Below, piece by piece: positions 1 through 64,000 of a stretch of DNA of 64,000 nt. This stretch comes from Spironucleus salmonicida (lineage: Eukaryota): positions 558,001 to 622,000 of the forward strand of contig NC_090601.1 of NCBI RefSeq assembly GCF_000497125.1, written 5' to 3'. Below the pieces are notes generated by a model. That model did no database searches. It had not been told where the DNA came from and saw only the letters and a list, made by a program, of their open reading frames with translations. Each line of letters begins with the position of its first letter. Positions within the stretch are counted from its first letter, which is position 1. The translations under genes and the position numbers were made by a program.

Positions 1-3000
1 CATGGTTTTAAAGTATAGAAGCAAGGCGGCCAAGTATCAAATATGTAAAGGTCGCAGCATAAAACTGGAAAGAATCAAATCGCGTTAGCGATTAAGTGAA
101 TAACCCGTTTATGTCGCCATCCTATATGCTTTTCTCTATGTCATGTATTTCCACTAAATCATAGTCAAAGCATATTGGCCTGCCTTTCGCACGCAGGCTG
201 TTAGACATTTCTGATACCGGGTGCTTTCTTTTCACAAGTGACTGTTTATCAGCAGGTGCGAAGGCATTCATGCGAACTGCCTACCAGCTATGTTCGTTTG
301 CAGCACTACCAAGCACTGCTCCCGACGGGCGCTGCCGGAGTACGGTGCGGAGCACAGCGGATTCCTCGCCGTTTTCGCAATCGGTGTTGCAGCGAGGAAC
401 CAGAGAGCTCGAGGGAATTTTTATTACCTGCAGTACATTGCCGCCCAACACCTCCGGGAGACAGTGTCTACCCCAACCATGCTTTGTCGTACTAGAGACA
501 TCGCTCCATTGCGGCCTAGCCTTAGTGCGAAGTTTGCTCCAACCGAAATCTCTAAATAAGACATGCACATCCAGTACCGGGCCAGAAAACAATGGAACAT
601 GTTCAATCACGGTGGCTGCTGGTGAGTGCTAGAGCATGCGCCTTCCAGGGTTACACTAGTAATACATCCCACACGCCGCAAACCTGAGCAAGCGAACTAG
701 CACCAGCCCAGGCGCCAGATGGCCGTTTTTCAGGAAGCAAAGCTCCGACCTGTGTACGCTGCAGGTTAGACGCATCCTTTACGGTAGTCCAATATTTTTA
801 GTCAGACCCACTCGCAAAATTTCAGCGATTGGTGGTTGGGTACCAGCAGGACATACTATCGCCTGCGAAAACGATTGCAGCTCACTGCCAAAATCAGTTT
901 TGCAGTTTTCGCGTAGACTACTTCCTGCGCACTGTTCCGTCCATTATTGTAGGCAGTGGTGTTGGCAGCTTCAGTCTTAGACTCAGCCTGGCACCGCAAG
1001 TCTAATTCCTACGGGGCAGCAGACATATGGCTCGTTTGCAGCCAGAAGCCCTGATCACCTAATGCTGTCTAGAATAGGGGCATTGGTACGTGCTGTTGCG
1101 ACTGCAAGAGCCGGTAAACGATGGTTATAACACACGCCCAAAGAGATGCAAGTCCACGTCCGAAGGTTAGCGCCTGACGCTAGATTCTCTGCCGCTCACC
1201 AAGCTGCAAACCTCATCGACCTCCAATTGTCATCCTTGCCTATTGCAGCGGATATGGCATGATGGTAACGAGGAACCGGCGAACACAAAATTGGCTTGGC
1301 GCCAGCCTTCGTCCCGTGTTCGCGCTAGGTTACCATCGAGTGAGGCTGCAATAGCTGCATGCCTCTGGGAATCGCAACGAGAGCCTTCCGCCCTCGAAGT
1401 TCTTTACAATAGCAGCGGTAACCCGGTCTGGAGAGCTTAACAATCTAGTATTCAGCTTTCTTCGCTGCTATTGCTTGATAAAAGTTAGTCCCACTGCAAA
1501 TGCATGTGGTTTCTGCCAGGCGGCGCTGTGTAGACCTGTATGGATGATACTCGGAGAGGAAATACTAGTATCCTCACTGGCAAGGAAAAGAGCACGCCGT
1601 GCACTTGCTCCAGCGCGACATGAATGTAATTGGGAGGGTTATCACGGGAGGTGGGAGCAGCCGTAAATTGTAAAGAAATGCTGCGATGAATCTGAATGCG
1701 GTATGCCCCAGGGTATATCGCTGCATTTGGCAATCGGGCAGCTAGATACATAAGGGTATCATATACGGTCACACCTCGCAGCTTCACGAAATAACCAAAG
1801 CTGATGCTATGAGCACGCCGTGGCAGCTTCGCTCAGCCGTATCGTCATTATCCCGATACCAGGTGCATGCCGAGCTAGCTGCGCCATCATCCACGCATGA
1901 ACTGGGTGTTTGCTGGTAGAGAATGGGCAGCTGGGTATCTATCATCCCCATCCAGGCCTATTCACTTCCGCTGCGAACCTAACCGGACGCAGCTCCTCGC
2001 CTCCTGGGCCCGGCGGAGCCCTGCATCCACGTCAGTGGATCTTGGGAAGGTCTGGTCCTGTCAGACGGGCACCATTGCTCCGAGGCGAGCGAATGGTATC
2101 CCGAGGGCGGGGTACATTCTGGGGAATGGAGCTGTGTGCAAACTCCTCCATTCCCTTCCATTAATTCTAATATTCTCCGTAAAGGTGCGCCCAGCCTCAG
2201 AACCACCGTGCGAAGGCTTATTGCGGTGTTCGGATCGGCTTTTCATACATGCAACCAGTGGAGCGATGGGCGTCCAGCGCGTTCAGTGACGGATCCGGCT
2301 CACTTGTCGTACTGCAGGGTCTCCCGCACCAGGGCTTCCGTATCGGTGAGCGTGGGGCGTGGCACCTCCGCCTGCCGTGTGGTGACGACGGCGCTTCTGC
2401 CCGGGAGCCCGGCACGCCTTTTGAGGTAGAAGAAGGCGATGAGGCCCACCAGGCCCACTGCGACGAAGACCAGCACCACAATACCGGCTATGAGCCCCAT
2501 GGACACGCCGTCCTGGTGGAGCTGCCCGTCCACGCACTGGAACAGCACGGTGTTGAAGGTTTGCCCGGGCTCACATCGTGTGTCCACGCACCTGTCGCGC
2601 ACGAACACGAAGCCCGGGCGGCAGACCGTACAGAGCTCGTTCACCAGGGCGTGTTCGTCGGCGCAGACACTGCACTTGGCCCCGGCGTCCAGCAGGTAGG
2701 TCGAGCACGTGCACACCCCTGCCTCGCACCTGCCCCTGCCTGCGCACTCAGTACCGCTGTGCACGCAGCCGCTCGGCACGCAGGTATCCCCCACGCGCTC
2801 GAAACTAGCCAGACACTACGAGCATCCATGCACCGGGTCCAGGGCTGGGTCCCCGCAGCGACACTCCCCCGAGCCCTCGCAGGTCCCCTGCCCGCTGCAG
2901 ATGGAGCTGCCCGTGATGCACTTCGCTGGGCGGCAGTCGTAGTTGGACGCGTTGCCGAAGTACGCGGCCCCAGGCAAGCAGCCCTGGCACTGTTGCTTCG

Positions 3001-3112
3001 GGTCGTTGAACGGGAAGTTCCCGCAGTCTTTGCAGACGAACTGCGCGTTCTCCAGGGCGCAGGCCCCGCGACCGAAGCACCTCCCGCGCTGCGTCTTGCA
3101 CAGGTCGCGCCC
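1..3112. repeat. Left arm of palindrome A (continues beyond window start)
   Basis: Reverse complement of 6843-9955; mirrored ORF pairs have coordinate sums 9955/9956; only a SNP and a 1-bp indel near 2245/7710 were noticed. Confidence 0.95.
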
Positions 3113-4123
3113 ACATGTCAGTAATGCAGCATTAATCTGCGTATATCCATCATCGCATTCGCAGAACTTCCCACTGCTCCTGTTCTGACAGTTGCACCAC
3201 GTGAAGCTCAGTCCCTCGCACGTCCCGCGCCCACCGCAGACCTTGTCATCGTTCACGCACGCCGGTTTTGCGCACTCTGTCTTGCTGTTCGCGAAGACCA
3301 GCCCCTGCGCGCATAGTTCGCAAGAGCGTCCAGAGAATCCAGGCTCGCAGCGGCACTCTAATCTGTTCATATCACATTTTCCTCTTCCATTACACTCAGT
3401 ATTGCCTGTTTTACAGAGATCGGGAATACATTCACCATCGTGAAGCTAGAATGTCTATTTGCAACCTCTACAATTACTGAAAGATGAGAAATTACCATTA
3501 CAAACACAGAAACCATAAGACTGACACTGACCTTTTCCATTGCAAATAGTATTTCCAGTTATACAGTTAGTACTCAGACATTTTCTATCAGCTGGAGGTG
3601 GGAGAAACCCTTTGCCTGGAAGACATTATGCACATCCTTATCTTGGATCATTATCAGTAAATTCACCGCATCCATTGCAAATGAATTCTTTTTAACCTAA
3701 TTTTTCAACTAATACACATTCAGAACGACCATAGCATAATTAATTTGGAGATTTGCATAAATTAATAACACATTCCTACGAAGATGGGTGTGGCAGGTGA
3801 TCTGGTCCACATTGGCAAAGCTTTCCAGAAAATCCAGGCTTGCACACACATTAATCAAAATTAATTCCACCACAAGACCCATTTCCATTGCAAATTTTAT
3901 CATTTTCAATGCATTTGACATTTGCACATTACTTGCTGTTATTTACAGGTATCATTCCTATCGCACAAGCGTCGCAGTGAAGACCTGTAAAAGTAGGGTC
4001 ACACGAACAAGATTTACTGTCGTTATGACAGAATCCATGATTACTACAAATAATATTATTAAATATACATTCTTTGGCAATGCACATACCTCCAAGAGAT
4101 ACTTGGTTTTCAGGACAAGTCAT
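2300..4123 (-). CDS. Cysteine-rich membrane protein, CRMP2-type (EGF-like CxC/CxxC repeats, C-terminal TM), 607 aa
   Basis: Fragments 3929-4123, 2816-3370 and 2300-2794 are in one frame joined by TAA/TAG=Gln; MTCPENQ...GLIAGIVVLVFVAVGLVGLIAFFYLKRR...QYDK; stop in AAGTGA. Confidence 0.92.
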
Positions 4124-4980
4124 TTTTAAATGAGTGAATTTTAATATTAATAGTATTATTATTAATTAAAAAATATGTATTTGTAATTTTCATTCAATCC
4201 AATATTTTGAATAATATATATTTTTCATTTATATTTACTTATTTAAAAACAAAAAAACAATATATTATTAATAAGTACTTTAAACTAATATAAATTACTA
4301 AGCATTATAAAACAGTATTAATTAATATCCATAAGTAACATTAAAATATTTTGGAATTTTATTATTAAAAATAAATATATGTAATATAAAAATATTATCA
4401 TTATATAATTTCACAGATATTATTAAATGAATATTTTTAACAATAAATTTGATACTTAGAAATAATTCGTATTCTTTTATGATTTGTAGTTTAATTAATT
4501 ACTTGTCAGGTTTAAATTATCCATACTATATTTTAAAATTATAAACATTAGTTTTAATTTATGATAACAACTGAATATATTTGTACTTACTTTAGATGGC
4601 TTATAATAATTTCCATTATAATAGACTTATATAATAGTTTTATTATACAACAAACCTAATCACTTTAAATCAAAAGTAGTATAACTTCTAGTTTAACTTT
4701 GCATTGATATAATTTAATATTTTTATAATATTATAAATAATTTTAATTAGTAGCTAAAACGATAAATAATTATTCATATTTTATTAAAATTTTTTTTTTT
4801 AATTATGTAATTTTCATTCTTGAAGATAATAAAGACATATATATGATAGCAAGTAAAGTAAATACGTTTACATAAATTTATTTATAATTAAAAAATAAGT
4901 ATATTTATTACATAATAAATTTTGTATTTTGTATTAAATAATATATAATAATCTATAATACTTATCATATTCCACTCCAA

Positions 4981-5478
4981 ATGGAAAAATTGGTTCAATA
5001 GTCATTTGAAACTTAGAAACAGTTATTTTCATAACTTTTAAGTACAATGAAAGATAATTTTTCACCAGAGTCTATTAATCTATTACGGTTAGCAATAGAT
5101 GCTGAATTATACCCGTAGGACGCTGATACTGTATCAAAAGAACTTCGTGAACTCACACACTAACAAGTTCCAGAAATGATATAAGAACAATAAGCAGCTA
5201 CAGAACAAGTGTTGATCCATATTGATAAGAAAAAGAAAAAGTCGCGAGGGTTTGATGGTGGATCGTACACTTTTGGATACGAAGTAATCGAGAGTTAACC
5301 TGCAACACTGACGGTAGGTAATAGCTTCATATATTGTGAGCGATCAGGTGATGCATTTGAAATGGCTGAAGATGTCAATACAGGCAAATCTTTTTATGCA
5401 GGATGTGGAGTACTTTAAACAACAGAAGGTCGCTCTGATATTTTCTTTAGTCAAGTACGTGTTAAAGGCAGCCACTGA
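4981..5478 (+). CDS. Hypothetical protein, 165 aa, in palindrome spacer
   Basis: Open in code 6 from CTCCAAATG to TGA: MEKLVQQSFETQKQLF...DKKKKKSRGFDGGSYTFGYEV...QVRVKGSH; less AT-rich than flanks; duplicated at 42430-42927. Confidence 0.75.
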
Positions 5479-6103
5479 TTATATAGTTAAAACGTTTTTA
5501 ATCAAATTACCTCACAAATGAGATATTATACTTATACATATTTTGTTATACATTGATTATATCTACTATGTAAAGATATTAATATTATATTAATTTAACT
5601 AAAATCATTATGTCCTTTATATTAAAAATATTCAGAAGATTAAATTGTTAGTATACTTAAAATTTACTATTGACTATGATGTCTCATCAGATATTTGTTT
5701 TAAATACGCAATATATAGTTCAAAAAAGTCATATTGTGTATCCTAACATATGGTATTATACTCCTAAACATTAAGTTATAATAGTTTACAAAAATAAAAC
5801 AAAATTCTAAATTTCCATACCACTAATTTCTTTATTTTATGCTATAGATTTTTAATTAAATTTATATATTAATACTATTATTTCTTAGTAAGTGATATTC
5901 CAGTATTATTTATTAGAATATGTCTTAAAATAATTCACTTTTAATCTCTTTATACATTTCGTAATAATTGATCATAGTTTTGATTTACACTAGTAAGCTT
6001 TTCTAAACTAATCGGACATATAGTAATATTAATAGTTTTAACTATTAAAAATACCTCTAGACTGAAAATAAGATACTTTCGCAACTAAATTATAATAAAT
6101 ATT

Positions 6104-7655
6104 GTATGCATAGCCAAGTATTGCATTGAATATAATATTATTTGCATAAAATGTGGAGAGAGTGAGAACAACATTCTATACTTGCACTGCGAACCTAACT
6201 TTATAGTCCCATAATGCATAGAGTCTCCAATTAGCACGGTCTCAGCAATCAATCACGCCAAATATTCTTATCCTACGTGTGTCAGAGTAAGGCAAATTTG
6301 TAGCAGATATAGATCATGTTTCTCCGCCAAACCAATAAGTTTCATATGCGAACCAGTTTCTCTTGCAAACTCTAAAAATACACCATATACTTTAGGTACT
6401 TCACCAACCTCTAATTAGAATGTTCCGTAATTTGTTCTTATCAGAAAAAATTTCATGTTAACGCGACAGAAAATCCATTTCAACAGGTTTTGAAAGTACC
6501 CAGCTATTCTCCTGCAAAATATGGAAAACACACACGTATAGACTAAAAAAGGCATTCAATGTATAAAATAATTTTCATATTCTCTACGTCGAAATTCATA
6601 TACGAAGCAATAAATTGTATAACGGGCACCACTGTATTCAACCAAAACTGATCATGTTTACCGCCAGATATCTGCATCTCTGATGGAAACTTCGGCCAAT
6701 CGAACTGCTGCGTTGACTATAAATCAAGGTTTGAGTACCACGCTGGAGCGTGTGTTCGCTTGGTCTGCAAAACCGGTATTATGCTCTGCAATGACCCCAG
6801 AACATGCAAATTCTAACACTAGGAGTGCCTCTGCTGACTTGCGGGCGCGACCTGTGCAAGACGCAGCGCGGGAGGTGCTTCGGTCGCGGGGCCTGCGCCC
6901 TGGAGAACGCGCAGTTCGTCTGCAAAGACTGCGGGAACTTCCCGTTCAACGACCCGAAGCAACAGTGCCAGGGCTGCTTGCCTGGGGCCGCGTACTTCGG
7001 CAACGCGTCCAACTACGACTGCCGCCCAGCGAAGTGCATCACGGGCAGCTCCATCTGCAGCGGGCAGGGGACCTGCGAGGGCTCGGGGGAGTGTCGCTGC
7101 GGGGACCCAGCCCTGGACCCGGTGCATGGATGCTCGTAGTGTCTGGCTAGTTTCGAGCGCGTGGGGGATACCTGCGTGCCGAGCGGCTGCGTGCACAGCG
7201 GTACTGAGTGCGCAGGCAGGGGCAGGTGCGAGGCAGGGGTGTGCACGTGCTCGACCTACCTGCTGGACGCCGGGGCCAAGTGCAGTGTCTGCGCCGACGA
7301 ACACGCCCTGGTGAACGAGCTCTGTACGGTCTGCCGCCCGGGCTTCGTGTTCGTGCGCGACAGGTGCGTGGACACACGATGTGAGCCCGGGCAAACCTTC
7401 AACACCGTGCTGTTCCAGTGCGTGGACGGGCAGCTCCACCAGGACGGCGTGTCCATGGGGCTCATAGCCGGTATTGTGGTGCTGGTCTTCGTCGCAGTGG
7501 GCCTGGTGGGCCTCATCGCCTTCTTCTACCTCAAAAGGCGTGCCGGGCTCCCGGGCAGAAGCGCCGTCGTCACCACACGGCAGGCGGAGGTGCCACGCCC
7601 CACGCTCACCGATACGGAAGCCCTGGTGCGGGAGACCCTGCAGTACGACAAGTGA
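6104..7655 (+). pseudogene. CRMP2 with decayed 5' half fused to the intact 3' half of the repeat arm
   Basis: 6104-6840 gives degenerate matches to the intact gene (VCIAKYCIEYNIIC vs MCIAKECIFNNIIC; ACVRLVCKTG vs ECIPDLCKTG) with frameshifts, a TGA and a deletion; 6843-7655 mirrors 2300-3112. An ATG at 6804 could give a 283-aa product. Confidence 0.8.
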
Positions 7656-10600
7656 GCCGGATCCGTCACTGAACGCGCTGGACGCCCATCGCTCCACTGG
7701 CTGCATGTATGGAAAAGCCGATCCGAACACCGCAATAAGCCTTCGCACGGTGGTTCTGAGGCTGGGCGCACCTTTACGGAGAATATTAGAATTAATGGAA
7801 GGGAATGGAGGAGTTTGCACACAGCTCCATTCCCCAGAATGTACCCCGCCCTCGGGATACCATTCGCTCGCCTCGGAGCAATGGTGCCCGTCTGACAGGA
7901 CCAGACCTTCCCAAGATCCACTGACGTGGATGCAGGGCTCCGCCGGGCCCAGGAGGCGAGGAGCTGCGTCCGGTTAGGTTCGCAGCGGAAGTGAATAGGC
8001 CTGGATGGGGATGATAGATACCCAGCTGCCCATTCTCTACCAGCAAACACCCAGTTCATGCGTGGATGATGGCGCAGCTAGCTCGGCATGCACCTGGTAT
8101 CGGGATAATGACGATACGGCTGAGCGAAGCTGCCACGGCGTGCTCATAGCATCAGCTTTGGTTATTTCGTGAAGCTGCGAGGTGTGACCGTATATGATAC
8201 CCTTATGTATCTAGCTGCCCGATTGCCAAATGCAGCGATATACCCTGGGGCATACCGCATTCAGATTCATCGCAGCATTTCTTTACAATTTACGGCTGCT
8301 CCCACCTCCCGTGATAACCCTCCCAATTACATTCATGTCGCGCTGGAGCAAGTGCACGGCGTGCTCTTTTCCTTGCCAGTGAGGATACTAGTATTTCCTC
8401 TCCGAGTATCATCCATACAGGTCTACACAGCGCCGCCTGGCAGAAACCACATGCATTTGCAGTGGGACTAACTTTTATCAAGCAATAGCAGCGAAGAAAG
8501 CTGAATACTAGATTGTTAAGCTCTCCAGACCGGGTTACCGCTGCTATTGTAAAGAACTTCGAGGGCGGAAGGCTCTCGTTGCGATTCCCAGAGGCATGCA
8601 GCTATTGCAGCCTCACTCGATGGTAACCTAGCGCGAACACGGGACGAAGGCTGGCGCCAAGCCAATTTTGTGTTCGCCGGTTCCTCGTTACCATCATGCC
8701 ATATCCGCTGCAATAGGCAAGGATGACAATTGGAGGTCGATGAGGTTTGCAGCTTGGTGAGCGGCAGAGAATCTAGCGTCAGGCGCTAACCTTCGGACGT
8801 GGACTTGCATCTCTTTGGGCGTGTGTTATAACCATCGTTTACCGGCTCTTGCAGTCGCAACAGCACGTACCAATGCCCCTATTCTAGACAGCATTAGGTG
8901 ATCAGGGCTTCTGGCTGCAAACGAGCCATATGTCTGCTGCCCCGTAGGAATTAGACTTGCGGTGCCAGGCTGAGTCTAAGACTGAAGCTGCCAACACCAC
9001 TGCCTACAATAATGGACGGAACAGTGCGCAGGAAGTAGTCTACGCGAAAACTGCAAAACTGATTTTGGCAGTGAGCTGCAATCGTTTTCGCAGGCGATAG
9101 TATGTCCTGCTGGTACCCAACCACCAATCGCTGAAATTTTGCGAGTGGGTCTGACTAAAAATATTGGACTACCGTAAAGGATGCGTCTAACCTGCAGCGT
9201 ACACAGGTCGGAGCTTTGCTTCCTGAAAAACGGCCATCTGGCGCCTGGGCTGGTGCTAGTTCGCTTGCTCAGGTTTGCGGCGTGTGGGATGTATTACTAG
9301 TGTAACCCTGGAAGGCGCATGCTCTAGCACTCACCAGCAGCCACCGTGATTGAACATGTTCCATTGTTTTCTGGCCCGGTACTGGATGTGCATGTCTTAT
9401 TTAGAGATTTCGGTTGGAGCAAACTTCGCACTAAGGCTAGGCCGCAATGGAGCGATGTCTCTAGTACGACAAAGCATGGTTGGGGTAGACACTGTCTCCC
9501 GGAGGTGTTGGGCGGCAATGTACTGCAGGTAATAAAAATTCCCTCGAGCTCTCTGGTTCCTCGCTGCAACACCGATTGCGAAAACGGCGAGGAATCCGCT
9601 GTGCTCCGCACCGTACTCCGGCAGCGCCCGTCGGGAGCAGTGCTTGGTAGTGCTGCAAACGAACATAGCTGGTAGGCAGTTCGCATGAATGCCTTCGCAC
9701 CTGCTGATAAACAGTCACTTGTGAAAAGAAAGCACCCGGTATCAGAAATGTCTAACAGCCTGCGTGCGAAAGGCAGGCCAATATGCTTTGACTATGATTT
9801 AGTGGAAATACATGACATAGAGAAAAGCATATAGGATGGCGACATAAACGGGTTATTCACTTAATCGCTAACGCGATTTGATTCTTTCCAGTTTTATGCT
9901 GCGACCTTTACATATTTGATACTTGGCCGCCTTGCTTCTATACTTTAAAACCATGCTATTGCTACAGATCAAATTGAAAAAGTATCGAACTAATAATATT
10001 TGGCTATCATATTTTACTTGCCGAGTACACTTTCGATACATCTTACTATGCATGGACATCGTTGTACCCAATATTAAGGATTGAAAATGCCTTCAGTTTT
10101 AATATCAAGAAGCTTATGCTAAATTGAAATTCAAAATTATGGCTGAGCAGAGCGGGCTGTTATGGTACAGTGAATTAATTATATCAGTTGATGGCAGTAG
10201 CAGCGACTCCAGCGGCCTTGCGGGCCTTCTTCACGGCAATGTACGCCACAGCGCCAACGCTGAAGGTCAAAATACCAATAGCAGCAGCAGCTCCAAGGTA
10301 GGTGCTAATACCAAGAGTATCGCGTGTGAGCTCCTACTTGACTTCCCCATCCGCTTTTTAGTTTTACAATTTCCATTCCAGAGCAGTTAAGCACATACCA
10401 TATGTATTTTTCTGCATGTTGGGTAGGCATTTCAAGCATCCCTTATGGTTAGAATTGCAAAGGGCGCAGTTTTAGGAGTTCCCACAGTTGCATTAAGATG
10501 TTATGTTTTCATGGCACGGTTCAGGTAACCCGTCATTGCAGTAAAATCCAAGTGGAATGTTTTCACACTTCGACGTACAAAGCCCAGTAGTGGTTAAGAC

Positions 10601-12215
10601 ATAATTGCGATCTTCGCATTTATCGCAAAAAGTTGCCGAACTGCAAAAACTACATCCAGCAGGACATTCGGTGCAGCGCTTCGTGTCGGTGTCGCAAAAG
10701 CTTGCAATCACCTTGGCGCAGTCCTGGTTCGTTTCGCACTTGTTACTGCATGTGTTGGCTGCTTAATCTAATATGAAAGTTTAAGCACACATTAAGCACT
10801 TTTGCTATTCGTCACACTCGTAACATCCAGAAAGGCATTTTGGGTGACTCGGAACATGCTCTTTGTGGTCATACTGACTTCTAGTGCATTAGCCATTCAC
10901 GCACTCGACGCAGTTTTTACTTGGCACGTGGTCCGCGCAGTAACACGACTCGCCAAGCGCCATATCCTCGTGGCAGAGCTAGCACTAGACGCGTTGAGAG
11001 CCAACGGCGGGGCAAAAGTAGCCAGCCTTGCACGTCGGCTGCTCGCTTGTGCATGAGCCCGACACCTCGGGGTCCACTCTTACTGCAACACACAGGTCCC
11101 CTATATGCGCATAGCCCCTTTGGCATAGCTGGCAATCTCCTTTTCCGCTTAGGGCGAAACGGGAAAAGCACGATGCACACTTTCCGGTCTGCGTGCAGGT
11201 GGCACAGTTTTGCGAATCACCGCACTTGCACTGCGACGTGATGCCTTCCTCGCATCCTGCCGGCGCTCCGTTATTGCAGTAGAAGCTGCCTAGCAGGTAA
11301 TCGCATTTCGGGGTGCAAAGTCCAGCTGTCGTTGTGACATAGTTGCTTGGGTCGCACTTTTCGCAGAAGTCGCTCGCACTGCATTTCAGGCACCCCGCTT
11401 GGCATGCCGTGCACCGCTTAGAGCCCGTGTCGCAGAAGCTTCCCAGTGTTATTTCGCAATCTTTGTTGTTCTAGCAATAATTGTTGCATGTGTTGGAGTT
11501 TTCGTCGTAAACATAGGTTTGAGCGCACCTTAAGCACGTCCTGTTTTCATCACACTCGAAGCAGCCGTGATGGCACTTGTGAAGAGGTGTCGTGTGGTCG
11601 TGCTGGGCGATATGGTACTAGCCACAGGAGAGCCCTGCGCATTGTATGCAGTTAGCTGTGGGGATATAATCAACGCAATAGCATGATTGTTCGAGAGTCA
11701 TGTTCTCATTGCACTTTTGGCATTTTACAAAAAACTTATCCACGGCGGGGCAGAAGAAGCCAGCCCTGCAGCCTTATACGGATAGGGAGCATGTGCCAGC
11801 CTCTGCCTGCGAATATTGGGTTGGAACGCAAGTTTAGGCTTTGATCTCGTACCCCAGCGCGCACTAGAAGCAGTTCCCATACTCGTTAATCTAATAATTG
11901 GGTAAGCATGCATGGCAGTTCCCGTAGATCGAGCAGGTTGCGCAGTTGTCCCCGCTCTTGCACCTGCATGCTGAGGCGATGCCCTCAAAGCACGGCTCTT
12001 ACTTTCCCTCATTGCAGTAAAAGCCCTCTTCCAGGTCCTTGCATCCCGTCGTGCACGTCCCATTACTATTTAGGACGTCCTCTTTCGAAATGCACTTATA
12101 GCAGAAATCTTATGACAAGCATCCCCCACAGAACTCGCCGCGGTGCTTGCATTGGTGCGTATCCTCATTACAGTAATATCCATCCGCCTGGTTGCAATCT
12201 GTGGTATTGCGCCAT
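6843..12215. repeat. Right arm of palindrome A, extended; direct copy of ~44796-50165 and inverted copy of ~35695-41065
   Basis: ORF offsets of 37952/37953 to the direct copy and coordinate sums of 47908/47909 to the inverted copy; similarity ends near 12215. Confidence 0.93.
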
Positions 12216-12238
12216 ACAGAACATAGTGTGTAATGCAT
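10184..12238 (-). CDS. CRMP1-type cysteine-rich membrane protein, 5'-truncated/chimeric copy (about 684 aa if ATG 12238 is used)
   Basis: Same reading frame as 35362-37725 from about codon 112 on, ending TM + KKARKAAGVAATAIN; native 5' end replaced by unrelated sequence; has GGA where the B copies have TGA. May be a pseudogene. Confidence 0.65.
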
Positions 12239-13690
12239 CGCTGCTAGGAGCTCGTGATGGCATAATAATCCGTATATCGGCACCCAATAATGGATATCAG
12301 GAGACATTTTGTCAGAGAGGGTCCATTCTAGCCAACAACAGTAAATGTTCACAATTATTCTAATCTATTAAGGTATATATGATCCGTCCCGTTATACTAG
12401 GGGCACCATATTCATTCAGACCAGCTGGCTCTAGCGGATGATGGTAGTATCCAGAAGAAGCGGACCAGCTTGTACCCCTGTAGGTCATCTAGCTGCACTC
12501 CCTATATATCCGACCAAGTTACTTCGAGGGCTTCCTAATCCATTGGACGCGTCTCCTTCATTTTCGGGACAGTGGTAATGCTGCCACCTGCAGTTGCTCC
12601 GGCTGCTAATTCTTGCGTGTATATCTCCAATGAAAGAGTTAGGTTGCATTTCGAGGTCAGCCATCTCTGGTTCCGCATGCAGCTTGAACTCTATGTCTGG
12701 TTTCATTTAGCTTGGGGGATGAGCATAATACTCATATGTTCGTGTACGTGATCTAGGCACGTACGAAATCAGAAACCCCAGAATTGAATCGGTTGTCCAT
12801 CATATCATCTACTACCACAATATACCCCTAATGTTAATGCGATTCTCTAAAATTGTAGATACGCAGCATCATCGCCCAGCAATGCCTAAAATGTTTTTAA
12901 TTTTTGGAGTGAACTGTCTGCTAAATATCGCTAACTGATAAACCACAAATAAGTATACAATGAATATCTACTCAAGTCACTCCCAAATTAGAATTTTTAA
13001 AAATCTCCCAGAAACTTCGAAACTGCACCCGCGACCAGGTATATTCCATCGGACTTAAGTTCCTATATAAAATAACTCTATTGCCATACTTTGATACCAA
13101 AAGCTGAAGGACTATAAGTGGGCTCCTTAGAGACTTGAGCGTTCGTAGCAGTATGATAAGATCCCCAAATAGACAGAAACTCAAACCTTCACAATATCGA
13201 AAATGTATGATGGTAGATTTTAATCTTAGTTTCAAAATGACTGCAAAGACCTATTGTTCGGTTGGAAATAATGTTTGCAATAGAAATTATTACTGTCCTG
13301 CTTCAGGTGTACTACACGAAACATGTTAGAAATGCTCAAGAGATATATAAATTGGGTAGGGGTGCAATTGTTTACCAAAATAGAGCTATAAAAACTGTAT
13401 TGCTTGCAGTGGTTATTTGTGTAGCGAATGCTTACCTGGATTCTATACAGACCTTATCAGTTGCGAAAAATGCAAAGCAGGTTGTAAAGAGTGCACTTCA
13501 GAACGTAGTTGCACTGCGTGCGAAGATGGATACATATTCAATTCAGCAAGAAAAATATGTACTCCTAAGTGCTTCACAAATACTGACTGCATGGATAGAA
13601 AAGGGAAATACTGTAACTTGATTACTAACTAGTGCGAATCCTGTGGACCGTTCTGCCAATGGTGCATTTCACCATCATTCTGCTATTCGT
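12232..13690. repeat. ~1.45-kb segment (1 kb upstream region plus CRMP1 5' end) inverted-duplicated at 52345-53802
   Basis: Mirrored ORFs with coordinate sum 66034; sharp end at 12232/53802, gradual decay inside the CRMP1 coding region (inner end approximate). Confidence 0.9.
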
Positions 13691-14739
13691 GTATCTCTGA
13701 CTAATACACTCTCACCATCAGTGGAATTTGCGAAATGGGATGCTTAAACCTGTAGAATGGAGAGTACTGCAAGGAAGGTAAGGCTGAACCCTGTTTTGAG
13801 GGATGCACTTCGGCGTGCAAGTGCGGAGAACAGAAAAACTGTGCTACCTGCTCATTGGCCGGATACTGTACCTCCTGCTTACCGCATTATCAGCAGGACA
13901 TGTTCGGAGCCTGCACACAGTGCAGCTATGGTTACGAAATGCTTGATAATTTCTGTATTCCCAGTTATTTGACCCACTGGAACTCTGGTACCTGTTCTAG
14001 AGTAGATTATACATGCAAGGCAGGTTTTTACTGCCCAGCTACAAGTAATCATCTAGTGCAGTGCTTACCATGTAGAGAAGATATGAAGTTCGGGGATTCG
14101 TGCTACTGCCTGGATAACGTACCGACATAGAATTGCATAGAATGTGCAAATGGAAACTGTACTAGAATAATGATAGAGTAGGCAGATACCAGTCCCCATA
14201 CCAAAAGATGCCTTTTAGGCTGCTCATAATGTAATGCAGACTAGAGGTGTTTGAAGTGTGATGATACTCACGTTTTAGATTACTCTAATCACACATGTTC
14301 ATTTTGCGACGAGAATTAGTTTATCATCACAACCTCCGGCTTGTGTACCCCTAAATGCGAAAACCTCCCAGTTGGCTATTACTGCAAGAATGGAAAACCA
14401 GAGCTGTGTACTGAGGACAGTACCTCTATGTGCAGTTGTGGAGTCGCGAAAAACTGTGCCCTATGCAATCCAGATAATAATACTTGCAAACAGTGCCTTA
14501 ATGCTATTCACATGGACTATACAGGGATTTGCGTGAAACCAGCAGACTGGGAATTAGAGAAGCAACAAGCTGGTGAAGAAAGTGCGGATGAGCATTCTGC
14601 TGGAACGTTCGAAGTTGGGGCTTATCTTGGTGTAATTGCGGCCGTCCTGGCCCTGATCAGCTGCGTCTGCATTACTGCTTATATTGTTGTAAAGAAAGCT
14701 CGCAAATCACCAGGAGTGGTTGCTATCTCCATATACTGA
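13237..14739 (+). CDS. CRMP1-type cysteine-rich membrane protein, 500 aa
   Basis: Four standard-code fragments in one frame; CxxC repeats, TM (LGVIAAVLALISCVCITAYIVV) and basic KKARK tail; no internal TGA. Confidence 0.92.
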
Positions 14740-16087
14740 TTTAATTGAAGTATCTTAATAATCATAAGCTCGTTTTTTATTTAAAAGTATAAGTTTCAGT
14801 TTTTCAAACAAATCTTGTTATTAAATATAAAAATAATCTAGTGTATTATATAATTAAGCAAATATATTAATATCAATATTTGTTTTCATAATTGTTCATT
14901 TTTCTTAGTATGATTACTAGTTACGATTATTAACTATATTTAAAATATTTAAAAGCGGGTAAATTACTAGTAAAAGTATATTGATTTTACTGGATATTTT
15001 TATATAGCTACTATTATAATATTCTGAAAATAGGTAACTAAGTATTATTATTATAAAAATAACTAAGTTAAATCCACTTCATCAATATATAAGATAGTAC
15101 TAGCATAATGAATTATATATATTATACCTTATTATAATTGTGTAATAGATAACATACAACAATTATATCTTGCACTTAGATTTCTAATGAGTTAAATATG
15201 ATTTTAATATTTACTAAAAAGTAAAATAATAATTATGACTAAAGAATAAAATAATTAATAAAAATTTACATAATTATCTTAACTCCTTTTGTAAAGTGTC
15301 ATGCTATATTTGCTAGAAGATAATTTTTAAAAATGCTAGTTAGAATATATTAAAAATTATAAAAAACTTCATTTAAATCATTTTTTATAAGTTAAATAGA
15401 AGTAAAACTATATATCAGCTACTAACTAAAATAATAAGCTTCAAAAAATATATTATTCAAAAATATACATTATACAACACCACATATGCATGACCTTTCC
15501 TCGTTCCGTTACTATGGTGTATCCTTATCATTAAATTTACAAATACTATAACGACTACCGATTATTATCATCACGGACTGATAAGTATTACTGCCCAAAA
15601 GTTTCCTTAGCTCTCGACTGTAGGTTGGTTTGATAGATAACCAAGACATATACTTTCGATTTGGCTACATAAATATTGCATTCGAGGAGAAATGCTGCAA
15701 ATAACGTATTTTCCAGATTACAACACAGAATCCAGCGTCTCATTATTTAAAAATTGCGGTTATAGAAACTTTAGTTATAAGATCGCGGCAGCAAGACCGT
15801 GTTTCCCAGTATTGTCAACGCAATAATTGTAAATTGCATCTTTTATAATTACTATGAGCTATACCGTTTCCTCAATACTCTTTCAAAGTAGATAGTTCGA
15901 TATGTGGTTACCTATAATAGTCAAGTGATACTATTTTTATTCCATCTACTATTTCGGATAATTTCGTCTAAATCGGAAGTAAAGCTATTTTAAAATAATA
16001 TATTAATTATCATATAATACTAATGCTATGGATCGCGAATACATCCTATTTCTTCGATATAACATTCATAATATCTCACCTTCCAAA

Positions 16088-17002
16088 ATGAGCTGCGAAG
16101 ATGGGACATCAGGCTTCTTCTGCTAGTGCAAACGCGGCTATAAGTAGCACTCTGATATGGATTTAACGTGTGTATAGAACGACTGCGAGACTGCTTTCGG
16201 TGACTGCGCGGGCCGCGCGGAGTGCCTATTTGTCAGTAACGCTGCCGTGCCACCCGGGGTGTTTTCCTGTCAACCCTGCACCGAGTACCCCTATAACTCC
16301 TCAGTATCACGATGCCTAGCCTGCGTTCAAAACTCGGTGTTCTTCGGCCCTGAGCCCAACTTGGAGTGCCGACCAGCAGCGTGCGTTGCAGGTCCAACTA
16401 TCTGCAGCGGCAGGGGAGTCTGCTTGGAAATAGGGTAGTGTGCGTGCTACGACCCTAATTTCGACGGCGGAAGGGCCTGCGCGTCATGTCTGGAGAACCA
16501 TGTACTCATCGGCCGCAAGTGCGTTTTCCAGGGCTGCATCACCGGCGGGACCGAGTGCGCAGAGCGGGGGTTTTGTGATGGTCAGGTGTGTTAGTGCTTC
16601 AGCTCGCGCCTCGATTCCACGGCCAACTGCAGCTCATGCAAAGACCCGAACGCACTGATAGGTGATTTCTGCATCGAGTGCATGAACAGGTTCTAGATTG
16701 TACACGGGACCTGTATTGATGTTAGCTGCAGGAAGGGAGAACGATTTGACTATCTGGAGCTGCAATGCGTAAGCTTGTTGCCGAAATGGGGGACCAGGGA
16801 ATGCGGAATGGTGGTAGCCATTGTGGTTCTCGTTGCGGTTGCAGTGTTCTAAGTATGTGCTATTGCAGTTTACCAGCTCCGCTAGCGGGGTATCCCGACA
16901 CGGCGGAACTCTATTCTGTCTTCGAGGACGGTTTCTATAAGTCAGCGCACGAAATCGAACGATTTCTAGGGGTTGAAGATGGATAGCTACTACGCAGAAT
17001 GA
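16088..17002 (+). CDS. CRMP2-type cysteine-rich membrane protein, 304 aa
   Basis: TTCCAAAATG start; MSCEDGTSGFFCQC...ICSGRGVC...TM (MVVAIVVLVAVAVF); colinear with the 3' half of the other CRMP2 genes. Confidence 0.85.
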
Positions 17003-19627
17003 TGACCTGATAGGGATATGGTAGGGTAAAAATATTGTAAATGTCGTGGCTTTCGCGAGGTTTCCTAAAGTTAGCGAACTTAATGGCGTAGACTGAATAT
17101 GCTAGATTTCTGATTTTTATTTTGCATAGAGTCTAGGGAGCTGTAGAGTGAATTATATTTCGTTGGCGGATGCGACAGGCACATGTGGTACTTAAGGTTT
17201 TTAGTATTATACACAAATATCTGCCGAAGGGGCTGTGACCAGCTCAATCAGCTCATATGCAAAAATAATACTATAGTTTGCACAACTTCAGTTGAGACTA
17301 TGAAAGATAGCGGATCCACTTAGGAGTAGAATCTAGCTCCAAGTAGGTATCGCATGGATGCTAAGCACGCATGTGTCAGCCCTATTGCAGCATCATTTGT
17401 ATGCGGCTGGCAGATATAATCAAATCTATTTCCCTGCTCCGTTCTCTGCATAGTTTATGTGAGCGCTAGAAAAATATACATAGCGCATGTAAGCTAGACA
17501 GTAAAGTTACACTTTGCACCATGCTAGTTTCAATGCGTTGGGGATGGGGCAGTTTGCTTACTGTGATATGGTAACAACTGTTATGATTCCGACAGGGTTT
17601 GAACGCAGCCGATGTGATACTAGTATTGGAATTACTATTTTTACAAGCACTGAAGTTAAAATTGCGAGTAGATTGATTAACTTTACTGCTGCTAGTAGTA
17701 GTTTATTAAAAACATATTTTCTGGTAAAACACCCATATTTTGTTAGTAGCCAATATTTTCGAATTCCATAAAATAACTCAGACACCTTAGTTCGTATACT
17801 AAATTTTCTTACCCGACCGCTTTCTCCGATCTTTCCTGTACAGTTTGGTCAATAGACATGACATATATACGCCAAAGGTCGCAAGGTTAGTGCCAGTAGT
17901 GAGTAAAATAGTTTCTATACTAAATACAGTTATGCTGCTCTAGTTTAAACCACCTGCGGTATAAAGTCAATGCCGATACTGCAGTACTTATTAACAATAG
18001 TTGCTATCATTAAGAAGTATTTTTGGTAGAACTTGAACACTAGTTTTGCACTATTCGCTCCAGTTTTACTTTTCCGTACTATCTCGTACTATCTTAAGCT
18101 TAGTGGTACAAAAACACCTTCATAATTCCTCTAGTGTTCATTGCTGCAGATGGCAGTATTCTGATGCATACCATAATAGACTCATCCAGTAAGTCTGGTC
18201 CAGCAGGGTCGCCAGATTTGAGTAACGTATTTATAATGGGACACTACGCTGCCATCTTTTTCATGCGAAAAAATATCAAAAACCACCCCATCGCACAATT
18301 GCCCGCGCACTATCCTCTTGCAGGTCCTTGCTATGGTTATATAATTGATTCCCCTAAGTTAGATCAGTTACTTTTGCTACATGGGCTCGTGATAGAGAAT
18401 TATGCGAGAGGGATGCTCCATTTTAGGAGCCAAGTCAGTTCCAGTAGTGTTATATCGCCAAAGCTCTGCATCTAATCTTCATATAGTGAATGTCAAACAT
18501 GATGCTCAAACGAAACCGTGCGGTCAAAAAGCCTACCGCCGCATACTATATAATATCTGGCATATTGTTCAGAAGTATTTCGTATATTTCGTGTTCAAAG
18601 TGCACTAAGTTAGCGTTTTGGTTGCAGATAAACGCGATTCACCACTTTAGAAATAGGTGATTGCCTAAATAGAGAATGCTCGAGCTAAACGTTAGCTACT
18701 GCTACTAATTTGCATACACAAAGGTGTTGAGGTGTACCTGGAACCAGATGCCATTCACATCCAGAGAGCTCCTAAATATACGTAATATACGCCCCAGATG
18801 CTAGTTTTATGTGGAATTCATATTATCTATTCGGCCACAGTGTCGTATATACTGTATCTAAGAAAATATGTGTGGTGGAATTATGGAAGTCGTTAATCCT
18901 GATATTAGAGTTTATTACTAGGAAGCTTTCAAATTAAGGCGAGATAACCTCCCCAGACGTGCAGATGCGTAGGTACGAGGTATACATATAAATTTTATCA
19001 GTTACCGCAGGGAAGGCATCGCAAAAGTAATCCGTGAAAGCTCTGCTATACTCAAAGATGTTTAATATAATTGTTAATATGGCAGTTAGGTAATTCCATA
19101 CATGTTGATTGACAACTCGACCATCACGTTTTCAGGAAGGTCAGCGCACAATGCATTTTGATTAGAGTGAAGGTTAACTTGCTCGTGATTAATGTTGGTA
19201 TCGTATAGTATGACATAATTATATAAATAGCAGCCTCTATGGATACTTTGAGATGCCTATATAGCGGTGAGTATTTTATCAAGATGTATTATGCGCAATA
19301 TTTACCGACTCCGACCAATAGAGTCAATTGAGTGACCTACACGACTTCAGTTTAGAATTTAGCACTGACTCTTAACTGAGAATATTAAAATTAGATGATA
19401 TGTCTGGTTGAATAGGCAACTATATTGTCGCCGAGCCGACGACGAACTATATTTTATATTCAGATAGTGAGAAGAACTATTCTAACATTTTGCTCAGTAG
19501 AGTAAATCCTTGCATAAGTTTCACACGCCGATAACTAACTATTGCAACCAGATTCCGCAGTTTAATATAAAATAAGAGGAATGCTAAATATGATTCCCAC
19601 GAGGTACTAACACTGCTAACGCTGTTG

Positions 19628-19921
19628 ATGACTGTTGAGAACCCAATAGAAATAGACCCGCCGTGCTACCTATCATAGAATGATGTGCTGTGCCGATGCA
19701 AGACACCATACTATGCGGAGTGCCAGCGGTGCGCGGGGTGCCTCAACGTCCTGATACCTGGGTGCGGGCTGTATGCCGGCGCGTGTTGCTGCCTTGGCGA
19801 ATGCTGCCAGCGTGGGGCCTGCCAGATCGCATGCGCCGGACTGTACATGTTCCTGTTCGCCCCGCTGCTGGTCGGCTGGGGGCTAAGCGTGGTCGTGGGC
19901 GTGAGGATGATGCTGTAGTGA
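19628..19921 (+). CDS. Small Cys-rich membrane protein, Spec3/Stum-like, 97 aa
   Basis: LNVLIPGCG and LFAPLLVGWGLSVVVG resemble the LNxxxPGxG and xPxxVGWxxSxxxG motifs of the Spec3/Stum family (recognised by eye); stop in TAGTGA. Confidence 0.7.
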
Positions 19922-19939
19922 GCTTCATAAATTTGTTAT

Positions 19940-20021
19940 GACACTTTGGCCGAGTGGTTAAGGCGAAAGACTAGAAATCTTTTGCACGTTGTGCGCATGG
20001 GTTCAAATCCCATAGGTGTCG
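19940..20021 (+). tRNA. tRNA-Ser (anticodon AGA)
   Basis: Acceptor stem GACACTT/AGGTGTC, D arm TGGCCGAGTGGTTAAGGC, anticodon arm AAAGA-CTAGAAA-TCTTT, long variable arm GCAC-GTT-GTGC, T loop GGTTCAAATCC. Confidence 0.96.
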
Positions 20022-20089
20022 AATTTTACGCATTCGTGTGCATTTGCATTATGATATGCACCCGCTTCGCTCCTTCCCATTCGCTTCAA

Positions 20090-21181
20090 ATGATACCCAC
20101 AGTCTGCTTCCGCTACTTCCAGCTCCCCGAGGCAGCCCTGGTAACCCTCAAGCAGATCGCCCAGGTTACCAAGATATACTAGGACGCCCAGGTGCTGCAG
20201 GTACAGGCGACGCTCGCGTTGAACCTCCTCCAGGGCATTTTCGAGAACCTCTAGGTCACCCAAATCGAAGCCATTTCCTCAAAAAATCTGGTTCACGACG
20301 CCCCACTCGACCTCGAAGCAGTAGAAACAGCGCGTTGCGACTTTGTGCATCAAGGCTTCACTGATGGGGACTTGAAACATGTCCTCTCCCTCGACGACGT
20401 CGAGTGTGTAGCAACGGTCGACTTAGCGCTGGGCATGAAGTTTGTGGAGGGGAAGCGATCGCTTCTGACCACCTAGCTGTAAAACCATTTCAAAGATTCG
20501 TCGAAGCTTATTATTAAACTCCCCAAGGCACTTTGCGCCACCTTCAAGCCACGCCGGGCGGTGTAGCCAGATTTCACAGTCGTGGACTTCGAGGCGTACG
20601 CGACATAGTAGGTTCGCGGAGGTGGGTTCGATCCCAGCAAGACGCATATTTCTGAGTTCGGCGCCGTCCGCGTCCAGAATCGGAGAATCGTTGCCACGAT
20701 ACAGAACATCGTACTGCCCTCAGCCGCGTGTCTGAGACTGCCTGACAGCTAGCTGTTCATGGCTAGGAATATGACCAAGCTGGACTGCTCTAAGATGACC
20801 ACAGGAATACATAGCGGGGAGATAGGAACGCTCTTCGATAGCTTTAGCAGGCTCGATAGCGCTGCCCTCGCTGGGCTTTCCGGGGTTACGATTCTAGAGG
20901 ACTTCTGTGAGGTGGAAAAACCGAACATTCTGGCCAAAGGGCCAGAGTTGGAGAAGCAGGTGCTGGGCATAAAAATACAGAACAGCGACGACATCCTAAC
21001 CAAAGATAGAAGCGAATACCACGGAGCACATAGAAAATTCCACTACTGCAACTTCCACGTGAAACACCAGGGGAAGACGTTTAGCAAGAAAGGGAAAAAG
21101 GAAGCGATACACTGCGCACTTGACGACTGCTATGTGGTGGCCGAGCTGCTGCTGGCAGGAGAATCAGAGGTGGTGGAGTGA
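20090..21181 (+). CDS. DEDDh/DnaQ-fold nuclease with E-C-H-C zinc motif (Maelstrom-like), 363 aa
   Basis: Open in code 6 (alternative ATG 20051); motifs VVDFEA, ISEFGAVRV, AKGPELEK, YCNFH, IHCALDDC; stop in GAGTGA. Confidence 0.75.
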
Positions 21182-21518
21182 TAATCTATGGATTTTATTA
21201 TGATGCGTGAGGCCTTGGATGGAAGCGGGAGCAGCGCGGTCAATGGTATGCTTAAATAAGTGCTATTTAAGCAAGCGGTTTGCAGTAGTTTGTATCTTCT
21301 ATCATATGTAACCGAGTACTCTCTCTGCAGTCTACCAGAACATTGAAACAATGCAATACGCTAAACCGCGCACTAGGTATTTTCCATCGCAATTGCCGCC
21401 AACACCTTAGATTTATAGATCTTAAAACCTTTCCACTCCTATTGTAGGTGCCTTCAAAACATATAATAGTAAATACATTTGAACTTTTGACTATAATTTT
21501 AAGGCAATCATAACAAAA

Positions 21519-23129
21519 ATGCTCGTTGCGCTCGCCCACGAGATCTCCTGGATCACGAAACCGCCACCATAACCCTCCCAAACTGCCACAATTTCTACCG
21601 ACTTCACTCAACACTACTAGTTTTCTTTCAACACACCAGCCCTCTAGAACAACTTTAAGCCAAATTTCAAAACCTGCGTTGCCCAACAGACCTCCGTATA
21701 CTAGGTTCTCCTCGAGGGGTGCTAGCAGCATACTCAGTACCAAGAGACTTCCAAACTATACACTTACTCAGTCCCATGCACGTCACAAATTTGCTTTCCG
21801 GACGGCCCCAATTAGCGTGGATTCGACCTGGTTGAGCTTTTTAGCTTCTAGCTCTGCAAAGGTAGCGAGAATGTGGACCAGAAGGTAGTGCTGAAGTGCC
21901 AGTTTGAGTCGTACGAGCTGAACGACAGCCAGACGCAGTTCTCGGTCCCCGGAATCACAGGGCGGCTCATACTCAGCCAAAAGCCAACTTTCCTCATTTT
22001 TGATGATATAGTAATAAGGAGCGGAAAGTCGTTTTCGGTCTCAAATTTAGTTGCGACCCAGGTTGCTTAAAGCGAGGATACTTGGCGTAGTTTGCGAACG
22101 GATTTGAACACCGTCTTACCCAGCTACCAGCCAGGATTTTTGGACCAGTTTGAGAGAAACAAAATTGGCTTAAAATGCACGACTTCTCAAATTCTAGAAG
22201 ATCGCATTCTGCTGTCCTGCGATCTTATTTCGCAGACGATTTTCGAGCTCACGTTCGATGATTTCAAGAAGGTTTCCGAGGTAGAAGAAGCGGAGTATTT
22301 CACCATATTGGGATAAATAGCGAAGAATTTTAATACCTCTCTGATAGTCGTAAACTTGATTCTAACCGTAGAAGGAACGAAGAATTTCAACAAAAACATT
22401 CAAATTTACGACGAAGACGGATTTCAAGTTTACGAGCGCGCCCTGTCAACTCTAGTAAGCAATACTTTAGTATACGAAATTGAGTTCTACTCCCAGAAAC
22501 TGAAGTTTAGAGTGGCGGTGGAAGGGAATGTGCTGGAAATTGAGCTTGATGGCAACATAAAGTTCGGGCAGGTGGCCGATCTCGAGTTTTGCTCTGAGAA
22601 AGCTGGGTACAGTAGAGATGGGAAGCGTTGCTTCACCGGATGCGTTAACAGTAGCATGCGGGTCGATAACAGGTGCGAGATGGCTGAGTGCGCGGTTGGC
22701 TTGATTGCGTATCTGCCTTTACTTTCCTGCCTCAGCGAAGATGACTATCTGGTAGCCACTGGCGAGACTTTTATACCAGATCCCGAGTACCTTGAACAGT
22801 TCAATTGCAACCTGCCCGGTACTGCTGAACGTGGTACTTGCGTCTGCCCAGAGAACTTTACAACGGTAAACTACGTCACTGGCAATCTTTGCAACGAGGA
22901 TGCGGTCTAGGAAATGGCTAAATTGCCTCTGATTGATAGCTTTTTTAGTCAGATTGTAGGGGGCGGTTTGGGGGACGTCGGGCTGTTCTACGTAAAGGTT
23001 GTTGAGTTTCTGTCTGGAATTTCAGGAAAGTGGTTGTTCATGGTGCTGCCTGTGGTGCTAGTCGTCTTATTAGTAGTGTTCGTCGGGTTCAAGGTATTAA
23101 GGCTGCTGATTATGCTCAGGAGGAAGTGA
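21519..23129 (+). CDS. Type I membrane protein of unknown function, 536 aa
   Basis: Fragments 21873, 22092, 22356 and 22914 share one frame; short hydrophobic N-terminus, Cys-containing membrane-proximal region, TM and LRRK tail; stop in AAGTGA. Confidence 0.85.
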
Positions 23130-23349
23130 GGGGTTTCAAATGGGTGTGGTTTTTTCATGATATGCGATTAACGATACTGATAGGTAAGTAGTGACAGATT
23201 TCAAACAGTAGCGCAAGGGTCATAATACCGAATAAAACTTCGGCATAACTATTCATATTCTTTGACTATCTGTTCATGAATTACATAAAGTTAATATAAA
23301 TATCATACTATTATTATATAATATTAGAGTATAGTAAGAAAATTTATGA

Positions 23350-25020
23350 TCACTTTGCGTATTACTCGTTTTCAGTAACTAGACCTGAATGGCGCGTAGT
23401 TTTCATTTCTTGTATTCCAGAGTCTTTCTTAGGTATAATTATACTATTTGCAGAAGAAATTTGATTTCTTTTTTTAGTGAAATAATAGACTGTACCTCCG
23501 ATAATAATAATTATAACTAATAACAAAATTACTATACCAGCAATTAAACCGTTAAAAAAACTGTCCTTATTTTATTATATATCTTCACAACCTAAAATAG
23601 TCATATTATATACTTAACCTTCCGAACAAACTATGTTTGTGCACTCTCCATATACGAATTCAAATCCTGGCTTGCAGATTGTGCAAATCTCAGCTATTAA
23701 CGCAGTTTCTTAAACACATTCGCTGCATTTAAGTTTATCATTCAATAGATAAGTTTCACAAACACATACATTATCTTTACAAGTGCCTTTATTATCACAT
23801 TCAGTGCCATTGTGAATGCAATTTTCATGAACGCATTTTTCCTTCATTAAAGTGTAACCAGAAATACAACGCGTACACGCAGTTTCGGGATCTAGCGTTT
23901 TATTGAAGCATTCACATACACCAGTTCTCAGACACGATCCTAAATAATTACAAATTGTGCCATCAATAATGCATTTATCTGGCCTACAATCACGATTATC
24001 AACAGGACCAAAATAGCTAGAGCCTACTAAACACCCGTAGCATCCCTAGCGAGGATCGTTAAAGCTGTAAATACCACAATTTCGACATACCAGTTCATCA
24101 CCCCTGTGAATGCAATTTCCACGCCGGAAGCAGTTTCCTCTAGGTGACACGCAAAGATCAACCGCGCATTCTAACGTCCTAGCATTAACTTATACTTTAC
24201 CTTTAGGGCACTGACAGAATTTTCCACTGGTGCCGTTTTCGCAGACGCATTTGTAGGAGATTACACCGCCGCATTTTCCATTAGCGCTGCAAACAACGCC
24301 ATCGTTGACGCAGTCTGGGCTGACGCACTCATTGACCCCAATATTCTCCAATCCGGCGGCGCAGAGCTCACATTTCGACCCGGAATAATTACTTTCGCAC
24401 CTACACTCAGAACTCGCTTCATCGCAGGTGCCACGGTTACTGCAAATCGTCTCCCCGCTCAGACACAGATTTTCGACGCATTTGCCGGCCTTGAGCTCGC
24501 TGCCGGACTTGCATTGCGCGCACTTCGTAGCGGGGTCGAAATCGCCCTCGCAGACGCACTTTCCCTGCGCGGTGCAGGTGCCGTTAAAAGCGCATTCTGC
24601 GCGTTCTGAGATGCAGTTTTCGTGTACGCAGATGCGTTCAGAAAGCGGTTCGACGTAGGAAAAACCGGTCAGGCAGCCGCTGCAGCCTTGGCGGGGGTCA
24701 TTTCCCGTGAATTTCCCGCAGTCCTTGCAGGTGAACTCGTTGGCGCCGTTTACGATCCTCAGCTCGCATTCTGAGCGGCCGAAGCACTGGCCTTTGGGCG
24801 ATTAGCAGAAGTTTTAGGCGCATTCGAGCGAATCCTGTGCTATCTGGATCGAGCCCGGCGGGCACTGGCAGTAGAACCCTTTGTGGTTGCCTGTGCAAAT
24901 GCACTTGTTTTTGCTGAAGCCTCCGCAGGTGCCATTGCCGCTGCAAATTGTGTTTCCGATAACGCACGTATTTGGGTAGCAAACGCTGTCAATCATGGTT
25001 TAATTCTCGGGGCAGGACAT
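23350..25020 (-). CDS. CRMP2-type cysteine-rich membrane protein, 556 aa
   Basis: Read through in code 6: MSCPENQTMIDSVC...GLIAGIVILLLVIIIIIGGTVYYFTKKR...QYAK; paralogue of 43785-45608; stop in AAGTGA. Confidence 0.92.
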
Positions 25021-26531
25021 TTTAAAATTAGGAAGGAGAGCATTTTGGCCGGAAATAGGCTGAAATATGTTTTATGAGAAGTTAACGCGTACAATTAAGA
25101 ATTTTGGTTATAAGGTTATTGAGAAAAATATAGTGAATTTAGGATTGGAAAGTAAAGTGTTGCATAGAATATGATTTAAATTAATCTGTATTATTATTCA
25201 AAATTAAAAATATGATGAATTATATGAAAAATAATGTGTTATCATATAATTTTTGGTTTCTAGAAACAAACGAACCTAATTTATTATAGGCTATAATAAA
25301 GGTAAAAATAAAAATAATAAATATTATTTCCAGGTTGATTACTAATATAATTTATAATAAGCATGGTTTTATCTTAGACAAAAGTAAAATGAAGTCTTTT
25401 TAAAAATTATACAAACTCTGATTATATGATTAATAGGTATTAAAAATTAAGAAAGATACGTAAAAAAATGAAGACTATAATAATATTATGTTTAGAAAAT
25501 AATATACATTAAATAGTTTAAATTGAATGTGTACACAAAAGAAAGTTAATTAAGGGTAGGTCATTATTAATGTAAACTTATATAATATTCTCTCCTAAAT
25601 GATCATATTTCATACAATGTTAATAAAAGTTATTATTGTAGAATATAATAATCTATATTAATATGTTTTATTAAAATCATTGGCTATTATTAGATCCCTT
25701 TACGATATATTTAGTTATTATTTATATGTCTAGTTTTAACTATAATTTATTAGTATTTCTGTGATTTTTGGCTTTATTCATTGTAATTATAACGTGTATT
25801 TTTTCAAAAATAAAACATACAAATAAAAATAAAAATAAAAATGAAAATGAAAATGAAATGCTTAGAACTTTATAATTACTTTTGTATTTAATTCAAATAA
25901 TTATATTTAATATTATTATTTTAATGAAATTCATTATTTTATGATATTGATATGAAATAGATATTTTGTTATACCATGATTCATATATAGAGTTGCTAAA
26001 CTTATTTATTTCAAGATAATAAGATAATTTTTAGATCAATTTTATTTATAAAGGGATTTAATATTATTAGTGTCATAAGATATCATTTAATGCATATGTT
26101 TGGATGTAAAACTTTATGTTAAATTTCAATATTATAAACTACATAATATATAAAAGTAACAAAAAGAAATCTGATCAGATCAGATATCAAAAACCAATTT
26201 CAAAATAAAATATAATATAAAATATTTTCAATTATTGACAAAATATTAAAAAAATAATCTATCATTATCTATAATATAATAAATACTAACTCAAGTTTTA
26301 AATGTGTAGTATTTCCATATAGTTAGTATGAAAATATAAAATATATTAAAGTTATAAAATTACAAATTGCTAGCGACAATAATAATGTAAAATATTTAAC
26401 CCAAGAATCTTTTTATAAAAATAAAATATTGAATTACTATATTAATAATAGAAAACTGAAAAACTATATTTATTATAATATAGATATTATAAATTTGGAA
26501 TATTCTAAATATATTTCCACTAAAATTTGAA

Positions 26532-26789
26532 ATGACTAGATATCATAAATGGAATAGTACTGAGGTTCAAGAATTAATGGTAGCTGTTCAGAATGGAACT
26601 GGTGTCAATGGTAGGATAAGTTGGAAATAAGTAGCTGAATGTGTATAATATGGAACTGAATGTTAATTAAAGAGATAATATAATAATATAAAATATAGAA
26701 ATACTAGTATCATGTAAAGCAGTCGATATTTAAAAAATGATGATGATATAATTCTTGATCAAATAATATGCATAATGAACAAATTATGA
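26532..26789 (+). CDS. Myb/SANT-like DNA-binding protein, 85 aa (possibly truncated)
   Basis: YHKWNSTEVQELMVAVQ...ISWKQVAECV...QLKRQYNNI fits the W-x-W-x-Y Myb repeat spacing. Confidence 0.7.
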
Positions 26790-27767
26790 AAATTCAATGA
26801 CTTTAAATTTATAATCACTTTTTTAAAATTTGCGTTATTTAAACAACTGAATAAATTATCTACTAGTTATTTGGCTATATTAATAAGAAAACTATATTTA
26901 ACATCCCGTTATATTAAATTTTGCTGTCAATATTAACTATTCCTATAAATAGGTTGTATCTAACATTCACTATATCATATCACTCTCTGTTATTCTATAT
27001 ATGTTATGAATAAATAATGAAAGTTTAAAAGATACAACCAATTACAAAATTGGCAAAAAATCATTACGCACATGTGTATTTAATACAGTATGATTGTAAA
27101 ATCTAGTATAATTGATAATATTTTAATAATTTAAACTATATAGATAGATGAAATTGGATAATTTTATAAAATATATCTGTATGATATAATATTATTTTAA
27201 TTATAAATTAAAATAACATCAATATTATGATTGAATCCCATTATCGCATAATTAATAATAAACAATTAATTTTGGTTATATTGAATTACAATACATAAAA
27301 TTTTACATTATATTATGAAATATTTCATAAATTCAAAAATAATAATTCAGACAAAATTATCTTCTAACATTCGCTGAACACATTGCTTGTAAAGTAAATA
27401 CACAAAAATGCAAACACATGAAAAAATATAATGATAAATATTTACCTTAAGCACTCGTATTTATACACCAATAATCTTATTTAGATTTTGATACCATTAG
27501 TATTTACAATTAACAAATAACCTAAAATATTATATTATCTATAACCCAAATGTACAACCAGTAATTTAAGCATCTTAAGTATAATTACGTATGCAAAACT
27601 ACAAATAATTCCTCATTTTCTAGTTTCACCCAATACTGCCTCATTAACAATACCAAAGTTCAACCCCCGCCAAAATAATCAATTTTTCCTCTACATTCCA
27701 TTCCATTTTATTTTTATTTTTATTTTAATATTATATAATATTAATATTATTTTTTCTTTCCAAAATC

Positions 27768-28220
27768 ATGTTCCGACCACGGTACCGCGAAATGACTAAG
27801 CAGACACTCCAGTCATTCAAACAGGCTGAGAAGGTGTACAGTTCGGCGAAGCCAAAAACCCCGTCTTTCTACTTCACTAATGCTAGCAAAATGTACCTGG
27901 CGAACGATCAAGTACATTTCGACCTTTTCTACAACAGTATTTCGGCGCAACTTTTGCGACACTCTACATCGCCAGGGTTCGATATGAAACAAAATTTTGG
28001 TTGCCAATTTGTGGTCAAAACCCTGCCCGAAGGCATCGAAATTGCAGCCCAAGAAAACGAAGTTTTAGAGAGCCAAAGCATCGAAAATGGAAGCATTTCC
28101 TCCAATTTATCCGAAAAAGAAGCAGAAATCAACCCACCGCAGTCGGGCGAGGATTATTATTCGTATTTGGAGCCCGGCATAACCGCACACTTGGAGAGCG
28201 ACGAATTTGCGCTGAAGTGA
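27768..28220 (+). CDS. Hypothetical protein, 150 aa
   Basis: ORF begins right after an AT-rich intergenic tract with TCCAAAATCATG; stop in AAGTGA; no family recognised. Confidence 0.65.
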   Translation: MFRPRYREMTKQTLQSFKQAEKVYSSAKPKTPSFYFTNASKMYLANDQVHFDLFYNSISAQLLRHSTSPGFDMKQNFGCQFVVKTLPEGIEIAAQENEVLESQSIENGSISSNLSEKEAEINPPQSGEDYYSYLEPGITAHLESDEFALK

Positions 28221-28567
28221 GGTTTTAGCAGGTTAAAATTCAGCTTAAATTGGAGGGTAGGGCCAGCGCGTCGATTTGACCTATTAACTAGTGTTGTGTC
28301 TGGTGTGTGAGTGTCAATGGCTTCCAGCAGCGCAAGACGGCAGTATTTAGCGTTGAAAATGATGTATTTGTGCAGCAGAAATCGTGCGATTTCAGAATTA
28401 GGTATTTTGAGAATTTTCTGGTTTGGTGAGCATTAGGGGCTTCGGATAATAAATATTAGGCAAATGGACGCTTAATATTGATCTAGTTTTTAGCAGAGAT
28501 AAAGAACATGGAGATTTACTTTATTGTCATTTATATATAATATATCAAATTTCACAAATTTTAAAAA

Positions 28568-29269
28568 ATGAGTGTCCGTGTGTGGGCTAACACTCAGCCT
28601 TTTGATACTTAAACATGGCTGCATAATTAAGGTACTACTCATTATTAAGAGCATCTAAGGAAAAGTAATGAAAAATAATTATCAATACAAAAATTTTTAC
28701 AGTTGACGGCATATGAGCAGAATTTTATCACAGGATTGGAAATATCAACCAGGCAAAAAGAATTAGATTTTGAGTTTTTAATTAATCTGTAATTTTTATG
28801 TATTAATGATATATAATGTGAAAGATTAATTAATATTTAAAGTTGTAAAAATTTATAGATAGTATTAGCTGATTCTAATAAACTTACATCGGTTTAAGAG
28901 ATAGCTGATTTACCAGAACTATTATGGCTTCATGCACCCTGCAATAATTTAATATTTAGCCCTAAATTTCCAAAAAATACTAAAATATGCATGTTAAATT
29001 TGAATAATAATCCATTGAAGTTTGGTTATTAGTTGCCTTAGATTAAACAAATATTATAAGGAGCTATCGTTAATTATAATAAATTATAGATAATATTGGA
29101 AAATAATTAAGTACCATAATTAATTAAAGGTGTAGATAAGAATATATAGACTAAAGTCCCTGACAGGTATGAAGATGATGAGTATGAAGAAAGAATAAGA
29201 AACCTAGAAGTATAAAACCATATTATTTAGTAATAAATTAAACTATTATAAGGTAGTAATGTAGAGTGA
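28568..29269 (+). CDS. Leucine-rich repeat protein, 233 aa
   Basis: Code-6 ORF with LQIVLADSNKLTSV, LLWLHAPCNNL and ICMLNLNNNPL repeats; stop in GAGTGA. Confidence 0.8.
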
Positions 29270-29420
29270 CTAGATATTATTATCTATATTAAAAACCAGC
29301 AATTTTTGATATATTAATATAAGTATTATGTAAGTATATAGTTCGAGGAAGCTCATCATGTTTTATTAAAAATATCTAATTTCTAAAACTATTTTAACAT
29401 CCCATTAATTATTATTTGTT

Positions 29421-30053
29421 ATGAACTTGGATAAAAAAGTAGAGAGCCTTGAAATAGATGTCAATTAAATCTTAAAAGATGATACAAACGTTAAACATTT
29501 TTTGATGAAGATGGAACGGGCCTAAGAACTTCAAGCTGAAATAGAACTATAAATAATCGATAATTTCACAGAGGATAATCAATAAGAAAAAATATTATTA
29601 AAATAGTACTAAATTAAGATGGAGGAAATCGTAAAGTCACTAAAAACTAAAATTAAAGAGATGTAATATATTTAAATAAACAAAAATGACAATTTAGAAT
29701 CTTATAGAAAATTACAACTATAGTTAACATGTACCAATTTAATAGAGGCTAGCAACAACGTAGATGATGTTTTGAGCGATTTAGATATAATCACATAATT
29801 GAACGATACAATTATGAGCACAATTTATTTAGATTTAAAACGTTTAGATCTGGTTTCGGATACAGCAACTACAGTTTAATAAGAACTACGTACTGTGAAA
29901 ACTCAGCTTTCTGAAGTAATGTTAAAAGTTACCAAAGGTAAGTAGAAAAAGATTATTTTATTCATTATACTCACTATTCTACTAATTTTATCCATTTTTG
30001 ATTTCTGTTTTAGATTAATGTAACTTAGAGTTGAAAACAGCACAGTAATCTGA
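29421..30053 (+). CDS. Tail-anchored coiled-coil protein, SNARE-like, 210 aa
   Basis: Helical N-terminus, heptad region, basic KGKQKK followed by TM IILFIILTILLILSIF. ORF is clear; the SNARE call is from architecture only. Confidence 0.65.
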
Positions 30054-30201
30054 GTTTCATTATATATTTATTATCATTATTTAAATCATAGTTTTTATTA
30101 TATATTATACATGTAAACAAAAATTAAATAAATTTGTATATTTTTATGTTTACAATATATCTATTATTATGTACAAATATTTATTTATTACTCAATGTAA
30201 A

Positions 30202-31659
30202 ATGAACTGCATAGCTCCCATGATTGATGGCTCAGAGTACCCTTTTAGACAACTCGTATCCCATTTTGGCGTTACCCATTTTTGGACACCAATGTATAAC
30301 GCCGCATCCCTGCTGACGAACAAGCCTCTCATCGCACAACTCGAAAAGACGCTCTCAACAGAAGCCAGAAAAGTTGTTTTCCAGCTCGCTGGCACAGAAC
30401 CTTCCGCATTTGAGGCTGCTGCACGCCTCTTCATGCACCATAAGAATATTAGCCACTTCGAACTCAACCTCGGCTGCGCGCAGTCCTGTGCCCAAAAAGG
30501 CAAGTACGGCTCCTACTTAATGACAGAAAAAACGCTCATTTCGGCCATTTTCCATTCCTTTCGTAAACTTGATCTGCAAATTTCTGCAAAATGCAGAATT
30601 TTCGAAAGCGATAACGAGACGGCTGATTTTATTTAGTTTCTGATCGACGAAAAGTGCAGCCGAATCACGGTCCATGCAAGACTCTCAAAACTGAAAATGG
30701 GCTGCTACTCTGGAGATGCGCGAATTCAAGATTTGAGTATCATGTTGGGAGAATTTTAGAAGAAAAATCCGTAAATCGAGTTCATCTTAAATGGCGGAAT
30801 AAGCGATTTTCAGCAGGTAAAGTACATCCAGGAAAAGTACAAAATCGGTGTCATGAGTGGTTAAATCCTACTCCAAAATTGCTTTTTATTTTGTGAGAAT
30901 TTAGAAGCGAAAAATCAATTTTTAGTTGAATTCATGAAAAAATTTAATCCTCAAAATAACTATTTTTAGCGAATTAGAGCAGAATTTCAGTCTCCGCGTG
31001 CAATTGACTATCAGGAGATCCCGATTTCTTCAGACTGGAATTCAAGTTTGAGTAACGACAAGATGACGAAACTGATGGAAATGTAGCCAAAAGGTGCAAT
31101 TTTCGGTTCTGTAGAATTGCGAAAAATGCGAATTCGAGCTCTTCTCATGCTCACTGAAGAGTTTTTATCTGCATATTTCGGCGGTTTAGAGGCCCCTTTT
31201 ACCAGCATTATCAATCACGCGATGCAGCTCATCGGTCGTGATTTGCTCCGTGTACAGACGGACCTCAGAGCGCTCCTGGCTGGTAAGAAATGGCGTTCTG
31301 AGTTCATTGACAAAAATGAGTGGTTCAGAATGAAAATTCAGCAGGTTCAGTGCGTTGGAATCGAGGTCATCCGGCGGCTTGAAGATGGAGAAGGGTGCTT
31401 TGACGGAGTGGAAAAATTAGAAGGAATGAAAAATTCGGAAAATTCGGATAGGGATTAACTGAAATCTGGATAATGCGGTGCATATTGTGATTAAAACTAG
31501 AGAGAATAAGGCGAGGAGAAATTAGACGAAATGGCTGGGTAGTAGGAGGCAAATAGAGGTGATAGGCTCGTAAATGTTAGCGGAATGTAAAATTTAGGGT
31601 TAGAATAAGCGTAACAGGCAGAAGATGATATCTTAAACTGCAAATGTGACGATAAGTGA
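30202..31659 (+). CDS. DUS: tRNA-dihydrouridine synthase family protein, 485 aa
   Basis: IAPMIDGSEYPFR, VFQLAG, ELNLGCAQ, GSYLM, SAKCRI, ITVHAR, ILNGGI motifs; stop in AAGTGA. Confidence 0.9.
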
Positions 31660-31877
31660 AAGTTAAATACAGTTTTATAAATATTTTAAGGAAAAATAGA
31701 AATTTGATTGATTTAAAAGATAAAAGATTATTTTATTTTGATAGATATTCCTCTTCTATCTGAAAGTAGGCACAGGTTCTTTAATTTTTATTTTCAATAT
31801 AAGATTTTAGAAACAAATAAATATATTTTTATATAACATAAACATACTCATATGTAAAAGCTATCGGTACTCATGAC

Positions 31878-32273
31878 TCACTAAAGCGATTTTGTAAGAA
31901 AATGCGGTGTTTAAATAGCATGGATTGACTGATTTGAATTTTTAAGGTGTGAGTGGTAGTATACACAAACTTTTATAGATTTATTATTCTATAATTTATT
32001 AATAATTTCTAATGCATCAGACTACTTAACTCTATATGAAAGGGTTTCAAATGATTATTATGTTGGTGGAATTGATTTAAATTTATGATTTTTAAGCGGA
32101 TGTAACTTAGGAGTTGTGGTCTATTGTCCATATTATAGAAAAACTTATTCTAGTTTAAAGTTTTAGTTGTTGGATATATGCTTTAACTTGTTTTTTTATA
32201 GGTTTAGTTTATTGTGTAACTTAAAGTCATCTTAAGAGTCATATAAATACTTATCTAAATTTTTAATGATCAT
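31878..32273 (-). CDS. Hypothetical protein, 131 aa
   Basis: Code-6 ORF MIIKNLDKYLYDSQ...LTKSLQ ending in TAGTGA; AT-rich and an overlapping frame is also open, so uncertain. Confidence 0.35.
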
Positions 32274-35004
32274 TAGAAAGGAGTACTAATATTATTTTAT
32301 TACATAAAGATTATATAACATATTCACTTCTCAACAAATGAATGTCAAATTCTTCTAATTTTTATTAAGATTAAATAATATTCTGAGATATTGATATACT
32401 TTAGAAACTATTATTTTACCTTTTACCCGTCAGAAATCATTAATAAAATAGTTTACTGTTAAACTGATTTTACCTAACATATTTATTTTATTTGAATTTA
32501 GATTCTGGTTAATAATTTAATCTCACAATTAAAATTTTTGTTATACTAAATAGTTATTTACATTTTTTTTCAATTTCATCAATTTATGGCACTTTTGGTA
32601 TGCACTTGATCTAATTAATTAAAACTTTCATATTGTTATTTTTAATTTCGCTAAAAATCATATATTTTTATTATTCATTAAGTAATAGATTATATCCTAA
32701 TTATTTAGTACTTATCTACACCAAATAACGTGCGAGATCAGTAAACTATTCATATCTATTAATAAGAAAAAGGATTCGGATAGCTACGCGCAATTCTGTT
32801 TTTGGCTTCATTAATAAAAATAAATACATATATAATACATCAAAATATAATATATAGATTTTTTAAAGAATTAAGTTATTTATCTTCACTCGCTATCAAA
32901 CTAAATATCCCCTATTCTATTAGCATACATTTATATTGTTTCCAGTTCTGTCTAATCTACACTATTAAAACTAATTGGGCTTTTAAATGAGCGAGAGGTA
33001 ATTCTAGAAATAATACTGGCAAAAGATGTTCTTTCTTTATCTATTAGTTGTGTTTACTATGTACTTTGTGGTGATTAATAAGTAGTGTAATTTGATGATT
33101 ACTGAAAATCTAGTTTCTATTTGTTAGAATATGATTTTTGATTACTATTCATTAATTCAAAAAATTTAATATGAAGTTCTTAGTTTGTAATCTAGTCACC
33201 CTTACCAAATCTAATCAAATATTTTAGACCATTACGATACTCTTTTATGTAAAAATAATGACCCCCCAACCTCCAAAATCTATACCGTATATAATCTAAT
33301 TTCTCAACTGTTTTCATTTTAGTGAATCTTTTGTAAGATGGAAATTATTATCCTGATTTTTAAGCCTTAAATAATAAAGTATCACTATCACTAAAAAAGA
33401 ATAAATATCCTTATTCACACATTATAAATTAGTATTTATCAAATTGATAAAATTGTACTGTCCAAATCGTCACATATGGAATATAAACTATAATCTAATA
33501 ACCAAGGTGTATCGGGTGACTCGGACAAGCTCTATTCTTATGTGACAATAATTTCTGACGGATGAACTATCATATTAAGAGAAAGGGTATAACATAATTG
33601 TATAATAATTTTAATTATATAATTAAATTTCTGACTTAATAATTTTAATATTTATTGAGTACATATAAATTATAAGATATATTATTTACTAATTATAATT
33701 ATCTAATAATTATTTTTATTATATTTTATTTACTATTATCGTAATTAAAAATGCAAAAAAGTAAAACTATTTCACAATTTAAGAGAAAATAATTACTCAA
33801 TCATTGTTTTAACTAAATATTAAATAATATATATCTAGAATTTATATCAATTTTATATAAATCTATTAAACAGTAATCATCTGAAGTATTTAAACTATTA
33901 TAATATTATATCATAGCATCAATAAAACTAATTAGTATAAATGAAATACACATCAAGTATTTATGACAGACCTAACCTCAGTTATGATAGAAATGGTTTA
34001 CTAAGAAATATTTATTAACTATATACAAGGTAATTCTTTTTACAATGGCTATAAGATATGTTACTACTATCAATATAAGTATAATGATGATACAATTATA
34101 TTATTCATAATGAGTAATCTAGTTAACATTGTCAAAGACTATATACTGCTAATCAGCTCATTAATATTTTATCAATTATTCTCAATAAAAATTAACAGCA
34201 TTATATAGAAACATAATTATTAACTCGGAATCAGTTTTAATAATATTTACTTGATATAGCATTTGATTATACTTATTAAGATTTTATGTAGAATTTATAG
34301 TTATCAAACGAAGTTTTTAATTTAAGTTTAATATTGATTATCAAAGAATCATATAAGTAAATATAAATAACTATAAATATATTATTAATATAAGTTGTAT
34401 CAACATATTTCATCAATATTTCAAAAAATATTGGCATGATCATGACAAATTACACAATATTATCAGATATCAGTAATATTGTTATATTTACAAAAGTTTA
34501 AGTAAATAGATTTGAAACCATACTATGAAAGATGACAATATTATAAATCTTACCATAATTACATTAATTTATAATATCTTTACGACCCAAACACTTATAT
34601 CAGATAAGTTACTGGTAAAAAGTTATATTGAACATCAAAGATTATTTAATTATGGAATTATTGTTAGCTAATTGTTTGATAGAAATATGTTTTTAATAAT
34701 ATAATACAAGCAAATTTATATATGATATCTTACATTGAATGAATATTACCCAAGTAGGTGAAATGCTTTTTACATATAGTAGTTTTACTATAAATATTTA
34801 ATTTGTCGATCAAAAACATTAAGTAGCCCATATAGTCGTCATTTTTATATACAGATGTTAGAATAAGTAATTTAACCATAATTATAATGTATCTAAATAT
34901 AAGTAGTTTTACTGACTCATCCATTATATTATTTAATATTTAAGTGTGTTATGTTTTAATAAGAATAAATAGCCTATTTTTATAGTTAACAAAAGTATCA
35001 CATA

Positions 35005-38000
35005 TAATATATTAAAAATACTACTTATCGCCCATAATAATACCCAACCTATTAACCAAGCAAACCACAAATAATTCTAAACAACTCCTCATTTAGTTTT
35101 AAATAGTTTTTAACTCGCTTTAAAGAATCTATACCAACGTCTAAAATATTGTTAAACCCCACCAATATCAATATGCACTTAATTTTCTATACAAAATATA
35201 TTATACTTCATTCATTTAGTATTATTATATACACAAATCTTAAATTTCCATCTACAGCCTCTCTGATAAATTTTATAATTAAAGAATCTAAATTTACCAA
35301 GAAACTTACTATACTTATTTTGTGTCTATTATGGCGTTACCATTTTACTAAAATCTCCAAAATGGGACGTTGGTCAACTTGCACAATCAAGAAAAATGGC
35401 TGCCACCTAGATGAATATTGCCCCGCAACGGACGAAACTCCGGTGAAGTGTGAGAAATGTTCCTATGCCATCACCGCTGGCTTCGGATGCAACTGCCGCC
35501 CGTACGATGAGAAGCCGAACTGCATATTTTGCAGTAATGAAAATTGCAAGAAATGTGTCGTTGGTTATTTCCTATTTAACGGCAACTGTATATCTTGTCC
35601 AGACGGGTGTGTAGATTGCTACTATCCTTAAAAATGCAATAAATGTGCAGACCAGTACGTTTTTGACGATGCCAGAGCCCAGTGCGTTCCTGCATGCCGC
35701 GATAACACAAATTGCAACCAGACGGATTGATATTACTGTAATGAGGATACGCACCAATGCAAGCACTGCGGCGAGTTCTGTGGGGGATGCTTGTCATAAG
35801 ATTTCTGCTATAAGTGCATTTAGAAAGAGGACGTCCTAAATAGTAATGGGACGTGCACGGCGGGATGCAAGGACCTGGAAGAGGGCTTTTACTGCAATGA
35901 GGGAAAGTAAGAGCCGTGCTTTGAGGGCATCACCTCAGCATGCAGGTGCAAGAGCGGGGACAACTGCGCAACCTGCTCGATCTACGGGAACTGCCATGCA
36001 TGCTTACCCAATTATTAGATTAACGAGTATGGGAACTGCTTCTAGTGCGCGCCGGGGTACGAGATCAAAGCCTAAACTTGCGTTCCAACCCAATATTCGC
36101 AGGCAGAGGCTGGCACATGCTCCCTATCCGTATAAGGCTGCAGGGCTGGCTTCTTCTGCCCCGCCGTGGATAAGTTTTTTGTAAAATGCCAAAAGTGCAA
36201 TGAGAACATGACTCTCGAACAATCATGCTATTGCGTTGATTATATCCCCACAGCTAACTGCATACAATGCGCAGGGCTCTCCTGTGGCTAGTACCATATC
36301 GCCCAGCACGACCACACGACACCTCTTCACAAGTGCCATCACGGCTGCTTCGAGTGTGATGAAAACAGGACGTGCTTAAGGTGCGCTCAAACCTATGTTT
36401 ACGACGAAAACTCCAACACATGCAACAATTATTGCTAGAACAACAAAGATTGCGAAATGGCACTGGGAAGCTTCTGCGACACGGGCTCTAAGCGGTGCAC
36501 GGCATGCCAAGCGGGGTGCCTGAAATGCAGTGCGAGCGACTTCTGCGAAAAGTGCGACCCAAGCAACTATGTCACAACGACAGCTGGACTTTGCACCCCG
36601 AAATGCGATTACCTGCTAGGCAGCTTCTACTGCAATAACGGAGCGCCGGCAGGATGCGAGGGAGGCATCACGTCGCAGTGCAGGTGTAGTGATTCGCAAA
36701 ACTGTGCCACCTGCACGCAGACCGGAAAGTGTGCATCGTGCTTTTCCCGTTTCGCCCTAAGCGGAAAAGGAGATTGCCAGCTATGCCAAAGGGGCTATGC
36801 GCATATAGGGGACCTGTGTGTTGCAGTAAGAGTGGACCCCGAGGTGTCGGGCTCATGCACAAGCGAGCAGCCGACGTGCAAGGCTGGCTACTTTTGCCCC
36901 GCCGTTGGCTCTCAACGCGTCTAGTGCTAGCTCTGCCGCGAGGATATGGCGCTTGGCGAGTCGTGTTACTGCGCGGACCACGTGCCAAGTAAAAACTGCG
37001 TCGAGTGCGTGAATGGTTAATGCACTAGAAGTCAGTATGACCACAAAGAGCATGTTCCGAGTCACCCAAAATGCCTTTCTGGATGTTACGAGTGTGACGA
37101 ATAGCAAAAGTGCTTAACGTGTGCTTAAACTTTCATATTAGATTAAGCAGCCAACACATGCAGTAACAAGTGCGAAACGAACCAGGACTGCGCCAAGGCG
37201 ATTGCAAGCTTTTGCGACACCGACACGAAGCGCTGCACCGAATGTCCTGCTGGATGTAGTTTTTGCAGTTCGGCAACTTTTTGCGATAAATGCGAAGATC
37301 GCAATTATGTCTTAACCACTACTGGGCTTTGTACGTCGAAGTGTGAAAACATTCCACTTGGATTTTACTGCAATGACGGGTTACCTGAACCGTGCCATGA
37401 AAACATAACATCTTAATGCAACTGTGGGAACTCCTAAAACTGCGCCCTTTGCAATTCTAACCATAAGGGATGCTTGAAATGCCTACCCAACATGCAGAAA
37501 AATACATATGGTATGTGCTTAACTGCTCTGGAATGGAAATTGTAAAACTAAAAAGCGGATGGGGAAGTCAAGTAGGAGCTCACACGCGATACTCTTGGTA
37601 TTAGCACCTACCTTGGAGCTGCTGCTGCTATTGGTATTTTGACCTTCAGCGTTGGCGCTGTGGCGTACATTGCCGTGAAGAAGGCCCGCAAGGCCGCTGG
37701 AGTCGCTGCTACTGCCATCAACTGATATAATTAATTCACTGTACCATAACAGCCCGCTCTGCTCAGCCATAATTTTGAATTTCAATTTAGCATAAGCTTC
37801 TTGATATTAAAACTGAAGGCATTTTCAATCCTTAATATTGGGTACAACGATGTCCATGCATAGTAAGATGTATCGAAAGTGTACTCGGCAAGTAAAATAT
37901 GATAGCCAAATATTTTTAGTTCGATACTTTTTCAATTTCCTCTGTAGCAATAGCATGGTTTTAAAGTATAGAAGCAAGGCGGCCAAGTATCAAATATGTA

Positions 38001-41000
38001 AAGGTCGCAGCATAAAACTGGAAAGAATCAAATCGCGTTAGCGATTAAGTGAATAACCCGTTTATGTCGCCATCCTATATGCTTTTCTCTATGTCATGTA
38101 TTTCCACTAAATCATAGTCAAAGCATATTGGCCTGCCTTTCGCACGCAGGCTGTTAGACATTTCTGATACCGGGTGCTTTCTTTTCACAAGTGACTGTTT
38201 ATCAGCAGGTGCGAAGGCATTCATGCGAACTGCCTACCAGCTATGTTCGTTTGCAGCACTACCAAACACTGCTCCCGACGGGCGCTGCCGGAGTACGGTG
38301 CGGAGCACAGCGGATTCCTCGCCGTTTTCGCAATCGGCGTTGCAGCGAGGAACCAGAGAGCTCGAGGGAATTTTTATTACCTGCAGTACATTGCCGCACA
38401 ACACCTCCGGGAGACAGTGTCTACCCCAACCATGCTTTGTCGTACTAGAGACATCGCTCCATTGCGACCTAGCCTTAGCGCGAAGTTTGCTCCCACCGAA
38501 ATCTCTAAATAAGGCATGCACATCCAGTACCAGGCCAGAAAACAATGGAACATGTTCAATCACGGTGGCTGCTGGTGAGTGCTAGAGCATGCGCCTTCCA
38601 GGGTTACACTAGTAATACATCCCACACGCCGCAAACCTGAGCAAGCGAACTAGCACCAGCCCAGGCACCAGATGGCCGTTTTTCAGGAAGCAAAGCTCCG
38701 ACCTGTGTACGCTGCAGGTTAGACGCATCCTTTACGGTAGTCCAATATTTTTAGTCAGACCCACTCGCAAAATTTCAGCGATTGGTGGTTGGGTACCAGC
38801 AGGACATACTATCGCCTGCGAAAACGATTGCAGCTCACTGCCAAAATCAGTTTTGCAGTTTTCGCGTAGACTACTTCCTGCGCACTGTTCCGTCCATTAT
38901 TGTAGGCAGTGGTGTTGGCAGCTTCAGTCTTAGACTCAGCCTGGCACCGCAAGTCTAATTCCTACGGGGCAGCAGACATATGGCTCGTTTGCAGCCAGAA
39001 GCCCTGTCTACCTAATGCTGTCTAGAATAGGGGCATTGGTACGTGCTGTTGCGACTGCAAGAGCCGGTAAACGATGGCTATGGCACACGCCCAAAGAGAT
39101 GCAAGTCCACGTCCGAAGGTTAGCGCCTGACGCTAGATTCTCTGCCGCTCACCAAGCTACAAACCTCATCGACCTCCAATTGTCATCCTTGCCTATTGCA
39201 GCGGATATGGCATGATGGTAACGAGGAACCGGCGAACACAAAATTGGCTTGGCGCCAGCCTTCGTCCCGTGTTCGCGCTAGGTTACCATCGAGTGAGGCT
39301 GCAATAGCTGCATGCCTCTGGGAATCGCAACGAGAGCCTTCCGCCCTCGAAGTTCTTTACAATAGCAGCGGTAACCCGGTCTGGAGAGCTTAACAATCTA
39401 GCATTCAGCTTTCTTCGCTGCCATTGATTGATAAAACTTAGTCCCACTGCAAATGCATGTGGTTTCTGCCAGGCGGCGCTGTGTAGACCTGTATGGATGA
39501 TACTCGGAGAGGAAATACTAGTATCATCACGGGCGAGGAAAAGAGCACGCCGTGCACTTGCTCCAGCACGACATGGATGTAATTGGGAGGGTTATCACGG
39601 GAGGTGGGAGCAGCCGTAAATTGTAAAGAAATGCTGCGATGAATCTGAATGCGGTATGCCACAGGGTATATCGCTGCATTTGGCAATCGGGCAGCTAGAT
39701 ACATAAGGGTATCATATACGGTCACACTTCGCAGCTTCACGAAACAACTAAAGCTGATGCTATGAGCACGCCGCGGCAGCTTCGGTTAGCCGTATCGCCA
39801 TTATCTCGATACCAGGTGCATGCCGAGCTAGCTGCGGTATCATCCGCGCAGGAACTGGGTGTTTGCTGGTAGAGAATGGGCAGCTTGGTATCTATCATCC
39901 CCATCCAGGCCTATTCACTTCCGCTGCGAACCTAACCGGACGCAGCTCCTCGCCTCCTGGGCCCGGCGGAGCCCTGCATCCACGTCAGTGGATCTTGGGA
40001 AGGTCTGGTCCTGTCAGACGGGCGCCGTTGCTCCGAGGCGAGCGAATGGTATCCCGAGGGCGGGTTACATTCTGGGGAATGGAGCTGTGTGCAAACCCCT
40101 CCATTCCCTTCCATTAATTCTAATATTCTCCGTAAAGGTGCGCCCAGCCTCAGAACCACCGTGCGAAGGCTTATTGCGGTGTTCGGATCGGCTTTTCATA
40201 CATGCAACCAGTGGAGCGATGGGCGTCCAGCGCGTTCAGTGACGGATCCGGCTCACTTGTCGTACTGCAGGGTCTCCCGCACCAGGGCTTCCGTATCGGT
40301 GGGCGTGGGGCGTGGCACCTCCGCCTGCCGTGTGGTGACGACGGCGCTTCTGCCCGGGAGCCAGGCACGCCTTTTGAGGTAGAAGAAGGCGATGAGGCCC
40401 ACCAGGCCCACTGCGACGAAGACCAGCACCACAATACCGGCTATGAGCCCCATGGACACGCCGTCCTGGTGGAGCTGCCCGTCCACGCACTGGAACAGCA
40501 CGGTGTTGAAGGTTTGCCCGGGCTCACATCGTGTGTCCACGCACCTGTCGCGCACGAACACGAAGCCCGGGCGGCAGACCGTACAGAGCTCGTTCACCAG
40601 GGCGTGTTCGTCGGCGCAGACACTGCACTTGGCCCCGGCGTCCAGCAGGTAGGTCGAGCACGTGCACACCCCTGCCTCGCACCTGCCCCTGCCTGCGCAC
40701 TCAGTACCGCTGTGCACGCAGCCGCTCGGCACGCAGGTATCCCCCACGCGCTCGAAACTAGCCAGACACTACGAGCATCCATGCACCGGGTCCAGGGCTG
40801 GGTCCCCGCAGCGACACTCCCCCGAGCCCTCGCAGGTCCCCTGCCCGCTGCAGATGGAGCTGCCCGTGATGCACTTCGCTGGGCGGCAGTCGTAGTTGGA
40901 CGCGTTGCCGAAGTACGCGGCCCCAGGCAAGCAGCCCTGGCACTGTTGCTTCGGGTCGTTGAACGGGAAGTTCCCGCAGTCTTTGCAGACGAACTGCGCG

Positions 41001-41065
41001 TTCTCCAGGGCGCAGGCCCCGCGACCGAAGCACCTCCCGTACTGCGTCTTGCACAGGTCGCGCCC
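35005..41065. repeat. Left arm of palindrome B (~6.06 kb)
   Basis: Reverse complement of 44796-50856 (coordinate sum 85861); only a few mismatches noticed (near 38398, 38668, 41040). Confidence 0.96.
35362..37725 (+). pseudogene. CRMP1-type gene, 787 codons, with one in-frame TGA at codon 123 (35728-35730)
   Basis: Otherwise fully open in code 6: MGRWSTCTIKKNGC..., three ~246-aa Cys modules, TM, KKARK tail. Pseudogene unless the TGA is read through. Confidence 0.8.
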
Positions 41066-41804
41066 GCAAGTCAGCAGAGGCACTCCTAGTGTTAGAATTT
41101 GCATGTTCTGGGGTCATTGCAGAGCATAATACCGGTTTTGCAGACCAAGCGAACACACTCTCCATCGTGGTACTCAAACCTTGATTTATAGTCAACGCAG
41201 CAGTTCGATTGGCCAAAGTTTCCATCAGAGATGCAGATATCTGGCGGTAAACATGATCAGTTTTAGTTGAATACAGTGGCGCCGGTTATACCATTTATTG
41301 CTTCGCATATGAATTTCGACGTAGAGAATATGAAAATTATTTTATACATTGAATGCCTTTTTTAGTCTATACGTGTGTGTTTTCCATATTTTGCAGGAGA
41401 ATAGCTGGGTACTTTCAAAACCTGTTAAAATGGATTTTCTGTCGCGTTAACATGAAATTTTTTCTGATAAGGACAAATTACGGAACTTTCTAATTAGATG
41501 TTGGCGAAGTACTTAAAGTACATGTTGTATTTTTAGAGTTTGCAAGAGAAACTGGTTCGCATATGAAACTTATTGGTTTGACGGAGAAACATGATCTATA
41601 TCTGCTACAAATTTGCTTTTCTATGGTACAAGTAGGATAAGAATATTTGGCGTTATTGCTTGCTGAGACCGTGCTAATTGGACACTCTATGCATTATGGG
41701 ACTATAAAGTTAGGTTCGCAGTGAAAGTACAGAATGTTGTTCTCACTCTCTCCACAGTTTATGCAAATAATATTATATTCAATGCAATACTTGGCTATGC
41801 ATAC
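40253..41804 (-). pseudogene. CRMP2 with decayed 5' half, second copy
   Basis: Inverted copy of 6104-7655 with additional substitutions in the decayed part. Confidence 0.8.
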
Positions 41805-42429
41805 AATATTTATTATAATTTAGTTGCGAAAGTATCTTATTTTCAGTCTAGAGGTATTTTTAATAGTTAAAACTATTAATATTACTATATGTCCGATTAG
41901 TTTAGAAAAGCTTACTAGTGTAAATCAAAACTATGATCAATTATTACGAAATGTATAAAGAGATTAAAAGTGAATTATTTTAAGACATATTCTAATAAAT
42001 AATACTGGAATATCACTTACTAAGAAATAATAGTATTAATATATAAATTTAATTAAAAATCTATAGCATAAAATAAAGAAATTAGTGGTATGGAAATTTA
42101 GAATTTTGTTTTATTTTTGTAAACTATTATAACTTAATGTTTAGGAGTATAATACCATATGTTAGGATACACAATATGACTTTTTTGAACTATATATTGC
42201 GTATTTAAAACAAATATCTGATGAGACATCATAGTCAATAGTAAATTTTAAGTATACTAACAATTTAATCTTCTGAATATTTTTAATATAAAGGACATAA
42301 TGATTTTAGTTAAATTAATATAATATTAATATCTTTACATAGTAGATATAATCAATGTATAACAAAATATGTATAAGTATAATATCTCATTTGTGAGGTA
42401 ATTTGATTAAAAACGTTTTAACTATATAA

Positions 42430-42927
42430 TCAGTGGCTGCCTTTAACACGTACTTGACTAAAGAAAATATCAGAGCGACCTTCTGTTGTTTAAAGTACTC
42501 CACATCCTGCATAAAAAGATTTGCCTGTATTGACATCTTCAGCCATTTCAAATGCATCACCTGATCGCTCACAATATATGAAGCTATTACCTACCGTCAG
42601 TGTTGCAGGTTAACTCTCGATTACTTCGTATCCAAAAGTGTACGATCCACCATCAAACCCTCGCGACTTTTTCTTTTTCTTATCAATATGGATCAACACT
42701 TGTTCTGTAGCTGCTTATTGTTCTTATATCATTTCTGGAACTTGTTAGTGTGTGAGTTCACGAAGTTCTTTTGATACAGTATCAGCGTCCTACGGGTATA
42801 ATTCAGCATCTATTGCTAACCGTAATAGATTAATAGACTCTGGTGAAAAATTATCTTTCATTGTACTTAAAAGTTATGAAAATAACTGTTTCTAAGTTTC
42901 AAATGACTATTGAACCAATTTTTCCAT
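42430..42927 (-). CDS. Hypothetical protein, 165 aa, second copy
   Basis: Inverted copy of 4981-5478. Confidence 0.75.
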
Positions 42928-43784
42928 TTGGAGTGGAATATGATAAGTATTATAGATTATTATATATTATTTAATACAAAATACAAAATTTATTATGTAA
43001 TAAATATACTTATTTTTTAATTATAAATAAATTTATGTAAACGTATTTACTTTACTTGCTATCATATATATGTCTTTATTATCTTCAAGAATGAAAATTA
43101 CATAATTAAAAAAAAAAATTTTAATAAAATATGAATAATTATTTATCGTTTTAGCTACTAATTAAAATTATTTATAATATTATAAAAATATTAAATTATA
43201 TCAATGCAAAGTTAAACTAGAAGTTATACTACTTTTGATTTAAAGTGATAAGGTTTGTTGTATAATAAAACTATTATATAAGTCTATTATAATGGAAATT
43301 ATTATAAGCCATCTAAAGTAAGTACAAATATATTCAGTTGTTATCATAAATTAAAACTAATGTTTATAATTTTAAAATATAGTATGGATAATTTAAACCT
43401 GACAAGTAATTAATTAAACTACAAATCATAAAAGAATACGAATTATTTCTAAGTATCAAATTTATTGTTAAAAATATTCATTTAATAATATCTGTGAAAT
43501 TATATAATGATAATATTTTTATATTACATATATTTATTTTTAATAATAAAATTCCAAAATATTTTAATGTTACTTATGGATATTAATTAATACTGTTTTA
43601 TAATGCTTAGTAATTTATATTAGTTTAAAGTACTTATTAATAATATATTGTTTTTTTGTTTTTAAATAAGTAAATATAAATGAAAAATATATATTATTCA
43701 AAATATTGGATTGAATGAAAATTACAAATACATATTTTTTAATTAATAATAATACTATTAATATTAAAATTCACTCATTTAAAA

Positions 43785-45608
43785 ATGACTTGTCCTGAAA
43801 ACCAAGTATCTCTTGGAGGTATGTGCATTGCCAAAGAATGTATATTTAATAATATTATTTGTAGTAATCATGGATTCTGTCATAACGACAGTAAATCTTG
43901 TTCGTGTGACCCTACTTTTACAGGTCTTCACTGCGACGCTTGTGCGATAGGAATGATACCTGTAAATAACAGCAAGTAATGTGCAAATGTCAAATGCATT
44001 GAAAATGATAAAATTTGCAATGGAAATGGGTCTTGTGGTGGAATTAATTTTGATTAATGTGTGTGCAAGCCTGGATTTTCTGGAAAGCTTTGCCAATGTG
44101 GACCAGATCACCTGCCACACCCATCTTCGTAGGAATGTGTTATTAATTTATGCAAATCTCCAAATTAATTATGCTATGGTCGTTCTGAATGTGTATTAGT
44201 TGAAAAATTAGGTTAAAAAGAATTCATTTGCAATGGATGCGGTGAATTTACTGATAATGATCCAAGATAAGGATGTGCATAATGTCTTCCAGGCAAAGGG
44301 TTTCTCCCACCTCCAGCTGATAGAAAATGTCTGAGTACTAACTGTATAACTGGAAATACTATTTGCAATGGAAAAGGTCAGTGTCAGTCTTATGGTTTCT
44401 GTGTTTGTAATGGTAATTTCTCATCTTTCAGTAATTGTAGAGGTTGCAAATAGACATTCTAGCTTCACGATGGTGAATGTATTCCCGATCTCTGTAAAAC
44501 AGGCAATACTGAGTGTAATGGAAGAGGAAAATGTGATATGAACAGATTAGAGTGCCGCTGCGAGCCTGGATTCTCTGGACGCTCTTGCGAACTATGCGCG
44601 CAGGGGCTGGTCTTCGCGAACAGCAAGACAGAGTGCGCAAAACCGGCGTGCGTGAACGATGACAAGGTCTGCGGTGGGCGCGGGACGTGCGAGGGACTGA
44701 GCTTCACGTGGTGCAACTGTCAGAACAGGAGCAGTGGGAAGTTCTGCGAATGCGATGATGGATATACGCAGATTAATGCTGCATTACTGACATGTGGGCG
44801 CGACCTGTGCAAGACGCAGCGCGGGAGGTGCTTCGGTCGCGGGGCCTGCGCCCTGGAGAACGCGCAGTTCGTCTGCAAAGACTGCGGGAACTTCCCGTTC
44901 AACGACCCGAAGCAACAGTGCCAGGGCTGCTTGCCTGGGGCCGCGTACTTCGGCAACGCGTCCAACTACGACTGCCGCCCAGCGAAGTGCATCACGGGCA
45001 GCTCCATCTGCAGCGGGCAGGGGACCTGCGAGGGCTCGGGGGAGTGTCGCTGCGGGGACCCAGCCCTGGACCCGGTGCATGGATGCTCGTAGTGTCTGGC
45101 TAGTTTCGAGCGCGTGGGGGATACCTGCGTGCCGAGCGGCTGCGTGCACAGCGGTACTGAGTGCGCAGGCAGGGGCAGGTGCGAGGCAGGGGTGTGCACG
45201 TGCTCGACCTACCTGCTGGACGCCGGGGCCAAGTGCAGTGTCTGCGCCGACGAACACGCCCTGGTGAACGAGCTCTGTACGGTCTGCCGCCCGGGCTTCG
45301 TGTTCGTGCGCGACAGGTGCGTGGACACACGATGTGAGCCCGGGCAAACCTTCAACACCGTGCTGTTCCAGTGCGTGGACGGGCAGCTCCACCAGGACGG
45401 CGTGTCCATGGGGCTCATAGCCGGTATTGTGGTGCTGGTCTTCGTCGCAGTGGGCCTGGTGGGCCTCATCGCCTTCTTCTACCTCAAAAGGCGTGCCTGG
45501 CTCCCGGGCAGAAGCGCCGTCGTCACCACACGGCAGGCGGAGGTGCCACGCCCCACGCCCACCGATACGGAAGCCCTGGTGCGGGAGACCCTGCAGTACG
45601 ACAAGTGA
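43785..45608 (+). CDS. CRMP2-type cysteine-rich membrane protein, 607 aa
   Basis: Continuous code-6 ORF; differs from 2300-4123 in the tail (KRRAWLP/PTPT vs KRRAGLP/PTLT). Confidence 0.92.
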
Positions 45609-45630
45609 GCCGGATCCGTCACTGAACGCG
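45604..45630 (+). promoter_or_regulatory. AGTGA stop/poly(A)-type signal followed by candidate 3' UTR element TCACTGAACGCG
   Basis: The same 12-mer lies at the same distance from the stop of the unrelated CRMP1 at 51172; TCACTGTAC at the same distance after 37725. Confidence 0.55.
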
Positions 45631-48135
45631 CTGGACGCCCATCGCTCCACTGGTTGCATGTATGAAAAGCCGATCCGAACACCGCAATAAGCCTTCGCAC
45701 GGTGGTTCTGAGGCTGGGCGCACCTTTACGGAGAATATTAGAATTAATGGAAGGGAATGGAGGGGTTTGCACACAGCTCCATTCCCCAGAATGTAACCCG
45801 CCCTCGGGATACCATTCGCTCGCCTCGGAGCAACGGCGCCCGTCTGACAGGACCAGACCTTCCCAAGATCCACTGACGTGGATGCAGGGCTCCGCCGGGC
45901 CCAGGAGGCGAGGAGCTGCGTCCGGTTAGGTTCGCAGCGGAAGTGAATAGGCCTGGATGGGGATGATAGATACCAAGCTGCCCATTCTCTACCAGCAAAC
46001 ACCCAGTTCCTGCGCGGATGATACCGCAGCTAGCTCGGCATGCACCTGGTATCGAGATAATGGCGATACGGCTAACCGAAGCTGCCGCGGCGTGCTCATA
46101 GCATCAGCTTTAGTTGTTTCGTGAAGCTGCGAAGTGTGACCGTATATGATACCCTTATGTATCTAGCTGCCCGATTGCCAAATGCAGCGATATACCCTGT
46201 GGCATACCGCATTCAGATTCATCGCAGCATTTCTTTACAATTTACGGCTGCTCCCACCTCCCGTGATAACCCTCCCAATTACATCCATGTCGTGCTGGAG
46301 CAAGTGCACGGCGTGCTCTTTTCCTCGCCCGTGATGATACTAGTATTTCCTCTCCGAGTATCATCCATACAGGTCTACACAGCGCCGCCTGGCAGAAACC
46401 ACATGCATTTGCAGTGGGACTAAGTTTTATCAATCAATGGCAGCGAAGAAAGCTGAATGCTAGATTGTTAAGCTCTCCAGACCGGGTTACCGCTGCTATT
46501 GTAAAGAACTTCGAGGGCGGAAGGCTCTCGTTGCGATTCCCAGAGGCATGCAGCTATTGCAGCCTCACTCGATGGTAACCTAGCGCGAACACGGGACGAA
46601 GGCTGGCGCCAAGCCAATTTTGTGTTCGCCGGTTCCTCGTTACCATCATGCCATATCCGCTGCAATAGGCAAGGATGACAATTGGAGGTCGATGAGGTTT
46701 GTAGCTTGGTGAGCGGCAGAGAATCTAGCGTCAGGCGCTAACCTTCGGACGTGGACTTGCATCTCTTTGGGCGTGTGCCATAGCCATCGTTTACCGGCTC
46801 TTGCAGTCGCAACAGCACGTACCAATGCCCCTATTCTAGACAGCATTAGGTAGACAGGGCTTCTGGCTGCAAACGAGCCATATGTCTGCTGCCCCGTAGG
46901 AATTAGACTTGCGGTGCCAGGCTGAGTCTAAGACTGAAGCTGCCAACACCACTGCCTACAATAATGGACGGAACAGTGCGCAGGAAGTAGTCTACGCGAA
47001 AACTGCAAAACTGATTTTGGCAGTGAGCTGCAATCGTTTTCGCAGGCGATAGTATGTCCTGCTGGTACCCAACCACCAATCGCTGAAATTTTGCGAGTGG
47101 GTCTGACTAAAAATATTGGACTACCGTAAAGGATGCGTCTAACCTGCAGCGTACACAGGTCGGAGCTTTGCTTCCTGAAAAACGGCCATCTGGCGCCTGG
47201 GCTGGTGCTAGTTCGCTTGCTCAGGTTTGCGGCGTGTGGGATGTATTACTAGTGTAACCCTGGAAGGCGCATGCTCTAGCACTCACCAGCAGCCACCGTG
47301 ATTGAACATGTTCCATTGTTTTCTGGCCTGGTACTGGATGTGCATGCCTTATTTAGAGATTTCGGTGGGAGCAAACTTCGCGCTAAGGCTAGGTCGCAAT
47401 GGAGCGATGTCTCTAGTACGACAAAGCATGGTTGGGGTAGACACTGTCTCCCGGAGGTGTTGGGCGGCAATGTACTGCAGGTAATAAAAATTCCCTCGAG
47501 CTCTCTGGTTCCTCGCTGCAACGCCGATTGCGAAAACGGCGAGGAATCCGCTGTGCTCCGCACCGTACTCCGGCAGCGCCCGTCGGGAGCAGTGTTTGGT
47601 AGTGCTGCAAACGAACATAGCTGGTAGGCAGTTCGCATGAATGCCTTCGCACCTGCTGATAAACAGTCACTTGTGAAAAGAAAGCACCCGGTATCAGAAA
47701 TGTCTAACAGCCTGCGTGCGAAAGGCAGGCCAATATGCTTTGACTATGATTTAGTGGAAATACATGACATAGAGAAAAGCATATAGGATGGCGACATAAA
47801 CGGGTTATTCACTTAATCGCTAACGCGATTTGATTCTTTCCAGTTTTATGCTGCGACCTTTACATATTTGATACTTGGCCGCCTTGCTTCTATACTTTAA
47901 AACCATGCTATTGCTACAGAGGAAATTGAAAAAGTATCGAACTAAAAATATTTGGCTATCATATTTTACTTGCCGAGTACACTTTCGATACATCTTACTA
48001 TGCATGGACATCGTTGTACCCAATATTAAGGATTGAAAATGCCTTCAGTTTTAATATCAAGAAGCTTATGCTAAATTGAAATTCAAAATTATGGCTGAGC
48101 AGAGCGGGCTGTTATGGTACAGTGAATTAATTATA

Positions 48136-50499
48136 TCAGTTGATGGCAGTAGCAGCGACTCCAGCGGCCTTGCGGGCCTTCTTCACGGCAATGTACGCCA
48201 CAGCGCCAACGCTGAAGGTCAAAATACCAATAGCAGCAGCAGCTCCAAGGTAGGTGCTAATACCAAGAGTATCGCGTGTGAGCTCCTACTTGACTTCCCC
48301 ATCCGCTTTTTAGTTTTACAATTTCCATTCCAGAGCAGTTAAGCACATACCATATGTATTTTTCTGCATGTTGGGTAGGCATTTCAAGCATCCCTTATGG
48401 TTAGAATTGCAAAGGGCGCAGTTTTAGGAGTTCCCACAGTTGCATTAAGATGTTATGTTTTCATGGCACGGTTCAGGTAACCCGTCATTGCAGTAAAATC
48501 CAAGTGGAATGTTTTCACACTTCGACGTACAAAGCCCAGTAGTGGTTAAGACATAATTGCGATCTTCGCATTTATCGCAAAAAGTTGCCGAACTGCAAAA
48601 ACTACATCCAGCAGGACATTCGGTGCAGCGCTTCGTGTCGGTGTCGCAAAAGCTTGCAATCGCCTTGGCGCAGTCCTGGTTCGTTTCGCACTTGTTACTG
48701 CATGTGTTGGCTGCTTAATCTAATATGAAAGTTTAAGCACACGTTAAGCACTTTTGCTATTCGTCACACTCGTAACATCCAGAAAGGCATTTTGGGTGAC
48801 TCGGAACATGCTCTTTGTGGTCATACTGACTTCTAGTGCATTAACCATTCACGCACTCGACGCAGTTTTTACTTGGCACGTGGTCCGCGCAGTAACACGA
48901 CTCGCCAAGCGCCATATCCTCGCGGCAGAGCTAGCACTAGACGCGTTGAGAGCCAACGGCGGGGCAAAAGTAGCCAGCCTTGCACGTCGGCTGCTCGCTT
49001 GTGCATGAGCCCGACACCTCGGGGTCCACTCTTACTGCAACACACAGGTCCCCTATATGCGCATAGCCCCTTTGGCATAGCTGGCAATCTCCTTTTCCGC
49101 TTAGGGCGAAACGGGAAAAGCACGATGCACACTTTCCGGTCTGCGTGCAGGTGGCACAGTTTTGCGAATCACTACACCTGCACTGCGACGTGATGCCTCC
49201 CTCGCATCCTGCCGGCGCTCCGTTATTGCAGTAGAAGCTGCCTAGCAGGTAATCGCATTTCGGGGTGCAAAGTCCAGCTGTCGTTGTGACATAGTTGCTT
49301 GGGTCGCACTTTTCGCAGAAGTCGCTCGCACTGCATTTCAGGCACCCCGCTTGGCATGCCGTGCACCGCTTAGAGCCCGTGTCGCAGAAGCTTCCCAGTG
49401 CCATTTCGCAATCTTTGTTGTTCTAGCAATAATTGTTGCATGTGTTGGAGTTTTCGTCGTAAACATAGGTTTGAGCGCACCTTAAGCACGTCCTGTTTTC
49501 ATCACACTCGAAGCAGCCGTGATGGCACTTGTGAAGAGGTGTCGTGTGGTCGTGCTGGGCGATATGGTACTAGCCACAGGAGAGCCCTGCGCATTGTATG
49601 CAGTTAGCTGTGGGGATATAATCAACGCAATAGCATGATTGTTCGAGAGTCATGTTCTCATTGCACTTTTGGCATTTTACAAAAAACTTATCCACGGCGG
49701 GGCAGAAGAAGCCAGCCCTGCAGCCTTATACGGATAGGGAGCATGTGCCAGCCTCTGCCTGCGAATATTGGGTTGGAACGCAAGTTTAGGCTTTGATCTC
49801 GTACCCCGGCGCGCACTAGAAGCAGTTCCCATACTCGTTAATCTAATAATTGGGTAAGCATGCATGGCAGTTCCCGTAGATCGAGCAGGTTGCGCAGTTG
49901 TCCCCGCTCTTGCACCTGCATGCTGAGGTGATGCCCTCAAAGCACGGCTCTTACTTTCCCTCATTGCAGTAAAAGCCCTCTTCCAGGTCCTTGCATCCCG
50001 CCGTGCACGTCCCATTACTATTTAGGACGTCCTCTTTCTAAATGCACTTATAGCAGAAATCTTATGACAAGCATCCCCCACAGAACTCGCCGCAGTGCTT
50101 GCATTGGTGCGTATCCTCATTACAGTAATATCAATCCGTCTGGTTGCAATTTGTGTTATCGCGGCATGCAGGAACGCACTGGGCTCTGGCATCGTCAAAA
50201 ACGTACTGGTCTGCACATTTATTGCATTTTTAAGGATAGTAGCAATCTACACACCCGTCTGGACAAGATATACAGTTGCCGTTAAATAGGAAATAACCAA
50301 CGACACATTTCTTGCAATTTTCATTACTGCAAAATATGCAGTTCGGCTTCTCATCGTACGGGCGGCAGTTGCATCCGAAGCCAGCGGTGATGGCATAGGA
50401 ACATTTCTCACACTTCACCGGAGTTTCGTCCGTTGCGGGGCAATATTCATCTAGGTGGCAGCCATTTTTCTTGATTGTGCAAGTTGACCAACGTCCCAT
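48136..50499 (-). pseudogene. CRMP1-type gene with in-frame TGA at 50131-50133 (mirror of 35362-37725)
   Basis: Mirror copy in the palindrome B right arm, sharing the internal TGA. Confidence 0.8.
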
Positions 50500-51171
50500 T
50501 TTGGAGATTTTAGTAAAATGGTAACGCCATAATAGACACAAAATAAGTATAGTAAGTTTCTTGGTAAATTTAGATTCTTTAATTATAAAATTTATCAGAG
50601 AGGCTGTAGATGGAAATTTAAGATTTGTGTATATAATAATACTAAATGAATGAAGTATAATATATTTTGTATAGAAAATTAAGTGCATATTGATATTGGT
50701 GGGGTTTAACAATATTTTAGACGTTGGTATAGATTCTTTAAAGCGAGTTAAAAACTATTTAAAACTAAATGAGGAGTTGTTTAGAATTATTTGTGGTTTG
50801 CTTGGTTAATAGGTTGGGTATTATTATGGGCGATAAGTAGTATTTTTAATATTATAATTAATTATGAGACTTATAAAATTTATGTGTTTACTTATTATTT
50901 GAATGGATGTATATCATATAAATTTTATAAAATCCGCTTTAGGGGTTTATAAAACTAAAAAAAATAACTTAGTTTATTCGTTATCACTGAATGAATTAAA
51001 TTATCTTATATCTATTCTACACGTAGCAACACCACTTTGATTGTAATTCCCATACATACTATCTACCTCACTGAACATTTCAGAATTCCTTCCTAGAGAG
51101 TATTTACTGCTTCTTTACATATTATGGTGGAAACCTGTAAAATATCATACGCGTTCAGTGAATTAATTAGA

Positions 51172-52797
51172 TCAGTTGATTGTCATACCAGGTACCCTAG
51201 GGGCCTTGCGGTCCTTCTTTGCAAAGTTGTACGCTACTACACCGATACAGATCGTTAATACTGCAATGCTAACTATGATTCCAATACTAGTGCTAAATAT
51301 TAATCTGGCACCAGATTTTTCAGTGTATTATTCCACTGAGTGTTATTAAGGTTCTAATTCGACAATTTACTTCCTCAAGCATATACCATCTTCATCTTTA
51401 CTAGCATATTCAAGGCATGTGAGACATTAATTTTAATTTTCTACACATTCAGAGCATTCATGTGCTTCTCCACACATACATTCAGACGTTATACCAGCTC
51501 TGCATGCTTCCGCTTTTCCATCACGGCAGTATTAATTATGCTTAAGGTCCTCACACTTAGGTGTGCATTCCCCAGTTATAGTAGTTACGTAGTTAGACTA
51601 CTCGCACAGATCACATAATGTCATAGATCTGCAAATTAGACATCCAGCAGCACATGCGGTGTATTTATGTGTTTCAAAATTACAAAAACTTCCTAGAGAT
51701 GTATCACAGTCATGGATTTTATCACACTTATTATCACAGGTGTGAGTTGCATAATCCAATACGAAAGTTTAAGCGCACTATATACACTTCTAGTCATCAT
51801 CGCACTCGTAGCAACCGTGAAGGCACTTGCTATAGGGTTTAGTATGATCATTATGTTCATATAATAATTTAGTGCACTAGCCGTCAACACACTTTATACA
51901 GTTCTAGGTAGGGATATTATCAACACAGTAGCATGAGTCCCCGATTTTCATATCCTCACCGCATGGCAGACACTGCATTAAATTAATATCAGCAGATGGA
52001 CAGTAAAAGCCTACATTGCATCCCCACTCGATTATTGAACAAGTGCCAGATACCTAGCTGGGAATGATAATGGGCATGCAGAAGGTATCCTTCATCTCAT
52101 ATCCATGTGCGCAATCTGTGCAGGTTCCAAATATACCTAGTTGATAATGCGGTAGGCAGGAAGAACAATATCAGCTCAAGGTACAAGTGGAACAATTTTT
52201 ATGTTCCCCACACTTGCAAGCTGAGGTAATTCCTTCGAAGCAGGGTTCAGGAGTGATATCATTGCAATACTAGCCATTCTGGAGACTTAAGCATTCCACT
52301 TAGCAAATTCCGCTGGTGGTGAGAGTGTAATATTCAGAGATGCAGGCGTAGCAGAGTGTAGGCGAAGTGCAATATGTGCAGAACGGTCCACAGGATTCAC
52401 ACTAGTTAGTACTCAAGTTACAGTATTTCCCTTTTCTATCCATGCAGTCAGTGTTACTAAAGCACTTAGGAGAGCATGTTTTTATTGCCGAATTAAATAT
52501 GTATCCATCTTCGCACGCAGTGCAACTACGTTCTGAAGTGCACTCTTTACAACCTGCTTTGCATTTTTCGCAACTGATAAGGTCTGTATAGAATCCAGGT
52601 AAGCATTCGCTACAAAAATAACCCCTGCAAGCAATACAGTTTTTATAGCTCTATTTTGGTAAACAATTGCACCCCTACCCAATTTATATATCTCTTGAGC
52701 ATTTCTAACATGTTTCGTGTAGTACACCTGAAGCAGGACAGTAATAATTTCTATTGCAAACATTATTTCCAACCGAACAATAGGTCTTTGTAGTCAT
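51172..52797 (-). pseudogene. CRMP1-type gene, 541 codons, with one in-frame TGA at codon 209 (52171-52173)
   Basis: Otherwise open in code 6; MTTKTYCSVG..., TM and KKDRKAPRVPGMTIN tail; the paralogue at 13237 has GGA at this position. Confidence 0.8.
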
Positions 52798-53802
52798 TTT
52801 GAAACTAAGATTAAAATCTACCATCATACATTTTCGATATTGTGAAGGTTTGAGTTTCTGTCTATTTGGGGATCTTATCATACTGCTACGAACGCTCAAG
52901 TCTCTAAGGAGCCCACTTATAGTCCTTCAGCTTTTGGTATCAAAGTATGGCAATAGAGTTATTTTATATAGGAACTTAAGTCCGATGGAATATACCTGGT
53001 CGCGGGTGCAGTTTCGAAGTTTCTGGGAGATTTTTAAAAATTCTAATTTGGGAGTGACTTGAGTAGATATTCATTGTATACTTATTTGTGGTTTATCAGT
53101 TAGCGATATTTAGCAGACAGTTCACGCCAAAAATTAAAAACATTTTAGGCATTGCTGGGCGATGATGCTGCGTATCTACAATTTTAGAGAATCGCATTAA
53201 CATTAGGGGTATATTGTGGTAGTAGATGATATGATGGACAACCGATTCAATTCTGGGGTTTCTGATTTCGTACGTGCCTAGATCACGTACACGAACATAT
53301 GAGTATTATGCTCATCCCCCAAGCTAAATGAAACCAGACATAGAGTGCAAGCTGCATGCGGAACCAGAGATGGCTGACTTCGAAATGCAACCTAACTCTT
53401 TCATTGGAGATATACACGCAAGAATTAGCAGCCGGAGCAACTGCAGGTGGCAGCATTACCACTGTCCCGAAAATGAAGGAGACGCGTCCAATGGATTAGG
53501 AAGCCCTCGAAGTAACTTGGTCGGATATATAGGGAGTGCAGCTAGATGACCTACAGGGGTACAAGCTGGTCCGCTTCTTCTGGATACTACCATCATCCGC
53601 TAGAGCCAGCTGGTCTGAATGAATATGGTGCCCCTAGTATAACGGGACGGATCATATATACCTTAATAGATTAGAATAATTGTGAACATTTACTGTTGTT
53701 GGCTAGAATGGACCCTCTCTGACAAAATGTCTCCTGATATCCCTCCTTGGGTGCCGATATACGGATTATTATGCCATCACAAGCTCATAGCAGCGATGCA
53801 TT
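52345..53802. repeat. Inverted copy of 12232-13690
   Basis: Coordinate sum 66034; few substitutions in the upstream kilobase. Confidence 0.9.
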
Positions 53803-55201
53803 CCTCAATCTCTCCTGTGACTCCTGTATCCTAAGACAATGGAAAGCATGGACGAGATATCCATGTAAAGTGTACGGACATACTTGCTGAGTGAAATTTA
53901 TTTTTGTTGGACTTTATTGAAGCTTCCGGATTATATCGCCCAGCTATTGGTAGCTGGGCTTAATTTGTTCACCTCATAAAAGACTAAAATAGTCAGCTGA
54001 GCAAAGTGACGGTTTCTAGCTGCTGCCTGCTTTGAGTATCGGTAAAACGCTATATTTCATTGTTCAACCAAATCTGTAGCGCTTGCTACTTAATAACCAA
54101 AATACCGCCTAAAACACGCCTATAGAGTTTGCGACTCAAACTCACTCAAATTTTTCAAGCCAAAACTGACACTTTAAGTATCAGCATCCGCTGAAGCCTA
54201 AAAATTAACCTAAGCTAAGTTTTCAAGCCAAGGCAGCCATTGAGCATCACGGTGCTACGTAATTTTCGTACTAACTGCCCGATTTTTAAGCACAGCGGTC
54301 ATACCAGCGAAATTACAACAACTCTAAAATTTTGCTTTCCGGGCCAATTTGCGGTCAAAATTTTCCATGTCTCAGTTCCTGAAATAGAAAGTTTGCAAAG
54401 CAATAACGGAATTGTCAAAAATCTCATGGGTCAGTTTTAGCTATTTATGAGATATGGATCCCGCATGCGGCCAAAGTACAAATTTTAGGATTTCAAGCGC
54501 TATGAAATTTTCGTTATATCAGGTGCTTTTGCAGACTGTTTAGACAAAATCTGTTTCAGCTGGTACTGAAAACCTTGTATGAGCGTTTTGATATAATGTT
54601 GATACGACAGTTAGAGGGAAATTCAGGTGCCTTGGAATCATATAATAAGCAACGGTATTCAATGAGGTGAGGATTTTAATTCTTGTGGTCTACCTGATAT
54701 AACTGTGATTAACTTAAACTGAAAATGGTTAGGATTTGATGCATAGGAATATATTCTGACTCCTGATGGAGTGCATGCTATTTAGATGTAACTGAGTATG
54801 CTAATTATTTTTCAAATGTCACCTTGTAAAATGCGGTCGATAAAAGAAATTGAGATTACTTGAAAAGATTACGCTGTGTGCAGAGCCTTCGGTCGGCACT
54901 TGAGTTTGCAAAAATTTTGGTGGGTGTGGAGATTAGGGAGGAACGCATATGAATATATAAAATATTTATGGTATTTTATTAAAGGTAATATGCCTATTTA
55001 CCATTTTATTTGCGTTAGAATTCTTAATACTTATCCATTTTTCAACTTAGCCAAGTATTTGTACATGGCTGAAGAAACTAAACTTCCAACTTTAGACGCA
55101 TAGTTGTAACTTATGAAAAGGTGCAGGTTGAACATTGTTTATCTACGCTTATTCAATAGTATCTTGTTCCTAAAATTGTAGTATGGGAAACGTTTTAAAC
55201 G

Positions 55202-55669
55202 TCATTACTGCTTCTAGAATTGTGAATAAAGGTTATAGTATAAGCTTTGGAAATGGGCTAAAGCACAACGAATATGCACAGTAAAGAGAACTCTGGCAGT
55301 AACAAGAATTACCACATAGAAAAGTAGGCTAGTGTTTACTTTAGTTCTGCATCCATGTCTAAAAATATGATTTTGGAGTTTAAGTAAACAGTGAGAAAAC
55401 CAGCTTCTTTTCCTCATCGGGTTCAAAGGGATATTAACTTATACATTTTCCTTGTGTTGACATTCAAAATTTTTAGAAAATGATTCTTAACCATTAGTAA
55501 GTTCTACTGAAGCCCTTACGAGTCGTCGATCTAGTTTTTCACATATTTAAAAATCATTTAAAGTAGACTCTAGTAGATAAATAGAGTGTAATATACTAAC
55601 TCTTGTAATTGGATTGTATATAAAAGTCGCATTTGGTAAGTAACATGTGACTGCAAGTAAGCTGATCAT
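55202..55669 (-). CDS. Hypothetical secreted/membrane protein, 155 aa
   Basis: AAAAATG start, MISLLAVTCYLPNA hydrophobic N-terminus; fragments 55547-55729 and 55214-55426 are in frame via TAA=Gln. Confidence 0.5.
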
Positions 55670-56366
55670 TTTTAATAATAAAGAATAACCTTTAATGATC
55701 TTTAAGAATATAATATTAACCAGATACAACTGTTACTACTCGATAATTATGATCTAGAATAGTATAGTCTGAGTATTACTATATTTAAAATCAAATCAAA
55801 TATTCTATAATACTATATATTATAAATTTATTCTACTCAAAGTTTAAATTATAATTAAAAACATTAATTAATATTATTTTAAGATCAAATAATTTTTTTG
55901 ATATATACATATTTTCTATTAAATAAGTATTCCATTAACAAAATTTAAATATTAATTTTGATTTATAAACATTCTACATCATAGTAATTACGCATTTTTA
56001 GTGTCCTAATTTACTGTTAAAAAAATTAGTTTTATACAAACCTCAAGTTTTAATAAAATAAGCTCAATTCGAATAGTAATAAAGGTTAGATTTTTATAAA
56101 CTTTATCTTAATAATTATATAATCTGAGTCGAAGTTTATATGTTTAGTAAATAATTTATAAAATTCATTATTTTGCAGAAATTATGATAAAACTAATTTA
56201 TATTATATTCAAATCCTATATCAATAAAGTTTGAAGAAGTATTAAACTCTTAATATAACAGTTATTACCAGTTTTTCGCAAATTACTGTTTACCCATATT
56301 GTTTATATAACAGTTTTTATGTTAAAAGAAAGAAATTAAATTTTAAAAAATTAAGTATATAAAAAA

Positions 56367-57251
56367 TCATTAATATTGAATTATTGAATTTTATTCAAAA
56401 TCAAAGGCTTCTGGTATTTATATTTCAGTTTATAGATCCAGTTCAGTATCTTAATTCTTGGATAATGTAGCTTCGCCATCCTTATCACTTAAAACTAGGC
56501 TTAATCTGAGTGGTTAAGATCTTAAAGGTCCGCTTGACCTACCACTAATTTTATTTTAAATTAGCATAATATCTTCTCTATAATCGTCTTGATTTAATTA
56601 TTATTATTAAATTTATCGCTCTTTCTATTTCTAAATTTACCGCATGTCATAAAGTTCGCTCTCCCGCTAACATCTTAAAAACTATAGTTTTTATTCAGTT
56701 TTTGATACTATAGAATTAGCAAGTTAAGTTTATTGTGCTACAACTTAATTATGCATTGATTTCCTTGTGTCTAAATCATTCATACGGTTTCTAACAATTT
56801 TTGAACAATTCTACTACGATTTTTCTTTTTCTATATAGTTGATGGTTTTCTTCTTAATTAAAGTTTCTTTCTGTGATAAATATATTAACTATTTATCATT
56901 ATTTATCGCCTTTACAGTCAGCATACGTTGCTTTAATTCTCTAGCTTATTTTAATGCTGCTCGTCGTTGCATAAGTTGTTGTTGCTCTTTTTCTATATTA
57001 ATTTTATCCTAATTATGTATTGATGCTAATTATCGCTCTTATTATTATAATGCTAATTTATGCTAAAGTTACAGTTTTTAAAGTTTTTTATGTTAAATTA
57101 ATTCTTCTTTAACTGATTTAACCATTGACGACTTTTATTATAAGTATACTTTGTGAGTATTTGCAAATGATTCTTGTATATTAGAGTCTATCGTTATTGG
57201 ATATGAGGACATTTCTGACCTGGGACGATTTATCTAAAGAGTTTTGCTCAT
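56367..57251 (-). CDS. Q/K/E-rich coiled-coil hypothetical protein, 294 aa
   Basis: Continuous code-6 ORF MSKTLQINRPRSEM...EKEQQQLMQRRAALKQARELKQRM... Confidence 0.75.
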
Positions 57252-57386
57252 TGCGGAATGACATTATATAAAAATTATATAATACTTAACATATTAAAAA
57301 AAATTAATTTTATTAATGTAAACATTATTATTACATATTTATATAAAATAATATATATACTAAGTCCACTTCTAATATACGAATCA

Positions 57387-59435
57387 ATGCTTCTCGTATT
57401 CTAATTATCTTTTTATAAAGACAAACATATTATCGATCCAACTAATTCCACGGCTAATATGACATCAAGCTATGAGCAACATTGGTAAATCCTTTCAGAA
57501 ACTTCTGGTATCTGGAACCTAAAGTCTTTTGACACATCAACTAACAAAACAGCAGTTTTAGGCAACATTTCACTCTCTTTAACCGAGATTTCAACAATTT
57601 CTCCTACCATGAAGGAAACTAAAGGTCATATTTACGTATACGATGGATTTTACGCTAATTCGAACAAAGGGTAGCTTGTGAGCATTGGAAGACACTACTC
57701 AGACATAAATAAAGGCTTTATGCTAACAATTATTCCAGTAAAATTTGCTAAACATCCAGTGTTCGACCTCAATGACACTGTTTAACAAGCTCTTTACGAT
57801 CAGGCCCACGACCCTTCATAAGCTTGGCCGAATGCCGCCCAAACAGCAATTACGCAGGAGCAAATCGACCAAATTGAAACGAAAAACGTCTCAGCCGCTG
57901 ACTGCGCGATCCAGTTCTATTATGAACTATCCAAAACGCCATTGGACAACTCCGATCTGACCTACCCTCCAGATATCGCATACGGGTTCCAGGACTTTAC
58001 AGAAACTGGAAATTAGAAGTTTTACCCGAAAATCACCTCTGCGCTCGTCTCGCAGAACTGTGCGTTCTACTTCAGAGCCCAAGGCCTTATTTACAACTCC
58101 GCGCACTAGATGATTTCGTCCTTCTACTACGCTATCCCGACCGCTATAGGCAACTTCCTCTCCATTCTGAGCGGTCTACGCCTCCTTTAGCTGCTGCAAT
58201 CTCAGACGCGCGTCCGCAGAATCTCCCTTCCTGCGATTCTGCTAATTACAATATTTGACTTTGGGTTGGCGTTTATCCACCTCACTTTCTCGATGGCGAT
58301 TAGCCGCACGTCCTACTCGCTCGTGCTATGCTCGGTGATGAATTTCATCTCCGCCAGTTTCATCGATACAACTATTTTGTCGCAGGTCTACAGAGCCTAT
58401 TTGGCACGCAGAGGACAGCAGAACAACCCTCGCAATTTGTGCAAAATCGTGCTCATCATGTACGTCATGCTGTTCGCGTATCTGATACTATCTCCGTATC
58501 TCCCACCTTATGGAACTTTCCTACTCATTTTAGCGGCCAGCAGCTGCTGGGGGTGCTAGCTAGTACACTCCTTTATTGCATCAGATACTGGAAAAGCGCT
58601 TCCATTTGACTATATTTTCATATAATCGATCGTCAAGTATGCACCTGTCATATACTTCTACTGCTATAAGGGAAATTTCATGAATTAAGAGGTACGGACT
58701 TGGTACACATATCTGGGGTCGATTTGGTGTGGGACGTAGATTTTGTTCATTTTATTGCAATTTTTCGTCGGAAATCGATTCGGCTTGAAGATTAATTTCA
58801 AAAAAGCGCAGGTAGATTACAATTATGCAGACTAGTTCGTAAAGAATTTTATAATTAAAGATAGCAAGGCATTTGTCGATCCTTAGTAACTAATAAATTA
58901 GTTATAAGCTGACAATACAACAATTTTAGTTTTCTTAAAAAATAAAATATTAGTTTCAATTCAAGAATATGAAAATAGCAATTTAAATGCTGAGGAAACC
59001 GAAACCACTCCTTTAGTAAACGAAAATATCTCTATTTGCATGAATCCATTACATTCACATTCGCTTTTTTACGCTCCTAATCTCACTAAAGATCAACTAT
59101 CAGAAGTCTTAGAGATTCCTTTGTTCAACAAGTCCAGTTGTTTTTATGCTTTTAATGAAAATGAAGCCGATAACATTTTAATTTGTCCTATTTGTATTGA
59201 TTTCATTGATTTAGAAAATTTAGAGAATTTTAAATCTATAGTACCGTTTCACTCTAAGCAAATTTACGAAAAATATGAAAAAAAGCTAGTAAAACCTTGT
59301 CAGACTCTTTGGATTCCACCTTGCGGACATTGCTTCCATAAGGAGTGTTTGAGTAGGTGGGGTAATGAGAATTTGCAGTGTCCTGTGGATAGGGGTATAA
59401 TTCCTCCAGTTGGAGAAGATGTTTGGTATGAATGA
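57387..59435 (+). CDS. Multi-pass membrane RING-H2 E3 ubiquitin ligase, Tul1/FLY-like, 682 aa
   Basis: Luminal N-terminal domain, about seven hydrophobic segments (incl. APVIYFYCYKGNF, ILLQFFVGNRF), C-terminal CPIC...PCGHCFHKECLSRW...CPVDR. Confidence 0.85.
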
Positions 59436-59633
59436 GAAGTTATTTAAATTTTTTTCTTTTACCAGAATAAATAGTCGAAAATATTTTTAGTTATTCAACA
59501 ATGCAAAATTAACAATAGTGTTTTATTAGTAATTTTATTAAAAATCTAGAAAAATATAAAATTCGAAACTTAATATTACAATTTCTTTATATAGTTATAA
59601 TTATTTTTTATTCATATTGATATTGAAAAAATA

Positions 59634-59990
59634 ATGAAAAATAGAAAATTTAATTTAACATTTGACAATGTTAATACTGCATTAGCTCGCAATATTATTA
59701 AAATTAAATAATAATATACATCTAATATGCATATTAATTACTGTAAATCTGTTGTTTAACGATTAAGTTAAAAAAGCAAAGATGTAGATAATCTAGATTT
59801 TGGGATGGCATTTTAACGAAAAGAAAAATATAATACACCAGGTTGTTTAAATATATACACTAAAAGGGACTAAAAACTAATCACTGAAAATATCAAGAAG
59901 AATTTTTCTGGATTCGAAGTTATGGATTCTAGTAGGATAATGCAGTGTTTTAATTATGATTTGCTACTAGAAGACGATGATTGCGAGTGA
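59634..59990 (+). CDS. Hypothetical protein, 118 aa
   Basis: Code-6 ORF MKNRKFNLTFDNV...LLEDDDCE with stop in GAGTGA. Confidence 0.6.
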
Positions 59991-60303
59991 ATTTCTAAAA
60001 CTAATATGATTTACCAGCCCCAATATATAAAAATTACATTAAAGTTAATATATTTATGAACATTACTAATATATATGAAACTTTATGGATACTTTACTTA
60101 TTTTATATTTCTTCATATCTCGTTCTAGCTACTATAATTTATACTTGCTTATAATATTCTACTTCGTTTTCTTATTACCAGCAAATTCAACCTGACCAGA
60201 TCTCGATTAGAAAATAATCATTTTATATAGTTAATACTAATAATATTTTTTAAATATTAAAATTATTATATATATTTTGAAATAGTTATTTCTTTCCACA
60301 CAA

Positions 60304-61413
60304 ATGAAATGTAGAAAATGCGACAACCTGATTTAATAGTACAACAAGCTACAAGACAATCACACACAACTTTAACAACTACTTATTTAGAAAGCTTCTT
60401 AGAATAGCATTTTTTCCCCGACATTTCGTCGTGTGGAAATCCCAAGCGAACTCTTTGTTGATGTCGAAGACCAAAACACATAAACAGACCAATAAAAGTC
60501 TTCTTCTCTTTTATTTAATACTTTTGAGAAAACTGTTACTTAGACACTGTAAATGTTAAACGAAAAACTAAAAATTCAGGAAAACTCCCTAAACGTAGCA
60601 AGGATGGAACTGACACGTTACAAAGATCAAGAAATGCTCATCTCAAATTACCAAAAAACCACGCAGAATCTTACGTAGAAGCTATCTAAATTCTCCGTCT
60701 CTCCTATCTTAAACTAGTCTTAAACTATTGTTTCAATCACCTAACCAAATACTCAGACCAAAGACCCATTTTATCAATAATAAAATGAGTAATTATAAGA
60801 GTAAATTTCGCTTTTATAAGCTAGAATTACAATTTTAGAGATACCAAATCCTGACTCTTAACTGATATCATTCGAAAATTTAGCTATATCAGTGAACAAC
60901 GAATAAAATAATTTTATTTCAGATGATCTAATTGAATTAAGGGAAAGGTTAAATATTTTGGAAATGGAAAACTCTACTTTACGCTGTCAAATTTAGGATT
61001 AGCATATGTTAAATTCGCAACTATCGATGACTCAGAAGTAACTTAAGAATAGTCAGTGTTTGCGTGAGTTTGAAGAAAACGAAGAACTTCAAGAAATGAT
61101 TATGAAAGTTCGAGAATTAGAGAATTCTTAAAAGTAAGAAGGGGATTTTTAATAATTACAATTATAGTATAATACATTATAAAGTGTTCTGGAAGGCAGA
61201 ATTAGTAAAAACTAGAATCTGTAAATTGCATTTTAGGAAGTTGAAAAGCTGTATAAATGTGAGATAGATAAGAATTCATAACTATAATTGTAACTTTAAG
61301 AGGTCAAAAAGCAGCTGCAAGCTAGCAGAAAAGTTGCAGAAGAACTTAAAATGCAAGAAAAGAGGCTTCTGGAGAAACTGTAATTTGAGCGGAGAAGGAT
61401 GGGAGCGGTGTGA
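60304..61413 (+). CDS. Coiled-coil hypothetical protein, 369 aa
   Basis: Continuous code-6 ORF MKCRKCDNLIQQYNKL...LQFERRRMGAV, rich in Q/E/L heptads. Confidence 0.8.
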
Positions 61414-62828
61414 TCAATTTAGGATATGAAAAGTAAATGGAAAATTTAGCGTGAACAGTTTAAGTTATACCCTTTAATATTTAATTTAACACATTATAAC
61501 ATTAAAGTATTTGAAATATTAGGCAATCGTTAATTTTATATTTCTATATCATGTTAATTATTTTTGTTCAAACTTATATATTTTAATTTTGTATAAAATA
61601 ATTACAGTTAATACTAATAATAAGCACGATTAACTGTTCTACAGTTATATTTATTGTTAAATTGAAAAATTAGTTTACTCTAACGTAACATAGTATTATT
61701 AAGATATGATATATAGTATATATTACATTTTTTCAAATTGCAAAAATATTAATTTGAAAACTAGAGATAAATGTACATACTCTCAAGGAATTTGTAATAT
61801 TAATAAAACTAATCGCAGTCTTGTTTTATATCAATAAAACTATTATAAATTACTGTATACTTGGACTAAAATATATTGACTAACTTTGATAATGTCAGTT
61901 AGTATTGAGTTGACATCTGTAATATTATATATGGTAACAATTAAAGAAGAAACAATATTATATTATTTTAATAGTAAGCAATGAAAATACCTTTTTGTGC
62001 GTTGATCACATTATTATCATTTTAATCAATGGTTTTTTTCCTGTTTATGCATAATGACTAAAAACTATCTACCTGCAAAATATAGATTTTAATAAACTTT
62101 AAAAAGAGCAATCTTGATTAGTGTATTTACTAAAAATATGTACCACCAGTACCTACTAAAAAATTACATATGAATAAAATATTATCTTATTTTATCTTCC
62201 TCTATTATCAAAATATTATCTTACATAAAATAATATGAGGAAATCTTACTACGTGTAAAATGTTTAAACGTGGATAAACCAAAAGATAAAACTGTAAATA
62301 ATTAATCATAGTTCATATAATTTCTTATAAAGAATAGAATATTAGATAAACTGAAATTTAGTAAATATTAAGATATTCGAAAAGTTAAATCTATAAATAA
62401 TGATTAATTCAATCATGAATAATGATTTACTCTGTTGTTTCGCTATTTTTTAAAGTCTTTTTAACTATAAAATACTATATATTTGTATTTGTTATCAGGT
62501 TTAATGATTGTAATAATTTAGTTCTTTATTGTAATCAAATTAATCTGTAGTTCTTAATCATATCAGGTTGAACTAGTGCTCTTAATGTAGATATAATAAA
62601 ATTATAGATTATAACTTTTTGGAAGTACAAGAAGTCGAAATTATTTAAGCAATTAATTTATATTGTTACCCATTATTTCTAAATACGAATGTGTGATTGT
62701 ATTGTACTCTTCTCAGCTATTTTATATATTAATTAAAATATCTGTACTTAGTTGCATAAATTTAAATATTATACTTAATAGAGTAAAAACTTATAATAAT
62801 ATTTAAACAAATAATAAAGTTAATTAAT

Positions 62829-64000
62829 TCATTATGTTTTAAAATGGAAATTTTTAGCATTAATAATATCACAGTTGGATTAGAGCCAAATCATCCATTA
62901 ACTAAGTATCTTTTCATCTTGTAGGGTCTCACTATCACCAATAATAAAAAGCTACTATTTAGCTCTAGTAATACTGACATTAATTCTTTTCTAGTTATCC
63001 ACAAACCCTGCTTGTTTATGTTTATTACTTCGTGTCATGCTTAAAATTATTATATCTTTTTCACGTCCTTAAAAACTATCAACAGTATGTATTTCTACTT
63101 CGCTATTTTAAAAATTCTTAGATAGAAGATTAACTTAAGCTGAATAAGGAGCTATAATACCAATATTTTCAAGTTTCGTATTTTTGCTTAATAAATTTAT
63201 CAAATGCATTACTAACTGAACTTCACCATAATTGTTTATATATTCTTACTTCTTAATTTCATTGATATTACAATTTTTAGTATCAATAAAAACAATATTT
63301 TTACTACTAACTATAGGATTTTTAACTTTTATGTTGCAATGACTAGTAAGTTTGCCATCATAAAAGCTAATGCTGGGAAAATTACATATTTAAGGCCCAA
63401 AACGATATGAAATATCCAAAAAATCAAAATCAAAATCTTTTTATTCATTTTGGGTCAATCGTTCTATCGTAGAAACAGAAAAGTTTTAAATAAGTTTTGC
63501 AGCTGGATTTATAATAGTAGCATCTAATTAACGGGGGTCTCCACAAAGAACTAAACCGCCACTGCACTTTAAAATAGCAGCTGCTAAATCCACATTAAGA
63601 GTTTATCCAGCTTCGTCTACAACGGCTAGATCAAATTCTTATTTAAGAGTTGTAGCAAAACTTAAGGTGCAAGCTATGATTTTCTGCTCGGCATAAACTT
63701 ATTCACTAAATTTGTTAATTGCAATGCGCAAGGAACGATTCGCTTCGTTTAAATTTATTTTAGCAATATCTATTTATGACCGGATATTAATCTTTAATGC
63801 GTCCTTTAATAATAATTCACAGTTTTATACTAATAATAATTCTTCTTAAAGCTCATTGTATTTACTTTATATGATAATTTATTCTAATGTAAATTATTAC
63901 ATATCAGGGCTGATACGAGATAGTGAGCCTAATCTCAGTCCTTTTGTTTTTAAAATTAAATTATCAACCGCAATATTCGATGATGCTGCTATTAATATAT
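62829..64000 (-). CDS. Superfamily 1 helicase, Upf1/Sen1/DNA2-like (3' part; start outside window)
   Basis: VVDEAGQ, LCGDPRQL, ISYRF, IGIIAPYSAQV, TVDSFQGREKDIII and RINVSITRAK motifs, with conserved Gln positions encoded by TAA. Confidence 0.92.

Follow-up and report, generated by a model that had tools for sequence, protein, structure and literature searches.

In the 64 000 nucleotides of Spironucleus salmonicida DNA analysed here (the window), two large palindromes, A and B, were found. They are probably two copies of one old gene-bearing palindrome, kept symmetric through GC-biased arm-to-arm conversion by ordinary homologous recombination. On the sequence, passive inversion of the spacer between the arms is plausible, while an antigen switch by spacer inversion is not supported.

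Structure of the palindromes

Both palindromes exist and their structure is real (Table 1). The inner arm ends, 3112/6843 in A and 41065/44796 in B, were exactly those of an earlier sequence-only reading, which had also correctly described two spacers of 3730 bp in opposite directions, with the intact 5′ half of CRMP2 next to A's left arm and B's right arm. The outer limits required correction. The end of unit A had been placed at 9955, a position that merely mirrors window base 1; the arms of A measure 16.5 kb and not 3.1 kb (G000:C6:544574-561112 and window 6843-~23382), the left arm extending upstream of the window. B ends at 35009/50852, not at 35005/50856. Identity between arms was 99.9% in B and 99.5% in A, including the patch described below. 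Local shuffling of the window (10 replicates) gave a longest inverted match of 17-23 bp at 95% identity or more, so the arms are not the product of chance. The genome search for further copies proposed with that reading did not bear them out: strong matches numbered 2 of 11 for the spacer and 4 of 5 for the arm, and the decayed half had 2.

A and B have in common a block of 14.5 kb with 98.8% identity (starting 2263 bases before the window and ending at 12219, against 35690-50171). The block ends symmetrically in both arms and therefore no flank orients B against A; no flank shared by the two was found outside the symmetric arms. Without a common unique flank, the opposite spacers cannot separate a flip from an inverted duplication, and among the 76 variable sites of a four-arm alignment none was phase-informative in favour of a flip. 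The earlier statement that an inverted duplication of the whole unit gives the same picture was therefore upheld.

Table 1. Location of palindrome components, genes and related tracts in the window
Feature	Position	Strand	Remarks
Palindrome A left arm, visible part	1..3112	.	Continues upstream to G000:C6:544574
Intact CRMP2 of A	2300..4123	-	607 aa, EGF-like repeats, C-terminal TM, no KKXKK motif
A-B near-identical tract, ~3.7 kb	2411..6150	.	1 difference against ~53 expected at arm rate
Spacer A	3113..6842	.	3730 bp, GC ~0.30
GC3-rich CRMP2 sequence, 226 bp	3121..3346	-	Codons 260-335, no counterpart on other side
Orphan spacer gene	4981..5478	+	165 aa, two genomic copies, one each in A and B
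Broken 5′ half, distant CRMP2 paralog	6050..6842	+	Stops, frameshifts, out of frame with arm
5′-less CRMP2 remnant	6804..7655	+	283-codon ORF
Palindrome A right arm	6843..23382	.	99.5% identical to left arm
CRMP1, KKARK tail	10184..12219	-	5′-truncated in both A arms
CRMP1, 500 aa	13237..14739	+	Left-arm mirror copy named 'Cysteine-rich membrane protein 1 [Spironucleus salmonicida]'
Segmental conversion patch	13278..13533	+	256 bp, 66 differences from left-arm copy, 2 from broken CRMP1 at 51172-52881
Intact CRMP2 paralog, 556 aa	23350..25020	-	Cut by outer edge of A
Palindrome B left arm	35009..41065	.	6057 bp, 4 differences from right arm
Spacer B	41066..44795	.	Reverse of spacer A; 30 differences, 29 within broken paralog half
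Intact CRMP2 of B	43785..45608	+	607 aa, 2 residues different from A copy
Palindrome B right arm	44796..50852	.	CRMP1 with own 5′ end, in-frame TGA in both arms
Block X	51736..53818	.	Inverted copy of 12216-14298, contains broken CRMP1

Origin of the arm edge inside CRMP2

In the available sections of PMC3916229, CRMP2 proteins are defined by at least three CXXC/CXC motifs, a C-terminal transmembrane segment and no [KR][KR]X[KR][KR] motif. The intact gene at the inner edge belongs to this class, having 10 CXXC and 9 CXC motifs, 12.9% cysteine, a C-terminal hydrophobic stretch as judged by eye and no [KR][KR]X[KR][KR]. In A, codons 1-337 lie in the spacer and codons 338-607 in the arm, with the arm edge at codon 337. 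Intact and decayed copies of the same 5′ half had been described at the two spacer ends; the intact half was confirmed, but the other belongs to a distant paralog (30-38% amino acid identity) that carries stops and frameshifts and is out of register.

GC3 along CRMP2 rose from 59/255 through 54/79 to 235/270, the change point falling at codons 251-271, and GC enrichment was confined to present or former arm. The decayed end aligned gap-free to codons 205-259 with 86 of 163 positions matching (mean 40.6 ± 6.1 over 1658 offsets; 39 in the no-deletion register). The 226 bp sequence at the intact side once belonged to the inner arm, and the opposite arm has lost it; the broken half was joined out of frame by this deletion and is not a cassette. 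The arm edge thus lies within CRMP2 because of a deletion and does not mark a crossover site. An in-register homeologous junction (LLTC against LLTC) was considered and rejected, as homology upstream stops at codon 259. Public protein records include a 283-aa protein with the sequence of the CRMP2 remnant. An intact copy opposite a decayed one is seen again at the outer edge of A, where the 556-aa CRMP2 paralog faces a decayed one outside the opposite outer edge.

No homolog of the 165-aa spacer protein was found; among 15 candidates of 90-289 residues it matched itself alone. Neither the longer 211-codon frame of its gene nor the two ORFs that lie between the tails of CRMP2 and CRMP1, in a stretch of 2.5 kb, matched a Pfam family.

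Conversion between arms

In the four-arm alignment 66 of the 76 variable sites separated the palindromes, with one state in both arms of A and another in both arms of B, and 10 were singletons. The arms, more than 99% identical around a unique spacer, are closer to each other than to those of the sister palindrome, and on this alignment they demonstrably recombine with each other. The truncated CRMP1 of A is fused at 12216-12219 to an inverted block; this rearrangement junction in A and the nonsense codon in B are each present in both arms. The near-identical tract between the palindromes represents a recent A-B conversion that took in the spacer gene and the greater part of CRMP2. Differences between A and B were weak-to-strong in 32 cases against 27, with no net direction (66 sites, unpolarised, no outgroup), and evidence for GC bias therefore comes from composition. 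In 564 kb sampled from 14.5 Mb, holding approximately one palindrome per 27 kb, the arms were GC richer than the spacers in 21 of 21 palindromes. Of the near-identical local duplicates, 24 were inverted and 10 direct. Two observations speak against the preferred reading: residual homology between spacer ends was detected in only three of the 21 (A, B and one other), so a half-gene centre is not typical; arm edges fell in long ORFs at 26 of 84 against 2833 of 6000 random positions and were thus rarer there, by a test that is crude under this genetic code.

The consequential variation lies further out than the spacer, in the 256-bp CRMP1 patch, across which the two CRMP1 copies are 26% divergent and differ at 28 ectodomain residues. 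Its sequence matches indicate a segmental conversion, and block X is the likely conversion partner of the A right arm. No donor of the left-arm type was found elsewhere in the genome, the patch being present at three places only, and the right arm is therefore read as the changed copy. The left-arm type was also found in a separate protein record (P0009).

These data suggest the following history. The unit would have started with a head-to-head pair of CRMP2 paralogs at its centre and arms from approximately codon 255-270, to judge from GC3 and residual homology. Conversion, as the fixed sites show, kept the outward sequence identical and, to judge from its composition, probably drove it GC-rich, while the 5′ halves drifted apart. 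One side lost 226 bp of inner arm, as the alignment register shows, which shifted its frame and moved the edge to codon 337; its decay presumably came afterwards. Today the unit exists in two patchily converted copies, inverted with respect to each other over 14.5 kb and separated by 23.5 kb. From time to time a crossover between arms, established for such structures and proposed here, could invert the spacer. As the inverted spacer would yield the same gene, inversion would be a neutral by-product and not an antigen switch.

Effect of spacer inversion

A crossover between long inverted repeats inverts the segment that they enclose. The sequence-only reading had proposed that the core flips and thereby chooses which arm is expressed. 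The geometry permits inversion and the arms recombine, but the functional choice is not supported: the 3′ halves in the arms are identical in A and differ by one codon in B. The A arms encode the same CRMP2 3′ half and tail, their first differences lying 46 and 56 nt past the stop. The poly(A) site in S. salmonicida is located ~14 nt downstream of the stop (PMC3916229, available sections); the differences are thus beyond the expected 3′ UTR and a flip would leave the A mRNA unchanged. The variant codon of B is at arm positions 25-26, and the B mRNA would be altered only by a crossover within 26 bp of the edge; for a crossover anywhere in the other 99.6% of the arm the codon would travel with the spacer. 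The expectation that a flip is nearly silent at the protein level was therefore correct.

Tyrosine and serine recombinases (PF00589 and PF00239) gave no match in the genome, with controls at 14/14 and 12/14, a result that falls short of proof of absence, and no short motif common to the six arm edges was seen. One Rad51-family gene was found. RecA-type systems need neither a site-specific recombinase nor short crossover sites.

Alternative explanations

It is very unlikely that the palindromes are an assembly artefact, with fold-back arms or with A and B as two haplotypes in tandem. The near-identical arms and the two diploid nuclei would favour this. Eight public runs were available as contigs, none of which spans an arm. 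In two DNA-labelled runs, both from one sample that may be the assembled one, contigs ended or started at 35009/35038, 35758, 41042/41065 and 44825, in agreement with the palindromes. Contig depths for flank, B-only arm, shared arm and spacer were 10.6, 24.7, ~42 and 22.9 in one run and 134, 348, ~600 and 249 in the other, near 1:2:4:2, although contig depth is not strict copy number. These steps and branch points argue against an artefact, as do the arm-specific differences, the divergent patch with its left-arm type in P0009, the GC3 shift inside one gene and the differing flanks of A and B. Regulated phase variation, in which the spacer inverts often and its orientation sets the expressed arm or acts through chromatin context, is less probable still. 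It draws on the geometry, on an edge inside a surface-protein gene and on a species that lacks the RNAi genes which regulate Giardia VSPs, leaving CRMP control open (PMC3916229, available sections). Yet the alternative arms are identical, the second half is a broken out-of-frame paralog, neither a shared edge motif nor a recombinase was found, and the context on both sides is identical for 6 or 16.5 kb. In two further runs (one study, strand unknown, RNA status guessed), contigs bridge both the intact-half and the decayed-half junctions of B, a weak hint against an either/or choice; uncovered stretches of these runs were given no weight. A related proposal, that high-rate Rad51-family spacer inversion alters CRMP2 or orphan gene expression by a long-range position effect, as recombinase-free switching without RNAi, is likewise highly improbable; if true, the genome would be a mosaic of invertible cassettes, given the palindrome density in the sample.

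A historical passive flip, in which A was copied directly to give B and a crossover between its arms afterwards turned one of the spacers round, possibly polymorphic in orientation and without functional effect, is a reasonable possibility at somewhat below even chances. It is compatible with the conversion-maintained palindrome preferred here and differs only in the origin of the opposite orientation. The arms of each palindrome recombine, and comparison of primate species shows inversion of ~50% of the spacers in X palindromes (PMC8327919, available sections). Block X matches the A right arm at 64 sites of the 256-bp patch and the left arm at 1, which might orient the unit, but this match is better read as a recent conversion, with ~0.5% difference over 1.2 kb against 1.4% between A and B arms, beside ~30% in the same gene; orientation from block X was rejected for this reason. 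A flip is also disfavoured by the lack of phase-informative sites, by inverted duplicates being the local default, by conversions far outnumbering inversions in human P6 (PMC3723533, available sections) and by the assembled orientation of spacer A, which may be uncertain across 16.5-kb arms.

Comparison with known systems

Inverted vsp pairs of Giardia intestinalis and G. muris, as described in the available sections of Adam et al. 2010 (PMC2996952) and PMC7641422, are likewise diplomonad cysteine-rich surface genes, placed head-to-head or tail-to-tail. The identical copies are 2.2-3.8 kb apart, a range that includes the 3.73-kb spacer, and their identity breaks off abruptly; paired copies of G. 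muris have genes or pseudogenes between them (PMC7641422). Giardia identity ends 139-729 bp outside complete identical ORFs, whereas here it ends inside the ORF, at codon 337, and one partner is broken; the arms here also carry several genes over 6-16.5 kb, and there are two copies of the unit. The locus works like a Giardia-type pair but is a degenerate form.

In primate X/Y palindromes, according to the available sections of PMC3723533, PMC8327919 and PMC8981503, arms are also more than 99% identical via conversion and GC-enriched, with multi-kb tracts; spacer inversions are mostly harmless and deletions concentrate at the spacer and inner arm. The palindromes here differ in being much smaller, frequent and on ordinary protist chromosomes, and their GC contrast is far steeper, with GC3 climbing from 0.23 to 0.87 within a single gene. 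Invertible antigen loci similarly have a segment flanked by inverted repeats, and a promoter-bearing 5′ part that can join either of two 3′ parts. In those loci, however, the 3′ parts differ or the promoter is switched off, and the segment is observed both ways round. The S. salmonicida unit offers identical alternatives, neither a recombinase nor a crossover site was found, and the contigs, none of which spans an arm, gave no sign of another orientation.

Segmental conversion from silent copies is described for Giardia psi-VSPs (PMC7641422, available sections), and for trypanosome mosaic VSG and Borrelia vlsE; similarly, the 256-bp block common to a broken CRMP1 and one intact copy alters the CRMP1 ectodomain. 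In contrast to those systems there is one event here, of inferred direction, without a known expression site or rate. A tamer reading than position-effect switching, more probable than it though still at below even odds, is that the inverted repeats serve as a relay: patches of broken CRMP1 copies would enter first one arm and later its partner, and surface proteins would thereby diversify in the course of infection.

No description of palindromes in Spironucleus was found in the main texts of the open literature searched; the available sections of PMC3916229 make no mention of inverted, palindromic or head-to-head arrangements, and those of PMC9509377 none of inverted repeats or palindromes. 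Orientation switching with an effect on expression, if real, would bear on CRMP control without RNAi, although the sequence argues against it. On the reading given here, the sister palindromes provide an internal control for arm-to-arm conversion and preserve a clean record of the life history of palindromes in a protist, in which the deletion marks how a palindrome edge moves and the half-propagated patch how CRMP1 ectodomains become mosaic. With 6-kb arms and unique flanks, B is a convenient site to measure the ratio of crossover to conversion in a diplomonad.

Structure of the palindromes

Self-comparison of the window, in which NCBI table 6 is the genetic code, confirmed two palindromes (A and B) of genes for cysteine-rich membrane proteins (CRMP), with inner arm ends at 3112/6843 and 41065/44796 and spacers of 3730 bp in opposite directions, as described in the sequence-only reading; inverted matches in shuffled controls did not exceed 23 bp. 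Unit A had been ended at 9955, but once the comparison is extended by 60 kb upstream and 40 kb downstream, its arms are 16.5 kb long and reach 23382. B stood as an inverted-arm unit, with outer ends corrected from 35005/50856 to 35009/50852. A block of 14.5 kb is common to both palindromes, with 98.8% identity, and stops at mirror positions in both arms. The proposed genome search for further copies was performed and gave two spacers and four arms. In two DNA-labelled runs the contig branch points were those of the assembly, with depths of ~1:2:4:2 (flank, B-only arm, shared arm, spacer); both runs represent one sample, possibly the assembled one, therefore they check the assembly but provide no second isolate. 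The palindrome structure is real, its class is ordinary and an antigen switch is unsupported.

Just upstream of the window lies a gene whose protein carries the name 'Cysteine-rich membrane protein 1 [Spironucleus salmonicida]', and the 607-aa gene in which the arm edge lies satisfies the published CRMP2 definition (PMC3916229).

Coordinates of features in and near the window (G000:C6, genome and contig; others, window positions)
Feature	Position	Remark
Window	G000:C6:558001-622000	genome placement
Conversion patch, 256 bp	13278-13533 vs G000:C6:554422-554677	arm CRMP1 copies
Block X, broken CRMP1	51736-53818	38 kb from right-arm patch
Broken CRMP2 half	6151-6749 vs 41159-41757	4.2% A/B divergence, three times the arm rate
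Fossil rearrangement	12216-12219, 50171, 53818	in A, a 5'-truncated CRMP1 joined to an inverted block
Orphan spacer gene, 165 aa	4981-5478 and 42430-42927
2.5 kb stretch, ~50% GC	7656-10183 and three mirror copies	between convergent CRMP2 and CRMP1 tails
ORF, 394 aa	19997-21181	in both A arms
CRMP2, 556 aa	23350-25020	reversed GC3 gradient
Tandem array, ~600 bp	G000:C6:539805-540450	AT-rich, low-complexity, partly self-complementary
Further palindromes within 60 kb	G000:C6:504846-508910, 528124-539231, 626252-645775	arms 1.6, 3.6 and 6.1 kb
Dihydrouridine synthase	30169-31659	single-copy neighbour
Transmembrane RING E3 ligase	57258-59435	single-copy neighbour

Exchange between arms and the case for inversion

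Over 5375 shared arm bases, 66 sites separated A from B and were fixed in both arms of each palindrome, 10 were singletons and none paired the left arm of one palindrome with the right arm of the other. An in-frame stop in CRMP1 of B was found in both B arms, as was the rearrangement junction of A in both A arms. The arms of each palindrome are under concerted evolution, which makes occasional crossover, and hence passive spacer inversion, plausible. Concerted evolution has also erased the phase information in the arms, and the caveat that a flip and an inverted duplication are indistinguishable from sequence was upheld. An inverted A/B pair needs no flip, since inverted copies prevail among local near-identical duplicates (24, vs 10 direct). 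A and B exchange sequence too: ~3.7 kb around the intact gene contains one difference (~53 expected), vs 29 differences in 692 bp of the broken half. The divergence of the broken half suggests that the A/B duplication may be older than the arms imply.

The inversion had been proposed to choose which arm's 3' half and tail is expressed. The arms of A are identical over their first 858 bases, and base 813 is the last of the CRMP2 stop; the first differences lie 46 and 56 nt downstream of the stop, and poly(A) is added ~14 nt past the stop in S. salmonicida (PMC3916229). The sole coding difference between the B arms, at arm bases 25-26, would travel with the spacer whenever the crossover fell anywhere else in the arm (99.6% of it). 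Both orientations would therefore yield the same mRNA, which argues against the proposed choice and agrees with the accompanying caveat that a flip is nearly silent at protein level. No match to the tyrosine or serine recombinase families was found in the genome, which has one strong match to the Rad51 family. Inversion is the mechanism of sap switching in Campylobacter fetus. In true flip-flop antigen loci such as this, a 5' part joins different 3' parts (PMC3887049), a defining feature that A and B lack.

Contigs from two runs of one study, guessed to be RNA, bridged both the intact-half (43777-44830) and broken-half (41010-41723) junctions of B. Among the pieces listed, these runs carry B alleles at nearly every diagnostic site, with 1 non-B letter at 66 sites in one run and 4 at 65 in the other; the DNA runs have 22 at 42 sites and 23 at 48. 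Such contigs carry neither strand nor expression level, and hint only weakly that B is transcribed more than A, both sides of B being read. Contigs of the two runs also start and stop near the ends of the orphan spacer gene, whose protein had no homolog among 15 candidates.

Position of the arm edge within CRMP2

The broken half, previously regarded as a decayed CRMP2 5' half, contains stops and frameshifts, and its protein identity to the intact half is only 30-38%. The final 163 bases of the broken half align ungapped to codons 205-259 with 86 matches (mean of 1658 offsets 40.6, sd 6.1; runner-up 66; no-deletion register 39). After codon 259 the sequence jumps to codon 335, thus 226 bp are missing on this side and the frame is shifted. 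In the intact gene the codons absent from the broken side already have high GC3: it is 59/255 before codon 256, 54/79 over codons 256-334 and 235/270 in the arm, with a change point at codons 251-271. The arm may formerly have started near codon 255-270, a later deletion then shifting the edge; in primate X palindromes, deletions affecting the spacer and the inner part of the arm have been described (PMC8327919). At the outer edge of A the intact-vs-decayed pairing recurs, without any 5' half exchanged. GC3 of the 556-aa CRMP2 is 0.6-0.78 over codons 1-240 and 0.17-0.3 over the last 240; its 5' half, now single-copy despite high GC3, is perhaps a former arm with a lost partner.

Variation in CRMP1

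Between the 500-aa CRMP1 copies in the arms of A there are 29 residue differences; 28 fall within the 256-bp patch, where they affect ectodomain residues and leave the cysteines intact. In the patch the right-arm copy equals block X at 254/256 bases, and the left-arm copy differs at 65. Both arms match block X nearly perfectly over the 900 bases preceding the patch and are ~30% different from it over the compared stretch of the 3' part. Most simply, block X converted the right arm and the change was passed only partly to the left arm, a direction that we infer. The left-arm patch type also occurs in a separate protein record (P0009). The antigen variation seen here lies in this CRMP1 patch. 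Beside B, the two CRMP1 genes are arranged in tandem and the 5' end is retained; a match of 6 bases is found close to the joint of the fossil rearrangement.

Frequency and relatives of the palindromes

With arms of at least 500 bp, at least 95% identity and spacers below 20 kb, palindromes numbered eight in 200 kb of C1, eight in 200 kb of C4 (both contigs at a fixed offset) and five, including A and B, in 164 kb around the window. Arm GC exceeded spacer GC in 21/21. Two counts argue against full ordinariness: both spacer ends are homologous in only 3/21, and edges fall in long ORFs at 26/84 vs 2833/6000 random positions. Two of the three neighbouring palindromes carry CRMP-like genes tail to tail, and one spacer has a 1048-codon gene.

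Inverted pairs of identical vsp genes number 14 in Giardia, 2190-3847 bp apart (PMC2996952), and seven in G. muris (PMC7641422). Primate palindromes exhibit GC-biased conversion (PMC8981503) and multi-kb conversion tracts with rare inversions (PMC3723533), while ~50% of primate X spacers are inverted between species (PMC8327919). The chromosome-scale S. salmonicida genome is 19.2% duplicated, the duplicated part GC-rich, with gene conversion suggested; the parts of the genome paper covered do not mention palindromes (PMC9509377).

Neither the two ORFs of the 2.5 kb stretch nor the 394-aa ORF had a Pfam match. The motif pattern of the latter presumably resembles a DEDD-type exonuclease, for which it is a candidate. 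The 1.4% A/B divergence is concentrated in the 2.5 kb stretch, which RNA-guessed contigs cover without a break.
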